Shown here: positions 1-50,273 of the stretch, piece by piece
Layout of the letters: each line of letters begins with the position of its first letter
Position numbering within the stretch: position 1 is the stretch's first letter
Assembly (NCBI GenBank): GCA_031550405.1
Contig: JAVBOP010000154.1
Span: 1-50,273, forward strand
DNA: 50,273 nucleotides
Reading direction: 5' to 3'
Source: Candidatus Kapaibacterium sp.
Lineage (GTDB): Bacteria; Bacteroidota; Ignavibacteria; Kapaibacteriales; UBA2268
The notes under the pieces: generated by a model
Database searches by the model: none
The model's input: the letters and a program-made list of their open reading frames with translations, nothing else
Told to the model about the DNA's origin: nothing
Translations under genes and position numbers: made by a program

Positions 1-85
1 GCTCGCATTCATCGCCGCAGCCAGCCGCCATTATCGCCGCCAATGCCAGCACTGGCAGCCATTTCAAAATTTTTATTGTCTTCAT
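1..85 (-). CDS. 5' end of a lipoprotein gene that runs off the window (partial)
   Basis: Not in the ORF track because it is open at the window edge. The reverse strand has GGAGG a few nt before ATG (83-85), then MKTIKILKWLPVLALAAIMAAGCGDECE: a signal peptide plus a lipobox-like AAGC. Confidence 0.4.
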   Translation of the reverse strand, partial: MKTIKILKWLPVLALAAIMAAGCGDECE

Positions 86-131
86 AAGACCTCCATTTTT
101 AAATAAAATAGTGTGAAAAAATTTGTTTTTT

Positions 132-139
132 TAAATTTG
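132..139 (+). promoter_or_regulatory. TAAATTTG, candidate FCB-type -7 promoter box facing palindrome copy 161-180 and repeat element A
   Basis: Exact match to TAnnTTTG. No protein-coding gene lies downstream on this strand. The motif has low information content. Confidence 0.25.
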
Positions 140-160
140 TAAAGCATAATATGCCTCCAT

Positions 161-180
161 TTATGAATATTTTTTAATAA
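161..180. repeat. 20-bp palindromic motif copy (TTATGAATATTTTTTAATAA)
   Basis: Matches TTATGAA-N6-TT(C/A)ATAA and is identical to the copy at 8066-8085. Intergenic, 76 nt upstream of the partial lipoprotein start. Confidence 0.8.
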
Positions 181-185
181 TCTAT

Positions 186-270
186 ATCGTTATTGGCTGT
201 AATTGAAAGTTGTTTTGCAGCAGAACAGTGAAAGGTATTTGGTGTGTTCACTATTCTGCCGCTATTGCTC
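186..270 (+). repeat. Copy A of a structured element of about 85 nt (inverted partner at 3206-3288)
   Basis: Core 198-267 aligns by eye at roughly 85-90 percent with the reverse complement of 3206-3276. Internal hairpin: arm 217-232 (GCAGCAGAACAGTGAA) pairs with arm 247-262 (TTCACTATTCTGCCGC). Confidence 0.7.
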
Positions 271-405
271 TTCGATTTCCTGTATCTCCATTTCCATTGT
301 TTTTTCTTGTAGTAGTAATTGTCTAAATTTCAATATAACATTTTTTTATCATTTGCAGGTAGTGATTTCTTTTAAAACTTATTTTTGGCAAAACAGCTTA
401 TATAT

Positions 406-433
406 AAAAAAAATTCCATCTTAAAAGATGGAA
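406..433 (-). terminator. Rho-independent terminator downstream of secG
   Basis: On the minus strand: stem TTCCATCTT / AAGATGGAA followed by a run of T (A-run 406-413 on the plus strand). Confidence 0.7.
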
Positions 434-458
434 TTATCTGTATATATATAGTTAAAAT

Positions 459-812
459 TTAGTTTGCAGGCTGTTGTTCTTGCGATGGAGCAGGAGCAGG
501 CTGCACCGGAGCGGGCATAGGTTTCTGCTCAGGAATGGCAATGCCTTCTGTAACAGGTTTTACGATTTCCATCGCCGTTTGCCCAACAAAAAATTTATTT
601 GTAACAATAACAAGCAACATCATCGCAATTGCCAATCCAATTGTAGTTTTAGTTAATAAATCCATTGCTTTCCGCGTGCCAAACATTGATGTTATTGAGC
701 CGCCAATAGTGCCCATTCCTGTCATCATATCGCCTTTGCCCGGCTGAATCAGCACAACAAGTATTATCAATATTGCGATAATAATTAATAAAACCATCAA
801 AAAAGTATACAT
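459..812 (-). CDS. secG: Preprotein translocase subunit SecG
   Basis: 117 aa with two TM segments. Has the LIQPGKGDMMTGMG...FGTRKAMDLLTKTT pattern typical of SecG, plus a Pro/Ala/Gln-rich tail. Confidence 0.85.
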   Translation of the reverse strand: MYTFLMVLLIIIAILIILVVLIQPGKGDMMTGMGTIGGSITSMFGTRKAMDLLTKTTIGLAIAMMLLVIVTNKFFVGQTAMEIVKPVTEGIAIPEQKPMPAPVQPAPAPSQEQQPAN

Positions 813-866
813 TTTTCTTCTCTTCCCTATTGTAATTTACGTTATTTGCTTTAAAAGTACAGGCTA

Positions 867-874
867 CAAAAATA
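867..874 (-). promoter_or_regulatory. TATTTTTG candidate -7 box upstream of secG
   Basis: Reverse complement of CAAAAATA, 55 nt upstream of the secG ATG. Confidence 0.3.
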
Positions 875-983
875 AGATAATTAATGCTTATAAACAAAAT
901 ATTTTTTTGCGGGATCGAATTTGCCATCCAATTTACTTGGATAATTTTGCCAATAAATCCTACGAATGCTTGATATAGCATAA

Positions 984-991
984 TATATTTG
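984..991 (+). promoter_or_regulatory. TATATTTG candidate -7 box upstream of rubrerythrin
   Basis: Matches TAnnTTTG about 70 nt upstream of ATG 1062. An AAGGAG RBS lies at about 1048. Confidence 0.3.
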
Positions 992-1061
992 CTTTTTATC
1001 CGTTTATATAGCTTGTAGAAAATTAGTAAATAAAGTATTTTTACACAAGGAGAAAAAATAT

Positions 1062-1637
1062 ATGGCTAAATTAGCAGGAACAAAAACAGAAAAAAATTTA
1101 TTGAAAGCTTTTGCTGGCGAATCGCAGGCAAGAAATCGCTATGAAATGTTTGCAAAAATTGCACGGAACGAGGGCTACGAACAGATTGCAGGCATTTTTG
1201 AAGAAACAGCGGCACAGGAAAAAGAGCATGCAAAGCGTTTCTTTAAATTTTTGGAAGGCGGAATGGTTGAAATCACAGCTACTTATCCAGCTGGAATTGT
1301 TGGCACAACACCGGAAAATTTGAAAGCAGCTGCCGACGGCGAGCGAGAAGAATGGGATATTCTTTATGCTGATTTTGCGAAAACAGCGAAAGAGGAAGGC
1401 TTTAATGACGTTGCTGCCGCATTTAACATGATATCAAAAGTAGAATATCAGCATGAAAAACGCTATTTGAAATTGCTTGAAAATATTGAAAAAGAGCACG
1501 TATTTGTTAGCGATAAGGCGGAAAAATGGTATTGCCGCAATTGTGGTTATGTTCACGAAGGCGACAAAGCCCCAGAAAAATGCCCTGCCTGTTTGCATCC
1601 TAAAGCGCATTTTCAATTAATGGCAGAAAATTATTAG
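1062..1637 (+). CDS. rbr: Rubrerythrin
   Basis: N-terminal ferritin-like diiron domain (EKNLLKAFAGESQARNRY, EKEHAKRF) plus a C-terminal rubredoxin-like CRNCG...CPAC motif. Confidence 0.9.
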   Translation: MAKLAGTKTEKNLLKAFAGESQARNRYEMFAKIARNEGYEQIAGIFEETAAQEKEHAKRFFKFLEGGMVEITATYPAGIVGTTPENLKAAADGEREEWDILYADFAKTAKEEGFNDVAAAFNMISKVEYQHEKRYLKLLENIEKEHVFVSDKAEKWYCRNCGYVHEGDKAPEKCPACLHPKAHFQLMAENY

Positions 1638-1648
1638 ACTCTGCTGTT

Positions 1649-1668
1649 TTATGAATATTTTTTCATAA
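1649..1668. repeat. 20-bp palindromic motif copy (TTATGAATATTTTTTCATAA)
   Basis: Perfect 7-6-7 palindrome 12 nt after the rbr stop. Identical to the copy at 25347-25366. Confidence 0.85.
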
Positions 1669-1688
1669 ATATATTCTTAATTTGTATT

Positions 1689-1715
1689 GGGACGAGTTTT
1701 GCTCGTCCTTTTTTT
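1689..1715 (+). terminator. Rho-independent terminator of rbr
   Basis: GGACGAG-TTTTG-CTCGTCC followed by TTTTTTT. Confidence 0.85.
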
Positions 1716-1807
1716 GTTAAATAAGGAATTTATTGATTTATCTGGCAGCAATAAATAAAATGTTGATAAATATCGAGTATAAATTTGTTGGTTATAGGAT
1801 AAAAATG

Positions 1808-1815
1808 TATTTTTG
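1808..1815 (+). promoter_or_regulatory. TATTTTTG candidate -7 box upstream of the decarboxylase beta-subunit gene
   Basis: 43 nt upstream of ATG 1858. Confidence 0.35.
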
Positions 1816-1857
1816 TAACATATATATATGTCATAATATAAAAATGGGAACTTTATA

Positions 1858-2988
1858 ATGTTAGAAGCTATCACAGAGTTGATGAACTCTATGGCATTTC
1901 AATACCTCAATTGGGGTAATATTATCATGATATTAATATCTGTTGTCTTGCTCTATTTGGCTATTGTCAAGGGCTTTGAGCCTTTGTTGCTTATACCGAT
2001 TGCTTTTGGTTGCTTCCTTGCCAACCTGCCGATGAGCGGTCTGTTAAACCCTGCAACAGCAGATACCATTGGTGGTATGTTCTATTATGTATCCTATGGC
2101 TTGAAACTGGAGCTATTTCCACCGCTTATCTTCCTCGGAATAGGAGCTATGACCGATTTTGGACCGCTTTTAGCCAATCCAAAAACTTTTTTGCTCGGTG
2201 CATCTGCGCAACTTGGGGTTTATACAGCCTTTTTGCTGGCATTTGCGTTTGGTTTTACACTGCCGGAAGCAGCATCAATTGGCATTATAGGTGGCGCCGA
2301 TGGACCTACCGCGATATTTTTAACAAATAAACTGGCACCTCATCTGCTTGGCGCCATTGCAGTTGCGGCATATTCATACATGGCGCTTATACCGCTTATC
2401 CAGCCGCCAATAATGAAACTTGTAACCAATGACAAAGAGCGCAAGACCGTTATGTCGCCTCCTCTCGCGGTTTCCAAGTGGGTAAAAGTAGCATTCCCAT
2501 TGCTGGTTACTTTCCTTGCGGTTATGATTGTTCCACCCGCCGCACCCCTTGTGGCAATGCTTATGGGCGGCAACCTCCTTAAGGAAAGCGGTGTTGTCGA
2601 CAGATTATCAAAAATGGCGCAAAATGAGCTTATAAACATAGTTACGCTGTTCCTTGGCATATCTGTTGGTATGAAGATGAGTGCTGATGTGTTTTTGACA
2701 TTTGAGACTATCAAGATAATAATACTTGGAGTAATAGCCTTTTCATTTTCCACGTTTGGCGGTGCATTTTTAGGCAAAATCATGTACTATATCACAGGTG
2801 GCAAGGTTAATCCTCTCATTGGCTCGGCAGGAGTATCAGCAGTACCAATGGCAGCGCGTGTTTCGCATGACGTCGGCTTAAGATACAATCCTAACAATTA
2901 TCTGCTCATGCACGCTATGGGACCTAATGTTGCGGGTGTTATAGGCAGTGCCGTTGCTGCAGGCGCATTGCTCGCATTTTTAGGATAG
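1858..2988 (+). CDS. Na+-translocating decarboxylase beta subunit (OadB/MmdB/GcdB family)
   Basis: 376-aa polytopic membrane protein. Length, the N-terminal GFEPLLLIPIAFG motif and the GADGPTAIF and SAGVSAVPMAARV segments are typical of the family. Confidence 0.8.
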   Translation: MLEAITELMNSMAFQYLNWGNIIMILISVVLLYLAIVKGFEPLLLIPIAFGCFLANLPMSGLLNPATADTIGGMFYYVSYGLKLELFPPLIFLGIGAMTDFGPLLANPKTFLLGASAQLGVYTAFLLAFAFGFTLPEAASIGIIGGADGPTAIFLTNKLAPHLLGAIAVAAYSYMALIPLIQPPIMKLVTNDKERKTVMSPPLAVSKWVKVAFPLLVTFLAVMIVPPAAPLVAMLMGGNLLKESGVVDRLSKMAQNELINIVTLFLGISVGMKMSADVFLTFETIKIIILGVIAFSFSTFGGAFLGKIMYYITGGKVNPLIGSAGVSAVPMAARVSHDVGLRYNPNNYLLMHAMGPNVAGVIGSAVAAGALLAFLG

Positions 2989-3091
2989 GATTAAGTTTAC
3001 GCCCTGCATAATAATTTAAAATACCAAAATAAAAAATCATATATACAATATTGCATTTATTCTACAAAGATTAAATCATCTAAATACTCCA

Positions 3092-3120
3092 ATGGGCTAC
3101 TTCGGTATCCCATTTTTTTT
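3092..3120 (+). terminator. Rho-independent terminator downstream of the decarboxylase beta-subunit gene
   Basis: ATGGGCTAC-TTCG-GTATCCCAT (one mismatch, UUCG loop) followed by T8. Confidence 0.7.
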
Positions 3121-3205
3121 AATTGATTGATGATAAAGCATTACTATCTTCAGGTTTTCTGTTGTTATAGCTATAGCAAAGACGAGATTAGTATAGAATT
3201 CTGAC

Positions 3206-3288
3206 CAATAGCGACAGAATAGTGAACATACATAAATACCTTTCACTGTTCTGCTGCAAAAAACTTCTCAATTACAATCAACAATGAT
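3206..3288 (-). repeat. Copy B of the structured element of about 85 nt (inverted partner of 186-270)
   Basis: Its reverse complement aligns with copy A. The hairpin arms are 3211-3226 and 3242-3257. Like copy A it lies immediately next to a palindrome copy (3299-3318). Confidence 0.7.
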
Positions 3289-3298
3289 CTAATTTTTA

Positions 3299-3318
3299 TT
3301 ATGAAAATATTTTCATAA
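3299..3318. repeat. 20-bp palindromic motif copy (TTATGAAAATATTTTCATAA)
   Basis: Perfect half-sites. Ends 2 nt before the stop codon (3321-3323) of the minus-strand alkylation-repair gene. Confidence 0.85.
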
Positions 3319-3320
3319 TT

Positions 3321-4040
3321 CTATTTTTTCATGGCTTCTGCTTTCATTTCTGGCGGCATTTTTTCGATTGCATAGCGAAGTGCGGTTCGAGGCATAGTCG
3401 CTTTGTGCTTGATAACAAAATCAAATACCTCTTTTTGATGAGCTTGACTTGCCGCTTTGAGTAGCCAGCCATAACCTTTCTGAACCAAATCGTCTTTGTC
3501 TTCCAGCAAAATAGCAGCTATCTCGAAAATATCATCTAAAAACAAGCCCTTGCGAGCAGGAATAATGAGCGAAACAGCTGCAGCACGGCGAACCCAGCGG
3601 TTATTTGACGTTGCCCATTTCTTTAATTGCGATATATAATTCGGGTACATTCCAATAAATTCGCCGACAGTATGATTGCACAAAATATCGCACGAAGCCC
3701 AATTATTCACATGATTTTGCACCCAGCGCTCGAATATCTCAAAGTCGTCTGGCTCATATTGTTTGTGTATATAATACGACCAGTTACAGGCGATAAACGA
3801 TTCTTCCAAATATCCCGAACGCCAAAGCTCCTCGCATAAATTAAAAATTTCTTCTTTAGATTCGCCTTTTATTTCATCGAAATATGTTTTGCTGATTTTA
3901 TTGACAGCAGGCACTTTCACGCCGTATGATTTGATTTTTTCCTTAAAGAAATGCTGCGATGTGCTTTGCGTTTTTTCGTCAATGCTGTTTTCCAGCTTCT
4001 CTTTTATTCGATTAAGTATTGTATTCATTCGTATTATCAT
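3321..4040 (-). CDS. DNA alkylation repair protein (AlkD/AlkC-like HEAT-repeat glycosylase family)
   Basis: 239 aa and all-helical. The pattern (QHFFKEKIKSYGVKVP, NWASCD, NRWVRRAAAVSL, GYGWLLK) resembles the DNA alkylation repair enzyme family. An alternative ATG start lies at 4028. Confidence 0.65.
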   Translation of the reverse strand: MIIRMNTILNRIKEKLENSIDEKTQSTSQHFFKEKIKSYGVKVPAVNKISKTYFDEIKGESKEEIFNLCEELWRSGYLEESFIACNWSYYIHKQYEPDDFEIFERWVQNHVNNWASCDILCNHTVGEFIGMYPNYISQLKKWATSNNRWVRRAAAVSLIIPARKGLFLDDIFEIAAILLEDKDDLVQKGYGWLLKAASQAHQKEVFDFVIKHKATMPRTALRYAIEKMPPEMKAEAMKK

Positions 4041-4048
4041 TATAGTTT

Positions 4049-4068
4049 TTATGAATTTTTTTTAATAT
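4049..4068. repeat. 20-bp palindromic motif copy, degenerate right half (TTATGAATTTTTTTTAATAT)
   Basis: 9 nt upstream of the alkylation-repair gene start. Confidence 0.6.
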
Positions 4069-4164
4069 ACTATATCTGCCATGCGATACATAGGATTGCT
4101 GGGTGGTACAGATTCTTCGCACTGATTAGAATGACATTAGTATACTTTGCAATGCTGAATTATA

Positions 4165-5043
4165 TTATTCGGCGTTATCCTCAAAAGCATATTCAGCCCA
4201 AAATAATTTTTTTCTCATTAATGAATAAAAATTGCTGTTATCTGGGGTTAGTATTTTGGCTTTGCGGTTAGAAAGACTAAAAATAATCGTTTCGCCAGAG
4301 TTTATAATTTGGTGTGAATGCCCGTCAGCACTCATAATCGCCTTGCCCGATGGTGAAAAAATTTTTAATGTTATATCTTTTTCGTTTGATAGAACGAGCG
4401 GGCGCAAAGTCAAAGAATGAGGACAAATTGGCGTAATGCAAAACACACTTGTATTCGGGTGCAAAATAGGACCTCCGCTTGACAAAGAGTAAGCCGTCGA
4501 ACCCGTCGGCGTGGAGATAATCAGCCCATCGGCGCGGTAATCGCCAATATAATGCTCGTTGGAAAATACCTTCAAAGTTATCATCTTCGTAGCGCCAGTT
4601 TTCTCAATAACAAAATCATTTAATGCCGTTATAATATGGCTGCTATACTGCGTTTGCAGCATATTTCTCTCCTGAATTTTGTACTCGGCATTCATTAATT
4701 TATCAATGTCGGCAAGCAAATTTTCAACAGAAAATTCCGCTAAAAATCCGAGCTTTCCAACGTTGAACCCCATAATTGGAATATTTTTGTCAATATAACT
4801 TTTAACGGCGGCAAGCATCGTTCCATCGCCGCCAAATGTGATGACAAAATCGGCATTTTGAGCTATGGAATTATCCTCCAGCAGGTGTAGGTTGGGGTGG
4901 TGGATTTTTTCAGAAAATTTATTGAAAGATGATTTTTTAACATAACATTTGCTGTTGTGTTGCAACAGATATTTTGTTGCAATTTCTGCATATGTGCCTG
5001 CTTTCGGCGTGTCGAAATTATCAAATATTACTATTGTTGCCAT
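4165..5043 (-). CDS. nadK: NAD kinase
   Basis: Has the GGDGTML motif, the later TPTGSTAYSLSSGGPI motif, and typical length (292 aa). Confidence 0.9.
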   Translation of the reverse strand: MATIVIFDNFDTPKAGTYAEIATKYLLQHNSKCYVKKSSFNKFSEKIHHPNLHLLEDNSIAQNADFVITFGGDGTMLAAVKSYIDKNIPIMGFNVGKLGFLAEFSVENLLADIDKLMNAEYKIQERNMLQTQYSSHIITALNDFVIEKTGATKMITLKVFSNEHYIGDYRADGLIISTPTGSTAYSLSSGGPILHPNTSVFCITPICPHSLTLRPLVLSNEKDITLKIFSPSGKAIMSADGHSHQIINSGETIIFSLSNRKAKILTPDNSNFYSLMRKKLFWAEYAFEDNAE

Positions 5044-5103
5044 GTGCTGTAATATATTTTATTGTATAAACTTATAAAGATTATATTCTGATTTTCTGTG
5101 TAT

Positions 5104-5123
5104 TTATTAAAAAAAAATCATAA
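5104..5123. repeat. 20-bp palindromic motif copy, variant (TTATTAAAAAAAAATCATAA)
   Basis: Intergenic, about 60 nt upstream of the nadK start. Confidence 0.55.
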
Positions 5124-5223
5124 ATATATGAAGATAAACTTAAATTCAGCTTTCAGTCTTTTGCCATTATATGTTGTTGTTATGCGAGCCGTGTTTTTTT
5201 AAATATTTTTTTATCTATAGCTT

Positions 5224-5985
5224 CTATTTTACGAGATTTGAAATGTATTTTACAATCTTTCTTGGAAAATCAGTGCCTATCACTTTTACATCATGTTGTA
5301 AAGCCTTGGCCAATGTCGCCTCGTCATCTACGCCATATACTCCAATAACAATATCGTTTTTTTGAGCATTTATGATTTTTTTTTCATCTAATTCATCTAT
5401 AGAGCAAATAAAAGCATTTGAGCAAGCTGTTGTTTTATAATGACTTGGCAAATAAACTGCATTATCCAAATGTATTGCTGCAGTATAGATTTCACTATCT
5501 TTTGATTTAAGAAAAATAAGGTTATTGATATCGAAGGATGTAATTATTGAATTGTTTTTAAAATTATATTTGTCTAATATGTCAAGAAGTCGGAGCAAGT
5601 TCGGCACTGTATTTTCCGAAAATTCAGGTTTGACTTCAATACTCAAATATACTTTATCTCTAATAAAATCAATAACATCGGAAAGCAAAATTATCCTTTC
5701 ATTTGAGAATTTTTTATCAAACCAGCTCCCAATGTCATAGCGCTTAATTTCCTCAAAATTCAAATCAGAAATTTTGTCCTGTGTATGAACAATCGCCGCA
5801 TCGTGATAAACGACAATTTTGCCATCTTTTGAAAATTGTATGTCAATTTCAATCATATCCGCACCCGAAGCAATTGCTTCAATAAAAGCAGGATACGTAT
5901 TTTCGGGCGCCACACCCGAAGCGCCACGATGAGCCGCTACTATATATTTTTTTTCAAGTACAAATTCTCCTAAATCTTTCATCAT
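5224..5985 (-). CDS. Glycerophosphodiester phosphodiesterase family protein
   Basis: Has VAAHRGASGVAPENT and EIDIQFSKDG, the GDPD catalytic motifs. Confidence 0.85.
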   Translation of the reverse strand: MMKDLGEFVLEKKYIVAAHRGASGVAPENTYPAFIEAIASGADMIEIDIQFSKDGKIVVYHDAAIVHTQDKISDLNFEEIKRYDIGSWFDKKFSNERIILLSDVIDFIRDKVYLSIEVKPEFSENTVPNLLRLLDILDKYNFKNNSIITSFDINNLIFLKSKDSEIYTAAIHLDNAVYLPSHYKTTACSNAFICSIDELDEKKIINAQKNDIVIGVYGVDDEATLAKALQHDVKVIGTDFPRKIVKYISNLVK

Positions 5986-5996
5986 CTTCTTCCAAA

Positions 5997-6016
5997 TTAT
6001 GATTTTTTTTTAATAA
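5997..6016. repeat. 20-bp palindromic motif copy, variant (TTATGATTTTTTTTTAATAA)
   Basis: Lies between the HD-protein stop and the GDPD start. Confidence 0.55.
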
Positions 6017-6028
6017 ATATGTATGAAA

Positions 6029-6856
6029 TTAGTAATATGGATTGATTCGCTTTGATATTAAATCTGTTTTTAAATTATAAATAATATTATCAACAACACT
6101 GTCTACTATCGTGTTAAATTCAACTATTTCGCCACATAGATGCTCTTGGATAATTTTTCTTTCTTCGTGAGATGATGAAAGAATTTTTTGAATATCGCTC
6201 ATGGAAAGGCTCGACAAATTGGATATTTTTTCATTGGCTTCCATTCGCAATTTTTGCATGTGATCAACCAAATTATCAATAACTTTTTCAACAATAAGCT
6301 CAATCGTTCTATGCACGTATTTGGTTCTCGTATCGATTAAGTCTTTGATTTCATTGAACATATTGATATTTATATTCGCTGCGTAAGGCAGAATAAATTT
6401 TCTGGTTTCTTCAAGCGTTTTGTAGACCTTTTCGATATTAAAAGTTCCAAGCTGAATATCTGTCAAATTGCTTATCCTGTCTGCAAGTTTGATGATTTTC
6501 GCCTCCGGAGTGCCATTTACCATAACGCGATACAGATATTCATCCTTTGTTTCAAATTCCAAATTAACGGACAGTTCGTCAACCAATTCAACAACTCTAA
6601 AGCCATCGGCATCAATACTGCGAATATATTCCGGGTTATATGCTTCCGGCGCATCTTCCTTTAAATCATGCAGCATAGCAGCTTTTAATATCACCGAATC
6701 AATGACTTTATGGTCAATTAAAATTCCAACCGCTGCCCATGTGTGGCGGAATTGATTGCCACCAATTTTTCTCGACTTGCCTATCAGCGCAGTCGCAACT
6801 TGCATATATGGTGCAAGTATCATATCTTTTAATTTTTCTGTCTCAAAATTATTCAT
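6029..6856 (-). CDS. HD-domain protein, RelA/SpoT-type hydrolase-like N-terminus with a helical C-terminal extension
   Basis: FRHTWAAVGIL...AAMLHDLKEDAP resembles the His...HD..ED signature of (p)ppGpp hydrolase-type HD domains. No synthetase domain is present. Confidence 0.5.
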   Translation of the reverse strand: MNNFETEKLKDMILAPYMQVATALIGKSRKIGGNQFRHTWAAVGILIDHKVIDSVILKAAMLHDLKEDAPEAYNPEYIRSIDADGFRVVELVDELSVNLEFETKDEYLYRVMVNGTPEAKIIKLADRISNLTDIQLGTFNIEKVYKTLEETRKFILPYAANININMFNEIKDLIDTRTKYVHRTIELIVEKVIDNLVDHMQKLRMEANEKISNLSSLSMSDIQKILSSSHEERKIIQEHLCGEIVEFNTIVDSVVDNIIYNLKTDLISKRINPYY

Positions 6857-7091
6857 CTATAACTTCAATACTATGATTTTTGGAATTTGCCAATAAGCAT
6901 TAATGCTTTTCAAATTTTGTTGTTTTGATCATTTAAGTTTATTCTATTTCAGTCGCTTATCTGTTATATTATGTATAATTTTTAATGCTTTCAAAATGAC
7001 AAAATTGTTAAAACTAAAATTATTGGCTGTTTCTTATCCATGCAAATTACATCTTTTTTTGCTAAATTGCATTTCTTTTTCATAATTTTAT

Positions 7092-8063
7092 ATGATTTCC
7101 ATACTAATTACAGGTGGCGCAGGCTTTATTGGCAGCAATTTCATTAGCTGCATGCAAAAAAAATACCGCAATTGCAAAATTATTAATTTGGATAAACTGA
7201 CTTATGCGGGCAATCTAAATAATTTATCTGGCGTAATTTCTGATAATTATTATTTTATTCAAGGCGATATAGCAGACACTAAACTTGTAAATAATATTCT
7301 TGAAACGCATAATCCTTCAATAATAGTTAATTTCGCTGCCGAATCGCACGTAGACAAATCTATTGCCAATCCTGAAGATTTTATCCAAACGAATATCGTT
7401 GGCACTGCAAACTTACTGTATGTTGCGAAAAATCATTGGGATAAGGTTGGATATAAAAATAAGCTTTTTTTTCAAATATCGACTGACGAGGTTTACGGTT
7501 CGCTTCCAGAAGATCAACCTAATTTAAAATTTAGAGAAGAAACCCCGCTATCGCCGCATAGCCCTTATGCCGCTTCAAAAGCCAGTGCAGACATGCTTGT
7601 CCAGACATATCACGACACTTACGGCTTTCCGACGCTGATTTCCCGTTGCTCAAATAATTTTGGACCCAATCAATATCCTGAAAAACTTATTCCGGTTATC
7701 ATATTGAATGCGATAAAAAACAAGCCGATCCCCATTTATGGCGACGGCAAAAATATACGCGATTGGATATTTGTCGAAGATCATTGTAACGCTATTCTAC
7801 AGCTGATAGATAGCGGGATGCGAGGCACTGTTTTTAATATTGGCGGTAACTGCGAAATAAAAAATATTGACATTGTCCGCTTTATTCTTGACGCATTGGA
7901 CAAGCCGCATTCGCTTATTCAGCATGTCGAAGACAGATTGGGGCACGATCGCCGCTATGCGGTTGACACAACAAAAATCGAAAGTTTATTCAAGTTCCAT
8001 CCTTCTCCATTCGAGCAAAATATGCTTGCAACAATAGACTGGTACAGGAAAACATACGCATAG
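7092..8063 (+). CDS. rfbB: dTDP-glucose 4,6-dehydratase
   Basis: Has TGGAGFIGSNF, the YAASKASADMLV (YxxxK) motif and the HVEDRLGHDRRY tail. Confidence 0.9.
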   Translation: MISILITGGAGFIGSNFISCMQKKYRNCKIINLDKLTYAGNLNNLSGVISDNYYFIQGDIADTKLVNNILETHNPSIIVNFAAESHVDKSIANPEDFIQTNIVGTANLLYVAKNHWDKVGYKNKLFFQISTDEVYGSLPEDQPNLKFREETPLSPHSPYAASKASADMLVQTYHDTYGFPTLISRCSNNFGPNQYPEKLIPVIILNAIKNKPIPIYGDGKNIRDWIFVEDHCNAILQLIDSGMRGTVFNIGGNCEIKNIDIVRFILDALDKPHSLIQHVEDRLGHDRRYAVDTTKIESLFKFHPSPFEQNMLATIDWYRKTYA

Positions 8064-8065
8064 AT

Positions 8066-8085
8066 TTATGAATATTTTTTAATAA
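8066..8085. repeat. 20-bp palindromic motif copy (TTATGAATATTTTTTAATAA)
   Basis: Starts 3 nt after the last base of the rfbB stop codon. Identical to the copy at 161-180. Confidence 0.8.
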
Positions 8086-8125
8086 ATGTTACTGTTTGCT
8101 TGTTGTTTTACTCAGCAAAAATATG

Positions 8126-8133
8126 TATTTTTG
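8126..8133 (+). promoter_or_regulatory. TATTTTTG candidate -7 box upstream of the DoxX/MauE gene
   Basis: 31 nt upstream of ATG 8164. Confidence 0.35.
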
Positions 8134-8163
8134 CAAATCATAATTATTTTGAGGCATATAAAT

Positions 8164-8637
8164 ATGATAGATATAAGTAAGATTCTTGAAAATAAATACT
8201 TGCAACTTTCTGCGAGAATAATCGTGGCATTAGTATTTATTGTTTTTGGAATGAGCAAAATTGCGGAACCCGCTCAATTTGCGAAAGATATAAATAATTA
8301 TGGCATGCTTCCGTACCAGCTGACTAATCTCGCTGCGATTATTTTGCCGTGGATTGAGCTCATTTCCGGCTTGCTTTTGCTGCTTGGCGTTCGCCTCAAA
8401 ACCAATGCGCTGCTCATTGCCGCCATGCTGATTATTTTCAATATTGCTGTTGCTACGGCTTGGGCGCGGGGATTGGATATCCATTGCGGCTGCTATTCTG
8501 ATGTTGCCGAACAAACCGTTGGCTGGCAAAAACTGGTTGAAAATTTTGGATTGCTTATACTTTTGCTTATAATTTATTTCTTTAAAAATAATGCACTTAC
8601 ATTAGAAGCTCTGGCTTTAAAGCATGAAAATTCCTAA
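8164..8637 (+). CDS. DoxX/MauE-family membrane protein
   Basis: Four TM segments with a conserved CGCY-type motif (HCGCYSD). Start moved to the internal ATG (M27 of track ORF 8086..8637). Confidence 0.6.
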   Translation: MIDISKILENKYLQLSARIIVALVFIVFGMSKIAEPAQFAKDINNYGMLPYQLTNLAAIILPWIELISGLLLLLGVRLKTNALLIAAMLIIFNIAVATAWARGLDIHCGCYSDVAEQTVGWQKLVENFGLLILLLIIYFFKNNALTLEALALKHENS

Positions 8638-9322
8638 ATTGATTTTCGATTTTATTTTTCCAAATGTATGTTTTTCTTGCAGAAATAAAATTATAAACGC
8701 TGAGAAAAATATTGCGCTAAGCTATTGTTGCGACGGATGCTTAAGCTCATTTCCTCTGGCTCCGCCGCCTGATAAAATAATAAATCAGCTCATCACTTTT
8801 TTTGAAAACGACGAAATTGCCATTTCTAATGCAGCTGCTCTTTTTGCAGCAGACAATGAATTTATATTCATAAATCTTGTTTATCAATTGAAATATCATG
8901 GGTTTACAAAAATCGGAAAAGAGTTTGGAATATTGCTCGGCAAACTTTTGAGGGATTATGGACTGAACGATTATGATTTTATACTTCCTGTGCCGATACA
9001 TCCAGCGCGCAGGCGGGAGCGAGGGTATAATCAGGCGGAATCCATAGCGGAGGGCGTAGGTGAAATTTTGGGAATTAAAGTTAAAAATAATTTAATAAAG
9101 CGAACCAAATACACCACAAGTCAAACCAGATTTTCCGCTGTTGAGCGTTCAAATAATATCAAAGATGTTTTCAAAATTAATCCGGAATGCAGTGTTGTAA
9201 ATTCGAGTATCTTGCTGATAGATGATGTACTTACAACTGGCTCAACATTAAACTCCTGTGCAACAGTTCTGCTTGAAAACAAAGCTCGAAAAGTCGATGC
9301 CGCCGCCTTGCTCAAAGCATAA
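8624..9322 (+). CDS. ComF-family phosphoribosyltransferase-like protein
   Basis: N-terminal Cys-rich motif (CFSC...CDGC), RRERGYNQAE, and a PRTase loop LLIDDVLTTGST. Overlaps the upstream gene by 14 nt. Confidence 0.8.
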   Translation: MKIPKLIFDFIFPNVCFSCRNKIINAEKNIALSYCCDGCLSSFPLAPPPDKIINQLITFFENDEIAISNAAALFAADNEFIFINLVYQLKYHGFTKIGKEFGILLGKLLRDYGLNDYDFILPVPIHPARRRERGYNQAESIAEGVGEILGIKVKNNLIKRTKYTTSQTRFSAVERSNNIKDVFKINPECSVVNSSILLIDDVLTTGSTLNSCATVLLENKARKVDAAALLKA

Positions 9323-9363
9323 AATTGAAGAAAACATAGAACTATTGTCAACAATATTCATCA

Positions 9364-10473
9364 TTAGCTATTGGGGTTGGAACTGCTATCAGGCTGGCTT
9401 TGTTCGCTTGGATGATTTTTTTTGTCATGTTCGGCTTTTTCTTTGGCTTCCTGGGCTGCCTTTTTCCTGCGCTGCTCGTTGAAATCAAATGTCTCTATCA
9501 ATGTAACGCCTTCGCGGATAATACCTCGATCCCGCAAAACCTGCTGTGCCATAACATACCGCTTCCTGTTTGGCAAAACCCCGCGCGAAGACTTGGGAAT
9601 TTGCTCGAAAGGTATGAGTGCCTCCTCAACCTCCATAGGCTTATCGGGCAGTTCAACATAATATGATTTATTCGATGCCAAGTCGAGCCATGGACCGCCC
9701 GTTTTTCGGGTATAATCAAACATATTCAATATAATCAAAGGAGTTCCAGACATAAATACATATTCATTCTTTTCATTTAATCGGGCTTTTTCACCCCAAC
9801 TAAAAATCCACTGGGCATCATCATCAAATTGCCTCACACAGGAGTGCGAAACAGGACGCCCCGGCATAGCGAATTGATGCATGGCATTACCCGCATATTG
9901 ATGAAAATTGAAGGTGTACGGCATAACCCAGTTGCTATCAAGAGAGGATAAACGCAAACGCTGCTTCCATGCTAAAGCATATCTGCCCGGAAAAGTAGGA
10001 GTGCGTTCTTTGCCGGTATTGGCAGCGGCAAACCTCACCAGCTTGCCATATTCATAACATGCGTATGCCTGCATGGCATTGCAAATAATGATAACTTTGG
10101 GAATATCCTGCGCCCCTTTGTATTCATCGGGAAATATCGAATATGCCCGTATGTCATTAATCACAGAATCGGGAACGATGACTGACTGACCGACTCGAAA
10201 GAACTGCAATTCCTTGCGATTTAAAGTTCGCAATGTCTTGAGGTAGGCAGCATTCAGCGGCGTATCCTTATATTTATTTATAAGTTGAGTACGTGTTTCA
10301 ACATCCGTTATTGAAACAAGATTATATTTAATTTCAGGGTAATTGAGTGAAAATGGCTGTTCTTTCTTTTCGCTAACCTTCGCTTTTGTTTGAGTTTGTA
10401 TTGGTTTATTGTCATTGGAAGAGTTGCAGGCGATAAAACATGCACAAGTAAATATAATAACAGCAAGCTTCAT
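9364..10473 (-). CDS. Lipoprotein with an L,D-transpeptidase (YkuD)-like catalytic motif
   Basis: Signal peptide plus Cys (FIACNSS). HQFAMPGRPVSHSCVRQ resembles the H...SHGC(I/V)R active site. Confidence 0.55.
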   Translation of the reverse strand: MKLAVIIFTCACFIACNSSNDNKPIQTQTKAKVSEKKEQPFSLNYPEIKYNLVSITDVETRTQLINKYKDTPLNAAYLKTLRTLNRKELQFFRVGQSVIVPDSVINDIRAYSIFPDEYKGAQDIPKVIIICNAMQAYACYEYGKLVRFAAANTGKERTPTFPGRYALAWKQRLRLSSLDSNWVMPYTFNFHQYAGNAMHQFAMPGRPVSHSCVRQFDDDAQWIFSWGEKARLNEKNEYVFMSGTPLIILNMFDYTRKTGGPWLDLASNKSYYVELPDKPMEVEEALIPFEQIPKSSRGVLPNRKRYVMAQQVLRDRGIIREGVTLIETFDFNEQRRKKAAQEAKEKAEHDKKNHPSEQSQPDSSSNPNS

Positions 10474-10646
10474 ATTTAAGCAATTGATTTTAAATCAGTT
10501 AAGATTATGGCACATTGTTTATGGATTTTTTGGGAAGGCATACCCCTGCAAATTATTTACCATTAACTGTTTAAAAATATTTTATTTTTAACTTTGTATA
10601 GCTTAATTTGCAATCCTAATTTTTCAGCCTTCAGCAAAAGCCCAAA

Positions 10647-11387
10647 TTATTGTTTTATGAACTGAAATGATGAGGCTTTTTCGCCTGCTTTGACTAAATA
10701 GCCGAAATAATAACCTGAAATTAAATCAGCTGTGTTTACTGAAATATTGTTCGAAGTATTTATATTTTGCGATAAAACTAATTTGCCTGATAAATCATAA
10801 ATTTCGACAGCTTCACAATTTTCAATTTCTGAATAAATATTCATAAAACTGATAGAAGGATTCGGAGAAACTCTGGCATTCGGCAGATCAGATAGCTTGA
10901 TAGAACCATTATTAAAATCCCAAGTTGCTGTAAACCGTACAAAATCAGTCTCGTCAATCTCATTATCAACCAGCTTATAAATTGATACCAACAGAGTGTC
11001 CTTGCCTTCTATCATGCTGCTTACCATTGAAATGTAAGACGTACCGTAAGTAGTGGAAGCACCCGGCGCAAGCTCATAATCCAAAACGAGTTCACTGTTC
11101 GTACTGTTCATATTTGCACACGAACCTATGCAACAGCTTGCAATATGCCCATTAGTCATATATTGATTGGATATAACAATCCGAATCGCGGTGCTGGAAA
11201 ACAACTTGTTGGTTATAATAAACTTAGCTTTAAGCTCATCTTCGGCATAAAATATATAATCTCCTGCCTTATGAGCGTCAAGCCCTTCTATTTTCAGGGA
11301 AGTTGATTCTAACATATCTTCTTCTGCGCGGACAAAATTAAAAGCTGTTAAAGATAATGCTATTATGAGAATAAGTATTTTTTTCAT
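10647..11387 (-). CDS. Secreted protein of unknown function with a T9SS C-terminal sorting domain
   Basis: Has a signal peptide. The C-terminus, SPNPS...VEIYDLSGKLV...LISGYYFGYLV....FIKQ, fits the type A Por-secretion tail. Confidence 0.6.
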   Translation of the reverse strand: MKKILILIIALSLTAFNFVRAEEDMLESTSLKIEGLDAHKAGDYIFYAEDELKAKFIITNKLFSSTAIRIVISNQYMTNGHIASCCIGSCANMNSTNSELVLDYELAPGASTTYGTSYISMVSSMIEGKDTLLVSIYKLVDNEIDETDFVRFTATWDFNNGSIKLSDLPNARVSPNPSISFMNIYSEIENCEAVEIYDLSGKLVLSQNINTSNNISVNTADLISGYYFGYLVKAGEKASSFQFIKQ

Positions 11388-11439
11388 AAAAAACTCCTTC
11401 GTATGAATTAATTATTGTGTTTATTACACGTAAATTTAT

Positions 11440-11447
11440 TATGTTTG
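11440..11447 (+). promoter_or_regulatory. TATGTTTG candidate -7 box upstream of the TlpA-like gene
   Basis: 39 nt upstream of ATG 11486. Confidence 0.3.
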
Positions 11448-11485
11448 AAAATCAATGTAACACAAAAATAATAAGGATTTTTCAC

Positions 11486-11995
11486 ATGAAAAAGATTTTT
11501 CTGCTAATATCTGTACTTTTATTCACAAACGCAATTTTTGCTCAGCAGGAAGCAAAAACTATTCCCAACGTAAAAATTAAAGACATTGCTGGAAAAGCGG
11601 TAAATACAGCGGATTTCGATAACAACGGCAAGCCAATAGTGATAAGTTTTTGGGCTACTTGGTGCAAGCCATGTTTAGATGAACTCAATACGATAAGCGA
11701 GATTTATGATGATTGGCAAGCTGAAACAGGCGTGAAACTAATAGCGATTTCGATTGATGATACCCGCAATAGCAAGCGTGTAGCTCCATTTGTGAAAGCA
11801 AGGGAATGGAATTATGAGGTTTATTTAGATGAAAATAGCGATTTCAAGCGTGCAATGGGCATAAATAATCCGCCGCATACAATATTGTTGGATGGCAATA
11901 AAAATGTTGTTTACGAGCATAACGGTTTTGCTGCCGGAAATGAAATAGAGTTGTATGAAAAAATAAAAGAAGCAGCTAACAAGCCCAAAGAATAA
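11486..11995 (+). CDS. TlpA/ResA-like thiol:disulfide oxidoreductase (thioredoxin fold)
   Basis: Has a signal peptide (MKKIFLLISVLLFTNAIFA) and the WATWCKPC active site. Start moved to the internal ATG. Confidence 0.8.
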   Translation: MKKIFLLISVLLFTNAIFAQQEAKTIPNVKIKDIAGKAVNTADFDNNGKPIVISFWATWCKPCLDELNTISEIYDDWQAETGVKLIAISIDDTRNSKRVAPFVKAREWNYEVYLDENSDFKRAMGINNPPHTILLDGNKNVVYEHNGFAAGNEIELYEKIKEAANKPKE

Positions 11996-12014
11996 GGAAA
12001 TAAAGTGATAGCAA

Positions 12015-12047
12015 AGCGGTTTCCCTATGCAGGAAATCGCTTTTTTT
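12015..12047 (+). terminator. Rho-independent terminator
   Basis: AGCGGTTTCC-loop-GGAAATCGCT followed by T7. Confidence 0.75.
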
Positions 12048-12144
12048 GTTTGTATGGAATCATTTAAAAATAAACAATACTTTATACTGGCGCAGACGAA
12101 ACTGTTGGCGCTATGGATTTAATGATTTAACGCACAATATTTCT

Positions 12145-12152
12145 TAAATTTG
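12145..12152 (+). promoter_or_regulatory. TAAATTTG candidate -7 box only 5 nt before the mfd ATG (possible leaderless mRNA)
   Basis: Exact TAnnTTTG. There is no SD-like sequence between the box and ATG 12158. Confidence 0.3.
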
Positions 12153-12157
12153 CATAT

Positions 12158-15100
12158 ATGAATCATGCACACCTGCTTAAGACTTTTGAAAATCTCCCGT
12201 TCGTTAATAGAAGTGTAGAATTATTAAAAAAAAATCATAATTGCAATGTAAAAATGCTGTATGGAGCTGCCAAGTCATTATATATCTCAGCAATAGCACA
12301 AAGGACACAATATAAGTTTCTGGTTCTTGCTCCGAACAGTGAAAATGCAGCTAACCTGTTTGATGACATGCAGTTGCTTATGCCGCAGCATAACACGTGG
12401 TACTTTGAACCCGGCAAAAAGCAAAGCAGCGTTAAAATTAGCAACGACCCGCATATAGCCGAGCTTATCGACCGCGTGGCAAAATTTCAGAATGAAGCAA
12501 GCGCTGTGGCGGTTTGCACGCCTGAAATCCTGCAAATGCAAATCCCCAATCCCGATATTGTTCATCAGCATGCCTGTACGCTTGGCAAGAGTCAAGTTGT
12601 TGATATTCAAGAACTTGCAACGCAATTGTCATTGAATGGATTTCAGAAGGAACAGTATGTCTCGCGTCAGGGCGAATATGCCGTTCGCGGCGGAATTGTG
12701 GACATTTTTGCTCCCAGTATGCAGCTGCCTGTACGCATTGAATTTTGGGACGACAGCATTGATTCTATCCGCTTTTTCGACAGTTTAACCCAGCGCAGCC
12801 TTGAGGAGCTTGATAGCATTGATTTTATAAATTCGATGTTCGTGAGCGAGGAAATTGCATCTTCGACGGTGTTTAACTATATCACGCAGGATACGGTTTT
12901 TATTATTGATGAGCCGCAATCTATCGACTTTTCGCAGGAATCTCTTCGACCTGTTTCAAACTTTAAGTGCATCAATATCAACTCGTTAGGCAATGCTGAC
13001 ATTGAGCTTTCATGCACGCCGCAGCCAAGCATGCACGCCTCTGTGCAGAGATTTGCAATGGAACTTGATAAGAATATAAAGCTGAATATTGGCACATATA
13101 TAGCGGCGGATGGCGAGATACATCTTAATAGATTAAAGGATTTAGTCGAAAACACATTGGATGTTGATGATGGAATTATGAATAAAAATTCATCAATGTT
13201 CGATATGGAGCAATTCGATTTGAAGGAGATTAGGTTCGATATAAATGAGGTGCATTGGCTTGCAAGCTCGCTCAGCACTGGCTTTGTGCTGCCGGAGTAT
13301 CAGTTGGCATATTTTGTTGAGAATGAAATATTTGCCCGCCATAGAAATATTAAATCTGACAAGTCAAAAACAGCTAAGGGCATTACATTAAAAGAGCTTA
13401 AGCAGCTGCATACAGGCGACTACATAGTGCATGAAGACAAGGGTATCGGCAAATTCGACGGCTTCCAATCCATTGAAATTGCCGGCAGCAAACAGGATTG
13501 CCTGCGCATGGTATTTGCCGACGACGATGTGCTCTATGTCCATTTAAATTACATACATAAGGTGCAAAAATTCTCTGCAGCCGATGGCACTGTGCCGCGC
13601 CTGTCGAAGCTCGGTTCTACCGAATGGCTGCGCAAAAAAGACAGAACCAAGCGCAAGCTCAAGGATATTGCACGCGAACTTATTGCCTTATATGCCCAGC
13701 GGCAAATGCAGAAAGGGTTTGCCTTTCCGCCTGACGGCTCGTGGCAGAAAGAGTTTGAGGCGGCGTTCATATATGAGGATACTATTGACCAAGCCAAGAC
13801 CACGCAGGAGGTTAAGCGGGATATGGAGGCTGATATGCACATGGACAGGCTGGTTTGCGGCGATGTCGGCTTTGGCAAGACGGAGATTGCAATCCGTGCC
13901 GCATTCAAGGCTGCCACCGCTGGCAAGCAGACCGCTGTGCTTGTGCCAACAACTATCCTTGCCCAGCAGCATTATTTCTCATTTTCGGAGCGTATCGGGC
14001 GCTATCCAGTCAAGGTTGATGTTTTGTCCCGCTTTCGCAGCCGTAACGATCAAAAGCAAATATTAGAAAAATTAAAAGAAGGCAAGATAGACATACTTAT
14101 CGGCACGCACAGAATATTAAGTAAGGATATTGATTTTAAAGACTTAGGGCTGTTAGTTGTTGATGAAGAGCATAGATTCGGCGTCGGTGCAAAAGAAAAG
14201 CTGCGGCAGATAAAAAACAATGTTGATACGCTGACACTGACTGCAACGCCGATACCCCGCACGCTGAATTTTTCGCTTATGGGCGCCCGGGACTTGAGTC
14301 AGATTGAGACGCCGCCACGCAACCGGCTGCCTGTTATCACAGAAATAAATGAATGGCAGGACAGCTTCGTATGCGAGAGGATATTGGAGGAAATTCGGCG
14401 CGGAGGACAGGTTTTCCTCGTAAACGATAAGATTCATGGATTGGATAAAATCGCCCGGGACTTGCAAATGGAGATGCCAGCCATACGCTTTGCAGAGGTT
14501 CACGGGCAAATGCCTGCGAATTTTATCGAAGATATAATGGACAAGTTTATTAACAGGAAATTCGACGTCCTGCTTGCAACGAAGATAATCGAGTCCGGCA
14601 TTGACATCCCGAATGCAAATACCATCATTATCAATAATGCGCAGAATTTCGGGCTTGCCGAGCTGTATCAGTTGCGTGGACGCGTTGGGCGCAGCAATAT
14701 TCAGGCATATTGTTACCTGCTTGTACCCAATGCCTCGCATCTGCCTGCAAAGGCATTGAAGCGCTTGCTTGCAATTGAGGAATTTACGGATTTGGGCAGC
14801 GGTTTGCAGCTTGCCATGCGCGATATGGAGATACGCGGTGCCGGTGCGCTGCTGGGCGCTGAACAGAGCGGATTTATATCCGAAATTGGTTTTGATTTAT
14901 ATCAAAAAGTGCTGGCAGAAGCAGTTATGGAGCTGAAGAAGAACGAGTTTGCCGATATTTTCCGCAAGAATGATGACGAGCCGGATCTGCCCGATTTTAA
15001 TAATGACGATATTATGATAGAGACGGACACCGATGCGTATTTTCCACCAAACTATGTTGAAGATGATACAGAGCGGTTCAGCTATTATAAGGCATTATTT

Positions 15101-15463
15101 GAAATTACGACGAATAATGAATTAAAATTCATAATTACTGAATTAGAAGACAAATATGGCAAAATGCCTGAAGAAGCGCGCGAGTTGCTGTTTATTGTCA
15201 GATTGCGCATAGCGGCGCTAAACACAGGATTTGTGCGGGTTACAGTGAAAGAAGACGGCATGTCGCTGGAATTTCCGCCTCAGGAAAACAAGGAATATTA
15301 CGATAAAATATTCCCTGTTGTTCTGGAGTGTGCGCAGGCTTTTGAAGGCATGCAGCTCTTACAAATTAAAAATAAATTAACTTTAAAATGCGATATCGAG
15401 CGCCGTTCCGACGTAATTGATTTCTTATGGAAAATAAAGAAAACAATAGAAATGAGCTTCTAA
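12158..15463 (+). CDS. mfd: Transcription-repair coupling factor
   Basis: 1101 aa. Has CarD-like (DYIVHEDKGIG), helicase motif I (GDVGFGKTE), DEEH, and TRG-type motifs. Confidence 0.95.
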   Translation: MNHAHLLKTFENLPFVNRSVELLKKNHNCNVKMLYGAAKSLYISAIAQRTQYKFLVLAPNSENAANLFDDMQLLMPQHNTWYFEPGKKQSSVKISNDPHIAELIDRVAKFQNEASAVAVCTPEILQMQIPNPDIVHQHACTLGKSQVVDIQELATQLSLNGFQKEQYVSRQGEYAVRGGIVDIFAPSMQLPVRIEFWDDSIDSIRFFDSLTQRSLEELDSIDFINSMFVSEEIASSTVFNYITQDTVFIIDEPQSIDFSQESLRPVSNFKCININSLGNADIELSCTPQPSMHASVQRFAMELDKNIKLNIGTYIAADGEIHLNRLKDLVENTLDVDDGIMNKNSSMFDMEQFDLKEIRFDINEVHWLASSLSTGFVLPEYQLAYFVENEIFARHRNIKSDKSKTAKGITLKELKQLHTGDYIVHEDKGIGKFDGFQSIEIAGSKQDCLRMVFADDDVLYVHLNYIHKVQKFSAADGTVPRLSKLGSTEWLRKKDRTKRKLKDIARELIALYAQRQMQKGFAFPPDGSWQKEFEAAFIYEDTIDQAKTTQEVKRDMEADMHMDRLVCGDVGFGKTEIAIRAAFKAATAGKQTAVLVPTTILAQQHYFSFSERIGRYPVKVDVLSRFRSRNDQKQILEKLKEGKIDILIGTHRILSKDIDFKDLGLLVVDEEHRFGVGAKEKLRQIKNNVDTLTLTATPIPRTLNFSLMGARDLSQIETPPRNRLPVITEINEWQDSFVCERILEEIRRGGQVFLVNDKIHGLDKIARDLQMEMPAIRFAEVHGQMPANFIEDIMDKFINRKFDVLLATKIIESGIDIPNANTIIINNAQNFGLAELYQLRGRVGRSNIQAYCYLLVPNASHLPAKALKRLLAIEEFTDLGSGLQLAMRDMEIRGAGALLGAEQSGFISEIGFDLYQKVLAEAVMELKKNEFADIFRKNDDEPDLPDFNNDDIMIETDTDAYFPPNYVEDDTERFSYYKALFEITTNNELKFIITELEDKYGKMPEEARELLFIVRLRIAALNTGFVRVTVKEDGMSLEFPPQENKEYYDKIFPVVLECAQAFEGMQLLQIKNKLTLKCDIERRSDVIDFLWKIKKTIEMSF

Positions 15464-15486
15464 TACCCAACAGTTGTCAACTTTCA

Positions 15487-15515
15487 GTTTAATGAGTAAT
15501 ACAAAAAACACCCCG
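15487..15515 (+). repeat. Small repeat GTTTAAT..AATAC-AAAAAACACCCCG, copy 1
   Basis: About 26 of 30 positions match 29831-29860 in the same orientation. Both copies are followed by a short GC hairpin. Confidence 0.5.
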
Positions 15516-15528
15516 CTGCTGCGCAGCA

Positions 15529-15545
15529 CCCCTCTACAAGAGGGG
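15529..15545. other. Hairpin CCCCTCT-ACA-AGAGGGG in the convergent mfd/large-gene spacer
   Basis: Perfect 7-bp stem. The GGGG arm (15542-15545) can alternatively pair with ATTCCCC at 15582-15588. Confidence 0.5.
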
Positions 15546-15719
15546 AATTATGTAACCGTCAATATTTACATGATGTTATACATTCCCCTTCCCTGACGGA
15601 GTAGGCTATGAGTAAGCATTAATCCACAGGATTAATTAACGTATCTTGATAATTGTTATGTATAAAGTTATGATTTATAAAGCGATTGACTTATATGCTC
15701 CTCAAAAAAACATATATCG

Positions 15720-18700
15720 CTAATTTTTCTTTATTGCGTCGCGACCAAGCTGACCTTGCAGATTTTTGAGATATGGATATGAGCATATACTCTCCAGCAT
15801 CTCCCTTGCATAATTGATTTTGGTGGTCAGTTCGCTGCGAATCTCCTTCTCAAACGCCGTGGCATTGTTCAGCTTCTTGGTTAGATTGCGCGCGTGCATT
15901 TCCCAGAGCTTTATGTCCTGCTGCTGCTTCAGCATGAGGCGGTTGGCGTATGCATCGCTATTTATTAGATAATCATAAGTAAACATATTGCGCAGCTCGG
16001 GCGATTCCAAAGTCATACCTTCATAATGTCCGTGAGCCATGATATGCAGCAGTGCCTTCAAAGGCAGCAGCGCCTGCTCCACACTGCCGTCGTTAAAATA
16101 TGCCATCGCAATTTTATTTTGAGCTTCTACTATGTTATTAATGCCATCGACAAATTCAGACATATCCTGCAGTTCGGGCTTAAGCATTTCCTCGGTCAAT
16201 ACTACATTTGGATTCTCAAATATGCGCCCAAAGTACATGTTCACAAATTTAGATGTGATTCTATAGCCGAGTATGCTCGCTTTCACCTGCTGCCCGCCAT
16301 GCTCGAAGTCGTTTATTTTTTCTAAATACCCATCGGCTATCATATTCTGCGGATTGCGCTCGGCTGGATATAATCTTGCCCACAATTCGGGTATCAGCAA
16401 GCTCAAATCATGGTCTACCCTGAACTTGGAGCCTATATATCCTGCGGGAGTTGTAAATCCAGGATAGCCTGTTAATATGTATGATACCAGTGCATTATTC
16501 AGGTCTATAATCGGCGACAGGGCATTGAATGGTATTTTGGTCAATGCACCTTCGGAACCTGCACCTGTTGTAGATGGAGACTTGCCTGTCAGGCTGCAGA
16601 TAAAATCCATGAACAGTTCAGGCAACTCCTGATAATGCACAGGGTTATATACTGCAAGAGGTCGTATGCCTTTTTCACGAGGATTATTGCGCCTTCCCGG
16701 CAATATCAAATTGACAGGTGTAAACAGCGGCTCATTTGTCGGTATCTTTCTGGAAAGCCTCATACCCACTTCAGCTACATAATTCTCTATTGGAGCTATC
16801 AAATCATTGCGCGTTTGCAAATACCGGACATTTGCCGAAGGCTTGCCATTGACGATGCGGGGATTGGCAGATGAAATGAAGTACTTATCGCTGCCATTGC
16901 CCGACGCCATTTCCCTGATAACATTGCGCATGGGCTCGGTGAAGCTCTCAAAGGCAACAGTCTCATCAAGCATATTCTGGGCATCTTCCTTAGTCAACGG
17001 CTCATAGTTCGAGACAAAGGTATTCGGCGACGCCAAATCGGCTTCTGCCTTTTTATCATAACCTCTATGTATGGCTTCATCGGGACGCTGGAAGAAACGG
17101 TACTCGCAATTGGTTATAATCTTCACGCTCGGATAGCTTTCGGCAAGCGGATTGAGCTTCTCCAATGCACGTGCCGGCACAACAATAGAGGCGGTTATAT
17201 CGTCCTCCATTTGCAGCTTTGCAGCGTGGACAAAATCCTGCCGCAATTTGAAAGTGCGCCATGCGCCCTGCTCGTCAAAGCCTACACGCAAATAGCGGGA
17301 GGCAAGTTTGCGCCCATCATACTTCAGCTCGTTGCCAAGCTGCCCGTTCAATATATCAACAGTAAAATGCTCATGCCAGTTATCTCCCCATTCCTCGCGA
17401 TAGTACCGCTTTACGATAAAGGCAATGCCCTTGATATACTGCGGAATGCTGTCAAGCCATGCATTGTACTCGTCGGTAAAATCGGGCGATGGCGTCAGCA
17501 GCTTGATTACAGAGCCGTTCGAGCGGCGCGGACTTAAGAACGGGCGGCTGTTCTCGGCATTTTTTGTATCGTCTCTATATCTTTTGCCATAATCATGCTC
17601 TATTATGTTGCGGGTATATTCCATGTCCCTGTGATAGTCCTTGATAAAGAACGAGCCTGTGAAAATGGCATCAGATATTGACTTGGATATTTCCGACTTA
17701 CCGCCGCCAGAAACAGTGCACGGCTTATGAAATAATGTACCTTCAGCAACAGTTTCAATCAAACGGTAGTTCTTGCTGCCCGGCACCTTATCCATGGAGA
17801 ATTTAGAGCCATTGGGCAGTATATAATAATTATCTGGCAATAGCTTTATAGACCGCTCTTCGCCGCCGCTTTGCCATGACACTTTTTGCGTGGCAAGGTG
17901 GAATGCCGTATTCTCCGGTACATAGAATATATTCTTATAGTTCCTGTCAATAGCATAGCCTTCGGGCATAATATCCATTATGTCGGCAAAGCAGCGGGAC
18001 ATCTCATCGAATGTATTAACTATATGGTGCGGCTTGTTTATATGCTGGTCGCCCTGATTATATGTAGGGAATACCATCGCACCGCCGGCATGTTCTTCTT
18101 CGCAGTTGCCGAACAGGTTTGCGGCAAAATTTATCTGGGTTTTCACCTCTTTTTTGGAATATCCGAAGTAGTTGTCCGCTATGACTGTTACTATAATGCC
18201 GTCATCTGTCCTGAATGTGATTTTAAATGCGCTGCCGTCGTTGTAATACTCATCTTCATTCTCCCAGCACATGCCGTCGCGCTTCTGCCTCTCGGTTGCC
18301 TCCGATACATGCGGCAGACCTGCTTCTTTTTTGGTGATACCGGTTAATTGCGGTGCCAGAATAACGCATCCCGTATGCCCTGTCCAATGCTCTATATCTA
18401 ATGCCGCATCATTCTGTATGCTGTATGGATTGCCCGCATTGCCGAATATTGATTCCACGAAATCCATATTGCTTACAAGCGATGCTGGAGCAAAAAAGCG
18501 GATTTCCATAGTCCTTTCAGGAGTTATGCCCGATACTTCCGGACATACTATCGGACGCAACAGCAGCGATATCCATGCCTTTGCCGGCTTATCCTGACTG
18601 GCGGTATACGGGATATTCAAAATATCGCCCGATTCGGCAAGCGCTCTGTGCAGCAAATATGCCGCCGTATGCTTAGGCACAGCCTTCTTATCGTCCGGAA

Positions 18701-19172
18701 CAGGCAAGCCGCCTTCCGCCACATGGAATACACCTTTTGTGGTGCGGCGGTCATTCTTGGGATTATGCAGTATGCCTTGCTTTATGCGGTACGATTTGAG
18801 GTATTCAGAGGCATATTCATCGGCATCGGGAGGCAGGGACAGCTCACGTGCAAGTCCATGAAAATCCAGTGTAAAAGTGCTGTTCGGCAGCTGCAGCGGC
18901 GGGCAGTTCTCCACTCCGAGAAAATAGTCATCGATAAAATCCTGAATGCGCCGGTCTGATGGACATAGAGCCGGCCTGATGATGCGTTCCCGCTCGCGGT
19001 AGGTCTCGAGCAGGTTTTTGGCTATATCCAAAAAAGAGCCGCTGCCATCGGTTTCTATGTCGCTAAGCCCTAATGATATAAGCCGCAAGTCTATATATTG
19101 ATGAAGATATTGCTTTGAGATAGGTGCCCCGTTTTCTCGTACAATACCTAATTTTTTCACTAAGTTGTTCAT
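15720..19172 (-). CDS. Large conserved cytoplasmic protein, tentatively PPi-dependent phosphoenolpyruvate carboxykinase (PEP carboxytransphosphorylase) family
   Basis: Uninterrupted ORF of about 1150 aa with no TM segment or signal peptide. The size and my recollection of the family suggest PPi-PEPCK, but this is not verifiable here. The track start at 19202 is TTG; the first ATG is at 19172 (MNNLVKKLG). Confidence 0.45.
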   Translation of the reverse strand: MNNLVKKLGIVRENGAPISKQYLHQYIDLRLISLGLSDIETDGSGSFLDIAKNLLETYRERERIIRPALCPSDRRIQDFIDDYFLGVENCPPLQLPNSTFTLDFHGLARELSLPPDADEYASEYLKSYRIKQGILHNPKNDRRTTKGVFHVAEGGLPVPDDKKAVPKHTAAYLLHRALAESGDILNIPYTASQDKPAKAWISLLLRPIVCPEVSGITPERTMEIRFFAPASLVSNMDFVESIFGNAGNPYSIQNDAALDIEHWTGHTGCVILAPQLTGITKKEAGLPHVSEATERQKRDGMCWENEDEYYNDGSAFKITFRTDDGIIVTVIADNYFGYSKKEVKTQINFAANLFGNCEEEHAGGAMVFPTYNQGDQHINKPHHIVNTFDEMSRCFADIMDIMPEGYAIDRNYKNIFYVPENTAFHLATQKVSWQSGGEERSIKLLPDNYYILPNGSKFSMDKVPGSKNYRLIETVAEGTLFHKPCTVSGGGKSEISKSISDAIFTGSFFIKDYHRDMEYTRNIIEHDYGKRYRDDTKNAENSRPFLSPRRSNGSVIKLLTPSPDFTDEYNAWLDSIPQYIKGIAFIVKRYYREEWGDNWHEHFTVDILNGQLGNELKYDGRKLASRYLRVGFDEQGAWRTFKLRQDFVHAAKLQMEDDITASIVVPARALEKLNPLAESYPSVKIITNCEYRFFQRPDEAIHRGYDKKAEADLASPNTFVSNYEPLTKEDAQNMLDETVAFESFTEPMRNVIREMASGNGSDKYFISSANPRIVNGKPSANVRYLQTRNDLIAPIENYVAEVGMRLSRKIPTNEPLFTPVNLILPGRRNNPREKGIRPLAVYNPVHYQELPELFMDFICSLTGKSPSTTGAGSEGALTKIPFNALSPIIDLNNALVSYILTGYPGFTTPAGYIGSKFRVDHDLSLLIPELWARLYPAERNPQNMIADGYLEKINDFEHGGQQVKASILGYRITSKFVNMYFGRIFENPNVVLTEEMLKPELQDMSEFVDGINNIVEAQNKIAMAYFNDGSVEQALLPLKALLHIMAHGHYEGMTLESPELRNMFTYDYLINSDAYANRLMLKQQQDIKLWEMHARNLTKKLNNATAFEKEIRSELTTKINYAREMLESICSYPYLKNLQGQLGRDAIKKN

Positions 19173-19213
19173 AGTTTTTAAGTTTGTTTTTAATATATCC
19201 AATTTCAGAATAT

Positions 19214-19233
19214 TTATGAATTTTTATTCATAA
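19214..19233. repeat. 20-bp palindromic motif copy (TTATGAATTTTTATTCATAA)
   Basis: Perfect palindrome including the spacer ends. Identical to the copy at 23747-23766. Lies 12-42 nt upstream of the large-gene start. Confidence 0.85.
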
Positions 19234-19327
19234 ATTATGGCTCTTAGAGTTGTGCAATGCCAGTAAATTTAGCATAATACTTACGTTCAAACCCCGCCAT
19301 TTGTTGCTGACAGCACGTTCACTCATT

Positions 19328-20203
19328 CTAAAAATTGCCGGATGTATGAGCAGGAATTGTTACCAGTGTGTTGTCAATAAGGCGCGTTTTGCCGATGAAA
19401 ACAGCAATGACAATAACCACCAGTTCGTTTGGGTAGAATAAATCCGGCTCCGACAAATCATTCGCCGCCGCTGCACTCGCATAATCTATCCGCAAGCCCG
19501 CCACAGTCCTCAGGCGGTGATGCAAAATTGTGTTTATCTTCTTGCGCTCGCGCTCGCCTGCCAGCACCGCTGCCTTTGCTTCCTCCATTGCCTGATAAAT
19601 TATTGACGCATTCACCTGCTCATCTTCCGAAAGGTAGGCATTGCGGGAACTCAAGGCTAAGCCTTTTGAATTTCTGATAGTTGGCGATATTATAATTTTT
19701 ATATCGAAATCCAAATCATCTGACATTTGCTTGATAACCAACGTCTGCTGAAAATCTTTTTGCCCAAAAACGGCATAATGCGGATGTACAATATTGAATA
19801 ATTTCGCCACAATTAATGCTACGCCGTCAAAATGGCCGGGACGAAATTTGCCCTCAAATTTGTCCGTTATATTTTTCAGATGCAGCGCCGTAGAAAAGCC
19901 GATCGGATAGATTTCGAGAGCATCAGGCATAAATAAATAATCTATTTTATGCAAGTTAGCAAGAACCGAATCTTTTTCAATGTCGCGCGGATACTTGTTA
20001 TAATCCTCATTCGGCGCAAACTGCGCAGGATTGACAAATATCGACGCAACGGTTATATCCGCCATCTCGTGGGCTTTGTCGAACAGGCTTGTGTGCCCTT
20101 CGTGCAAAGCGCCCATCGTTGGCACAAATGCGATAGTTTTGCCTTCATTACGCAATTTTTCCGAAATCCCCGACATTTCTTTCTTTTGAGTTATTATCTG
20201 CAT
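19328..20203 (-). CDS. panC: Pantoate--beta-alanine ligase
   Basis: Has FVPTMGALHEGH (HIGH-like) and the FGQKDFQQ motif. Confidence 0.9.
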   Translation of the reverse strand: MQIITQKKEMSGISEKLRNEGKTIAFVPTMGALHEGHTSLFDKAHEMADITVASIFVNPAQFAPNEDYNKYPRDIEKDSVLANLHKIDYLFMPDALEIYPIGFSTALHLKNITDKFEGKFRPGHFDGVALIVAKLFNIVHPHYAVFGQKDFQQTLVIKQMSDDLDFDIKIIISPTIRNSKGLALSSRNAYLSEDEQVNASIIYQAMEEAKAAVLAGERERKKINTILHHRLRTVAGLRIDYASAAAANDLSEPDLFYPNELVVIVIAVFIGKTRLIDNTLVTIPAHTSGNF

Positions 20204-20324
20204 ATATTTTTAAATATTTTCTATTTTTAAAAACTATATTTTTATATCAGTAAAATAAAATTCATGTAGAAATTGTACAAAAAATACAAATTGTTCTTGG
20301 CTTTAGAATAAATATGCTGTAGCG

Positions 20325-20777
20325 CTATTTTGTTTCATAGCAACAGTTTATCCATTCCGCATCAAATGCAGCATTATACTTTTTATAAAAATTAATAGCA
20401 GGAGTATTCCAGTCCAAAACCTGCCAGACTATGCCATTCAAATTCAATTCGCGAGCTTCAACAATAAGCCTGTCAAATAACATTTTGCCCAAACCATTTC
20501 TGCGCATAGATTCTGTAATTACTATATCTTCAAGATACATACGCTGACCTTTCCAAGTACTGTAACGAATGTAATACAAAGCAAAGCCAACAATTATGCC
20601 ATCAACTTCAACCACAAACGCCCACCAAACGGGATGTGCGCCAAACCCACTTTCCGTAAAATGCGATAAATCGACAGTTACAGCGTCAGTCGCCTTTTCG
20701 TATGTCGCAAGTTCTTGAATCAATTCCAACAATCGAGGGCAATCAGCCTCAACAGCTTTTCTTACGTGCGGCGTCAT
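20325..20777 (-). CDS. GNAT-family N-acetyltransferase
   Basis: Has the RRNGLGKMLF acetyl-CoA binding motif. Start set at the ATG (MTPHVRK) 2 nt after the yggS stop. The longer track ORF overlaps yggS. Confidence 0.75.
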   Translation of the reverse strand: MTPHVRKAVEADCPRLLELIQELATYEKATDAVTVDLSHFTESGFGAHPVWWAFVVEVDGIIVGFALYYIRYSTWKGQRMYLEDIVITESMRRNGLGKMLFDRLIVEARELNLNGIVWQVLDWNTPAINFYKKYNAAFDAEWINCCYETK

Positions 20778-20779
20778 AA

Positions 20780-21490
20780 TTAGCTCCTGCTCCCCAAAAT
20801 GGCAGAACCGATACGCAGCATGGTCGCTTGCTCTTCGATCGCAATTTTGTAATCGTGCGACATGCCCATCGACAGCTGCGACAAATTCAATCCCAGCGAT
20901 TGATTCAGCTCGTTCAGGCAATTGCGAAGCATCGAAAATTCAGTGCGTATTACCTTTTCGTCATCAGAAAATGTACCGATGGTCATCAGTCCAACGAGAT
21001 TTAAATGAATATTTTTTAATACTTCTTGGGCTAAACCATTTGTTTCTTCAGGTTCAATTCCAGATTTGGAGGCTTGATTAGATGTGTTTATTTGCAAAAG
21101 TATATCAATATGCTTGCCATATCGGGCTGCCTGCCGCTCAATTTCCGCCGCCAGACCCGACGAATCAACAGTGTGTATCGCCGTAACGTGCGGCACAACA
21201 TACTTGACTTTATTGGTTTGCAGGTGTCCGATAAAATGAAATTCCGGTTTTGTCTCCAAATCATCCAAATGCGGCAACAAATCCTTGTATTTGTCACGAA
21301 ATTCCTGCGCATAATTTTCCGCAAAAAGATGAATACCAGCGTTCATGGCTTGCAGAACAACATCGGCACCATGCGTCTTTGAGACGACAAGTACCTTTAT
21401 GTCCTCAGGGTTGCGGAGACATGCCATCGCCGTTTCCGCAACACCTTGTTTAATTTTATCGTAATTTTTTTGTAGACTGTACAAATCCAT
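20780..21490 (-). CDS. yggS: YggS-family pyridoxal-phosphate homeostasis protein
   Basis: Has VVSKTH (the PLP lysine), HFIGHLQTNKVKYV and LSMGMSHDY motifs. Confidence 0.85.
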   Translation of the reverse strand: MDLYSLQKNYDKIKQGVAETAMACLRNPEDIKVLVVSKTHGADVVLQAMNAGIHLFAENYAQEFRDKYKDLLPHLDDLETKPEFHFIGHLQTNKVKYVVPHVTAIHTVDSSGLAAEIERQAARYGKHIDILLQINTSNQASKSGIEPEETNGLAQEVLKNIHLNLVGLMTIGTFSDDEKVIRTEFSMLRNCLNELNQSLGLNLSQLSMGMSHDYKIAIEEQATMLRIGSAILGSRS

Positions 21491-21494
21491 CCAG

Positions 21495-21502
21495 CAAAAA
21501 TA
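21495..21502 (-). promoter_or_regulatory. TATTTTTG candidate -7 box 4 nt before the yggS ATG (possible leaderless mRNA)
   Basis: Reverse complement of CAAAAATA at 21495-21502. Confidence 0.3.
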
Positions 21503-21720
21503 ACAATTCGCTTGGAAATTATGTACATTAAAAATTTCAAATTATCCCAATCCCAAAAAGATATACATAGCAGATGCCAGTTTTTACTTCCTATTCACGC
21601 TATTCGAACAACCATATAAATTAGTGCAAATTTAACGGATGTCAACTATGCCATACCTTGTAAGCCTCTTAATTCTCTCGAATAGCATCATATTTTTTGC
21701 TCTTCAGAAATAAATACACA

Positions 21721-22140
21721 CTATCTCAAGGTTGAAATTAGCTTGAGTTGCAGGTCTAACAACTGGAGTTTGGCGGTGGCGTTATGGCGCTCAAATTCGT
21801 CGGGAGATGTTTTTACTATGTGCCTTAATTTCGTTATGTTAGCCATTAAGTTTGCTATATCCATATTGGCTATATTTTCGATATAATTTACAGCTATTGT
21901 TACATGATTATTCAGAACCTCAATAACGCCCTTATCAGAGAAAAAATATATGGTATCTCCTTTATTATCAACAACTCTGATAATTCCGGGCATAATTGTA
22001 GATATTATTGGAGCATGATTAAACAGTACCTGAAACGGTGATTTCTCACCCGCTACGATGATGTTGTTTACCATACTGTCGTAAAATGAATTGCTCGGAG
22101 TAAGTATACTTAAATGCAATAGTTTACTATCATTATCCAT
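21721..22140 (-). CDS. atpC: F0F1 ATP synthase epsilon subunit
   Basis: Has the LHLSILTP...F beta-sandwich start and lies directly downstream of atpD. The track start at 22152 is GTG; the ATG is at 22140. Confidence 0.8.
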   Translation of the reverse strand: MDNDSKLLHLSILTPSNSFYDSMVNNIIVAGEKSPFQVLFNHAPIISTIMPGIIRVVDNKGDTIYFFSDKGVIEVLNNHVTIAVNYIENIANMDIANLMANITKLRHIVKTSPDEFERHNATAKLQLLDLQLKLISTLR

Positions 22141-22157
22141 GATTGCATACACCTTGT

Positions 22158-23607
<1,450 letters not shown>

Positions 23608-23610
23608 TTA

Positions 23611-23618
23611 CAAATATA
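23611..23618 (-). promoter_or_regulatory. TATATTTG candidate -7 box upstream of atpD
   Basis: 19 nt upstream of the atpD ATG. An AAGGGAG SD lies between them. Confidence 0.35.
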
Positions 23619-23746
23619 AATATATATTACGAAATTATTTTGATAATAATACAGGAATCGCTCTCAAAAACATTTTTATCTTCAAAAGAAATAGCAACAG
23701 ATGTATTTTAAGGATGGTAAGGAAATTATAAGGATATATCCATGTT

Positions 23747-23766
23747 TTATGAATTTTTATTCATAA
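23747..23766. repeat. 20-bp palindromic motif copy (TTATGAATTTTTATTCATAA)
   Basis: Lies in the divergent atpD / M24-peptidase spacer. Identical to the copy at 19214-19233. Confidence 0.85.
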
Positions 23767-23856
23767 TTACATTGCTCATCTAAACAAATGTATTAAGTGT
23801 TAGTATATTTTTCGTATATTGTAAAAAATATTTCTCTACAAATAACAGGTTATAAT

Positions 23857-25044
23857 ATGGACTTAAAAGCAATACAAGCTGCATTAAAAAGTGCAGGTTT
23901 TGATGGTTGGCTGTTTTATGATTTTCATAACCGCGATGCAATAGCTGCAAGAATTTTGAATATGAACACACATCGTTTCGCTTCAAGGCGTTGGTATTAT
24001 TATATTCCAGCAATAGGCGAACCTAAAAAACTTGTTCACAAGATAGAACCTTGGCGTTGCGACCATTTGCCCGGCGAAAAATTTATTTATTTGCCTTGGC
24101 AAGAACAACATGCTTTCTTAAAGCAAATCTTAGGTGATGCTAAAAAAGTGGCAATGCAATATTCGCCCATGAATGCAATCCCTTACGTTTCAATCGTTGA
24201 CGGCGGCACAATTGAACTTGTTCGCAGTTTTGGAATTGAGGTTGTTTCAAGTGCAAATTTAGTAAGTTTATTTGAATCTCATCTTTCAATGGAAGATTAT
24301 CGCAGCCATTGCGAAGCCGGTGAATCAATGCAATTCATTAAAGATGAAGCATTTAAAGAAATTGCAAGACGCATTAAAGCAGGTGTAAATCCAACAGAAT
24401 ATGAAATTTATGAATTTATGATAAGCCTGTATAAAGAGCATAATATGCTTTGCGAAGATGGTCCTATCGTTGCCGTAAACGAACATGCTGCCGATCCACA
24501 CTTTGAGCCAACTCCTGAAAACACACATAAAATCAAAGAAGGAGATTTGGTTTTAATAGATCTTTGGGCAAAGAAAAATAAGCCAGGAGCAATATATTAT
24601 GATATAACCTGGATGGGGTTTGTTGGTACAGACGTGCCGGAAAGGATTGAGAAAATATTCCAAATTGCCCGTTCGGCACGTCAGGCTGCATTAGATTTAG
24701 TGTTCGATAGATTTGCAAAAAATATTCCTGTTCATGGCTGGGAAGTTGATGATGCTTGCCGTAAAGTAATTATTGATGCTGGTCTGGGAGAGTATTTTAC
24801 GCATAGAACTGGACATAATATTGGCGAGGAAGTTCATGGAAATGGCTGTCATATCGACAACTTAGAAACAAAAGATGAACGTGTGATTATTCCTGGTACA
24901 TGTTTTTCCGTTGAACCCGGAATTTATATGCCAGAAGAAAAAATTGGCTTTAGAACTGAAATAGATGTTTTCGTAACTGATGAATCTAAGGTTGAAGTTT
25001 CTGGAAAACAACAGGAAACAGTGATACCGATAATGTTGCTGTGA
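23857..25044 (+). CDS. M24-family Xaa-Pro aminopeptidase-like metallopeptidase
   Basis: Pita-bread fold motifs: DLVLIDL, THRTGHNIGEEVHG and FSVEPGIY. Start moved to the ATG at M21 of the track ORF. Confidence 0.8.
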   Translation: MDLKAIQAALKSAGFDGWLFYDFHNRDAIAARILNMNTHRFASRRWYYYIPAIGEPKKLVHKIEPWRCDHLPGEKFIYLPWQEQHAFLKQILGDAKKVAMQYSPMNAIPYVSIVDGGTIELVRSFGIEVVSSANLVSLFESHLSMEDYRSHCEAGESMQFIKDEAFKEIARRIKAGVNPTEYEIYEFMISLYKEHNMLCEDGPIVAVNEHAADPHFEPTPENTHKIKEGDLVLIDLWAKKNKPGAIYYDITWMGFVGTDVPERIEKIFQIARSARQAALDLVFDRFAKNIPVHGWEVDDACRKVIIDAGLGEYFTHRTGHNIGEEVHGNGCHIDNLETKDERVIIPGTCFSVEPGIYMPEEKIGFRTEIDVFVTDESKVEVSGKQQETVIPIMLL

Positions 25045-25346
25045 TTTTATTAGGTATTGTTCACACTAATTAAACAATCAAAAATTAACGAAAATGCAAT
25101 GAACATTGTGCCAGTTTTATCGTATTGGGTGAAAATCTTCTAAATCTTTTGGTTCGCCTGAATAATCTTTCAATTTCATTGCATTTTTCTATATTTTTTT
25201 GTCGCAATTTTTCGGCTGGATTTCGAAGGTATGACAGGCTCTAAGCCTTTAAAGCGCCAGTTCCTCTGCGGCGGTATCTGCAAGGCTGTTTGCGGGCACG
25301 GTTGCATCAGCAGCAATATCATTCGGCTCAATATTTTCATCATCAT

Positions 25347-25366
25347 TTATGAATATTTTTTCATAA
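25347..25366. repeat. 20-bp palindromic motif copy (TTATGAATATTTTTTCATAA)
   Basis: Lies in the middle of a 530-bp spacer between convergent genes. Identical to the copy at 1649-1668. Confidence 0.85.
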
Positions 25367-25575
25367 ATATTCTGTTGTGCGGATTATTTATGGATAAATG
25401 TTTCGAAAAAAGCGGGATACAGCCGAGCTAAACCTTGAGTGTTATTGCAGTAGAATTAATGGCAAAAAAACAAGCAGATAATGGTAAAAAAGGCAAGAAT
25501 TTAGGCTTTTTTTGATATTCAATATTAGATGTAAGCGCCTTAAATAACAATGTATTAGAGCGTGCAGATATTTAT

Positions 25576-26178
25576 TTATATTTTTTTTGAAATTATCTCT
25601 TCTATTTGAGCAAAAGTATCTGCTTTAGAGGCAGCGGAATTTATCGTGTATATACGCTCAGGAAACTTCTCTGCAATCGCTATATAGCCAGAAATAATAC
25701 GGTTAAAGAAATCGACATCAGCAGATTCTATTCTGTCCTGTATATTTTGCTTGCGCCTTTGAAATGAAATTTCGAGTGGAATATTGAGAAAAAAAGTAAC
25801 ATCAGGCTGTATGTTTTGCGAAGCAATATTGTTCAGCAAATTAATATTATTGATATCCAGACCGCGCCCATAGCCTTGATATGCGGTCGTTGAATCGAAA
25901 AATCTATCCGCAATCACAATCTTATTTTGTTGCAGCGCAGGAGCAATCACGGTTTGAATAAGATGTGCGCGAGCGGCTTCAAACAAAAAAAGTTCGGATA
26001 CTGGATTTATGGAATGGCTGGAATACAAAAGGATTTCACGCAATTGTTCGGCAAACTCAGTACCGCCGGGCTCTCGAGTAGTAACAACTTCATAATTTTT
26101 TTTTACCAAAAAAAATTCCAAATTTTTGATTTGTGTTGTTTTGCCGCAACCATCAATACCTTCAAAACTTATGAACAT
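25576..26178 (-). CDS. tmk: Thymidylate kinase
   Basis: Has the FISFEGIDGCGKTTQ P-loop and the DRF motif. Confidence 0.9.
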   Translation of the reverse strand: MFISFEGIDGCGKTTQIKNLEFFLVKKNYEVVTTREPGGTEFAEQLREILLYSSHSINPVSELFLFEAARAHLIQTVIAPALQQNKIVIADRFFDSTTAYQGYGRGLDINNINLLNNIASQNIQPDVTFFLNIPLEISFQRRKQNIQDRIESADVDFFNRIISGYIAIAEKFPERIYTINSAASKADTFAQIEEIISKKI

Positions 26179-26867
26179 TTACTTCCCTCAATAACCACAA
26201 CAAATTCGCCTTTTTCAATAATATTGATTTTATTTTGTAGAAAATCCGCAGTATTAAAACGTATATATTCTTCGAAAATTTTACTTATTTCCCTTGCGAT
26301 ACAAATATTGCGGTCGCCATCGATTTCGGCGATTTCGCTTATCAGCTTCTTTATTCTATGCGAAGATTCATAAAGGATAAATGTTTTTTCATTATTCAGA
26401 GCCTCTTGGATAAAAGTTTTTCTTCCTTTTTTCTGCGGCGGAAATCCTAAGAAAATAAAATTATGTACAGGCAAGCCGCTGGCAATTAATGCGCTTACAA
26501 ATGCAGTTGCTCCGGGAACAGATATAACTTTGATATTATTTTCAATCGCTTTACTAACAATTCGATATCCGGGGTCGGAGATGCAAGGCGTTCCCGCATC
26601 GCTAATCAAAGCCACTGATTTGCCATTTTTTAATTCATTAACAAGAGCATCAGATTTTATACCTTCGTTATAATTATAATAGCTGACAAGCTTTGATGAA
26701 TTATTTTTAATTTTTAATTCTTTCAGCATAACCCCTGCCCGCCGAGTATCTTCGCATGCGATAATATCAACATTGCTCAGTATCTTCACAGCGCGGTACG
26801 TTATATCCTGCAGATTTCCAATCGGCGTCGGCACCAGATATAGCGCCGCCTCAATTTTTTCATCCAT
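26169..26867 (-). CDS. rsmI: 16S rRNA (cytidine1402-2'-O)-methyltransferase
   Basis: Has LYLVPTPIGNLQDIT and ACEDTR motifs. Overlaps tmk by 10 nt. The track start at 26936 is TTG; I prefer the ATG at 26867. Confidence 0.85.
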   Translation of the reverse strand: MDEKIEAALYLVPTPIGNLQDITYRAVKILSNVDIIACEDTRRAGVMLKELKIKNNSSKLVSYYNYNEGIKSDALVNELKNGKSVALISDAGTPCISDPGYRIVSKAIENNIKVISVPGATAFVSALIASGLPVHNFIFLGFPPQKKGRKTFIQEALNNEKTFILYESSHRIKKLISEIAEIDGDRNICIAREISKIFEEYIRFNTADFLQNKINIIEKGEFVVVIEGSKCS

Positions 26868-26955
26868 AATATTTGCTACAAAAATAGCAATATTCGTCAT
26901 ATAAGCCAACATTTCTTGCGAACATATAACAGGCAATTCAACATTCTTCGCATAT

Positions 26956-26975
26956 TTATTAATTTCTTTTCATAA
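26956..26975. repeat. 20-bp palindromic motif copy, variant (TTATTAATTTCTTTTCATAA)
   Basis: Lies in the divergent rsmI / mrdA spacer. Confidence 0.6.
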
Positions 26976-26996
26976 ATCAATATGGGGATTTTTTAG

Positions 26997-27004
26997 TATT
27001 TTTG
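26997..27004 (+). promoter_or_regulatory. TATTTTTG candidate -7 box upstream of mrdA
   Basis: 35 nt upstream of ATG 27039. Confidence 0.35.
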
Positions 27005-27038
27005 TAAAAACATGTTTGTATCACTTAAATCCTGTTGA

Positions 27039-28913
27039 ATGCTATTTAGTCAGCCATTGTGGAAATCGTCCGATTTCGCCGACCCTAACCGGAAACGCAT
27101 ATTTAGAGCTATAATACTGCTGGTTTTGCTCATTTTTGCCGTTCGGCTTGCGCAGCTGCAAATCATAGAATATGGACAATATTACAGCAAGAGCGAGACG
27201 CAGGCTATCAAAAAGGTGCGGATTACGCCTGTGCGCGGCAACATGTACGACAGGAACGGCGTGCTTATGGTGCATAATGTGCCGTCGTTTTCCATCACCA
27301 TCACGCCATACGAGTTCAAGGACGAGGTGATGCCGCTGCTGTGCAGTATTATCCAGATGGATTCGAACGATATACGCCGCACATTGAACAGATACAGGAA
27401 TTACTCGAAATTTGTGCCTATAAAAATTATGCGCGATGCTGATATTGCAACCGTAGCACAGCTGGAAGAATACTCCGAATATCTTATAGGAGTGGATGTA
27501 TCTATCGATTCCAAACGTACTTACAACTTTGATGGCAATATGGCGCATCTGTTCGGATATGCCCGTGAGATAACGCGCGAGCAACTCGAAAAACATAAGT
27601 ACTATAGACCGGGCGATATGATAGGGCAAAACGGCTTGGAGCAATCCTATGAAAACATACTGCGCGGGCGGGATGGAGTGGAGTTCGTTGCTGTAAACAA
27701 GGTGGGACGCCGCATTTCTGCCTTTGCAAATGGCGAGAAGGATATACTGGCAAGCAATGGATTCGACCTCAATCTTGCCATTGATTCGAAGCTGCAGGAG
27801 CTAAGTGAGAAGCTGCTGGCAGGCAAAAAAGGTGCTGTGGTTGCCATAGATCCGAGTAACGGTGAGGTGCTGATATTTGCCAGCAAGCCTGACTATGACC
27901 CGCGCCTTTTCAGCGGAAAGGTGCCGACAGAATTGTACCGCTCTTTGAGTGATAATACCTCATATCCTCTGTTGCCGCGTGCCTTGCAGTCGCAATATCC
28001 GCCAGGGTCTACATGGAAAATGCTCATTGCACTTGCTGCTTTGCAGGAAGGGCTTATTAATGAAAACACCACTATAAATTGTAGCGGCAGCTATACTTTA
28101 GGCACAAGGCAGTATAAATGCCATGTGCATGGTAATGTAAATGTGCGGCAGGCGCTGCGCTATTCATGCAATGTGTTTTTCTATACGCTGGGCATAAAGC
28201 TGGGTATGGAGAAGTTTGAAAAGTATGGACAGATGTTTAATTTTGGCGAATATACCCATATCGACCTGCCCAACGAGAAGAAAGGCAGGCTGCCAACCCG
28301 CGAGTGGCTGCAAAGGAGGGACAAGTCTCTGACGTCATTCAAGGGGCGGCTGGTTAACTATGGCATAGGGCAAGGCGAAATACTGGCAACTCCGCTGCAA
28401 ATGGCGGCATATACCGCTGCTATAGCCAATGGCGGTACATATTATCAGCCGCATATAGTGCGTTCGGTGCATAACCAGCTGGCAAATACGATTGACAATT
28501 TAAGCTATGACGCAAAAAAAATACCCATTAATGCCGGATATTTTGAATTGGTCAAAAACGGTATGTGGGATGTTGTAAATGCTGGCGGCACAGGTGCAGG
28601 CGTTGCCATATCAGGCTTGGACGTGTGCGGCAAAACAGGCACCGCCCAAAATCCGCATGGTTTAGACCACTCGTGGTTTGTCTGTTTTGCACCAAAAAAT
28701 AATCCGAAAATAGCCATGTGCGTATTTGTTGAAAACGCTGGCTTTGGAGCGGCAGTTGCAGGTCCTATAGCTCGGCAGCTGCTTGAGGCATTCTTCTTTC
28801 CGGACAGGCAGCGAGCAGAGGATGCGGCGCCCATACCTGATGCAGTGATAGATTCGCTGGGAATGGAAGTGCTGCCCGAAGAAGTGCCGATAGAAAATCC
28901 TGACAATAATTAA
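27039..28913 (+). CDS. mrdA: Penicillin-binding protein 2 (elongasome transpeptidase)
   Basis: N-terminal TM segment, the PBP dimerisation region, and STWK, SCN and KTGTA motifs. Confidence 0.9.
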   Translation: MLFSQPLWKSSDFADPNRKRIFRAIILLVLLIFAVRLAQLQIIEYGQYYSKSETQAIKKVRITPVRGNMYDRNGVLMVHNVPSFSITITPYEFKDEVMPLLCSIIQMDSNDIRRTLNRYRNYSKFVPIKIMRDADIATVAQLEEYSEYLIGVDVSIDSKRTYNFDGNMAHLFGYAREITREQLEKHKYYRPGDMIGQNGLEQSYENILRGRDGVEFVAVNKVGRRISAFANGEKDILASNGFDLNLAIDSKLQELSEKLLAGKKGAVVAIDPSNGEVLIFASKPDYDPRLFSGKVPTELYRSLSDNTSYPLLPRALQSQYPPGSTWKMLIALAALQEGLINENTTINCSGSYTLGTRQYKCHVHGNVNVRQALRYSCNVFFYTLGIKLGMEKFEKYGQMFNFGEYTHIDLPNEKKGRLPTREWLQRRDKSLTSFKGRLVNYGIGQGEILATPLQMAAYTAAIANGGTYYQPHIVRSVHNQLANTIDNLSYDAKKIPINAGYFELVKNGMWDVVNAGGTGAGVAISGLDVCGKTGTAQNPHGLDHSWFVCFAPKNNPKIAMCVFVENAGFGAAVAGPIARQLLEAFFFPDRQRAEDAAPIPDAVIDSLGMEVLPEEVPIENPDNN

Positions 28914-28926
28914 TTTTTTTTCATAA
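28907..28926. repeat. 20-bp palindromic motif copy, variant (TAATTAATTTTTTTTCATAA)
   Basis: Overlaps the mrdA stop codon and lies 17 nt before the next start. Confidence 0.6.
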
Positions 28927-28942
28927 TCATATAAGATATACC

Positions 28943-29734
28943 ATGTATAAACTCCTGATAGCGATATTTTGCCTTATATTAATGAGCTGCGCCTCGACCA
29001 AACAGGCGGCTAATGATAATAAACCAAACGAAAGGCTGTCCGAAAAAAGCGATGCGGCATCAGGCACAGAACAGAAGATAGATAAGGCTAACTCATCGGA
29101 AAACAGTAATGTTATAATGAAAGCCCGCATTAATATTTCTTTTCCTGAAATACGTAATTCGGCAGCAGCCAAAATTGAAATTGCCAAAACAGACTCGATA
29201 CTAATCCAAATATTTGGTCCCATGTCCATTCCTGTCGGCAAACTGTATGCTAACCCGACGCAATATATAATGAATAGCAATTTAGAAAATATAACTTACA
29301 AAGGAATGCCGACGGAGGAAAATATCAAAAAATCAATGAGTGTGCCACTGGCTTTCAACGATTTGGTATACCTTCTGCGGAATGCTTTGCCGAATAATTC
29401 AGAGCAATATAGTTTCGTTAACATAATGGAAAGTAACAAGTTATATGTTTTATCCGATAAAATGGGTGCGGAGTTCGCGCTAATCGATACCAATAACAGG
29501 CGCTTAGTGCGGTTTCAGAAAAAAAATGCAAATAACGAGATGGTGATGGATGTGGCTTTTTCCAGTTTTACCGAAATAGGAGATTATACTTTTGCTAATA
29601 AAATATCGATTAATTTTCCACTTCAGGATGGCAGGGTTGATATTGAATTTCAGGAAATAGCGATTGTGCCCGCCTGTTCATCGCCCATGTCCTTCACCCA
29701 GCCCAAATCATACCGCCTCTTCCAATATGATTAA
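28943..29734 (+). CDS. Lipoprotein, possibly of the LolB-like/DUF4292 type
   Basis: Has a lipobox (LILMSCAS). The overall pattern (KIEIAKTDSILIQIFGPMSIPVGKLYANP) resembles DUF4292-type outer-membrane lipoproteins. This is from memory only. Confidence 0.4.
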   Translation: MYKLLIAIFCLILMSCASTKQAANDNKPNERLSEKSDAASGTEQKIDKANSSENSNVIMKARINISFPEIRNSAAAKIEIAKTDSILIQIFGPMSIPVGKLYANPTQYIMNSNLENITYKGMPTEENIKKSMSVPLAFNDLVYLLRNALPNNSEQYSFVNIMESNKLYVLSDKMGAEFALIDTNNRRLVRFQKKNANNEMVMDVAFSSFTEIGDYTFANKISINFPLQDGRVDIEFQEIAIVPACSSPMSFTQPKSYRLFQYD

Positions 29735-29830
29735 ATGAGGTGAAAGATTTGATTGCTTTTCGAGTTTTTCAAAATGCCCGTGCCGTCTGGATGCACTTTT
29801 ATGTTCATGCTGTCAAATAAAACAGCATCT

Positions 29831-29860
29831 GTTTAATATGCAATACCAAAAAACACCCCG
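29831..29860 (+). repeat. Small repeat GTTTAAT..AATACCAAAAAACACCCCG, copy 2
   Basis: Matches 15487-15515 and is followed by the hairpin GTCG-AAG-CGAC. Confidence 0.5.
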
Positions 29861-29951
29861 TCAGTCGAAGCGACAACTTGTACAAAATATTTTTTTTTTG
29901 GTGCAAATGATACAAAATCGCGAATTTGGTGTCATTATATTATACCGCAAT

Positions 29952-31022
29952 ATGAAATTTTATTTTGTGATGGCAGCGCTGCTTTTGGGTGTTGCTGCGT
30001 GTGATAATTGTAATCCAATTGACTGCTGCAATGGCAACGGAACTAATGACAGTACTTTGTACTTTACGGGCATTGCATTAAATAATTTTGCACCGGCAAT
30101 ATTTAGCATTGAGGAGACTGGCACAAATTTTATGAAAATTGCGGATAATTCGCAAATGTTTTCGCCGCCATCTTTTGATGAAAATATTGCAGTATTGGAA
30201 ATACCTGATACGAGCCAATACAGGAGCATTTTATTAAAAAATATTCATAATTCTGATGTGATAGAAATTGCGAAATCGGACAAGCAAACATTTGGTTCGC
30301 CTGTGATTTCAAGCACGGGAACAAGAGTTGCATATTGCTCCGCAAATGAATTATACATGTGGGTTTATGATAAATTGACTGGCTCAACTTATTTGGAACT
30401 GTTAAGCACAAGTTACTTAAATTCCATTAGCTTGCCGGCATTTTCCGATAATGGAAAATATTTGGCTTTTGCTGAAATTGTTTCAAATGACCTGATTAAA
30501 ATGAAAATAATTGATGCAAATCATTCGGAAAATATTGTTTGGTCTAAAAATTTTGAATATAAATCTGAAAAAAATTATCAAATTAAATGGATACAAAATA
30601 AAAATGTAATATATTTTATTCAAAACGACACAACTATGTTCAAGTATAGTATTGAGTCAGGAGAAAGCAACATAAGTTTTGGCAATAGCGACAATTTGGG
30701 AGTAATATCAGCAAACATATCTTCGGATGAAAAATATATTGCTTTTACGAATTTGAAAAATGAATTTTGGATAAAGTCGGTTGTTGATAATAATTTTTAT
30801 CGTTTAACAGATGATTCGGGTAATAAGGTTTTTTCTCCGATGTGGAATAACAGGAACGATAAGCTAACTTTTTTTGAATCTAATGCTTACAGCGATGGAA
30901 CGCAATTGGATTTATTTATAATTGATGTTAATTTTGAAGATAATATTCCGAAAATTTCTAATAAAACGCTTATTTTTAATAATGTTTTAAATAGTATCTG
31001 GGGACGCTCAGCTAACCAATGA
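29952..31022 (+). CDS. Lipoprotein with TolB-like (PD40) beta-propeller repeats
   Basis: Has a lipobox (LLGVAACDN) and recurring S(P/D)xGxxxA(F/Y) blades (SSTGTRVAY, SDNGKYLAF, SSDEKYIAF). Its stop overlaps the sigma-factor ATG (ATGA). Confidence 0.5.
   Translation: MKFYFVMAALLLGVAACDNCNPIDCCNGNGTNDSTLYFTGIALNNFAPAIFSIEETGTNFMKIADNSQMFSPPSFDENIAVLEIPDTSQYRSILLKNIHNSDVIEIAKSDKQTFGSPVISSTGTRVAYCSANELYMWVYDKLTGSTYLELLSTSYLNSISLPAFSDNGKYLAFAEIVSNDLIKMKIIDANHSENIVWSKNFEYKSEKNYQIKWIQNKNVIYFIQNDTTMFKYSIESGESNISFGNSDNLGVISANISSDEKYIAFTNLKNEFWIKSVVDNNFYRLTDDSGNKVFSPMWNNRNDKLTFFESNAYSDGTQLDLFIIDVNFEDNIPKISNKTLIFNNVLNSIWGRSANQ
30231..30250. repeat. Palindromic motif match inside a CDS (TTATTAAAAAATATTCATAA)
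   Basis: Lies inside the PD40 lipoprotein gene, encoding ..ILLKNIHN.. Confidence 0.4.
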
Positions 31023-31603
31023 AAATTAATTACGGCAATTTTAGCGATAGCCAATTGATAGAATGTCTTAAGAAAAAAGACAAAAATACAAATAAAGCCT
31101 TTGCGGAGATTTATTCAAGATATTCGCAGAAGTTGTATTCATATTGCGTTAGAATGCTCGGCAATTCTGAAGATGCTGCCGATTGTTTTCAAGAAACATT
31201 TATTAAATTTTATGAAAAAGTAGGACAAAAAAGTGAGACCGGCAGCGTGCTGTCATATTTAATTATAATAGCCAAGCGTTTGTTTTTGAATAAAAAACGA
31301 TTTGACGACAGGCGGTTTGATTTTGTTGATGCAGATTGGGAAGAAATTGAAAAATCATATAACACGGAAGATCATGATCCGCTTGAACAAAAAGAATTGG
31401 AAATGATATTGCCAGAAGTACTTATGAAGCTGTCTTATCCATTGCGGGAAATTGTTGTATTGCGCTTGTACCAAAATCTGTCTTACGAAGAAATAGAATT
31501 TATTACTGGCACAAGCTACACTCTACTTCGAAACAGGCTTATGAGGGCAAAGGAAAAATTGCGTAAAGATTTGGAAACATATTTTAAAGAATGTAATAAA
31601 TAA
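31019..31603 (+). CDS. ECF-type RNA polymerase sigma factor
   Basis: Has region 2 (AEDAADCFQETFIKFYE) and a region 4 HTH (LSYEEIEFITGTSYTLLRNRLMRAKEKLR). Confidence 0.85.
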   Translation: MKINYGNFSDSQLIECLKKKDKNTNKAFAEIYSRYSQKLYSYCVRMLGNSEDAADCFQETFIKFYEKVGQKSETGSVLSYLIIIAKRLFLNKKRFDDRRFDFVDADWEEIEKSYNTEDHDPLEQKELEMILPEVLMKLSYPLREIVVLRLYQNLSYEEIEFITGTSYTLLRNRLMRAKEKLRKDLETYFKECNK

Positions 31604-31616
31604 CATACAGAATATA

Positions 31617-32924
31617 ATGGAAAATATTGTAGAAATCGTTAATAGATATTTTGATGGCAGTTTGCAGCAGCATGAAGAAAAATGGCTGTTTGATGAGCTG
31701 GCAATATCTCAATATACCCGGAATGTATTTAATCAATATCTGCGCCTGCATCTTAGTGCGTCAAAAGATACCACAAGTTTGATGCCGCCGATTGAAGCAA
31801 CTGAAAATGTGTTCAGATCATTGGGTTTTTCCATTCCATCCAATATGTCTGATGACTCTAAAAAACTGTTTCCAAAAACGCTGTCTGGCTTTGCTATATC
31901 GCTGTTAGTACTGTTTTTCACATGCTTCATTAGCGCTGCAACACTTGGTATTTATAAATTAGTAACGGGTGATAACGTTGCAGCAGGCGATTCGATTGCA
32001 AAATTTTCGCAAAATATAATTGACGAAAATGTACTGTTTAGCACCGCTGCCATCAAAAAAGATAAAAATAATTTGGAAATAACTGAAGGAATTATTAAAA
32101 ATAATTCAGAATATAGCTCGCAGCGTGTAAATACTGGCTCAGCAAAAGCAGAAAATCCAAATAGCGCAGGCAAGGTCAGGCAGAATATACAATCACTTGC
32201 TTATCATCAGGCTTTACCTGAAATGTATGCTTCTAATATGTTGTCAAATTCTGAAGATGATTATGAAAAAAAATTAATAAATCTTTCGAATAATAACCAG
32301 TTGAAAAAAAACAGTGTTAATGATATAACTGCTAAAAATATAGACAAAAGCACTAATGATATTTCTGCACTTTCGAATTCATTAATTCCAAACAACAACA
32401 TATTCTCGAATAATAATTTGCTTATTAACGACATAAACACGACAAAATTTATATTACTTTTAAATAAATCTTTTTTTGCAAAAATGCCGACATATAATAT
32501 AGATGAAAATAATGCGTTTTGGAATAATATAGATTTTAGTATTTCGTACAAATTGAGCAATAGACACACTATTGGCGTAGAATTTGGCTGGGAAGACTAT
32601 GCGCAAGAGTTTGATAGAACTATAAATGGCGAGGCATTCACACAGCAGCAAATTCCAACCTTATTTTATGGAAGCGCCATTTATTCATATAACTTAGCTC
32701 CAATATTATCGCTTGAAGCTGTCGAGCCGTTTGCAAAATTCTCTGTCGGAGGCACTTCTATTGGACCTGTGATAGGTTCGTCATTGGGAGCATATATCAA
32801 ATTATATGGAAATTTCGGCTTGTCAATATCAGAAAATTTTAATTTATTATTCTACAATGTAGAAAACAACCTGTATAATTCTAATAAGTTAGAAACTCGC
32901 TTCGGCATATTTTACGGATTTTAA
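31617..32924 (+). CDS. Putative anti-sigma factor with one TM segment, an Asn-rich linker and a C-terminal beta-barrel-like domain
   Basis: Lies immediately downstream of the ECF sigma gene. The N-terminus, VNRYFDGSLQQHEEKWLFDEL, resembles anti-sigma N-domains but lacks Zn ligands. TM segment: FAISLLVLFFTCFISAATLGIY. The C-terminal part of about 140 aa has alternating hydrophobic strands and ends in ..RFGIFYGF. Confidence 0.4.
   Translation: MENIVEIVNRYFDGSLQQHEEKWLFDELAISQYTRNVFNQYLRLHLSASKDTTSLMPPIEATENVFRSLGFSIPSNMSDDSKKLFPKTLSGFAISLLVLFFTCFISAATLGIYKLVTGDNVAAGDSIAKFSQNIIDENVLFSTAAIKKDKNNLEITEGIIKNNSEYSSQRVNTGSAKAENPNSAGKVRQNIQSLAYHQALPEMYASNMLSNSEDDYEKKLINLSNNNQLKKNSVNDITAKNIDKSTNDISALSNSLIPNNNIFSNNNLLINDINTTKFILLLNKSFFAKMPTYNIDENNAFWNNIDFSISYKLSNRHTIGVEFGWEDYAQEFDRTINGEAFTQQQIPTLFYGSAIYSYNLAPILSLEAVEPFAKFSVGGTSIGPVIGSSLGAYIKLYGNFGLSISENFNLLFYNVENNLYNSNKLETRFGIFYGF
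32261..32280. repeat. Palindromic motif match inside a CDS (TTATGAAAAAAAATTAATAA)
   Basis: Lies inside the anti-sigma-like gene, encoding ..DYEKKLIN.. Confidence 0.4.
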
Positions 32925-32997
32925 ATTTTATAACATGAAAACGCCAACAGCCGTAGAAACATAATTTTAACAGGCAATATCAATAGCATAAGCAATT

Positions 32998-33945
32998 CTA
33001 TCTTACAATAAATCGCATGGTTGCAGCGGTTACTTCCTCTACCGAAAGCAACTCGACATTGCCTTCTGGCTGTTCCGGGATAACAACGGCGTTTTCTTTG
33101 CTTAGTGGACGAAATTTAGCTATGTTCCATGGAATATTGCAAGTTAGGACAACGGCAGGAAGATTAAAAGCTGTGGCGACATGCACCAAAGATGTGTCGG
33201 GTGTTATAAGCAAACCAGCTCGGGCAACCAATGCGATAACCTCTGCAAATGGCGAAGGCGGAAAATGTATAATATTAGTGGCATTGCAAATTTTGCCGGC
33301 AATGTTAAGCTGTGAAATATCAGAAATTAAAACATATTTTGTGTAATTTTTCGTTCGATTGATAAATTCAATCCAATTAGCTTCTTTCCACATCCTTGTA
33401 GCATTTCCAGCGGAAATATTAACTATAGTATAATCTTGTAACTTATTTATATTCAGGAAATTATCAATTTTATCAATAGTACTTTTATCGATATGAAGGT
33501 ATGGTTGCGCAGGTTTTGTTGAAATATCCAAATATTTCAATGTATTATGCAGGCGTTCAATAAAATGCAAGTCGATATTTTCTTCATAAGATGAAATTGC
33601 AATATCAAAAACACTGTGCTTTGCATCATTAAACCCTATTTTTTTATTCGCCTTAGCAAGTTTTGCAATGAAATAGCTTTCACTTGAAAAATGATCTTTG
33701 GGATCGATATAATAATTAAAATTAATGCGCTTTAATTTAAATATAAATTTAAAAATATTTACAGGATTTTTGTCGTAAATCAAAACCTGTTTAACATCGG
33801 GATTATTCGACACAATTGTATGGTTTGCGCTGCCCGCAATAAAATAAATTTCTGAATCGGGGAATTGTTGTTTGATGGGCTTTATAGCGGATGTCATAAG
33901 TATCATATCGCCTATTCTGCCTAATTGAACGATAGCTATTTTCAT
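32998..33945 (-). CDS. Glycosyltransferase family 9 (LPS heptosyltransferase-like)
   Basis: Has a MKIAIVQLGRIGDMILMTSAIKPIK N-terminus and the C-terminal TPDTSLVHVATAF motif. Confidence 0.8.
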   Translation of the reverse strand: MKIAIVQLGRIGDMILMTSAIKPIKQQFPDSEIYFIAGSANHTIVSNNPDVKQVLIYDKNPVNIFKFIFKLKRINFNYYIDPKDHFSSESYFIAKLAKANKKIGFNDAKHSVFDIAISSYEENIDLHFIERLHNTLKYLDISTKPAQPYLHIDKSTIDKIDNFLNINKLQDYTIVNISAGNATRMWKEANWIEFINRTKNYTKYVLISDISQLNIAGKICNATNIIHFPPSPFAEVIALVARAGLLITPDTSLVHVATAFNLPAVVLTCNIPWNIAKFRPLSKENAVVIPEQPEGNVELLSVEEVTAATMRFIVR

Positions 33946-33958
33946 TTTTCCTTACTTT

Positions 33959-34005
33959 AAAAAAAGCCGATATTACGCACCGGATGAGATATTGTGCCGT
34001 ATCGG
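33959..34005 (-). terminator. Terminator-like hairpin with a long loop, downstream of cheR
   Basis: On the minus strand: CCGATA...TATCGG(C) followed by T7. Confidence 0.5.
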
Positions 34006-34011
34006 ATGGGA

Positions 34012-34031
34012 TTATGAATTTTTTTTAATTA
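34012..34031. repeat. 20-bp palindromic motif copy, variant (TTATGAATTTTTTTTAATTA)
   Basis: 15 nt after the cheR stop and just before the terminator hairpin. Confidence 0.65.
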
Positions 34032-34045
34032 TCACATTTGTCATT

Positions 34046-34981
34046 CTATTCTTTTTTGTATGCCATGGCTTTGGGTAAATGTACCAGTTTGAATGCTTTG
34101 GATATGCCATGCAGCGACTCGGAATAACCGATAAATAAATAGCCGTCTTTATTCAGGGCATCGTATAGATATGAAACTACTTGCTGCTTTGATGGTATGT
34201 CGAAGTAAATAAGAACGTTACAGCAAAAAATAACATCCATTCCATAAATCGAACGCATTTGCTTTGCGTCGTATAAGTTTATATTCGTAAATTTCACCAA
34301 CCGCTTTACTTCGTCTGATAATCTATAATTTGTGCCGTCGTATCTAAAGTATTTGTTCAGCAAATGCGGCGGTACATTGCGAATGGCATATTCTTTGTAT
34401 ATTCCCTGCTTCGCCTGCTCAATAACCGCATTATTTATATCTGACGCTAATATTTGGAATTGAACTTTGGGGTATTTGTTCCTCAATTTTTCGAGAATCA
34501 TAATCGCAATGGTATATGCTTCTTCGCCGGTGGAAGAGGCTGCAACCCAGATCTTGTATGTTGGAGAGATCAGCCCTGCTTTTGAGGATATTGTTTCTGG
34601 AATCACAATATTTTCGAGTGCTTCAAACTGTTGCGGCGCTCTGAAAAAATAAGTCTCGTTTATTGTTATTGCTTCAAATAGTTCGTTAAGTTCTGTTCGT
34701 CCTGATGCAGATTGCAAGAATCTTAAATATTCTTCAAAAGTACGCATTTTAGTTATAGTTAAGCGGCGAGCTATACGTCCTTCGAGCAAATATTTTTTAC
34801 TGTCAGTGAAATATATGCCGCATAATTGATATATGTAACTTCTGAATTCTTGGAAGATTTCATTAGTCATCTCCATTTTATCAATGCTAAACTGATTCAT
34901 ACGGTTGGGTTCTTCCTGGTTATTGGTTTTAGAAGCAATTTTAGTTTTGGAAAAATCAAACTTAAATAACTGAGATGCCAT
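34046..34981 (-). CDS. cheR: CheR-type protein-glutamate O-methyltransferase
   Basis: Has NETYFFR, the IWVAASSTGEEAYTIA SAM-binding motif and DVIFCCNVLIYF. An alternative internal start lies at MNQFSIDK. Confidence 0.85.
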   Translation of the reverse strand: MASQLFKFDFSKTKIASKTNNQEEPNRMNQFSIDKMEMTNEIFQEFRSYIYQLCGIYFTDSKKYLLEGRIARRLTITKMRTFEEYLRFLQSASGRTELNELFEAITINETYFFRAPQQFEALENIVIPETISSKAGLISPTYKIWVAASSTGEEAYTIAIMILEKLRNKYPKVQFQILASDINNAVIEQAKQGIYKEYAIRNVPPHLLNKYFRYDGTNYRLSDEVKRLVKFTNINLYDAKQMRSIYGMDVIFCCNVLIYFDIPSKQQVVSYLYDALNKDGYLFIGYSESLHGISKAFKLVHLPKAMAYKKE

Positions 34982-35022
34982 TTTTTTTACTTTAATTATC
35001 TAAATAATTCAAATTAGCCTTA

Positions 35023-36294
35023 TTAATTTTCTAATAATGCTTCCATTTTTTGCTTATTCTCTATTGATGTTTCCAGAGAATATTGGCGTAATTTGTTTGT
35101 AATATAGTCAGAATCTTTGAGTTTTAATGCGCTTAATGTATGGAGAATATGCTTGGCGTCTGTCAATTCAAAATTGATAAGCAAAGTATTTATTACCGCA
35201 TCTTTATTAGGCAAAGGAATTGAGTCCCAGCACAAAGTAATATTTTCCAAAAAATCGGTTTGAATATGGGCAGTATTTTCCCACTCAAAAAACATGTTGA
35301 AAAATTCATTAATAATTGCTGCTTCAGAGTTTGCCGTGATATTATATATTATGTTCTGATTTGCATCTTCAATGTTCTTTCCAATCACAGCAATCAGCGC
35401 ATCAAAATCTTCTTTTCCATACTTGTCGCCCAGCGCTATCAAGCCTGCCATTCTGATATTTTCATCGTCTTCCAGCATGGCTCTATGCGCCACAAACCGT
35501 AAATTATCAGGCATAATCAAAGGCTCGCCCAGCCTGAATGCTATCGCAAAAGCTGTCATTAGCATGATTTTCTGCATTTCCGGATGGCTTGATTCCATTC
35601 TTTCCAACAGGTTGTATGATATGCTTATATGTTTAGCGTTGAATGCAAGTGCATCAATTATGGCAATTTGCAAGAACTGGTTGTTTTCCGAAGATAATTT
35701 TTCAAGCAGATAATCTTCTGAAATATTGCCGCCGATTTTGCCAATAGCTTCAATGACAGAAGGCTTTATCTCCTCAAAATTTTCATAAATCATAATCAGT
35801 TGATCCAATGCGCTTTCAGCTTGTATATTGCCCAATGCTTCAACACCGGCTATTTGGACATTTTTATCGCTATCTGTCAGCAATGGCAGTATGTTATCGG
35901 CAATACTGGCATCAGCAACAAGTCCCAGTATATCACATGCAAATTTGCGAACATCGTGATCCTTATCTTTCAAAAATGGCAGCAAGGTAGATACGGAAGC
36001 GCTGCCGAGCTTAATCAGTATATCGCCTGCCAAATTGCGCAGCTCTATGTCCGGAACCGTGATATAGGATGATATTGAACTTGCAGCGAGCGGCTTGAAT
36101 TCATCGGGAGCTTCGGATAGTGCCCGCTGGCATATATCTCTTATGCCGATTTCAGGGTCTAAAAGACCGTTGGCAAACGCCTTTATGGAAATCTCATTAA
36201 TCATCTGATTATGTATCAGATCATTTACGGCATGGCGGCGATTATCCGGATATGGGTCGTTTTGAAATTTATTTATTAATTCTTTAAATTCCAT
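35023..36294 (-). CDS. HEAT-repeat (PBS-lyase-like) protein
   Basis: Has repeated D.....R..A...LG units (DNRRHAVNDL, DPEIGIRDICQRAL, DHDVRKFACDILG, DSDKNVQIAGVEALG). Confidence 0.7.
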   Translation of the reverse strand: MEFKELINKFQNDPYPDNRRHAVNDLIHNQMINEISIKAFANGLLDPEIGIRDICQRALSEAPDEFKPLAASSISSYITVPDIELRNLAGDILIKLGSASVSTLLPFLKDKDHDVRKFACDILGLVADASIADNILPLLTDSDKNVQIAGVEALGNIQAESALDQLIMIYENFEEIKPSVIEAIGKIGGNISEDYLLEKLSSENNQFLQIAIIDALAFNAKHISISYNLLERMESSHPEMQKIMLMTAFAIAFRLGEPLIMPDNLRFVAHRAMLEDDENIRMAGLIALGDKYGKEDFDALIAVIGKNIEDANQNIIYNITANSEAAIINEFFNMFFEWENTAHIQTDFLENITLCWDSIPLPNKDAVINTLLINFELTDAKHILHTLSALKLKDSDYITNKLRQYSLETSIENKQKMEALLEN

Positions 36295-36308
36295 GTACTT
36301 ACAATATT

Positions 36309-36316
36309 CAAACGTA
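36309..36316 (-). promoter_or_regulatory. TACGTTTG candidate -7 box upstream of the HEAT-repeat gene
   Basis: 15 nt upstream of ATG 36294. Confidence 0.3.
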
Positions 36317-36456
36317 GTTTATATGCTATAATATCCTGTTGGAATTGTTCGCATAACAATTATAGCATTGCAATATACCTATTTTTTTTGACTTGATATT
36401 CTTAAAACTGTCACCCATTACAAAAAATAGTATGCGTAGAATGATACTCTGTTTAT

Positions 36457-36476
36457 TTATGAAAAAAAAATCATAA
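36457..36476. repeat. 20-bp palindromic motif copy (TTATGAAAAAAAAATCATAA)
   Basis: Lies in the divergent spacer between the HEAT gene and the antiporter gene. Confidence 0.75.
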
Positions 36477-36532
36477 ATGGTAGTGAATGTTTTAAAATTT
36501 TACAATATAGTTTTTACATTGCGATTAATGCG

Positions 36533-36540
36533 TATTTTTG
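36533..36540 (+). promoter_or_regulatory. TATTTTTG candidate -7 box upstream of the antiporter gene
   Basis: 35 nt upstream of ATG 36575. Confidence 0.35.
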
Positions 36541-36574
36541 TTACTGCAAATAAGTTATAGATTAAAAGAACAGA

Positions 36575-38644
36575 ATGATAGATTTCTCACATATTACATT
36601 GCCTTTTACTCTGCCGGTAATTATTGTAACTATATTATTTTTAATATTCTTAGTAATACCAATACTGTTTAAAAAAATACATGTGCCATCAATAATCGGC
36701 TTGATTATCAGCGGCACTGTTTTCGGACAATACGGTTTAAACTTAATTCCAGACGATGCGAGCATCAAGCTACTGGGAGAAATCGGCATCGTGTTTATCA
36801 TGTTTCTTGCGGGAATTGAGCTTGATTTCAACCAAATAAAAGAGAATAAGCAAAAAAGTGTTGTTTTTGGTTTTTTGACTTTTGCATTTCCTTTGACAAT
36901 TGGATTAATAATTTATCATTTTGCTCTGGGTTATAGCTTTCTGCCAGCTGTGCTAATTGCTCTCATGTTTTCAACGCAGACACTCGTATCTTATCCAATT
37001 GTAAGCCGGTTAGGCTTAGCCAACAATCGCAGCAGCGTAACAGCAGTCGGTGGTACGATAATCACAGATACATTGGTTTTGCTGGCGGTCGGTATTTTAA
37101 TAACGGCGGTAAAAAGCGAAATGACGGCAGAATATTTTATCTATTTGGCGATTGCCGTTGCATTGTTTATCTTTTTGGTGGCAGCTGTATTTCCGTTTAT
37201 AGCTAAAATTTTTTTTAAATACATGGAGGATGATAATTATGCTTACTTTACTCTGATAATTGCATTGCTTTTTCTTGCTGGAACGCTCGCACACTTCGTC
37301 AGCCTTGAGCCAATAATTGGAGCGTTTTTATCCGGCATTGCACTTAACCGCTATATTCCAAAAAATTCTGCGCTGATGTCGAATTTGCAGTTTGCAGGCA
37401 ATGCCATATTTATACCTTGCTTTTTGTTTTATGTCGGAACATTAATAGATTACAGTGTTGTTTTTAATGGATACAAGACCATAGAAGTTACTGTAATATT
37501 GACGGTTACAGCTTTGGTTGCAAAATTTATTCCTGCTGTTATTACTGGCAAAATATTCAATTTCACTAAAAATGAAATAATTTTATTATTCGGTCTGTCG
37601 AGTTCGCACGCTGCTGCGGTTATTGCAATACTTATTGTCGGATACGATATTGGAATTGTTGATAACAGCACCTTAAATGCCACTGTATTGCTGGTTTTAT
37701 TGACTTGCATTGTCAGTTCTCTTGTAACGGAAAGAACAGGAAAGAAAATTGTTCTCACGGCAAATATGAAAATTGGCGAACAGGACGACGGTACAGAGCA
37801 TATTGTTGTACCGTATGCAAATCCTAATAATATCAATAAATTACTGGATTTGGCAGTCGCTGGAATTGAAGACAGGCAAAGCATAATTTTTCCACTGACA
37901 ATAGTTATGGAAAATGATAAACAATATCAAAAAACAATAAATATTAATAAAAAAATCATTCAGGACATAACAAATAAATTATATTCAAAAGAAATTATTA
38001 TTACTCCAATTTCGCGGATCGATACAAATCCAATTCCCGGCATCTTACGAACAATTAAGGAACTTACAGCAACAACACTTGTAATTGGATGGACAGGACG
38101 CCAAACGAAATTTGAAACGCTTGGCAGCAATATTGATATGATTCTCGAAACAACGGACTTGCAGACAATTGTGTGCCACATAAATGAATCTTTAAGTATT
38201 TTTACGAATCTGACAGTTGTTGTGCCAGAACACGTTGAGCATGAAAAAGGATTTAAAAAATGGTTTGCTTTTATCGCTACCGTTTCCAAAAATATTGGCT
38301 GCAATGTTACATTTATTTCCAAGAAGACTACCGGCGAAATGCTGCAAAATCATTGTCAAAATTGGAAATTAAATCAATCGGCAAATTTCATTATTATGGA
38401 GACATTTCCAGAGGTTATGGATTTTTTGGCAATTCCGAAAAAAAATACTTTAATGATGTTTATTTTTGCACGAGATAAAAGTATTTCGTTTGACACGTCA
38501 ATGAAAGATTTTATAAAATATGTCAGCCGGATTGATGTGCGCCGCCAGAATCACAGCGATTATAATTTTGCGATTCTCATTCCCGAGCAATATTCTACAG
38601 GAATCGAGCATGATTCAATTCAAGGCGAAATCTCCAAATTTTAA
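36575..38644 (+). CDS. CPA2-type monovalent cation:proton antiporter with a C-terminal soluble domain of about 290 aa
   Basis: Has the GEIGIVFIMFLAGIELDF motif and about 12 TM segments. The C-terminal region has two alpha/beta-like repeats (VVPYANPNN..., LTVVVPEHVEHE...), possibly USP-like. Confidence 0.8.
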   Translation: MIDFSHITLPFTLPVIIVTILFLIFLVIPILFKKIHVPSIIGLIISGTVFGQYGLNLIPDDASIKLLGEIGIVFIMFLAGIELDFNQIKENKQKSVVFGFLTFAFPLTIGLIIYHFALGYSFLPAVLIALMFSTQTLVSYPIVSRLGLANNRSSVTAVGGTIITDTLVLLAVGILITAVKSEMTAEYFIYLAIAVALFIFLVAAVFPFIAKIFFKYMEDDNYAYFTLIIALLFLAGTLAHFVSLEPIIGAFLSGIALNRYIPKNSALMSNLQFAGNAIFIPCFLFYVGTLIDYSVVFNGYKTIEVTVILTVTALVAKFIPAVITGKIFNFTKNEIILLFGLSSSHAAAVIAILIVGYDIGIVDNSTLNATVLLVLLTCIVSSLVTERTGKKIVLTANMKIGEQDDGTEHIVVPYANPNNINKLLDLAVAGIEDRQSIIFPLTIVMENDKQYQKTININKKIIQDITNKLYSKEIIITPISRIDTNPIPGILRTIKELTATTLVIGWTGRQTKFETLGSNIDMILETTDLQTIVCHINESLSIFTNLTVVVPEHVEHEKGFKKWFAFIATVSKNIGCNVTFISKKTTGEMLQNHCQNWKLNQSANFIIMETFPEVMDFLAIPKKNTLMMFIFARDKSISFDTSMKDFIKYVSRIDVRRQNHSDYNFAILIPEQYSTGIEHDSIQGEISKF

Positions 38645-38660
38645 AACAAAACAATAATAT

Positions 38661-38680
38661 TTATGAAAAAAAATTCATAA
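38661..38680. repeat. 20-bp palindromic motif copy (TTATGAAAAAAAATTCATAA)
   Basis: Perfect half-sites. 17 nt after the antiporter stop and 39 nt before the ClC start. Confidence 0.85.
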
Positions 38681-38718
38681 AGGCAATTGTTTAATTGGTT
38701 ATATTATAGTACTTATAT

Positions 38719-40509
38719 ATGAAAAGTATAAATCGAACATTCGAAAAAATATTAGACTGGAAAAATGAACACGTATCCGATAGAACTTTTCTGCTGATGC
38801 TGAGCCTGCTTACAGGAATTGTAACAGGCTTGGCAACGGTTCTGCTGAAAACGATTGTACATACTACAGGCACTTTCGTGAATAGCATTGTAAATATTGA
38901 TTCTATCAACATGCTATACTTTGCGATGCCACTGATTGGTATTGCCCTCACCGTCATATATGTCAAATATCATGTGAAGGATTCGCTGTCGCACGGCATT
39001 AGTAAGGTGCTGTTCGCCATATCCAAAAACGAGAGCAAGATTAAGCCTCATAACTGCTATTCGTCTATCATTGCGAGCACTCTGACGGTAGGTTTTGGCG
39101 GCTCGGTTGGACTTGAAGCGCCAACGGTTCTAACAGGCTCGGCAATCGGCTCTAACCTGTCCCAGCTGTTCAAATTCGACGACTACCGCACACGTACGCT
39201 GCTGTTGGGTTGCGGAGCGGCAGCGGCTGTATCCTGCATATTCAAAGCGCCCATAGCAGGCGTAATTTTTGCGCTGGAAGTGCTGATGCTTGATTTGAGC
39301 ATGGTCTCGCTCATACCGCTGCTCATAGCCGCTGTAACTGGCAGTATCATATCCACGCTGCTGTTAGGCAATAGCGTTGTATTCTATTTCGTCGTTTTCG
39401 AGCCATTCAATATCCACAACACTTTTTACTATATGTTTCTGGGCGTATTTTGCGGCTTTATAGGACTGTATTTTACTAAAGTATTGGAATTTATAGAGAA
39501 CAGGTTCTTGTCAAAAATAAAAAACCATACATCTAAATTGCTGACAGGCGGTATATTGCTTGGAGTTTTAATCTTCTTTTTTCCGCCGTTATATGGCGAG
39601 GGATATGATACGCTTCAATATCTGTTCAGCAAAAATCCGAGCGACGCCCTGCACCACAGCCTGTTTCTGCCTTATGGTGATAATATATGGATAGTGGCAT
39701 TATTTTTACTTTTAGTCGTTATATTTAAGGCATTTGCAGTGGCATTTACTACAGGCGGCGGCGGTGTTGGAGGTGTCTTTGCACCAGCACTGTTCCTTGG
39801 CGGCATTGCAGGCTATCTATCATCTATCGTTATAAATTTTATAGGCATTTCACACGTATCTCAGCGAAATTTTGCACTGGTTGGCATGGCAGGAGTCATG
39901 GCGGCAATTATGCACGCACCTTTGACAGCAATCTTCTTAATCGCTGAAATAACAAGTGGTTATGAACTGTTTGTTCCGATTATAATCACAGCCACAACAG
40001 CATATTTAACAATCCATCGTTTTGAAACGCACTCAATTTATACTAAAAGATTGGCGAAAGAGGGCGACTTGATAACGCACGACAAGGATAAGGCGGTGCT
40101 GACGCTGCTCAATCCAGATGATTTGATTGAAAGGGATTTTAATACCATAAATTATGATTCGTTTCTTGGCGATTTAATACTTGAGGTTGCAAAATCGCAT
40201 CGAAATATTTTTCCTGTCATCGACAATGAAAATCGCTTTAAGGGCATGATTTTTCTCGATGATATCCGCAAGATAATGTTTGACCACGATCTGTATGAAG
40301 AAATTGCGGTAAAGACTTTGATAAAACAGCCTAAGGTATTGATATATCATGATGATACGATGAAGGAGATTGTGGAAAAATTCGAGCAGACAGGCGACTG
40401 GAACATGGTTGTGGTCAATGGCTCAAAATACATTGGCTTCATTTCAAAATCCAAAATGCTGACTTTATACCGCGAGCTTCTCATCAAAGTATCATACGAA
40501 ATGGGCTAA
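38719..40509 (+). CDS. ClC-family chloride channel/antiporter with a C-terminal CBS pair
   Basis: Has GSVGLEAP, GGGVGGVFAP and PLTAIFLIAE selectivity motifs, followed by two CBS-like repeats. Confidence 0.9.
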   Translation: MKSINRTFEKILDWKNEHVSDRTFLLMLSLLTGIVTGLATVLLKTIVHTTGTFVNSIVNIDSINMLYFAMPLIGIALTVIYVKYHVKDSLSHGISKVLFAISKNESKIKPHNCYSSIIASTLTVGFGGSVGLEAPTVLTGSAIGSNLSQLFKFDDYRTRTLLLGCGAAAAVSCIFKAPIAGVIFALEVLMLDLSMVSLIPLLIAAVTGSIISTLLLGNSVVFYFVVFEPFNIHNTFYYMFLGVFCGFIGLYFTKVLEFIENRFLSKIKNHTSKLLTGGILLGVLIFFFPPLYGEGYDTLQYLFSKNPSDALHHSLFLPYGDNIWIVALFLLLVVIFKAFAVAFTTGGGGVGGVFAPALFLGGIAGYLSSIVINFIGISHVSQRNFALVGMAGVMAAIMHAPLTAIFLIAEITSGYELFVPIIITATTAYLTIHRFETHSIYTKRLAKEGDLITHDKDKAVLTLLNPDDLIERDFNTINYDSFLGDLILEVAKSHRNIFPVIDNENRFKGMIFLDDIRKIMFDHDLYEEIAVKTLIKQPKVLIYHDDTMKEIVEKFEQTGDWNMVVVNGSKYIGFISKSKMLTLYRELLIKVSYEMG

Positions 40510-40522
40510 TCCACCTTGCTAA

Positions 40523-40698
40523 TCACTTTAAATTATAAGATGTTACGTATAAGTCTATTTCAATCGGAGATAAAGTATTTTTATTCTTCGGAAAAGGAAT
40601 AACAACAATAACTCCTTTATTTTCAATAGCTTTTATCTGGTTTTCATTTGCATAGCCGCCATCTGCAACTATTATTTCAGAAATAAATATCAATAAAT
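40523..40698 (-). pseudogene. Relic of a DDE transposase (IS1182/IS4-like catalytic-core fragment)
   Basis: The reverse frame reads ..EIIVADGGYANENQIKAIENKGVIVVIPFPKNKN..*. It has the typical ADxGY...gi...IP segment, no start codon, and fills the spacer between clc and alaS. Confidence 0.45.
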
Positions 40699-43269
40699 CT
40701 AAAATTTTTCAACAATATTATAAAATTCTGTTTCTAATAATTGCGGCAATTTAGAAATATCTTTGCCGCCAGCCGTTGCTAAATGAGGTTTGCCGCCGCC
40801 GCCGCCGCCGAGTAGTTTTGCAGCTTCACCGACAAGTTTTCCGGCGGGCATTTTCCCTTTCAAATCGTCAGTTACAGCACAAGCAAGCTGCACTTTGTCA
40901 TCAATAATCGTCGCAATCAGGCAAATGCCTTGTGTATTCAAGGATTCGCGTGTTTTTTCAGCAATAGTTCTGAGCTGGTCAAGGTTGTCAATATTCTCCA
41001 TTTTGCGAACAATGACGCTAAGATTGCCGACCATTTTTTTGTCATTATCAGAAATATCGCCGGCTGATTGTGCGATTTTCTCCAATTTCGCCTTCTCTAT
41101 TTCCTTCTCAAAGCCTCGAATTTTATCCTGCAATTCCTCAATTATGAATTTTTGTTCATAAATTTTATCTTCCAAGCTCTTTACAAACGCCACCGCTTTA
41201 CAGCCTGTAACAGCTTCTATTCTGCGTACACCTGCAGCTACAGCCGATTCAGATGTGATTTTAAATAAACCAATTTCTGCCGTATTTTTAACATGAGTAC
41301 CGCCGCAAAGTTCAATCGAAAAATTGCTCATGGATAAAACTCGCACAATATCGCCATATTTATCGCCAAAAAACATTTTGATTTTCGGATTTTTTTGAGC
41401 TTCTTCGATCGTGCAAGTCTTTGTATCAACAGGTATTTGCTCCAATATTTTGGAATTTACAATGTCCTCAATTTTGCGAATTTGATCGCTGGTAACTTTC
41501 TCAAAATGGTTGAAATCAAAACGCAAATAATCCGCCGCCACCAGCGAACCAGCCTGCTGAATATGCGAGCCAAGCACCTCATAAAGCGTTTCATGCAGCA
41601 AATGCGTTGCGGTATGATTACGCATAATGGCACGGCGATGCTGAATATCCACAGTTGCAACGGCAAATTTATTGAGTATATCGCACATCATGGAATTTAT
41701 TTTTTCCTCCATATTTTCGGCACAAATATGGAAAATTGCATTCCCAACTTTCTTAACATTAACGATATTGCATGTTACGCCGGCTATAATAATTTCGCCA
41801 ATATCGCTGACCTGACCACCACTTTCCGCATAAAACGGAGTTTTTTCAAGAACAATCAAGTTGTCTTTTATGAACAAAATTTTAGACTGTGCTTTCAATT
41901 CTTCATAACCAATAAACTCCGAAACGAAATCAGTTTGCGGAAATTCTATGTTCATAGCCACATTTTTTTGAGCCGCTTTTGAACGCTCTTTCTGCTCTTT
42001 CATTTTTTGCTCAAATCCAGCAATATCAACGCCTAAGCCACGTTCGCGTGCAATTAATTCGGTCAAATCAAACGGAAAACCAAATGTATCATAAAGCAAA
42101 AATGCGTCATCTCCAGAAATGGTTTTCGTGTTAGAATTATGAATTTTAGTTAATATTTCTTCGATTCTATCCAAACCGCGTTCCATTGTTTGAAGAAAAT
42201 TTTCTTCTTCGCCACGAATAATTTTTTCTATATTCGCCTGATTTTGCTTGATTTCCTTGAAATAATCGCCCATAACATCGACAAGCGTTTGCACAAGTTT
42301 GTACATCATCGGTTCGCGGAAACCGAGTTCACGTGCATAGCGGCAAGCACGCCGCAAAATTCGCCGCAAAACATAGCTGCGACCTTCATTTCCGGGCATT
42401 GCGCCATCAGCAATCGCAAAAGACAACGCACGCAAATGGTCAGCAATAACACGCATCGCAATATCGCTTTTTTTCGTCAGATCGGCAGTATATTCGATTC
42501 CGCTAAGTGTTTGTATTTTCCGTAAAATAGGAGTAAAAATATCCGTGTCATAATTGGACTTCACATTCTGCAAAATCGAACAAATCCGCTCAAAACCCAT
42601 TCCCGTATCGACAAATTTGTCTTTCAACGGTTCGAGTTCGCCATTTTCCTTGCGATTGAACTGAATAAACACCAGATTCCAAATTTCAATAACATCGGGA
42701 GAGCCTGCATTTACAAGGCTTGCACCGGACATATCGGGCGTTCTGTCATAATGCACTTCACTGCACGGACCGCATGGACCAGTATTTCCCATTTCCCAGA
42801 AATTATCCTTTTCGTCAAAACGCTGGATATGATCTTCGGGCAGATAATTTTTCCAAATTTCATAAGCCTCATCATCGGTGCGATAAACGGTCGCATAGAG
42901 GCGTTTTGGGTCAAGTTTCCAAATTTTTGTTAATAATTCCCACGCCCAATCAATCGCTTCAACTTTATAATAATCGCCAAAACTCCAATTGCCGAGCATT
43001 TCGAAAAAAGTATGATGATAAGTATCGACACCGACTTCTTCCAAATCGTTGTGTTTTCCGCTTACGCGAATACATTTTTGGGTATCAGCAGCACGTTTAT
43101 AATCGCGATTGCCAGTGCCAATAAACACATCTTTGAACTGGTTCATGCCGGCATTTATGAAGAGCAAAGTCGGGTCGCCATGAGGAATTACAGGGAAACT
43201 TGGAACTATTCTATGGTCTTTTGATTTGAAAAAATCAAGAAATGATTGTCTAATTTCTTTCGATGTCAT
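40699..43269 (-). CDS. alaS: Alanine--tRNA ligase
   Basis: 856 aa. Has FFKSKDH, the class II core, the editing-domain HTATHLLH motif and a C-terminal GGGGGKP motif. Confidence 0.97.
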   Translation of the reverse strand: MTSKEIRQSFLDFFKSKDHRIVPSFPVIPHGDPTLLFINAGMNQFKDVFIGTGNRDYKRAADTQKCIRVSGKHNDLEEVGVDTYHHTFFEMLGNWSFGDYYKVEAIDWAWELLTKIWKLDPKRLYATVYRTDDEAYEIWKNYLPEDHIQRFDEKDNFWEMGNTGPCGPCSEVHYDRTPDMSGASLVNAGSPDVIEIWNLVFIQFNRKENGELEPLKDKFVDTGMGFERICSILQNVKSNYDTDIFTPILRKIQTLSGIEYTADLTKKSDIAMRVIADHLRALSFAIADGAMPGNEGRSYVLRRILRRACRYARELGFREPMMYKLVQTLVDVMGDYFKEIKQNQANIEKIIRGEEENFLQTMERGLDRIEEILTKIHNSNTKTISGDDAFLLYDTFGFPFDLTELIARERGLGVDIAGFEQKMKEQKERSKAAQKNVAMNIEFPQTDFVSEFIGYEELKAQSKILFIKDNLIVLEKTPFYAESGGQVSDIGEIIIAGVTCNIVNVKKVGNAIFHICAENMEEKINSMMCDILNKFAVATVDIQHRRAIMRNHTATHLLHETLYEVLGSHIQQAGSLVAADYLRFDFNHFEKVTSDQIRKIEDIVNSKILEQIPVDTKTCTIEEAQKNPKIKMFFGDKYGDIVRVLSMSNFSIELCGGTHVKNTAEIGLFKITSESAVAAGVRRIEAVTGCKAVAFVKSLEDKIYEQKFIIEELQDKIRGFEKEIEKAKLEKIAQSAGDISDNDKKMVGNLSVIVRKMENIDNLDQLRTIAEKTRESLNTQGICLIATIIDDKVQLACAVTDDLKGKMPAGKLVGEAAKLLGGGGGGKPHLATAGGKDISKLPQLLETEFYNIVEKF
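41142..41161. repeat. Palindromic motif match inside alaS (TTATGAATTTTTGTTCATAA)
   Basis: Both 7-nt half-sites are perfect. Encodes ..YEQKFII.. in the linker before the C-terminal domain. Confidence 0.5.
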
Positions 43270-43304
43270 AAATATTTATTCATAATTTGTTTGTATAAAT
43301 CTTA

Positions 43305-43312
43305 CAAATTTA
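43305..43312 (-). promoter_or_regulatory. TAAATTTG candidate -7 box upstream of alaS
   Basis: 36 nt upstream of ATG 43269. Confidence 0.35.
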
Positions 43313-43387
43313 CACAAATTTTGCTGATTGGTTGATATGTAAAGTTAGAGATATATTTCTGAATATTTCTGAATATTTATTAATTTT

Positions 43388-45316
43388 TCAATAGTTTATG
43401 TTGCAGGTGAGGGTGAATGTGCGGCCCGGCATGATGTAGTTGCTGATGATTGCGTAGCGCTCATCCAGTAAATTTTTGCAGTCGAAACGGAATGTCAAAT
43501 TAAGTCGTGAAAATATGAATTTTTTGTAAATAAATGCATCTATTGTGAAATATGACGGAAGAATTGCGCGGCTGTCATTGTCGGGCTGCGTGTAGCGGAA
43601 GCTCGAATAATCGCATTTAAATCCAAAATCAATATTTGCTAAGTCCATTTTATAAAAAATAGTTATCAGTTCATTTGGCGTGTATGGCAATTGTTTATTA
43701 TAAGTTTTTTCATCTCCAGATTTATCTATTGTTTTTTGCAAAGTGTATGACAGATTAAAACTATTTATGAATAAAAATTCATCAATAAGCGACAGAGAAA
43801 ATTCCAGTCCGGATGAAACCGCCTTATCCAAATTCTGCGCAGTCCAACTTATTGGCGTTTTCGGCATCGAAACTATCATGTCCTCAACAGGCAGATAAAA
43901 TCCTTCGACCTCAAAAAACAAATAATCCATCATGCTATACTGCATACCGAGATTAAAACTATTCGATTTTTCAGGCTTTAAATTCTTATTTCCATAGTTC
44001 CGATAATACATTTCATTGAAATTTGGCGGGCGAAAATTATGGGAAAAACTGGTTTTTGCGCGGACAGGAAATCCAGAAATCGAATATATCGCACCGGCAA
44101 GAGCGGAAAAAGCCGAGTATGAATCGCTGATATAATCAACTCGAACACCTGCATTCGCCGCAAGCTGCTGCGCACCGAAATCAAAATTTTTCTCAATGCG
44201 GTAGGATGCTGCAAGCGTTGTCCGGTGCACATTGGAGTCCACATCCGGATCAAGCATACTCCCACTCAAAGTGCTGTAGAAGGCGTTGGCAAGTATCTCA
44301 TTATAAAAATTTGCAGCATGGAACGTATATTTTGAGTTTATGCCAAAATCTTTTAACCGAAAATCGCTATTGGGCTGAGATGTTTTTTGAGGCTCCAAGT
44401 AGCTGCTATTATTCGACATAGCTATTCCTGAGAAAAATATGGATGAAGAATCGCTAAGAAGTTTGCCTGTATGCAATAGAAATATGAATTTTTTTTCATC
44501 CATTCTGTCGTTACTTTGACTTACATTTCCCTGTAAAACCGCACCGGGTATGCCTTTGTCAATAGAGCTATATATGCCTCTGCCCCAAAGATTCCAATCG
44601 CCTATATTGGTTTTGCCCAGCATTGATAGCGAAAGATTGGCATAATCTGCATTCTGCCTTTTAGCCGTTACATCCTCGCCAAACTGATTGCAGGTAAATG
44701 GATAGTCGCCATTTGAAGCCAAATAATTCACACTACCCGATATATAGCTGCTACTTACAGGGATACTGCCTGTTAAATTCACCCCCAGTTCTCCAAAAGA
44801 TCCTGCCAGAATAGAGGCCTTCAGCATATTCTGAGGTATGAGGTCAGTACGTATATTCACCGCCCCGCCAACGGCATTACCGCCAAAAATAGCAGAAGCT
44901 CCGCCGCGCATGATTTCAATATTATCTATCACAGGTACCGGTAAATCGCCAAGGTTATAGCTACTGTTCTGCGTGGAGCTTATGGGCATTCCATCGAGCA
45001 ATATCAACGTCCGGGAGCTGCCAAGTCCACGTACGGCTACGGTTTTGATGCCGCCCAAGCCGCCATAATCCTTAACTGCCACACCGGGGGATATGCTCAG
45101 TATATCAGAGATTTGGATGGGTGCAAGGCTGCTTATTTTATCATTTCCAATGACAGATACGGGCGAAAAATTCATTGCGGAACTGGTTAATATCCTGCTG
45201 CCGATAACCTCTATTTCCTGAATAGCCTTGCTCGCTGCAAGCGTATCATCTGCTTGTCGGGCAAGGGCATTAATATTTATAGTCAAGAGAAAATATACGG
45301 CAAATATATGTTTCAT
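43388..45316 (-). CDS. TonB-dependent outer-membrane receptor
   Basis: Has a signal peptide, a plug region (IEVIGSR, DILSISPGV, VAVRGLG, ILLDGMP, IEIMRGGASAIFG) and a barrel ending in an aromatic residue. Start moved to the ATG at 45316. Confidence 0.85.
   Translation of the reverse strand: MKHIFAVYFLLTININALARQADDTLAASKAIQEIEVIGSRILTSSAMNFSPVSVIGNDKISSLAPIQISDILSISPGVAVKDYGGLGGIKTVAVRGLGSSRTLILLDGMPISSTQNSSYNLGDLPVPVIDNIEIMRGGASAIFGGNAVGGAVNIRTDLIPQNMLKASILAGSFGELGVNLTGSIPVSSSYISGSVNYLASNGDYPFTCNQFGEDVTAKRQNADYANLSLSMLGKTNIGDWNLWGRGIYSSIDKGIPGAVLQGNVSQSNDRMDEKKFIFLLHTGKLLSDSSSIFFSGIAMSNNSSYLEPQKTSQPNSDFRLKDFGINSKYTFHAANFYNEILANAFYSTLSGSMLDPDVDSNVHRTTLAASYRIEKNFDFGAQQLAANAGVRVDYISDSYSAFSALAGAIYSISGFPVRAKTSFSHNFRPPNFNEMYYRNYGNKNLKPEKSNSFNLGMQYSMMDYLFFEVEGFYLPVEDMIVSMPKTPISWTAQNLDKAVSSGLEFSLSLIDEFLFINSFNLSYTLQKTIDKSGDEKTYNKQLPYTPNELITIFYKMDLANIDFGFKCDYSSFRYTQPDNDSRAILPSYFTIDAFIYKKFIFSRLNLTFRFDCKNLLDERYAIISNYIMPGRTFTLTCNINY
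43765..43784. repeat. Weak palindromic motif match inside the TonB-receptor gene (TTATGAATAAAAATTCATCA)
   Basis: The left half is perfect and the right half has 1 mismatch. Confidence 0.3.
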
Positions 45317-45369
45317 ACATGGTCTGCAAAGAGTGGGATTAGCCTTCAACATGAATATTATTAGTGCGT

Positions 45370-45377
45370 CAAATATA
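45370..45377 (-). promoter_or_regulatory. TATATTTG candidate -7 box upstream of the TonB-dependent receptor
   Basis: 54 nt upstream of ATG 45316. Confidence 0.3.
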
Positions 45378-45539
45378 CAAAAAAATGAAGCAACGGCATA
45401 ATATATGTATATTGCGTTATTTGGTATTGTGATTATATCCGGAGCAGATACGCAAAAACAATTAATCTTATTTGCACGTAATCAATCTAATGTAAAGATA
45501 AATGTATATTCTATAACCATTGCAATACGGGAGGGCAAA

Positions 45540-46751
45540 ATGAAAGCGAAAGTGAGAAATATCAGTATAGTTGCATTAATAGCCGTATTATTGGCGGCTT
45601 GTTCTACAACCAATACTCAGGAAGACAGTTTTGGATACAGTGCGCCAAGAGTGAAAAAAGTTACTACAACCACTACTAAAGTAGCAACTACCACTCAAAC
45701 TACCACTACTACTGTCAATGACGACGGCAGTATCACTGAAACTACAACCACATACCCCGAAGAAGAGACCTATGTTGAAAGTGGAGGACTTATCGGAACA
45801 GATATTTTTACAACCACCGAAACAACATCAAGCGGGAGTACCATAATCAATAACTACTATGTAAATGACGGATATAGCACAGGATACTATCCATATTGGG
45901 GCTGGGGAGGATGGTATGTAACCATTGGCTGGGCATGGTCTTATCCATGGTATTACTATAACCCATACCCGTATTACGCATATTCATATAACCCGTACCC
46001 ATATTATGGCTATGGCTGCTATCCATACGGCGGATACCCATACTACTGCGATTATTACGCCACGCCGCGCAGAGGATATTATCCTCACTATGACTATGTA
46101 GTAAAGCCAAGATATGCCACATCTGCAGGTGCAAGAACAGGCTACAGGCAAAGCTCCCGCACCGAAGCACGGTCATCTGCTTCGACAACAGGAAGGACAG
46201 CTCCTGTAAATAGCAGGACAGCTTCGGGCAGAAATGGCGTATCGGAAAGAACATCCACTTTACCGTCAGGCATGTCGAGCACCGCGGATAGAGATGGCAA
46301 CAGCAATGCACGCACAGGCGCATCGACTGCTACAAACGAAAGGCAGGGAGCAACATCTGCAACAGGAACTCAAACTGCTACAAGCCGGCGAGCACAGCCT
46401 GATGCCTCCACCAATTCAAATGGAGAGGCTAACAGGGAAAGAAATATGAATACAGGCAGAGAGGCTAATACACGTACAAATGCCGGCAGTACGTCAACTA
46501 CAGGCAGAGAAAGAAATATGAACACGGGCGTGCAGCAGCGAAGCGGACGCGAAGAATCTGCTCCTGCAAACAGAGCGCCAAGCACAACAAGGCAGGAGGC
46601 TGCACCTCAACCTCAACCGTCGCGCAATAATAGCAACTATTCATCGCCTGCTCCATCACGCAGCAGTGCACCAAGTGCTCCGAGCAGTGGTGGAAGGAGC
46701 GGCAGCAGTGGTAGCAGCAATTCAGGCGGACGTACAGGCGGCAGAAGATAA
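45540..46751 (+). CDS. Lipoprotein of extreme low complexity (Thr-rich, then Tyr/Pro/Trp/Gly-rich, then Arg/Ser/Thr/Asn/Gly-rich)
   Basis: A GGGAGG RBS precedes the ATG at 45540. Has a lipobox (VLLAACSTT). There are no stops across about 400 codons in a locally G+C-richer stretch. No family recognised. Confidence 0.6.
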   Translation: MKAKVRNISIVALIAVLLAACSTTNTQEDSFGYSAPRVKKVTTTTTKVATTTQTTTTTVNDDGSITETTTTYPEEETYVESGGLIGTDIFTTTETTSSGSTIINNYYVNDGYSTGYYPYWGWGGWYVTIGWAWSYPWYYYNPYPYYAYSYNPYPYYGYGCYPYGGYPYYCDYYATPRRGYYPHYDYVVKPRYATSAGARTGYRQSSRTEARSSASTTGRTAPVNSRTASGRNGVSERTSTLPSGMSSTADRDGNSNARTGASTATNERQGATSATGTQTATSRRAQPDASTNSNGEANRERNMNTGREANTRTNAGSTSTTGRERNMNTGVQQRSGREESAPANRAPSTTRQEAAPQPQPSRNNSNYSSPAPSRSSAPSAPSSGGRSGSSGSSNSGGRTGGRR

Positions 46752-46778
46752 CCTGCTTAAGAAAAAATTGTTGTACCC

Positions 46779-46838
46779 AAAGTTACACGGAATGTATTTG
46801 AGAATATCAATAGCACTTTGTGTAACTTTCTTTTTTTT
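46779..46838 (+). terminator. Long-loop hairpin plus T8: terminator of the lipoprotein gene or an attenuator before the DAHP synthase gene
   Basis: Perfect 10-bp stem AAAGTTACAC (46779-46788) / GTGTAACTTT (46820-46829), a 31-nt loop, then CTTTTTTTT. The next ATG is 25 nt further on. Confidence 0.5.
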
Positions 46839-46862
46839 GTTTTATCTTATCCCATTTTATTT

Positions 46863-47891
46863 ATGGAAAATAACGAAGATTTATTAAAAAAAATTAATAT
46901 ATTGCGCGAACAGGTGAATGATATTGATAATCACCTCGTCGAACTGTTGGCTAAAAGGAAAGGAATTACAAATGAATTAATTCAGCAAAAAATTGATGCA
47001 ATGCTTCCGGTTTTAGACAAACAGCGTGAAAGGGAAATAATAAGTAAGCATATACAAAATATAGACATAATCAATGAAACATTTCTAAATAAATTTTTCC
47101 ATTTACTTTTCGAAGATTCCAAAAGGCAATACTACAAATATGAAAATTTATTTAGCATTCATGACTATATTTGCAGGAGACCCATCATAATTGCAGGTCC
47201 ATGCGTTGTAGAAAATGAATTACAAATTAACACAATTGCAGAAAAATTGTCATCTTATGGTATAAAATTTTTGCGTGGCGGCAGCTTTAAACCGCGAACT
47301 TCGCCAAACAGTTTTCAGGGTTTGGGCAATGAAGGCGTAAAATTGCTGTCAGAAGCCGCTAAAAAAAATAACATGTATTCTGTAACTGAGATATTAGAAA
47401 TAGAGCAACTTGTTAAAAACTATGAACTTATAGATGTTGTGCAAATTGGAAGCCGCAGCATGACATCCTATGGGCTTTTGAAATCCGTGGGCAATATGAC
47501 TGCTAAAGACGGAAAATATGTTCTGCTAAAACGCGGCTTTTCGGCAACTTTGAGCGAATTTTTGAATGCCGCAGATTATATTTTGCAGGCTGGCAATCCG
47601 AACGTTATTCTTTGCCTGCGTGGCATTAGAACTTTCGAACAAATCGACTCAAATTTGCGCTTTACTCCAGACTTGGCAAGCATTTTGGAGCTTCGCGGAA
47701 GGACAGAGCTGCCTGTAATATTTGACCCGTCGCACTCAACGGGCAAGGCTAATTTTGTTGTCGACATTTCAAATGCGGCGCTAAATATTGGCGCAGACGG
47801 CTTGATAATAGAAGTGCACAACCAGCCTTCTACTTCGGAAGTTGATGCAATGCAAGCCATTATCCCTGAAAAAATTTTAGATATCATATAG
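46863..47891 (+). CDS. Bifunctional chorismate mutase / 3-deoxy-7-phosphoheptulonate (DAHP) synthase, type I-beta
   Basis: N-terminal AroQ-type CM helix (LREQVNDIDNHLVELLAKRKGIT) fused to a KDSA/AroA-like barrel (IAGPCVVE, LRGGSFKPRTSP, DPSH). Start moved to the ATG at 46863. Confidence 0.85.
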   Translation: MENNEDLLKKINILREQVNDIDNHLVELLAKRKGITNELIQQKIDAMLPVLDKQREREIISKHIQNIDIINETFLNKFFHLLFEDSKRQYYKYENLFSIHDYICRRPIIIAGPCVVENELQINTIAEKLSSYGIKFLRGGSFKPRTSPNSFQGLGNEGVKLLSEAAKKNNMYSVTEILEIEQLVKNYELIDVVQIGSRSMTSYGLLKSVGNMTAKDGKYVLLKRGFSATLSEFLNAADYILQAGNPNVILCLRGIRTFEQIDSNLRFTPDLASILELRGRTELPVIFDPSHSTGKANFVVDISNAALNIGADGLIIEVHNQPSTSEVDAMQAIIPEKILDII

Positions 47892-48020
47892 GTAACCATG
47901 AGAATAATTAAGGAGTAGTAGAGGTAATCGTAAATCAATATTTTTAATTTTTTTTTCATAAACCCCACCCGCTTCTCCCTGCATGCGTTAATTTGGATAA
48001 TTAATATCGCCTTTTTTTTG

Positions 48021-48028
48021 TATTTTTG
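48021..48028 (+). promoter_or_regulatory. TATTTTTG candidate -7 box upstream of mlaE
   Basis: 47 nt upstream of ATG 48075. Confidence 0.35.
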
Positions 48029-48074
48029 TACGACAATAAATTTTTATTTTATATAACTTGAATTTAGAGTATTA

Positions 48075-48851
48075 ATGAATTTTTTTTCATTTATTGGCAG
48101 AAAAATATTAAATTTTTTGGCAGAACTCGGTCGAATTTTTATTTTATTATGCCGAATTTTCCGCTATTTTCCTGCTGCATTCAAACATAAGCAGTTGATA
48201 TTAAAGCAGATGGCTATCATAGGAGCCGATTCACTGCCATTGGTTCTGTTAATAGGGGCGTTTACGGGGGCAATCGCTGCGCTGCAGGCAACAACCCTGT
48301 TCGATAAATTTAATCTAATGGATATTGCCAAGCCATTTCTTGGTGCTTCCATCGCAACGGTGGTGTTGCAGGAACTGACTCCTGTGCTTACGGCGCTTGT
48401 TATAGCTGGTCGCGTTGGCGGATCTATGGCTGCACAAATCGGCACAATGCAAGTTACGGAGCAAATTGATGCGCTGGAAATGATGGCGATTGATAAAAAT
48501 AATTTTCTTGGGATGCCGAGAGTAATGGCTTCTCTTGTTATGATGCCCATACTCGCTGTGTTTTCGGCAGTTGTAGCTATGCTGGGAGCATATTTTATGG
48601 TTATCGCTAAATTTGATTTTAATCCAGAATTATATATCACCTCAATCCAAAGCTTTTTCAGAATGTCAGAGTTGCTTACATGCCTTCTAAAATCAGCAGT
48701 ATTCGGCGGCATAACTTCGTTGATAGGCGTGCATGTTGGCTTTACCACTATTGGCGGTGCAGAAGGCGTTGGCAACAGCACCGTGCGGGCGTTCACCATG
48801 TCCGCCGCCGTAATATTAATTTTAGATGCTCTCTTTGGTTTTATTTTGTAA
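48075..48851 (+). CDS. mlaE: MlaE-family ABC transporter permease
   Basis: The LTPVLTALVIAGRVGGSMAAQIGTMQVTEQIDALEMMAID signature is characteristic of MlaE/YrbE. Confidence 0.85.
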   Translation: MNFFSFIGRKILNFLAELGRIFILLCRIFRYFPAAFKHKQLILKQMAIIGADSLPLVLLIGAFTGAIAALQATTLFDKFNLMDIAKPFLGASIATVVLQELTPVLTALVIAGRVGGSMAAQIGTMQVTEQIDALEMMAIDKNNFLGMPRVMASLVMMPILAVFSAVVAMLGAYFMVIAKFDFNPELYITSIQSFFRMSELLTCLLKSAVFGGITSLIGVHVGFTTIGGAEGVGNSTVRAFTMSAAVILILDALFGFIL

Positions 48852-48968
48852 ACTGGGCAAAGACTGCCCCCAATCGAGCTCTGTTCCTGAATCATAGCAA
48901 TATTATAATCAGATTCAAAAAAAATGTTAAGAAATAATTTTAACGTAATGCTTGATATTTTCAATTGG

Positions 48969-49245
48969 TTAAAGCGTTTTTAATGCAGCTGTTGGCGTCC
49001 GTAAAAATATGCTGAGTTTTACCAGCAATTGATTTCGCTTTCTCATAAATATTTTTTGCAACTTTGTTGGCTTTTTTTTTACGTAAGTATATATCTCGTC
49101 AAATTCAACTATATCTATTGTTTTATTAGTGCTTATAGATTTTTTGTTGTTGCTGCCTTGCAATTTTTTATGAAATTCTTTGATCCAACGCAAAATAGAT
49201 GCAGGACTGCCTTTGATGGCATTTCGCCTCTTTTCTAATATCAGA
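48969..49245 (-). pseudogene. Relic of an IS1-like transposase (HTH plus the start of the catalytic region, frameshifted/truncated)
   Basis: The reverse frame reads ..ILEKRRNAIKGSPASILRWIKEFHKKL...IDIVEFDEIYTYVKKK.., then degenerates after an A9 run. It has no proper start and no terminal repeats that I could recognise. Confidence 0.5.
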
Positions 49246-49517
49246 GTTTATGCAGATTATGGTTAATATAAAAATAGCACAATGATGCGTGTTTTTCAAA
49301 AATACTTAAGATACGAGTGGTTTGTGAAACTATATTTATGGCATGTATGTAAAATAATCTTGTCTGACAGTATTTTCAGGAATAATTTAATTTATCATGG
49401 ATACGCTTTTATGTTCCAAAACCTCGTATCTTTACCAGTCAATACACAAAACAAGGTGGATTAGTTCCGTAATAAAACATGCCTCAATTAAAAAAAAATA
49501 AAAATAGAAAACGAATC

Positions 49518-50273
49518 ATGTACATAACATTATCAGCGATATTGGCTGTTTCCGTAGCAACAATTGCATTCCTTAACCAGCCGAGTTTTGGGCGTTCGCC
49601 AAGTGGTGAACGTAAGGAACGTATATCAAAATCACCTAATTACCGCGATGGGAAGTTTCATAATATCTCGCCGACTGAGCAAATTACATCAAGTAAATCA
49701 ATGATAGGAACTATGTTTGATTTTTTGTTTAAGAAGGTCGATGACTTAAAACCCAAGGCGGATTTGCCAGCTATCAAAACGGATTTAAAGCAATTCGGAC
49801 GCGATGAAGACGTGATAGTTTGGTTGGGGCATTCAGCCGTTTTCATACAGGCAAATGCTAAGCGATTTTTGATTGATCCTACGTTGGTCAAGGCTGCTCC
49901 TGTGTCATTTATGAATAAGCCGTTCAAAGGAACAAACATCTACAAACCTGACGATATACCCCAGATTGATTATCTCATTATCACGCATGACCATTGGGAT
50001 CATTTGGATTACAAAACTGTGAAACCGCTACAAAACAGGATAGGAAAAGTAATTTGTCCGCTTGGTGTTGGAGAGTATTTTGAAGATTGGGGTTTTGACA
50101 AAAATAATATTATTGAGCTTGACTGGAATGAAAATGCAGCTCTTGTTGATGGCTTTACTGTACATTGTTTTCCTGCCCGCCATTTTTCGGGACGTGGTTT
50201 GTCGCAGCGTAAAACATTATGGGCTTCATTTCTGCTTCAAATGCCTTCACGGAATATTTATATAAGCGGTGAT
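49518..50273 (+). CDS. MBL-fold metallo-hydrolase (partial, runs off the window end)
   Basis: Not in the ORF track because there is no stop before the window end. ATG at 49518, an N-terminal TM/signal segment, 252 open codons, and the metal-binding motif ITHDHWDH. Confidence 0.75.
   Translation, partial: MYITLSAILAVSVATIAFLNQPSFGRSPSGERKERISKSPNYRDGKFHNISPTEQITSSKSMIGTMFDFLFKKVDDLKPKADLPAIKTDLKQFGRDEDVIVWLGHSAVFIQANAKRFLIDPTLVKAAPVSFMNKPFKGTNIYKPDDIPQIDYLIITHDHWDHLDYKTVKPLQNRIGKVICPLGVGEYFEDWGFDKNNIIELDWNENAALVDGFTVHCFPARHFSGRGLSQRKTLWASFLLQMPSRNIYISGD

Follow-up and report, generated by a model that had tools for sequence, protein, structure and literature searches.

A strictly spaced AT-rich palindrome iterated between and within genes of Candidatus Kapaibacterium, a candidate duplex-DNA site for a symmetric protein

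A 50,273-nucleotide stretch of the genome of Candidatus Kapaibacterium sp. (contig JAVBOP010000154.1, hereafter the window) carries many copies of a single AT-rich dyad, the palindrome TTATGAA-N6-TTCATAA. The spacing of its arms is fixed and its center is an A-tract. Its copies are enriched, are spaced evenly along the DNA, extend into genes, where they originated by substitution, and do not conserve a hairpin. The best explanation, which we advance tentatively as plausible though by no means secure, is a lineage-specific site in duplex DNA, iterated many times and read by an abundant symmetric dimer, that serves as an architectural site or as a generic genome tag; binding by a dimeric protein and the architectural role are what we infer from these properties. 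All counts refer to one genome and one window of ~50 kb.

The full repeated unit is ATTTATGAA-(T6 or A6 run)-TTCATAAAT, a dyad of 20-24 bp whose core, TTATGAA-N6-TTCATAA, has 7-bp arms with one G:C pair per stem, and not the all-A/T stem described in the earlier note on this DNA. That note had also defined the 6-nt spacer as strictly A/T-only. The spacer is indeed A/T-rich, but the copy at 26956 has the spacer TTTCTT, which includes a C, and the center is more than six A or T bases in any order: at least five of its six bases are one letter, a T-run or an A-run, in 24 of the 29 copies. Conservation stops at 24 bp and the flanks beyond are unconserved among the 29 copies compared, so that, one pair excepted, the motif does not form one end of some longer repeat. 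The G and the C of the dyad lie 11 bp apart, one helical turn. The sole common half-site variant is TTATTAA in place of TTATGAA, the C/G to A/T change already singled out previously, and 12 of the 29 copies carry it uncompensated; among the 13 copies with arms otherwise intact, six are variant in a single half-site and none in both. Such an uncompensated variant is expected of degenerate protein recognition and not of base pairing. Of 17 intergenic copies, 14 have the T-run on the plus strand; T-runs in the background have a share of 0.6, which makes this a weak bias (estimated p ~0.05), and one not expected of a purely symmetric reader. The palindrome contains stop codons in two of the three frames on both strands, and on either strand it reads as a mini-ORF of 5 codons, ATG-N9-TCA-TAA.

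Shuffled sequences confirmed that the enrichment is real and far above chance. The whole window holds 7 exact copies, 18 with at most one mismatch and 29 with at most two; at the last threshold, dinucleotide shuffles of the window yield 1.06. For intergenic sequence alone, a comparison that the earlier note had proposed, shuffles give 0.38 copies where 18 are observed, and never more than 3 in 1000 trials. Only the six-base spacing is enriched (other spacings from 0 to 15 give 0-7 copies at two mismatches or fewer and 0-1 at one or fewer), and isolated half-sites, at ~10 per strand, are near the ~8.5 expected by a base-composition estimate; the unit is therefore the whole dyad. Copy density is 0.36-0.58 per kb, and copies recur about every 1.5 kb. 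The 16 intergenic copies listed earlier are all where they had been placed, six of them exact or with one mismatch (G/C arms) and the rest with one or two mismatches, as are three reported as weaker, at 43266 (two mismatches) and at 47942 and 48073 (three each). That inventory was nevertheless incomplete: it overlooked an intergenic copy at 23627 and 11 copies inside genes, and its portrayal of an intergenic element gives only part of the picture. Copies had also been placed in most intergenic spacers; they occupy 17 of the 35 that measure at least 13 nt.

Several copies lie close to stop codons, at the seven genes previously named. An exact copy at 1649-1668 is 11 nt past the rbr stop and ahead of a canonical terminator at 1689-1709, and another, at 3299-3318 between convergent genes, is 2 nt away from the DNA-alkylation-repair stop codon and heads the inverted second copy of a ~115-nt repeat. 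With one mismatch, 8066-8085 occupies the 22-nt spacer from the rfbB stop to the following ATG, and 22158-22177 lies in the atpD/atpC spacer, where its variant half-site TTATTAA provides the atpD TAA stop. Copies with two mismatches overlap the mrdA stop codon (28907-28926) and follow the cheR stop by 14 nt (34012-34031). An exact copy at 38661-38680 follows the Na/H antiporter stop by 16 nt and precedes a ClC channel gene by 38 nt. The remaining spacers include a 43-nt tandem one (5997-6016, two mismatches), a 531-nt convergent gap at 25045-25575 (25347-25366, exact) and a divergent one (36457-36476, one mismatch). Two weak copies with three mismatches, at 47942-47961 and at 48073-48092, where the mlaE start codon is overlapped, are of uncertain membership.

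Most intergenic copies precede a start codon by 0-100 nt. The copy at 161-180 (TTATGAATATTTTTTAATAA, one mismatch) precedes a minus-strand lipoprotein gene by ~75 nt and heads the ~115-nt repeat at 161-275. Three other minus-strand genes are also preceded by copies: gene 3321-4040, whose start is 8 nt away (4049-4068, two mismatches), nadK, at a distance of 60 nt (5104-5123, two mismatches), and the PPi-PEPCK gene, whose start is 11 nt away (19214-19233, exact). Divergent spacers hold 23747-23766, an exact copy 30 nt upstream of a peptidase gene, and 26956-26975, a copy with one mismatch that precedes the mrdA TAnnTTTG box by 21 nt. Two copies with two mismatches reach into promoter regions: 23627-23646, which precedes the TAnnTTTG box of atpD by 8 nt, and 43266-43285, which follows a TAnnTTTG box in the 5' region of alaS and overlaps the start codon of that gene. 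These positions, and a dyad geometry typical of helix-turn-helix dimers, are what an operator of a CRP-, Lrp- or ArgR-type global transcription factor with a very large regulon, its copies acting as activator or repressor sites, would lead one to expect. We nevertheless consider this reading quite improbable. Copies occur in convergent (2/6), divergent (3/7) and tandem (12/21) spacers beside functionally unrelated housekeeping genes, which makes a specific regulon unlikely, and a site every 1.7 kb or so, with half of the spacers occupied, exceeds any such regulon by far, as had been argued before. Convergent spacers contain good copies (3299, 25347), one good copy even separates a stop codon from its terminator (1649), the distance to TAnnTTTG boxes is variable and nowhere fixed, and promoter control does not predict the gap-filling copies enriched within genes by codon choice.

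Proteins that read TTATGAA-N6-TTCATAA do exist, as indicated by a conserved operator with the same arms, TTATGAATATATATTCATAA, that we found upstream of DUF134 (PF02001) and DUF5320 (PF17253) genes on metagenomic contigs, apparently archaeal or from anaerobes (25 of 34 TATATA-spacer matches). The identity of the 7-bp arms and 6-bp spacing follows from the construction of the search pattern. This operator, present in one or two copies per locus, has a fixed TATATA center and R at position -1 (60/64), whereas the motif of the window has T- or A-run centers, T at -1 and ~30 copies; no DUF134 or DUF5320 gene is present in the window. A further likeness is to the ARG box, wnTGAATwwwwATTCAnw, which occurs at arginine genes in tandem pairs 2-3 bp apart. 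The TGAA-N6-TTCA core matches the G-to-C distance of 11 bp in ARG boxes and CRP sites, likewise helix-turn-helix dimer dyads with AT-rich centers, but the present copies are single boxes, are not at arg genes and are about 100-fold too dense. General features of the ARG box, the ArgR/AhrC operator, have been described (PMC5839063).

The earlier note had offered three candidate roles: a site for a dimeric DNA-binding or nucleoid protein, an RNA hairpin and a REP-like element. The first fits best, given the strict dyad with 6-bp spacing, the 11-bp distance from G to C, the A-tract center, the degeneracy of one half-site and independence from gene arrangement. The second is disfavored, as is a hairpin in DNA, since 12 of 29 copies have lost the only G:C pair to an uncompensated G to T or C to A change and the three half-site-variant copies that were folded give 0 kcal/mol. 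Perfect copies do form a hairpin, with energies from -4.8 to -6 kcal/mol (z near -5), many copies are 0-16 nt from stop or start codons, and the T-run version looks like a U-tract. However, a weak hairpin terminator, an RNase processing or 3'-end stabilizing signal, or a translational-coupling cassette is the least probable of the readings. The common variant is C to A and not the pairing-neutral C to T, orientation is mixed (a sense-strand A-run in 9 tandem spacers and a T-run in 4), copies lie in divergent spacers upstream of both genes, and gene-internal copies are enriched rather than avoided. Furthermore, the true GC-rich terminators, as noted previously, are separate from the palindrome (e.g., 1689-1709, right after copy 1649, and 12013-12043).

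Mobility was suggested by several unlinked 20-mers that are indeed identical (161=8066, 1649=25347 and 19214=23747), by pairs sharing 12-15 nt of extra flank (5089-5125 and 36442-36478, 89%; 149-180 and 8054-8085, 88%), by the ~115-nt repeat headed by copies 161 and 3299, and by a high copy number that is mostly extragenic. The REP/BIME units of Enterobacteria and Pseudomonas are GC-rich stable hairpins of 30-40 nt, strictly extragenic and RAYT-mobilized, and architectural proteins (IHF, gyrase) bind some of them. The present palindromes resemble them in being numerous, mostly between genes and often right after stop codons, but they do not keep pairing, occur in genes and show no insertion signature. 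A REP-like element thus fails, and a miniature mobile palindrome spread by a RAYT/IS200-type transposase or other copy-and-paste is very unlikely: compensatory changes are absent where the G:C pair is broken, no conserved flank or terminal tetranucleotide extends overall past 24 bp, the intragenic copies tested are substitutions, and the 40 window ORFs that were scanned include no Y1 transposase.

The copies within genes are written through codon choice, by substitution. Eleven were identified, in all three reading frames. In the comF-family gene, 8854-8873 (two mismatches) uses the open frame NEFIFI, and a T9SS-tail protein gene holds 10827-10846, whose one mismatch removes a TAA. Three are in mfd: 12221-12240 (two mismatches, the G to T change removing a TGA), 13176-13195 (one, TAA to TCA), identical as a 20-mer to the copy at 43765, and 15115-15134 (one). 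Those at 30231-30250 (one mismatch, again G to T removing a TGA), 32092-32111 (two) and 32261-32280 (one; open frame YEKKLI) are followed by two in alaS: 41142-41161, an exact copy encoding residues 704-709 (YEQKFI) in a variable linker with no insertion relative to homologues, and 42137-42156 (two mismatches), at residues ~372-378 in a gapless alignment to Aquifex AlaRS. The copy at 43765-43784 (one mismatch) is in a TonB-dependent receptor gene. Both alaS copies, the only intragenic ones tested, are substitutions and not insertions, and lie in variable protein segments. Most intragenic mismatches fall where a TGA or TAA needs removal, and the intergenic bias of the palindrome may largely be explained by its own stop codons. 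When synonymous codons were shuffled with the proteins kept, 0.73 copies with at most one mismatch were obtained where the genes hold 7, a ~10-fold excess (300 shuffles gave 3 at most), and 2.9 against 11 with at most two.

Spacing is more even than chance, with a coefficient of variation of 0.54 against 0.87 under a one-copy-per-spacer null (p=0.003; post hoc, 29 sites), and remains so with intergenic copies fixed and intragenic ones randomized (p=0.0014, post hoc). Intragenic copies lie at a median of 1920 nt from intergenic ones, against 874 nt, and so fill gaps. It counts against the dimer-site reading that, at two mismatches or fewer, no copy occurs in the last 6.5 kb of the window or in the 3.5-kb PEPCK gene. 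The even spacing and the filling of gaps bring forward the main rival, itself unlikely, in which the motif is an analogue of DNA uptake signals (USS/DUS): a competence receptor would prefer palindrome-bearing DNA, and biased uptake with recombination (molecular drive) would spread copies until most 1-2 kb fragments are tagged. USS and DUS are likewise short and lineage-specific, occur roughly 0.4-1 times per kb both inside and outside coding DNA, and are spaced more evenly than random, with in-gene copies made by substitution in tolerated frames and variable segments; the Haemophilus USS has AT-tract flanks. The ComF-family gene in the window adds weakly to this, ComF being widespread. However, known USS/DUS are asymmetric 9-12-mers read one way, and not strict dyads of 20-24 bp. 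The ~10-fold intergenic excess here exceeds theirs, although the stop codons of the motif may explain it, and the phylum is another; to our knowledge, USS and DUS are found only in Pasteurellaceae and Neisseriaceae.

Two other iterated palindromes invite comparison. HIP1 of cyanobacteria (GCGATCGC), for which we know of no agreed function, is hyper-abundant also inside genes, where codon choice keeps it, and is lineage-restricted and spread by substitution. These traits recur here; HIP1, however, is an 8-bp, GC-rich, contiguous sequence linked to methyltransferase sites, and the dyad described here is AT-rich and bipartite (7-6-7, or 9-6-9) and centers on an A-tract. In Caldithrix abyssi (FCB group), a relative of Bacteroidota, an 18-nt palindrome (aAACCGTTgaAACGGTTt) of unknown function has 38 exact copies in about 5 Mb, mostly intergenic and in convergent spacers, with an asymmetric center and strand preference, and its authors judged a transcription-factor site unlikely (PMC5317091). 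It too is short, lineage-specific and mostly intergenic, but it contains GC and avoids genes, whereas the present motif is ~18 times denser (7 exact in 50 kb) and is also written into genes.

Returning to the dimer site, the motif is absent from every one of the closest relatives examined (AtpD 82-88% identity or PPi-PEPCK 65-69%), which suggests that it is lineage-specific. Known nucleoid proteins have sites far more degenerate than the 14-18 bp consensus seen here, which counts against an architectural reading, and the ORFs scanned in the window encode no obvious binding-protein candidate, only an ECF sigma factor. The most likely reader would be an abundant homodimeric DNA-binding protein, each subunit contacting one TTATGAA half-site, in successive major grooves because the G and C are 11 bp apart, with the contacts straddling a narrow, intrinsically bent A-tract center. 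A DNA-level force, selection or drive, would make and maintain the copies through point substitutions at any place able to accommodate the sequence, freely between genes and, within them, in variable segments through synonymous or conservative codons. The sites would then serve the whole chromosome, as nucleoid-architectural elements or a generic tag about every 1.5 kb, and would not be switches of particular genes.

The palindrome TTATGAA-N6-TTCATAA holds up as real and as statistically robust, and it is of greater interest than first described because it is not solely intergenic. Its strict form occurs 7 times in the window, and 13 times when a G/T and C/A variant is admitted. At up to two mismatches there are 29 copies (0.58 per kb) against 1.06 expected from dinucleotide shuffles of the window. 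When the 35 intergenic spacers (6.4 kb) were each shuffled separately with dinucleotides preserved, the non-coding DNA alone held 18 copies where 0.38 were expected, and no more than 3 appeared in any of 1000 shuffles. The A/T richness of the spacers consequently does not account for the palindrome, and the comparison with shuffled intergenic DNA that the earlier note had proposed yielded an excess far over the shuffles. The arms are also held at one distance. With N6 we found 7, 11, and 11 copies at 0, 1, and 2 mismatches, and the other arm spacings from 0 to 15 gave none at 0 mismatches, at most one at 1, and 0 to 7 at 2. Half-sites on their own are about as frequent as chance would give, which makes the entire dyad the unit. 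Our literature search found no paper describing it. The earlier note's positions for the intergenic copies, its three identical 20-mer pairs, and its placement of copies near stop codons were all confirmed. Its picture of a purely intergenic element needs amendment: the intergenic copies stand, and one at 23627 together with all gene-internal copies had been overlooked. Occupancy is 17 of 35 spacers rather than most of them, the stem described as all-A/T contains one G:C pair, and the supposedly A/T-only centre carries a C in copy 26956.

Alignment of the 29 copies, each oriented by its 6-nt centre, delimits a conserved block of 24 bp, ATTTATGAA-N6-TTCATAAAT, outside of which there is zero information. 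The centre has the same letter in at least five of its six positions in 24 of the 29 copies (TTTTTT, TATTTT, TTTTTA or their complements), and these runs make it an A-tract. The sole G and the sole C lie 11 bp apart, which is one helical turn. The alignment bears out that TTAATAA/TTATTAA is the only common half-site variant; it represents a single change, TTATGAA to TTATTAA, viewed from either strand. Coding explains the variant at 22158 and 28907, where it supplies the TAA stop of atpD and of mrdA, respectively. Of 17 oriented intergenic copies, 14 have the T-run of the centre on the + strand, regardless of gene direction. Against a background T-run share of 0.6 in spacers, the p value of this weak strand bias is estimated at about 0.05, and the bias may be a replication-strand effect.

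Folding of the copies bears on the RNA-level readings. As RNA, perfect copies form weak folds (-4.8 to -6 kcal/mol), and the three variant copies that were folded gave 0 kcal/mol. The variant is carried by 12 of the 29 copies. The 13 copies whose arms are otherwise intact include six single G5T or C16A changes and no compensated doubles, and the change seen is C to A, not the C to T that would retain a G:U pair. Copy orientation relative to transcription is mixed, and copies also lie in divergent spacers. An intrinsic (Rho-independent) terminator is a stable GC-rich stem-loop with a U-tract behind it, located at 3' ends on the sense strand. The palindrome was rejected as such a terminator on its weak or zero folding, its mixed orientation, its divergent and intragenic copies, and the separate presence of canonical terminators, one of which follows copy 1649, itself placed just after the rbr stop codon. 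The earlier judgment that the stem is too weak for this role thus agrees with the folding energies. The role of an RNA 3'-end or processing hairpin, which had also been suggested, is disfavored by the zero folding of the three variant copies folded, the absence of compensation, and the mixed orientation, and an RNA-level element is scarcely credible.

A REP-like element, another of the proposed roles, fares little better. REP/BIME sequences are strictly extragenic, form imperfect hairpins whose pairing is kept by compensation, and have a cognate RAYT (Y1 transposase). The palindrome has 11 intragenic copies (7 with at most one mismatch), and its pairing is not maintained, with six single variants against zero compensated ones and 0 kcal/mol for the three variant copies folded. 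No RAYT/Y1 transposase was found among the 40 window ORFs scanned, and Rfam and tRNA scans of the window gave no matches. We regard a REP-like mobile element as very improbable.

The taxonomy of gene arrangements around the palindrome reveals no preferred context. Occupied spacers are convergent (2 of 6), divergent (3 of 7), and tandem (12 of 21), and the adjoining genes are unrelated (rbr, oadB, nadK, rfbB, PEPCK, atpDC, mrdA, cheR, ion transporters, and alaS). The regulon of a specific transcription factor was rejected given the 17 of 35 occupied spacers, convergent ones included, the intragenic copies, and the unrelated housekeeping neighbors; the earlier statement that the density exceeds that of a specific regulon holds on the same grounds. 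A global transcription factor as reader is a distinctly improbable alternative. TAnnTTTG promoter boxes, which are of the Bacteroidota type, are enriched in spacers (23 of 82 in the non-coding 13% of the window). Their position varies from 8, 21, or 56 nt downstream of the palindrome to upstream of it, and the palindrome was rejected as a promoter element because this distance is not fixed. A sigma-70 scan of the window gave chance-level results only. A link to start codons was also discarded: of three copies apparently abutting an ATG, only 8066 marks a credible gene start, the ATG at copy 161 opening a 9-codon ORF and that at 25347 an unsupported 56-codon ORF.

Several local features were recorded alongside. 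TAnnTTTG boxes at 12145-12152 and 21495-21502 stop just 4-5 nt short of the start codons annotated for mfd and yggS, which suggests leaderless mRNAs or misplaced start codons. In a 29-nt divergent spacer (11383-11413) the half-sites are everted, TTCATAA-N12-TATGAAT, with the ATG of the minus-strand gene inside the first. A 531-nt gap between convergent genes (25045-25575) has a GC-rich middle and an exact copy at 25347; no convincing ORF (longest 56-66 aa), tRNA, or Rfam match was found in it. Finally, an element of about 115 nt occurs as an inverted pair bracketing rbr-oadB, at 161-275 (+) and 3203-3318 (-). The two share 81% identity over their length and about 90% in a core that contains a 12-bp hairpin (CAGAACAGTGAA / TTCACTATTCTG), and each starts with a palindrome copy. 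An Rfam search gave no match for this element, which may represent an sRNA gene or a MITE-like repeat.

The copies inside genes provide a further line of evidence. They occupy all three reading frames, and most of their mismatches sit where TGA or TAA would otherwise form. We shuffled synonymous codons within each gene 300 times, keeping the proteins and per-gene codon usage. At one mismatch or fewer, 7 copies were observed against 0.73, an excess of about 10-fold that no shuffle reached (maximum 3); at two or fewer, 11 were observed against 2.9. The comparison with shuffled coding sequence that had also been proposed consequently reveals an excess in genes too. Neither of the two copies in alaS is an insertion. 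One aligns gap-free to Aquifex AlaRS, and the exact one lies in a variable linker, where the AlaRS is, if anything, shorter than its homologues. Taken with the synonymous-shuffle excess, these copies indicate that the palindrome arises by substitution under a DNA-level force. Its density is 2.8 per kb in intergenic and 0.25 per kb in coding DNA, a bias that stems at least partly from the stop codons present, on either strand, in two of the palindrome's three frames.

The copies are evenly spaced. From one start to the next the mean distance is 1557 nt (CV 0.54), in an analysis of 29 sites that was post hoc. A null that keeps the intergenic/coding split gave a CV of 1.11, and its 5000 trials never matched the observed evenness; under a stricter null, in which a spacer could receive no more than one copy, the CV was 0.87 (p=0.003). 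With the intergenic copies fixed and the intragenic ones alone randomized, p was 0.0014. The median distance from an intragenic to an intergenic copy is 1920 nt, compared to 874 nt for random coding positions, and intragenic copies fill the stretches at 8.1-19.2, 28.9-34.0, and 38.7-43.3 kb, where spacers are without the palindrome. This evenness points to a function at chromosome scale rather than gene scale.

Sequence searches and comparisons covered several other motifs. Among the matches listed in a metagenome pattern search (at least 120 single hits; loci L010-L129, e.g., L017:3070, L019:6499, L065:471, and L078:1459), none was multi-copy as in the window. A perfect palindrome with the same arms, TTATGAATATATATTCATAA, accounts for 34 of the 120 matches listed. 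Of these 34, 25 have a DUF134 (PF02001) or DUF5320 (PF17253) gene no more than 400 nt downstream, with one or two copies of the palindrome per locus. It appears to be an uncharacterized conserved operator of DUF134/DUF5320 operons; proteins that read the same geometry would thus exist, and the reader in the window is not thereby identified. This operator has a TATATA centre and R at -1, and is often preceded by TTTAAATA, whereas the window palindrome has T/A-run centres and T at -1 and was excluded as such an operator on that difference; tblastn searches of the window for DUF134 and DUF5320 genes were negative. ARG boxes (ArgR) are 18 bp long, lie near arginine genes, and come as tandem pairs separated by 2-3 bp. 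They were dismissed for the metagenomic TATATA palindromes, whose neighbors are DUF134/DUF5320 and not arg genes, and for the window palindrome, which has no second box at +/-21 bp, is limited to 24 bp, and has no arg genes nearby. The dif/Xer core site was likewise rejected, as H. pylori difH (TGAAAA-N6-TTTTCA) has another arm-to-centre geometry and is single copy. A viral search revealed no phage enriched for the palindrome, the recurrent matches being redundant coding sequences from a few phage families. One phage contig, IMGVR_UViG_2909367301_000001 (L143, L186), has its own iterated palindrome around TGAAAAATTTTTCA, with at least 8 copies and different outer bases, unrelated to the window family.

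The lineage of the window is itself sparsely represented. The window, which is an entire NCBI MAG contig of 50,273 bp, encodes a T9SS sorting domain, DUF4292, and BT_3928-family proteins, and elsewhere its proteins occur in a single run, SRR23967709. These proteins, the TAnnTTTG boxes, and the AtpD matches assign it to Bacteroidota and the FCB group, as Ignavibacteria-like. The best named AtpD matches (gene at 22171-23592) are from 'Ignavibacteria bacterium' at 86-87% identity, and the closest named matches of the PPi-dependent PEPCK (PF26300; 15720-19202) are Bacteroidales MAGs at 64%. This mixed signal is suggestive of either gene transfer or a deep lineage with poor sampling. An Mfd search of genome contigs matched distant Bacilli only. 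Relatives fetched via AtpD (L004-L009, L194, L195) and PPi-PEPCK (L130-L132), all distant (AtpD at most 88%, PEPCK at most 69%), carry neither the palindrome nor another iterated palindrome. Its absence from these nearest fetched relatives suggests that the palindrome is lineage-specific.

The strict dyad, fixed spacing, A-tract, weak half-site tolerance, and lack of pairing constraint together fit a symmetric dimer on duplex DNA, which would make major-groove contacts one helical turn apart. An architectural site or 'genome tag' accords better than control of individual genes with the density, the indifference to gene arrangement, the coding imprint, and the even spacing. Of the three roles in the earlier note, the dimeric or nucleoid protein fits best with respect to dyad, spacing, and A-tract, the protein and its function being proposed on these features. 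We tentatively suggest that the reader may be an abundant sequence-specific nucleoid-type protein, a reading drawn from dyad geometry, A-tract, density, and spacing. The main rival model, in which molecular drive spreads a motif resembling an uptake signal, would give rise to the same spacing and in-gene behavior. Like USS/DUS, the palindrome is dense in coding and non-coding DNA (CV 0.54 versus 0.87-1.11 in the nulls, p<=0.003), and substitution has produced its in-gene copies in frames that can be tolerated and in variable segments of proteins. However, a dyad uptake signal has no known precedent, and we consider this rival unlikely; a ComF-family gene is the only competence-related gene seen in the window. 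A broader proposal, possible if rather doubtful, is that the palindrome is a chromosome-wide 'self tag' needed about every 1.5 kb, either the first dyad-type uptake signal outside Proteobacteria or the strict site of a new sequence-specific nucleoid-organizing protein, and that it shapes synonymous and amino-acid choice in housekeeping genes such as mfd and alaS where spacers are unavailable.

Hyper-abundant short genome motifs are rare (USS/DUS, HIP1, REP, Chi, KOPS), and every one of them has brought to light a process that operates on the whole chromosome, for example uptake, repair, segregation, or supercoiling control. To our knowledge none is established for Bacteroidota or Ignavibacteria. 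As with HIP, the palindrome is, within 50 kb, a hyper-abundant palindromic word that affects codon choice in genes and spreads by substitution. In kind it groups with the iterated lineage-specific motifs USS/DUS, HIP1, REP, and the Caldithrix palindrome, from which it differs in being a bipartite AT-rich dyad that occurs in genes and is not a stable hairpin. The 18-nt palindrome of Caldithrix abyssi is unexplained and has a strand-specific centre (PMC5317091), which resembles the T-run bias seen here; the window palindrome is about 18 times denser. We regard it as a further member, new in form, of a recognized class of genome features, with a binding protein and function proposed from that form.

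The palindrome is a practical marker for binning contigs of the lineage, and it may affect gene calling, since several copies lie on or beside start and stop codons. It brings together a dyad of the strict kind typical of protein sites, copies set at almost regular intervals, and an effect on codon choice that can be measured, all in an uncultured lineage of which little is known. Discovery of a protein that reads it would lead to one of two outcomes: a nucleoid protein whose site is exceptionally sharp and which would serve as an orthogonal DNA-binding module, or a new system for uptake or self-recognition.

Follow-up and report, generated by a model that had tools for sequence, protein, structure and literature searches.

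Two copies of a structured intergenic element, about 85 nt long and in opposite orientation, had been noticed by eye on either side of a secG–rbr–oadB gene block in a contig of Candidatus Kapaibacterium sp. (50,273 nt, the whole of which is the window analysed here). This raises the question of what such a pair represents, as small RNA genes, 3′-UTR elements, a MITE-like repeat and sites for inversion of the intervening segment had all been put forward. Repeat search and blastn bear out the two inverted copies around secG–rbr–oadB. Copy A (161–270, plus strand) aligns with copy B (3318–3203, minus strand) over 116–117 columns at about 80–82% identity, with inverted-repeat arms at 183–240/3234–3291 (58 nt, 84%) and 242–270/3203–3231 (29 nt, 90%), and positions 186–272 and 3201–3288 are identical in 73 of 88 columns. 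Without the flanking palindromes described below, element A spans 183–270 and element B 3203–3291, and a covariance model (CM) built from the two scores them at 111.5 and 113.6 bits, respectively. The 24-mer GCAGCAGAACAGTGAAAGGTATTT occurs exactly twice in the window, where shuffled sequence predicts 0.00 occurrences, and the longest run identical in both copies is a 28-nt block, TTTTGCAGCAGAACAGTGAAAGGTATTT (213–240 in A, 3261–3234 in B), besides which they share an identical run of 14 nt. A divergence of about 17–20% shows that the pair is no assembly artefact and did not arise by a fresh duplication, and since blastn similarity stops at 161/270 and 3318/3203, a larger duplication, which the earlier note had considered as a recent event that might account for the similarity, is ruled out. 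The inverted repeat is real, about 110 nt long, and consists of two diverged non-coding copies bracketing secG–rbr–oadB.

The genes around the repeat are assigned by Pfam as SecG, rubrerythrin, OAD_beta and a DNA_alkylation protein. The bracketed segment holds secG (459–812, minus strand), the rubrerythrin gene rbr (1062–1637, plus strand) and oadB, for the beta subunit of a Na+-translocating decarboxylase (1858–2988, plus strand). Outside A lies the 5′ end of a gene that looks lipoprotein-like from its sequence (1–85, minus strand, cut by the contig end), and outside B an AlkD-like DNA alkylation repair gene (3321–4040, minus strand; 235 aa, 3321–4028, with the database start). Between secG and A is the intrinsic terminator of secG (412–435, minus strand; 10-bp stem and U-run), and between oadB and B a terminator-like hairpin, GGGCTAC-TTCG-GTATCCC followed by T8 (3094–3120, plus strand), which has one stem mismatch and is unlisted by the scanner. 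Terminators thus delimit the intergenic DNA that holds each copy, and the gene contexts of the two are unrelated, a setting more in keeping with a repeat than with a dedicated cis-regulator. The minus strand of A and the plus strand of B, hereafter A(−)/B(+), correspond to the sense strand of the inner gene next to each copy (secG and oadB, respectively), and B(+) runs towards the 3′ end of the AlkD-like gene. The suggestion that the element belongs to the 3′ UTR of the alkylation-repair gene suits B but not A, which has no co-oriented gene upstream. If instead the element were a cis-regulatory leader or riboswitch-like RNA for the adjacent outer genes, A(−) would stand ~100 nt upstream of the lipoprotein start codon, followed by a 21-codon upstream ORF. 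However, B(+) has no co-oriented gene downstream, so A and B cannot share such a role, and the element has no Rfam match; given the context of B, we regard this reading as close to excluded.

The inverted arrangement could also mean that A and B are recombination sites for flipping the 2.9-kb secG–rbr–oadB segment, be it through a programmed switch or through recurrent homologous inversion. The orientation of the copies and their two identical runs agree with this, and as 28 nt of identity comes close to the shortest length generally quoted for RecA-dependent recombination, inversion is physically possible. Against it, no invertase, integrase or transposase was found by Pfam among the 39 window ORFs scanned, and flipping the segment would alter no promoter–gene link and have no evident regulatory consequence, since secG, rbr and oadB are each served by an upstream region and a terminator of their own. 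Two assemblies of the same sample show a single orientation. The same organism, which is present in SRR23967709, is on record as one 3.2-kb contig of an independent Logan assembly, 100% identical, which ends within 1–2 nt of the inner edge of A and is the sole hint of polymorphism. This single break (n = 1) is weakly consistent with branching of the assembly graph at the edge of the repeat and might be taken to favour inversion, but a crossover within the repeat makes no new junction at 269, so inversion would not explain it. We therefore consider inversion, which the earlier note had entertained, highly improbable.

The earlier note had also described a hairpin of about 16 bp at 217–232/247–262, to be read as RNA in the A(+)/B(−) orientation. 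The position of the stem stands, though not as 16 clean pairs. The hairpin of A (217–262; 14-nt loop) comprises 14 Watson–Crick and 2 G·U pairs on the minus strand, and 14 Watson–Crick pairs with 2 A·C mismatches on the plus strand. That of B (3211–3257; arms 3211–3226/3242–3257, 15-nt loop) has 13 Watson–Crick pairs, 2 G·U and 1 A·C on the plus strand, and 13 Watson–Crick pairs, 1 G·U and 2 A·C on the minus strand. Two stem positions are common to A and B in being A·C on A(+)/B(−) and G·U on A(−)/B(+). Folded as RNA, A(−) reaches −24.7 kcal/mol (z = −5.15) and B(+) −18.5 kcal/mol (z = −3.85), values that none of 200 shuffles equalled; A(+) and B(−) are unremarkable (z = −0.79 and −1.19). DNA parameters return the same strand asymmetry, with z = −4.12 and −2.76 on A(−)/B(+); the asymmetry depends on three stem positions, two against one. 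The one is the single stem difference between the copies, which is one-sided, turning G–C into G–U on one strand and leaving C·A on the other. It does favour the A(+)/B(−) strand as the earlier note had argued, but the two A·C mismatches and the weak folding scores on that strand speak against it.

The copies differ at 1 of 32 stem positions compared with 22 of 84 positions elsewhere (Fisher one-sided p = 0.003), and judged from these two sequences the stem is apparently the constrained part of the element. Most of the remaining differences had been thought to fall in the loop; in fact 15 lie in the linker of 41 columns that joins the palindrome to the hairpin, and the loop differs at only 3 of 15 positions. 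Structure-preserving substitutions had been expected as well, and the comparison of A with B reveals no compensatory base-pair change and no double change in the stem. The stem of A is flanked by TTTT and TATTG on the plus strand, and by CAATA and AAAA on the minus strand. The conclusion that the element is not a terminator is upheld, as neither strand has a U-run after the stem (UAUUG follows on A(+)/B(−) and an A-run on A(−)/B(+)) and the A/B hairpin is not listed by the terminator scan, so an intrinsic terminator is ruled out.

Each copy does have a palindrome next to it, as originally noted. These 20-bp AT-rich sequences lie 3–10 nt outside A and B, one per copy: TTATGAATATTTTTTAATAA beside A (161–180), with 1 mismatch to TTATGAA-N6-TTCATAA, and the perfect TTATGAAAATATTTTCATAA beside B (3299–3318), 2 nt past the stop codon of the alkylation-repair gene. 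At ≤1 mismatch, however, the palindrome is present in 18 copies in the whole window (0.07 expected), with 11 copies in its 6.4 kb of non-coding DNA. It is therefore an abundant independent motif, and its adjacency to A and B is weaker evidence than it looked. The proposal that palindrome and element form one unit is accordingly retained in part, in that homology plausibly spans the palindrome to the hairpin, while 9 of the 11 non-coding palindromes stand without the element. In IMG/VR viral contigs the palindrome pattern gave 2 isolated chance matches.

If A and B belong to a repeat family, further copies might be expected, and the earlier note had expected them. No third copy is present in the full 50-kb window by 24-mer, blastn or the covariance model run with filters off, and the copy count (n = 2) refers to this contig. 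One CM match of 18 bits (48086–48174) was rejected, as it lies inside the N-terminal coding sequence of MlaE. Among GTDB species representatives, a set of genomes that does not include the source species, the pattern AGAACAGTGAA-N8-24-TTCACTRTTCT gave 16 loci, all chance matches: unrelated perfect palindromes in diverse phyla and without flank similarity. A 19-mer scan of JGI metagenomes, from which the source species is likewise absent, gave 12 chance matches of 19–21 nt. The element blocks had 0 matches in IMG/VR viral contigs, and blastn in distant mode found no match in plasmids and phages. Nor did six-frame translations of A and B return anything at E ≤ 10 from 5.8 billion predicted proteins, a search sensitive to near-identical copies only. 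Across ~100 kb of related Ignavibacteria loci the element was not found; the best match, an intergenic stretch of one locus (L030, 725–809) at 19 bits that shares TTGAGAnGTTTTTTGCAG and ACTATTCT, was not counted, its nhmmer E-value being 2 over all loci. Queries with OadB, AlkD, SecG and Rbr led to no syntenic relative, and the homologues sit in other gene contexts, none of them with the element. Thus, within the reach of these data, the window and the collections searched hold no further copies.

The element also matches no known RNA family and has no coding potential. Rfam 15, suggested earlier as a means of placing it, gave 0 matches at the gathering score in the whole window, and at E ≤ 10 over positions 1–3500 four matches at 1561–1720 and 2353–2408, three of which overlap the rbr terminator and none of which falls at A or B. 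The reading as a small protein or a type I toxin was discarded, as the ORFs diverge after 5 residues owing to the loop indel; this 1-nt indel shifts every frame between A and B, so no ORF is conserved. A tRNA or att site was likewise rejected, no tRNA being present.

These results bear on the possibility that a structured small RNA specific to this lineage is encoded by A and B as paralogous genes. In its favour, blocks are kept outside the stem (a −10-like TGTAATTGA and the 28-nt block, which includes 8 loop bases), the stem is apparently constrained, and A and B are both intergenic. Paralogous small RNA families and 3′-UTR-derived small RNAs similarly comprise short intergenic non-coding loci with a conserved stem-loop. 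However, a sigma-70 consensus scan detected no promoter-like site inside the unit on A(+)/B(−). The only nearby match (3347–3318, minus strand, 9/12) is upstream of B and mostly within the coding end of alkD, its second hexamer ending on the outer base of the palindrome, and the spacing from palindrome to TGTAAT differs by 5 nt between A and B. No terminator or U-run lies 3′ of the stem on either strand, and on A(+)/B(−) the hairpin is poor. Unlike the known families, then, A and B have no conserved promoter or terminator, Rfam family, homologue in the related Ignavibacteria loci, third copy in the sequences searched or covariation, which leaves a small RNA gene family unsupported and a pair of small RNA genes improbable.

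A more serious alternative, although still somewhat unlikely, is a neutral relic, in which an intergenic palindrome, linker and hairpin were duplicated once, in inverted orientation, by the local rearrangement that assembled secG–rbr–oadB, and are now decaying without function. Such an event would leave just two copies; A and B lie 3 kb apart, and neither the rest of the 50 kb nor the collections searched contain another. The unusual gene order also fits a rearranged region: oadB stands alone next to rbr and has its closest homologues in oadG–biotin carrier–oadB operons, secG follows lptE in one relative, and the AlkD-like gene has different surroundings in every relative compared. No composition anomaly of the bracketed segment is evident. 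The uneven decay of stem and surroundings, however, is not predicted by neutral drift, even if local gene conversion could mimic it, and a 16-position hairpin with a z-score of about −5 is atypical of random intergenic DNA.

Among described bacterial repeats, REP and REPIN elements offer one comparison. They are, like A and B, extragenic, non-coding, imperfect palindromes that form stable hairpins in single-stranded DNA or RNA, occur 3′ of genes or between convergent genes and in opposite orientations, are species- or genus-specific and, for REPINs, are similar in size to the ~100 nt overall of A and B (PMC3116915, PMC3733652). REPs mostly follow coding regions, lie between ORFs that run in the same direction or converge, and often form pairs of opposite orientation (PMC3733652; PMC3116915). 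The hairpin of A and B also has the form used to recognise these elements, an imperfect 20–40 bp palindrome or ~100-nt inverted doublet. Yet REPs number tens to hundreds per genome against two copies of A/B in the 50-kb contig, and a REPIN consists of two REPs, each palindromic, whereas A and B have a single 16-bp stem with a 14–15-nt loop. REP palindromes carry at one end an unpaired tag, GTAG or CGTC (PMC3733652). Inspection of the sequence found no such tag beside the A/B stem, and Pfam found no RAYT (Y1 HUH transposase), other transposase or recombinase among the 39 window ORFs. By copy number, the abundant 20-bp AT-rich palindrome is more REP-like than the A/B element.

Bacterial MITEs (Correia/NEMIS, ERIC, RUP, BOX) are likewise ~100 nt, non-coding, intergenic, able to form hairpins and found in unrelated gene contexts, and when co-transcribed they can alter mRNA stability. 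A and B differ in having no known parent IS, no terminal inverted repeats at the ends of either the 110-nt or the 88-nt unit, where only the internal stem is complementary, and no target-site duplication in the sequence at 159–161/270–272 or 3318–3320/3201–3203. Elements of the IS200/IS605 family lack terminal inverted repeats and target-site duplications, and would thus fit their absence at A and B. These elements and their non-autonomous derivatives (PATEs) bear imperfect subterminal hairpins recognised as single-stranded DNA (PMC6006769). In any one such element, however, the left-end and right-end hairpins share a strand, unlike the inverted A and B; the window has no TnpA/TnpB gene, and the 2.9-kb cargo between A and B is made up of housekeeping genes. 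The MITE-like repeat of the earlier note is still a plausible reading.

We conclude that the element most probably represents a small repeat of an ordinary kind in intergenic DNA, or else an intergenic module that was duplicated. More specifically, we tentatively favour A and B as diverged copies of a lineage-restricted, low-copy, non-coding hairpin repeat of the REP/REPIN/MITE-like kind, ~90–110 nt long. In such a model a module would have been copied, by a route that the model does not specify, into two intergenic sites 3 kb apart and in opposite orientation. Each copying would have placed it beside one of the many 20-bp AT-rich palindromes, the palindrome being either carried along with the module or already present at the landing site, and the core that was kept would be the 16-position stem-loop, forming best on A(−)/B(+). 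As this is the sense strand of secG and oadB, any cellular effect would most likely come from an RNA hairpin formed where secG and oadB transcripts read through at their 3′ ends. If transcribed, the hairpin could stabilise these RNAs as a 3′ exonuclease barrier or be a site of processing, roles described for REP-type elements; given the terminators between secG or oadB and the elements, read-through may be low. Alternatively, the relevant form may be a single-stranded-DNA hairpin that is recognised while the element is being copied. A less ordinary outcome, an undescribed and untagged REPIN-like mobile family that inserts beside the palindrome of this lineage or else two lineage-specific small RNA paralogues, appears rather doubtful.

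If A and B are a two-copy relic, they would be only a local signature of rearrangement around secG–rbr–oadB, and neither this outcome nor a repeat family bears on a long-standing open question. A limited full-text literature search found no description of REP-, MITE- or small-RNA-type repeats in Ignavibacteria-like bacteria. If the element is one of many copies, it would represent a new small hairpin repeat family in these bacteria, and a mobile hairpin family or lineage-specific small RNA would, if true, be the first for the phylum. The A/B element and the abundant palindrome would then also be markers for strain typing and would help to explain breaks in MAG assemblies.

The inverted repeat described in the earlier note is borne out. 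A repeat search of the window recovers two pairs of inverted arms, one of 58 nt at 84% identity (183-240/3234-3291) and a second of 29 nt at 90% (242-270/3203-3231), which correspond to element copy A (183-270) and its inverted counterpart B (3203-3291) on either side of secG-rbr-oadB. With blastn both arm pairs merge and stretch outward past the adjoining palindromes, giving one alignment of 161-270 with 3318-3203 (117 columns, 82%) and no similarity outside it. As homology ends at these limits, the repeat does not form the border of some larger duplication, a possibility that had been raised earlier. The longest run identical between the copies is 28 nt, and in the window, a whole contig of 50,273 nt, the 24-mer GCAGCAGAACAGTGAAAGGTATTT has exactly two occurrences against 0.00 expected from dinucleotide shuffles. 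A and B are a real, bounded, non-coding, hairpin-centred repeat, present as two diverged copies in unrelated intergenic contexts.

Read in the A(+)/B(-) orientation, the aligned region starts with a 20-bp palindrome (A 161-180; B 3318-3299; 3 of 20 positions differ), followed by a poorly kept linker that ends in a conserved TGTAATTGA (15 of 41 columns differ), a T-run, a 16-position stem (A 217-232/247-262; B 3257-3242/3226-3211) enclosing a loop of 14-15 nt with its first 8 bases conserved, and a tail TATTG(C/G)TC after the stem (1 of 8). The majority of the differences fall in the linker and not, as the earlier note had it, in the loop (3 of 15). The stem is significantly better conserved than the remainder, with 1/32 differences versus 22/84 elsewhere (Fisher one-sided p = 0.003). 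Since the loop carries a 1-nt indel that shifts all reading frames between A and B, and the ORFs crossing the two copies have merely five residues in common, the element encodes no protein.

If the element acts single-stranded, the evidence favours the A(-)/B(+) strand, opposite to the one originally proposed. The one stem difference between the copies (G-C in A, G·U in B) had been read correctly in support of A(+)/B(-), but two further stem positions, common to A and B, mispair as A·C on that strand and form G·U wobbles on A(-)/B(+); with three positions, two against one, this is only suggestive. Folding points the same way, as the stem is predicted for both A(-) RNA (-24.7 kcal/mol, z = -5.15) and B(+) RNA (-18.5 kcal/mol, z = -3.85), with 0/200 shuffles as good in either case, while A(+) leaves the stem unused in its minimum-energy fold (z = -0.79) and B(-) reaches z = -1.19. 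The ranking of the strands is the same under DNA folding parameters. On neither strand is the stem followed by a U-run, and the element is thus not a terminator, as the earlier note had recognized. Its suggestion of an RNA gene family finds no support: that A and B are paralogous small RNAs is improbable, as no promoter or terminator is kept together with the element, the proposed strand A(+)/B(-) folds poorly, and there is neither a homologue nor covariation. Rfam gives no match at A or B, and no tRNA was found.

Pfam domains confirm the gene names assigned earlier: SecG (459-812, minus), rubrerythrin (1062-1637, plus), OAD_beta (1858-2988, plus) and a DNA_alkylation protein, AlkD-like (3321-4040, minus). 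On A(-)/B(+) both elements are downstream of, and co-oriented with, the adjacent inner gene; A(-) lies 196 nt past the secG stop codon, behind the secG intrinsic terminator (435-412), and B(+) lies 222 nt past the oadB stop codon, behind a terminator-like hairpin and T8 at 3094-3120. That the copies are cis-regulatory leaders is the least probable of the readings considered and can almost be set aside. On the outer side of A, a 21-codon upstream ORF runs from 147 to 82 on the minus strand (window 82-158) with its own GGAGG at 158 to 154, and it ends in a TGA that overlaps the ATG (85 to 83) of a truncated lipoprotein-like gene; its ribosome-binding-site flank is present twice (90-105 versus 154-169). 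The ORF may encode a leader peptide with coupled translation.

The palindrome TTATGAA-N6-TTCATAA is also found away from the element. Allowing at most 1 mismatch, it has 18 copies in the window against 0.07 expected (Markov), of which 11 fall within the 6.4 kb that is non-coding (13% of the window; 0.015 expected), frequently 0-40 nt before start codons or just past stop codons, and also between convergent genes. Examples are at 1649-1668, 8066-8085, 19214-19233, 23747-23766, 25347-25366, 38661-38680 and 41142-41161. The perfect copy at 25347-25366 sits between convergent genes in an intergenic region of unusual length (531 nt, 25045-25575), which has no Rfam match at gathering score. One copy (3619-3638) is present in locus L030, which comes from another Ignavibacteria species of the same sample, and the palindrome is absent from the other related Ignavibacteria loci fetched. 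The repeated unit probably includes a palindrome, because weak similarity runs on across the linker, but the motif is common, 9 of its 11 non-coding copies have no adjoining element, and insertion beside a very common motif could equally produce the pairing. The palindrome itself could be a REP-like repeat of this lineage, or it could serve a global regulator as its operator.

When the whole window is searched, filters off, with a covariance model made from A(-)/B(+), A and B score 111-114 bits and the next matches ≤18 bits; the best of these, 48086-48174, lies inside the MlaE N-terminal coding sequence and is a chance match. Pattern scans of GTDB (one genome per species), JGI metagenomes and IMG/VR yielded no third copy, their matches being unrelated hairpins or chance similarities of 19-21 nt; plasmid and phage collections held none, and concatenated six-frame translations, compared with 5.8 billion predicted proteins for ORFs miscalled over other copies, gave no match. 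For OadB and AlkD, the nearest homologues (74-91% amino-acid, ~75% nucleotide identity) all have other gene neighbourhoods, in which the element is absent. In L030, the intergenic stretch 725-809 upstream of an oadB homologue carries TTGAGAnGTTTTTTGCAG and ACTATTCT, arranged as in the element, but its short hairpin is a different one; its covariance-model score of 19 bits is marginal, and it is not counted as a copy because its nhmmer E-value over all loci is 2.

The bracketed oadB is solitary beside rubrerythrin (1062-2988), whereas its closest homologues (86-91% identity; six fetched loci) belong to carboxyltransferase-oadG-biotin carrier-oadB operons, some of which hold two oadB copies in tandem. 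Judged by the named homologues of its OadB (86% identity), the organism is an Ignavibacteria/Kapabacteria-like bacterium. For the AlkD-like gene, the best named homologues are from Bacteroidales (Parabacteroides, Tannerellaceae; 74-78% amino-acid identity) and the neighbours differ in each related contig, which suggests that this gene is horizontally mobile. That oadB is solitary, that the AlkD context varies and that the searches brought up no other copies would fit A and B being a neutral relic of one inverted duplication within a rearranged region. We rank this reading second and consider it less likely than not, the uneven decay across the element speaking against it.

Outside the window, the only record of the same organism is a Logan contig of 3,206 nt from an independent assembly (SRR23967709), 100% identical to 269-3474 of the window. 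The end of this contig and the inner boundary of A are 1-2 nt apart, and the break could reflect low coverage or a graph branch caused by a second copy, an alternative junction or an empty-site variant. Inversion of the segment between the copies does not explain the break, because a crossover within the repeat makes no new junction there. An inversion switch is very unlikely; a Pfam scan of 39 window ORFs detected no recombinase or transposase domain. No repeat is present at the opposite end of the contig (3474), and none of the other loci fetched from the same sample shares a k-mer with it there.

We tentatively favour the reading of A and B as a small REP/REPIN/MITE-like intergenic hairpin repeat, so that the MITE-like repeat proposed in the earlier note may be right. 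This accounts for the constrained stem, because such elements depend on their hairpin, and also covers the fact that the copies are non-coding, lie in unrelated contexts and in opposite orientations, and are placed downstream of genes and between convergent genes; REP-type repeats in general are described as extragenic, in varied contexts and opposite orientations, downstream of genes or between convergent genes (PMC3733652, PMC3116915). Unlike REPs and REPINs, however, A and B have no GTAG/CGTC tag, unlike MITEs they have neither terminal inverted repeats nor a target-site duplication, and no transposase such as serves these classes is in view within the window. With all four missing and two copies seen, we describe the element as working like these repeats and not as a member of any of them. 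Most likely it is a new element of low copy number within the wide range of small hairpin repeats found between bacterial genes, and it would be of interest mainly if the full genome has many copies.

What the first reader, a model, noticed from the sequence alone, without database searches (positions are those of the whole stretch)
45540..46751. Lipoprotein built from three extreme low-complexity blocks
After a lipobox (LLAACSTT) the protein has three blocks. The first is Thr-rich (TTTTTKVATTTQTTTTT..TTTETTSS). The second is about 90 aa, almost entirely Tyr/Pro/Trp/Gly, with tandem NPYPYY units (YYPYWGWGGWYVTIGWAWSYPWYYYNPYPYYAYSYNPYPYYGYGCYPYGGYPYYCDYY). The third is about 230 aa of Arg/Ser/Thr/Asn/Gly/Ala, with a duplicated RERNMNTG unit (DNA at about 46435-46457 and 46506-46529) and an SGGRSGSSGSSNSGGRTGGRR tail. 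The gene is visibly G+C-richer than its surroundings. It has a strong GGGAGG RBS and is divergent from a TonB-dependent receptor. I recognise no family. The aromatic block resembles adhesive, mineral-binding or phase-separating sequences, and the basic tail would bind polyanions.
Basis: seen in the sequence. Interest (0 to 1): 0.6.

Follow-up and report, generated by a model that had tools for sequence, protein, structure and literature searches.

The report
Disordered tyrosine-rich lipoprotein, barrel partner unlinked
This is a real, conserved gene for a lipid-anchored, almost entirely unfolded envelope protein (threonine block, tyrosine/tryptophan block, arginine/serine tail) from an unnamed family that in nearly all relatives is encoded just upstream of its own FadL-type outer-membrane barrel; here the two genes have been separated, and the function is untested.

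Summary
ORF 45540-46751 (+) encodes a 403-aa lipoprotein with the three blocks described. It has a GGGAGG ribosome-binding site and is followed by a terminator-like hairpin.

It is not a spurious ORF. With a family profile, intact homologues occur in 109 of 130 genomes (51 of 55 genera) of the same family, whose relatives are named Candidatus Kapaibacterium. No Pfam, NCBIfam or PDB family matches.

The extra G+C lies only at codon position 2. It reflects amino-acid bias, not foreign DNA.

The neighbouring TonB-dependent receptor is incidental. The conserved partner is a roughly 480-aa FadL-fold barrel:
- It co-occurs with the lipoprotein (106 genomes with both, 14 with neither).
- It lies directly downstream in 97 of those 106 genomes.
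- In this window's clade the pair is split: the barrel is on another contig, and the lipoprotein sits upstream of chorismate mutase/DAHP synthase.
- The barrel, usually with an upstream Tyr-rich, Arg/Ser-tailed lipoprotein, is found across Bacteroidota.

AlphaFold2 predicts disorder from residue 81 onward. The tail has 30 Arg and no Lys.

My best reading is inferred, not shown. The conserved N-terminus docks on the barrel, as BamH docks on BamG, and displays a sticky Tyr/Arg chain at the outer membrane. Function and topology remain unknown.

The parts
45527..45532 (+). GGGAGG Shine-Dalgarno-like site, 7 nt upstream of the ATG
   Evidence: Read directly from the sequence. The start at 45540 gives a standard lipoprotein signal peptide, as in all homologues.
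45540..46751 (+). Coding sequence of the 403-aa lipoprotein (P0001), stop codon included
   Evidence: ORF list and translation. Intact homologues occur in 109 of 130 genomes of the same family. The profile search of 1.84 billion representative proteins gives 242 hits at E<=1e-3 and 29 at E<=1e-30, nearly all matching from residue 1.
45540..45602 (+). Signal peptide and lipobox (LLAA|C), with lipidated Cys21 at 45600-45602
   Evidence: Cys21 is invariant in alignments A2 and A4. AlphaFold2 predicts a helix over residues 2-21. The six residues after Cys (STTNTQ) contain no acidic residue. By the rule quoted in PMC12578637 this means no Bacteroidota lipoprotein export signal.
45624..45638 (+). 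Conserved N-terminal motif DSFGY (family consensus [DE]-Y-F-G-Y-N-N), 8-12 residues after the lipid anchor
   Evidence: Gly32 and Tyr33 are at least 90% conserved over 27 sequences from 20 or more genera. This is the best-conserved element outside the lipobox. It is the proposed docking element, which is an inference.
45657..45839 (+). Acidic Thr-rich block (residues 40-100) ending in GGLIGTDIFTTTE
   Evidence: 25 Thr in 61 residues, net charge -7. AlphaFold2 predicts three strands (41-48, 51-59, 65-73) with pLDDT 83-90. The G-x-I-G-T-D-I-F motif is shared only with the closest clade.
45840..46109 (+). Aromatic block (residues 101-190): TIINNYY, then the Tyr/Trp/Pro/Gly run with two NPYPYY units, ending in HYDYVVKPR
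   Evidence: Y31, W6, P11 and G11 in 90 residues. I103, N104, N105, Y106, Y107, P136, W137, Y138, Y139 and D185-R191 are invariant in the three-sequence alignment. pLDDT is below 50.
46110..46748 (+). Basic, Lys-free Ser/Arg/Thr/Ala/Gly/Asn tail (residues 191-403) ending in GGRR
   Evidence: S40, R30, T29, K0, net charge +17, pI 11.9. The proxy proteome has K 6.8% against R 3.5%. pLDDT is below 50 throughout. The C-terminus is basic in all 27 family members.
46433..46457 (+). First copy of the duplicated unit encoding RERNMNTG
   Evidence: the repeat finder family D3, reference copy.
46505..46529 (+). Second copy of the duplicated unit encoding RERNMNTG
   Evidence: 88% identical to the first copy, 72 nt downstream.
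46779..46842 (+). Terminator-like hairpin (13-bp stem, 46779-46829) followed by TTTCTTTTTTTTG, between the stop codon and the chorismate mutase/DAHP synthase start
   Evidence: RNA fold of 46745-46870: -27.3 kcal/mol, z = -3.9, and 0 of 200 shuffles fold as well. No Rfam family matches in 45200-47000.
46863..47891 (+). Downstream neighbour: bifunctional chorismate mutase/DAHP synthase. It is the clade-specific syntenic partner, not part of the protein's machinery.
   Evidence: Pfam CM_2 and DAHP_synth_1. The same gene lies directly downstream of the orthologue in G016, G002 and G078.

Best explanation
The gene encodes an outer-membrane lipoprotein that is almost entirely intrinsically disordered.

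It belongs to an unnamed family found throughout the Kapaibacterium-like family. By shared architecture and gene order it also belongs to a lipoprotein-plus-barrel gene pair found across Bacteroidota.

Its working partner is a dedicated FadL-fold 14-stranded barrel. In this genome that barrel is at contig C198:11556-13031.

Inferred mechanism:
- The short conserved stretch just after the lipid anchor (C-x7-D-S-F-G-Y) docks on the barrel. It docks next to the barrel's equally conserved N-terminal tail (AQ-x-[IV]-E-[DN]-A-L).
- This is how the N-terminus of BamH is wedged into BamG in the Bacteroidota BAM complex.
- The barrel thereby fixes a long flexible chain at the outer membrane. That chain is an acidic Thr-rich beta-meander, a Tyr/Trp/Pro block, and a Lys-free Arg/Ser tail with a basic C-terminus.
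- The Tyr/Trp block and the Arg tail supply multivalent weak contacts, either with themselves or with anionic envelope components. The role would be structural or assembly-assisting, not enzymatic.

Shown: the gene is real and conserved, the chain is predicted to be disordered, the barrel has a FadL fold, and the two genes co-occur and are adjacent in relatives.

Inferred: physical docking, the membrane face it occupies, and the function of the disordered chain.

In this clade the two genes have been separated, and the lipoprotein gene is a separate unit with its own RBS and terminator-like hairpin.
For: Real, selected gene:
- Open frames without stops in 109 of 130 genomes and 51 of 55 genera, and also in other families and orders of the class.
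- The lipobox Cys is invariant and the [DE]YFGY motif is nearly invariant.
- There is selection for Arg over Lys: 30 to 0 in the tail, against a proteome K:R ratio of about 2:1.

Disorder: AlphaFold2 with a 27-sequence alignment gives pLDDT below 50 for residues 81-403, apart from a few isolated residues.

Partner barrel:
- 106 genomes carry both genes, 3 only the lipoprotein, 7 only the barrel, and 14 neither. Fisher p = 3e-11, not corrected for phylogeny.
- The barrel lies directly downstream on the same strand in 97 of 106.
- The barrel model (pLDDT 73) best matches BamG of B. thetaiotaomicron (9hiv_F, E = 1.5e-20) and of F. johnsoniae (9n2d_B), then E. coli FadL.

Phylum-wide pair:
- The barrel family is in 207 of 301 genomes and 128 of 144 genera.
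- In 18 of 20 sampled loci from other families, an upstream gene encodes a Tyr/Trp-rich exported protein (usually with a basic Ser/Arg-rich tail), 14 of them lipoproteins. It lies directly upstream of the barrel in most, with a small ORF between in some. In 12 of the 18 the N-terminus is C-Y-T-[QKR]. The barrel N-terminus AQxxxDALR[YF] is conserved.

Precedent for N-terminus-to-N-terminus docking of a lipoprotein on a FadL-type barrel: PMC12578637 and PMC12611786.
Against: - No physical interaction was tested, and no complex prediction could be run.
- Here and in five related genomes of three genera the two genes are unlinked. Co-regulation is therefore lost, and the protein may act alone.
- The target lacks the YVPVIVPWW and R-x-FGPSRG motifs that most family members share. 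Its clade may have changed function.
- There is no acidic export signal after the Cys. BamH has one, so the topology may differ from BamH.
- The barrel profile finds no PDB sequence at E <= 10. The BamG similarity is at fold level only and barely better than FadL.
- hhalign between this family and the phylum-level upstream proteins aligns only the signal peptide and lipobox. Homology of the disordered parts is not demonstrable.
Confidence: 0.5

Rival explanations
1. The barrel is a dedicated exporter or threading channel, and the lipoprotein is its cargo rather than a stable subunit. The disordered chain would pass through the barrel lumen or its lateral opening to the cell surface. This resembles RcsF threaded through OmpA/C/F, or Slam-dependent surface lipoproteins. 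It would replace the missing acidic export signal.
For: The six residues after Cys contain no acidic residue, here and in most homologues. The chain is unfolded and could be threaded. There is strict co-occurrence and gene order with a FadL-type barrel, which has a lateral opening.
Against: FadL-type lumens are plugged by their own N-terminal hatch. No FadL-family protein is known to translocate polypeptides. The RcsF and Slam parallels are recalled from general knowledge and were not tested here. The gene pair is split in this clade.
Confidence: 0.15
2. In this clade the protein acts alone. It would be a periplasm-facing outer-membrane lipoprotein whose Arg-rich tail binds anionic envelope polymers (peptidoglycan, lipid head groups, polyphosphate or DNA) and whose Tyr/Trp block self-associates. 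The result would be a tether or gel-like layer independent of the barrel.
For: Here the genes are unlinked, and the lipoprotein gene has its own RBS and terminator-like hairpin. There is no export signal. The tail carries net +17 with 30 Arg and 0 Lys. The clade has lost the YVPVIVPWW and FGPSRG motifs.
Against: The N-terminal D-x-F-G-Y motif is retained in all six genomes of the split clade. All six also keep the barrel, and five of them keep an intact AQFIEDALRF N-terminus. Genomes lacking one gene mostly lack the other. No binding data exist.
Confidence: 0.2
3. This is the first reader's idea: a surface adhesin or a mineral-binding protein, with the aromatic block as glue and the basic tail binding polyanions outside the cell.
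For: Composition only.
Against: There is no export signal and no type IX secretion C-terminal domain, although the genome has PorV. Conservation across 51 of 55 genera, and of the pair across the phylum, points to a housekeeping envelope role rather than a niche-specific adhesin. The short-tailed members (73-77 aa tails with K about equal to R) keep the core and lose most of the basic tail.
Confidence: 0.07
4. The position upstream of chorismate mutase/DAHP synthase is functional. A gene whose core is 41% Tyr+Trp would be coupled to the first step of aromatic amino-acid synthesis, either as a supply match or as a translation-dependent sensor.
For: The same adjacency occurs in G000, G016, G002 and G078, which represent three genera. 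A hairpin plus T-run lies between the two genes.
Against: The adjacency is absent in G141 and G077 of the same genera, and in the 97 genomes where the barrel follows instead. The Tyr-rich codons lie about 700 nt upstream of the hairpin, too far for classical attenuation. No Rfam element was found.
Confidence: 0.04
5. It is a spurious ORF in compositionally biased DNA.
For: Other frames are also open across the region, for example 45847-46323 (-), 158 aa.
Against: There are intact full-length orthologues with a signal peptide, lipobox and conserved motifs in 109 genomes. GC3 is equal to that of neighbouring genes. An RBS and a terminator flank the ORF.
Confidence: 0.01

Closest known systems
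BamG-BamH (and the BamG2-BamH2 operon) of the Bacteroidota BAM complex (PMC12578637, PMC12611786; PDB 9hiv, 9n2d, 9hjm)
   Same: Both pair a FadL-fold 14-stranded barrel that has a conserved N-terminal tail with a lipoprotein whose conserved N-terminus lies next to the lipid anchor. The paralogue pair BamG2-BamH2 is an operon. BamG chains are the top structural matches of this genome's barrel.
   Different: - BamH is a folded, crescent-shaped surface lipoprotein with an acidic export signal. This protein is predicted to be disordered from residue 81 and has no such signal.
- The barrels here are 470-540 aa, against 390-406 aa for the BamG chains in the PDB.
- The barrel profile shows no sequence similarity to any PDB chain, BamG included, at E <= 10.
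- No link to BamA was tested.
Fjoh_4940 (lipoprotein) / Fjoh_4941 (FadL homologue) of Flavobacterium johnsoniae, mentioned in the TamL study (PMC12045153)
   Same: An adjacent lipoprotein and FadL-like barrel in a Bacteroidota genome. Both were detected in membrane proteomes and both rose on TamL depletion. Earlier scan notes equate this pair with the family seen here.
   Different: I could not obtain the Fjoh_4940 or Fjoh_4941 sequences, so I did not verify that they belong to this family. The paper assigns no function beyond a possible functional link.
Tyrosine-rich extracellular loop 3 of Bacteroidota BamA (PMC12578637)
   Same: A disordered Tyr/Gly/Asn-rich segment at the outer membrane, with 13 Tyr in 38 residues and no cryo-EM density. 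It is conserved across the phylum and its function is unknown. The composition resembles the aromatic block here.
   Different: It is a loop within a barrel, not a lipoprotein, and it has no Arg/Ser tail. The resemblance is compositional only.
PorV-PorU and PorQ-PorZ of the type IX secretion system
   Same: FadL-type barrels that hold partner proteins at the outer membrane. This genome has a clear PorV.
   Different: PorV is a separate gene (contig C151, E = 1e-48 to 6h3i_F). The partner barrel here belongs to a different family, and the lipoprotein has no T9SS C-terminal domain.
Eukaryotic FUS-type proteins (Tyr-rich prion-like domain plus Arg-rich RGG/RS domain)
   Same: A Tyr-rich low-complexity block is combined with an Arg-rich, Lys-poor low-complexity block in one chain.
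   Different: Those proteins are cytoplasmic or nuclear RNA-binding proteins and are not homologous. The parallel comes from general knowledge of composition, and no phase behaviour was tested.

Membership tests
Bacterial lipoprotein (Lgt/LspA substrate) | N-terminal signal peptide ending in a lipobox [LVI][ASTVI][GAS]C | tested here: met
   MKAKVRNISIVALIAVLLAA|C. The Cys is invariant in 27 homologues. Five family members hit Pfam LPAM_1 weakly.
   E = 2.3e-26 over profile positions 1-189. The target was part of the profile. Independent support is the first search with the single protein, which found G016 at 1.3e-22 and G002 at 4.7e-10.
Kapaibacterium-family Tyr-rich lipoprotein family (unnamed) | Core motifs YVPV[IV]VPWW and R-x-FGP[SG]RG, shared by most members | tested here: not met
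   The target clade has GY--YYPYW and DYV-x-PR/G-A-R-T-G at these positions. It is a divergent subgroup.
Lipoprotein-plus-FadL-type-barrel gene pair of Bacteroidota (unnamed) | The barrel gene lies immediately downstream on the same strand | tested here: not met
   In G000 the barrel is on contig C198, next to a MoxR-like ATPase gene. Adjacency holds in 97 of 106 family genomes.
Lipoprotein-plus-FadL-type-barrel gene pair of Bacteroidota (unnamed) | The genome also encodes the cognate barrel (A5 family, N-terminus AQ-x-I-E-D-A-L-R) | tested here: met
   G000:C198:11556-13031, E = 1.8e-187 (this sequence is the first row of profile A5, so that score is by construction). Independent support: the single G052 barrel protein found it at E = 2.6e-58 with 35% identity. 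It has a FadL fold. Its N-terminus, AQAVENALHI, is diverged.
BamH (Bacteroidota BAM surface lipoprotein) | [quoted passage not shown] | tested here: not met
   The protein is predicted to be disordered. STTNTQ after the Cys has no acidic residue. There is no sequence hit to any family or PDB-derived model. Binding is not testable with these tools.
BamG (FadL-type BAM subunit), for the partner barrel | Sequence-level homology to BamG and association with BamA | tested here: inconclusive
   BamG chains are the best fold matches (E = 1.5e-20), but FadL follows closely at 4e-17. The barrel profile finds no PDB sequence at E <= 10. The genome has a further unassigned NPAGL barrel on C88 that could be BamG.
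DUF3300 (PF11737) | Match to the Pfam model | tested here: not met
   No member reaches E <= 10. hhalign to a DUF3300 protein aligns only 14 columns around PWW.
Type IX secretion cargo | C-terminal sorting domain | tested here: not met
   No Pfam or NCBIfam hit. The C-terminus is a disordered basic tail.

The most novel reading that the evidence does not exclude
Bacteroidota, including this Kapaibacterium-like lineage, may build an undescribed outer-membrane element. In it a lipid-anchored Tyr/Trp 'sticker' block joined to a Lys-free Arg/Ser chain is nucleated at a dedicated FadL-fold barrel. The chain would form a multivalent, condensate-like or gel-like layer, or act as an ATP-independent holdase, at the membrane. 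It might cooperate with the unexplained Tyr-rich loop of BamA. The split gene arrangement in this clade would then show that the chain can be expressed independently of its barrel.
Probability: 0.15. Interest if true: 0.85.

Novelty: new variant of a known kind. Interest (0 to 1): 0.6.

Why it matters
The discovery of BamG-BamH in 2025 showed that FadL-type barrels in Bacteroidota serve as docking platforms for lipoproteins, not only as lipid channels.

This gene belongs to a second, far more widespread barrel-lipoprotein pairing. The barrel is in 128 of 144 sampled genera of the phylum, and no paper describes it. Its lipoprotein is almost wholly disordered and has a composition otherwise known from eukaryotic phase-separating proteins.

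If the pair forms a complex, it is an unstudied and probably important component of the Bacteroidota cell envelope. It is also a rare case of a conserved, extracytoplasmic, intrinsically disordered bacterial protein under clear selection: Arg is kept and Lys excluded in an AT-rich genome.

The present locus adds a natural experiment. In three genera the two genes have been uncoupled, yet both are retained.

Tried and rejected
Searches and tests that led nowhere:
- Pfam and NCBIfam scans of the protein, and of all 27 core sequences, gave nothing beyond lipobox models.
- A word-seeded search of 5.8 billion proteins with the single sequence gave no hit. With the family alignment it gave 20 hits, all unnamed.
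With the three-sequence alignment it gave no confirmed locus. With the short-tailed subgroup it gave the organism names.
- A DUF3300 relationship was rejected: only 14 aligned columns and no HMM hit.
- TonB_C fusion proteins such as P0004 share the aromatic module, but low complexity inflates that score. I did not build on it.
- hhalign of the family against the phylum-level upstream proteins aligned only the signal peptide and lipobox, and the shuffled controls were clean. I therefore do not claim sequence homology of the disordered parts across the phylum.
- The xINNYY motif is enriched: 11 of 27 family members and 4 of 18 phylum-level proteins, against 14 of 1498 background ORFs. This is weak evidence in Tyr/Asn-rich sequence.
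- The barrel profile against PDB sequences gave no hit.
- Rfam found nothing in 45200-47000. The sigma-70 and terminator consensus scans were at chance level. No plus-strand TAnnTTTG lies in the upstream spacer.

Ideas rejected:
- Foreign origin, rejected by GC3.
- Contingency-locus or repeat-length variation, rejected by the lack of tandem repeats.

- dN/dS was not attempted, because the closest relatives are only 35-49% identical and synonymous sites would be saturated.
Full report
**1. What is in the sequence**

The plus-strand ORF 45540-46751 encodes 403 residues. GGGAGG lies 7 nt upstream of the ATG. The longer ORF from 45405 adds 45 residues with no counterpart in any homologue.

The product starts with a textbook lipoprotein signal, MKAKVRNISIVALIAVLLAA|C. 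Its composition by block is as follows:
- Residues 40-100 contain 25 Thr and carry net charge -7.
- Residues 101-190 contain 31 Tyr, 6 Trp, 11 Pro and 11 Gly.
- Residues 191-403 contain 40 Ser, 30 Arg, 29 Thr, 27 Ala, 24 Gly, 19 Asn and no Lys. The net charge is +17, and the protein ends in GGRR.

The duplicated RERNMNTG unit is real: 46433-46457 and 46505-46529 are 88% identical. There are no long tandem repeats.

The gene is richer in G+C than its surroundings. The excess is confined to codon position 2, which is 0.64 overall and 0.76 in the tail. GC3 is 0.387, the same as in alaS, the receptor, mlaE and the aro gene at 0.36-0.42. The G+C signal therefore follows from Ser/Arg/Gly/Ala/Thr/Pro codons and says nothing about origin.

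A 13-bp hairpin followed by a T-run sits 28 nt after the stop codon (z = -3.9). With its own RBS and this terminator-like hairpin, the gene looks like a separate transcription unit. No Rfam family matches the region.

**2. It is a real, conserved gene**

No Pfam or NCBIfam model matches. A single-sequence search of related genomes nevertheless found two intact homologues. They share a lipobox, D-x-F-G-Y, GG-x-IGTDIF, TIINNYY, an aromatic block, DYV-x-x-PR, an S/T/R tail and a terminal GGRR.

Iterating to a 27-sequence core profile (A4) gave open, stop-free homologues in 109 of 130 genomes and 51 of 55 genera of the same family. It also found homologues in other families and orders of the class. 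Named relatives are 'Candidatus Kapaibacterium' and Ignavibacteria MAGs.

Against 1.84 billion representative proteins the profile finds only 242 sequences at E <= 1e-3. Nearly all match from residue 1. This is a small, lineage-restricted, full-length family.

The best-conserved elements are the lipobox Cys, the [DE]-Y-F-G-Y-N-N motif 8-12 residues after it, an I-x-N-N-Y-Y/YVPVIVPWW segment, DWY-x-PWY-x-Y-x-PYYGY, R-x-FGPSRG, and a basic C-terminus. The target and five genomes of three genera form a divergent subgroup. This subgroup keeps the N-terminal motif, INNYY and GGRR, but lacks YVPVIVPWW and FGPSRG.

It is not met.

**3. Predicted structure**

AlphaFold2 with the 27-sequence alignment gives mean pLDDT 49. 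Only two elements are confident: the signal helix, and a three-stranded beta-meander in the Thr block (residues 41-73, pLDDT 83-90). From residue 81 to the C-terminus, pLDDT stays below 50 apart from a few isolated residues.

The tail excludes Lys completely, although the organism's proxy proteome has twice as much Lys as Arg. Across the 27 family tails, Arg outnumbers Lys 468 to 157. A short-tailed subgroup (73-77 residues, with K about equal to R) shows that the long tail is dispensable in some lineages. The core and the basic C-terminus are kept even there.

**4. The conserved partner is a FadL-fold barrel, not the TonB-dependent receptor**

The divergent receptor gene is not conserved next to orthologues. 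Their upstream neighbours are a penicillin-binding protein or release factor 2.

In most relatives the lipoprotein gene is instead followed directly by a gene of about 480 aa. Its product starts AQFIEDALRY after the signal peptide and carries the NPAGL motif. It has no Pfam, NCBIfam or PDB sequence match.

Its homologue in this genome lies on contig C198. The AlphaFold2 model of that protein (pLDDT 73) is a FadL-type barrel. The best PDB matches are BamG of B. thetaiotaomicron and F. johnsoniae, followed closely by E. coli FadL.

Across the 130 family genomes, 106 have both genes, 3 only the lipoprotein, 7 only the barrel, and 14 neither. Fisher p = 3e-11, uncorrected for phylogeny, and several of the singletons are fragmented assemblies. 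In 97 of the 106 the barrel is immediately downstream on the same strand.

The nine exceptions fall into two groups:
- Three are in fragmented assemblies (420-650 contigs), so non-adjacency there is uncertain.
- Six belong to one group of three genera: G000; G002, G077 and G078; and G016 and G141.

In that group the barrel sits in varied contexts. The lipoprotein lies upstream of chorismate mutase/DAHP synthase in four of the six genomes.

**5. The pair extends across the phylum**

The barrel profile finds homologues of 470-540 aa in 207 of 301 phylum-level genomes and 128 of 144 genera. These are distinct in length from the BamG chains in the PDB, which are 390-406 aa.

I fetched 20 loci from other families. 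In 18 of them, an upstream gene encodes a signal-bearing protein, usually a lipoprotein. It lies directly upstream of the barrel in most, with a small ORF between in some. This protein has a 60-residue window of 22-47% Tyr+Trp and usually a Ser/Thr/Gly/Asn/Arg tail ending in a basic C-terminus. Its N-terminus is mostly G-C-Y-T-Q-[LF]. The barrels share AQ-x-x-x-D-A-L-R-[YF]-S-Q at their mature N-terminus.

Two further metagenomic examples show the same order.

Profile-profile comparison of the disordered proteins aligns only the signal peptide and lipobox. The phylum-wide link therefore rests on barrel homology, gene order and shared architecture, not on alignable sequence.

Earlier notes of this scan reached the same picture from other genomes. 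I treated them as leads and re-derived the points above independently.

**6. How it most likely works**

Two 2025 structures of the Bacteroidota BAM complex provide a precedent. BamG is a FadL-type barrel whose extended, highly conserved N-tail threads through the lateral opening. [quoted passage not shown] The paralogues BamG2-BamH2 form an operon (PMC12578637, PMC12611786).

The same pattern appears here. The two most conserved elements are the lipoprotein's first residues after the anchor and the barrel's first residues after signal cleavage.

I therefore infer that the lipoprotein docks through its N-terminus on its barrel. The barrel would then display the disordered Tyr/Trp block and Arg/Ser tail at the outer membrane. 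What the chain does there is unknown. Its sticker-like composition suggests multivalent weak binding, either to itself or to anionic envelope components. A Tyr-rich disordered loop of unknown function also exists in Bacteroidota BamA.

The membrane face is also unknown. The six residues after the Cys contain no acidic residue. By the rule used in the BAM paper, this predicts retention on the periplasmic face, unless the barrel itself provides export. That alternative is one of the rival explanations.

This protein is not a BamH family member:
- It is disordered.
- It lacks the export signal.
- It has no sequence similarity to BamH.

The barrel's similarity to BamG is at fold level only. The genome also has a clear PorV and a third NPAGL barrel that may be the true BamG.

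**7. Limits**

- No complex prediction was possible.
- The F. johnsoniae pair Fjoh_4940/4941 was detected by proteomics and rose on TamL depletion (PMC12045153). I could not verify that it belongs to this family.
- The co-occurrence statistic is not phylogeny-corrected.

**8. Verdict**

The gene is a divergent member of an uncharacterised lipoprotein family. Its barrel gene has become unlinked, but across Bacteroidota the family is paired with a dedicated FadL-fold barrel.

It is best described as a new variant of the 'FadL-type barrel plus docked lipoprotein' kind. The lipoprotein itself is unusual and almost wholly disordered. Interest is moderate to high because the pair is widespread, clearly under selection and unstudied. 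The mechanism remains inferred.

Noticed in passing
window 46751-46863 and 46863-47891; also L002/L004 (G016), L003/L005 (G002), L006 (G078): A lipoprotein whose core is 41% Tyr+Trp sits directly upstream of bifunctional chorismate mutase/DAHP synthase in four genomes of three genera, but not in G141 or G077. A strong hairpin plus T-run lies between the two genes here. In an unrelated Bacteroidota locus (L045), shikimate kinase lies two genes from the homologous pair. This may be coincidence or a supply link.
   Followed up: partly
G000 contig C12:19137-19781 (+), outside the window: A 215-aa lipoprotein with an otherwise ordinary sequence carries an insert DWWYDYDWWYWYWDWYPYDWYYPYYPY, which is 40% Tyr/Trp over 60 aa. 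It is the only other hyper-aromatic ORF in the genome.
   Followed up: no
G000 contigs C151:17564-18652 (+) and C88:3886-5037 (+), outside the window: The genome encodes a clear PorV (phmmer E = 1e-48 to PDB 6h3i_F), so it has a type IX secretion system. It also encodes a third NPAGL-motif barrel with no PDB sequence match, which could be its BamG or PorQ.
   Followed up: partly
G000 contig C198 (L033, L053): In this genome the partner barrel gene lies directly downstream of a MoxR-like AAA ATPase gene, and dnaJ is convergent with it. In the other genomes of the split clade the barrel has different neighbours.
   Followed up: partly
proteins P0004, P0009, P0010 (metagenomic) and P0014: The aromatic block plus S/R tail, with repeated SYSAPSRSS units and a GGSRR end, also occurs fused behind a TonB C-terminal domain (P0004, PF03544, E = 6.5e-20). 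A similar tail follows a DUF3300 domain (P0014). The disordered module seems to be portable between periplasmic and envelope proteins.
   Followed up: partly
tails of family members (alignment A2, columns 500-600): A short linear motif [ST]-Y-[ST]-x-P-[SA]-[RS]-S recurs in the tails of many members. Examples are SNYSSPAPSRSS in the target and SYSAPSRESS repeated in G077. It may be a binding or modification site.
   Followed up: no
same-order genomes of families f2 and f3: Several small-genome families in the same order lack both the lipoprotein and the barrel. Liu et al. note that the Chlorobiota lack BamG and BamH. The identity of these unnamed families was not checked.
   Followed up: no
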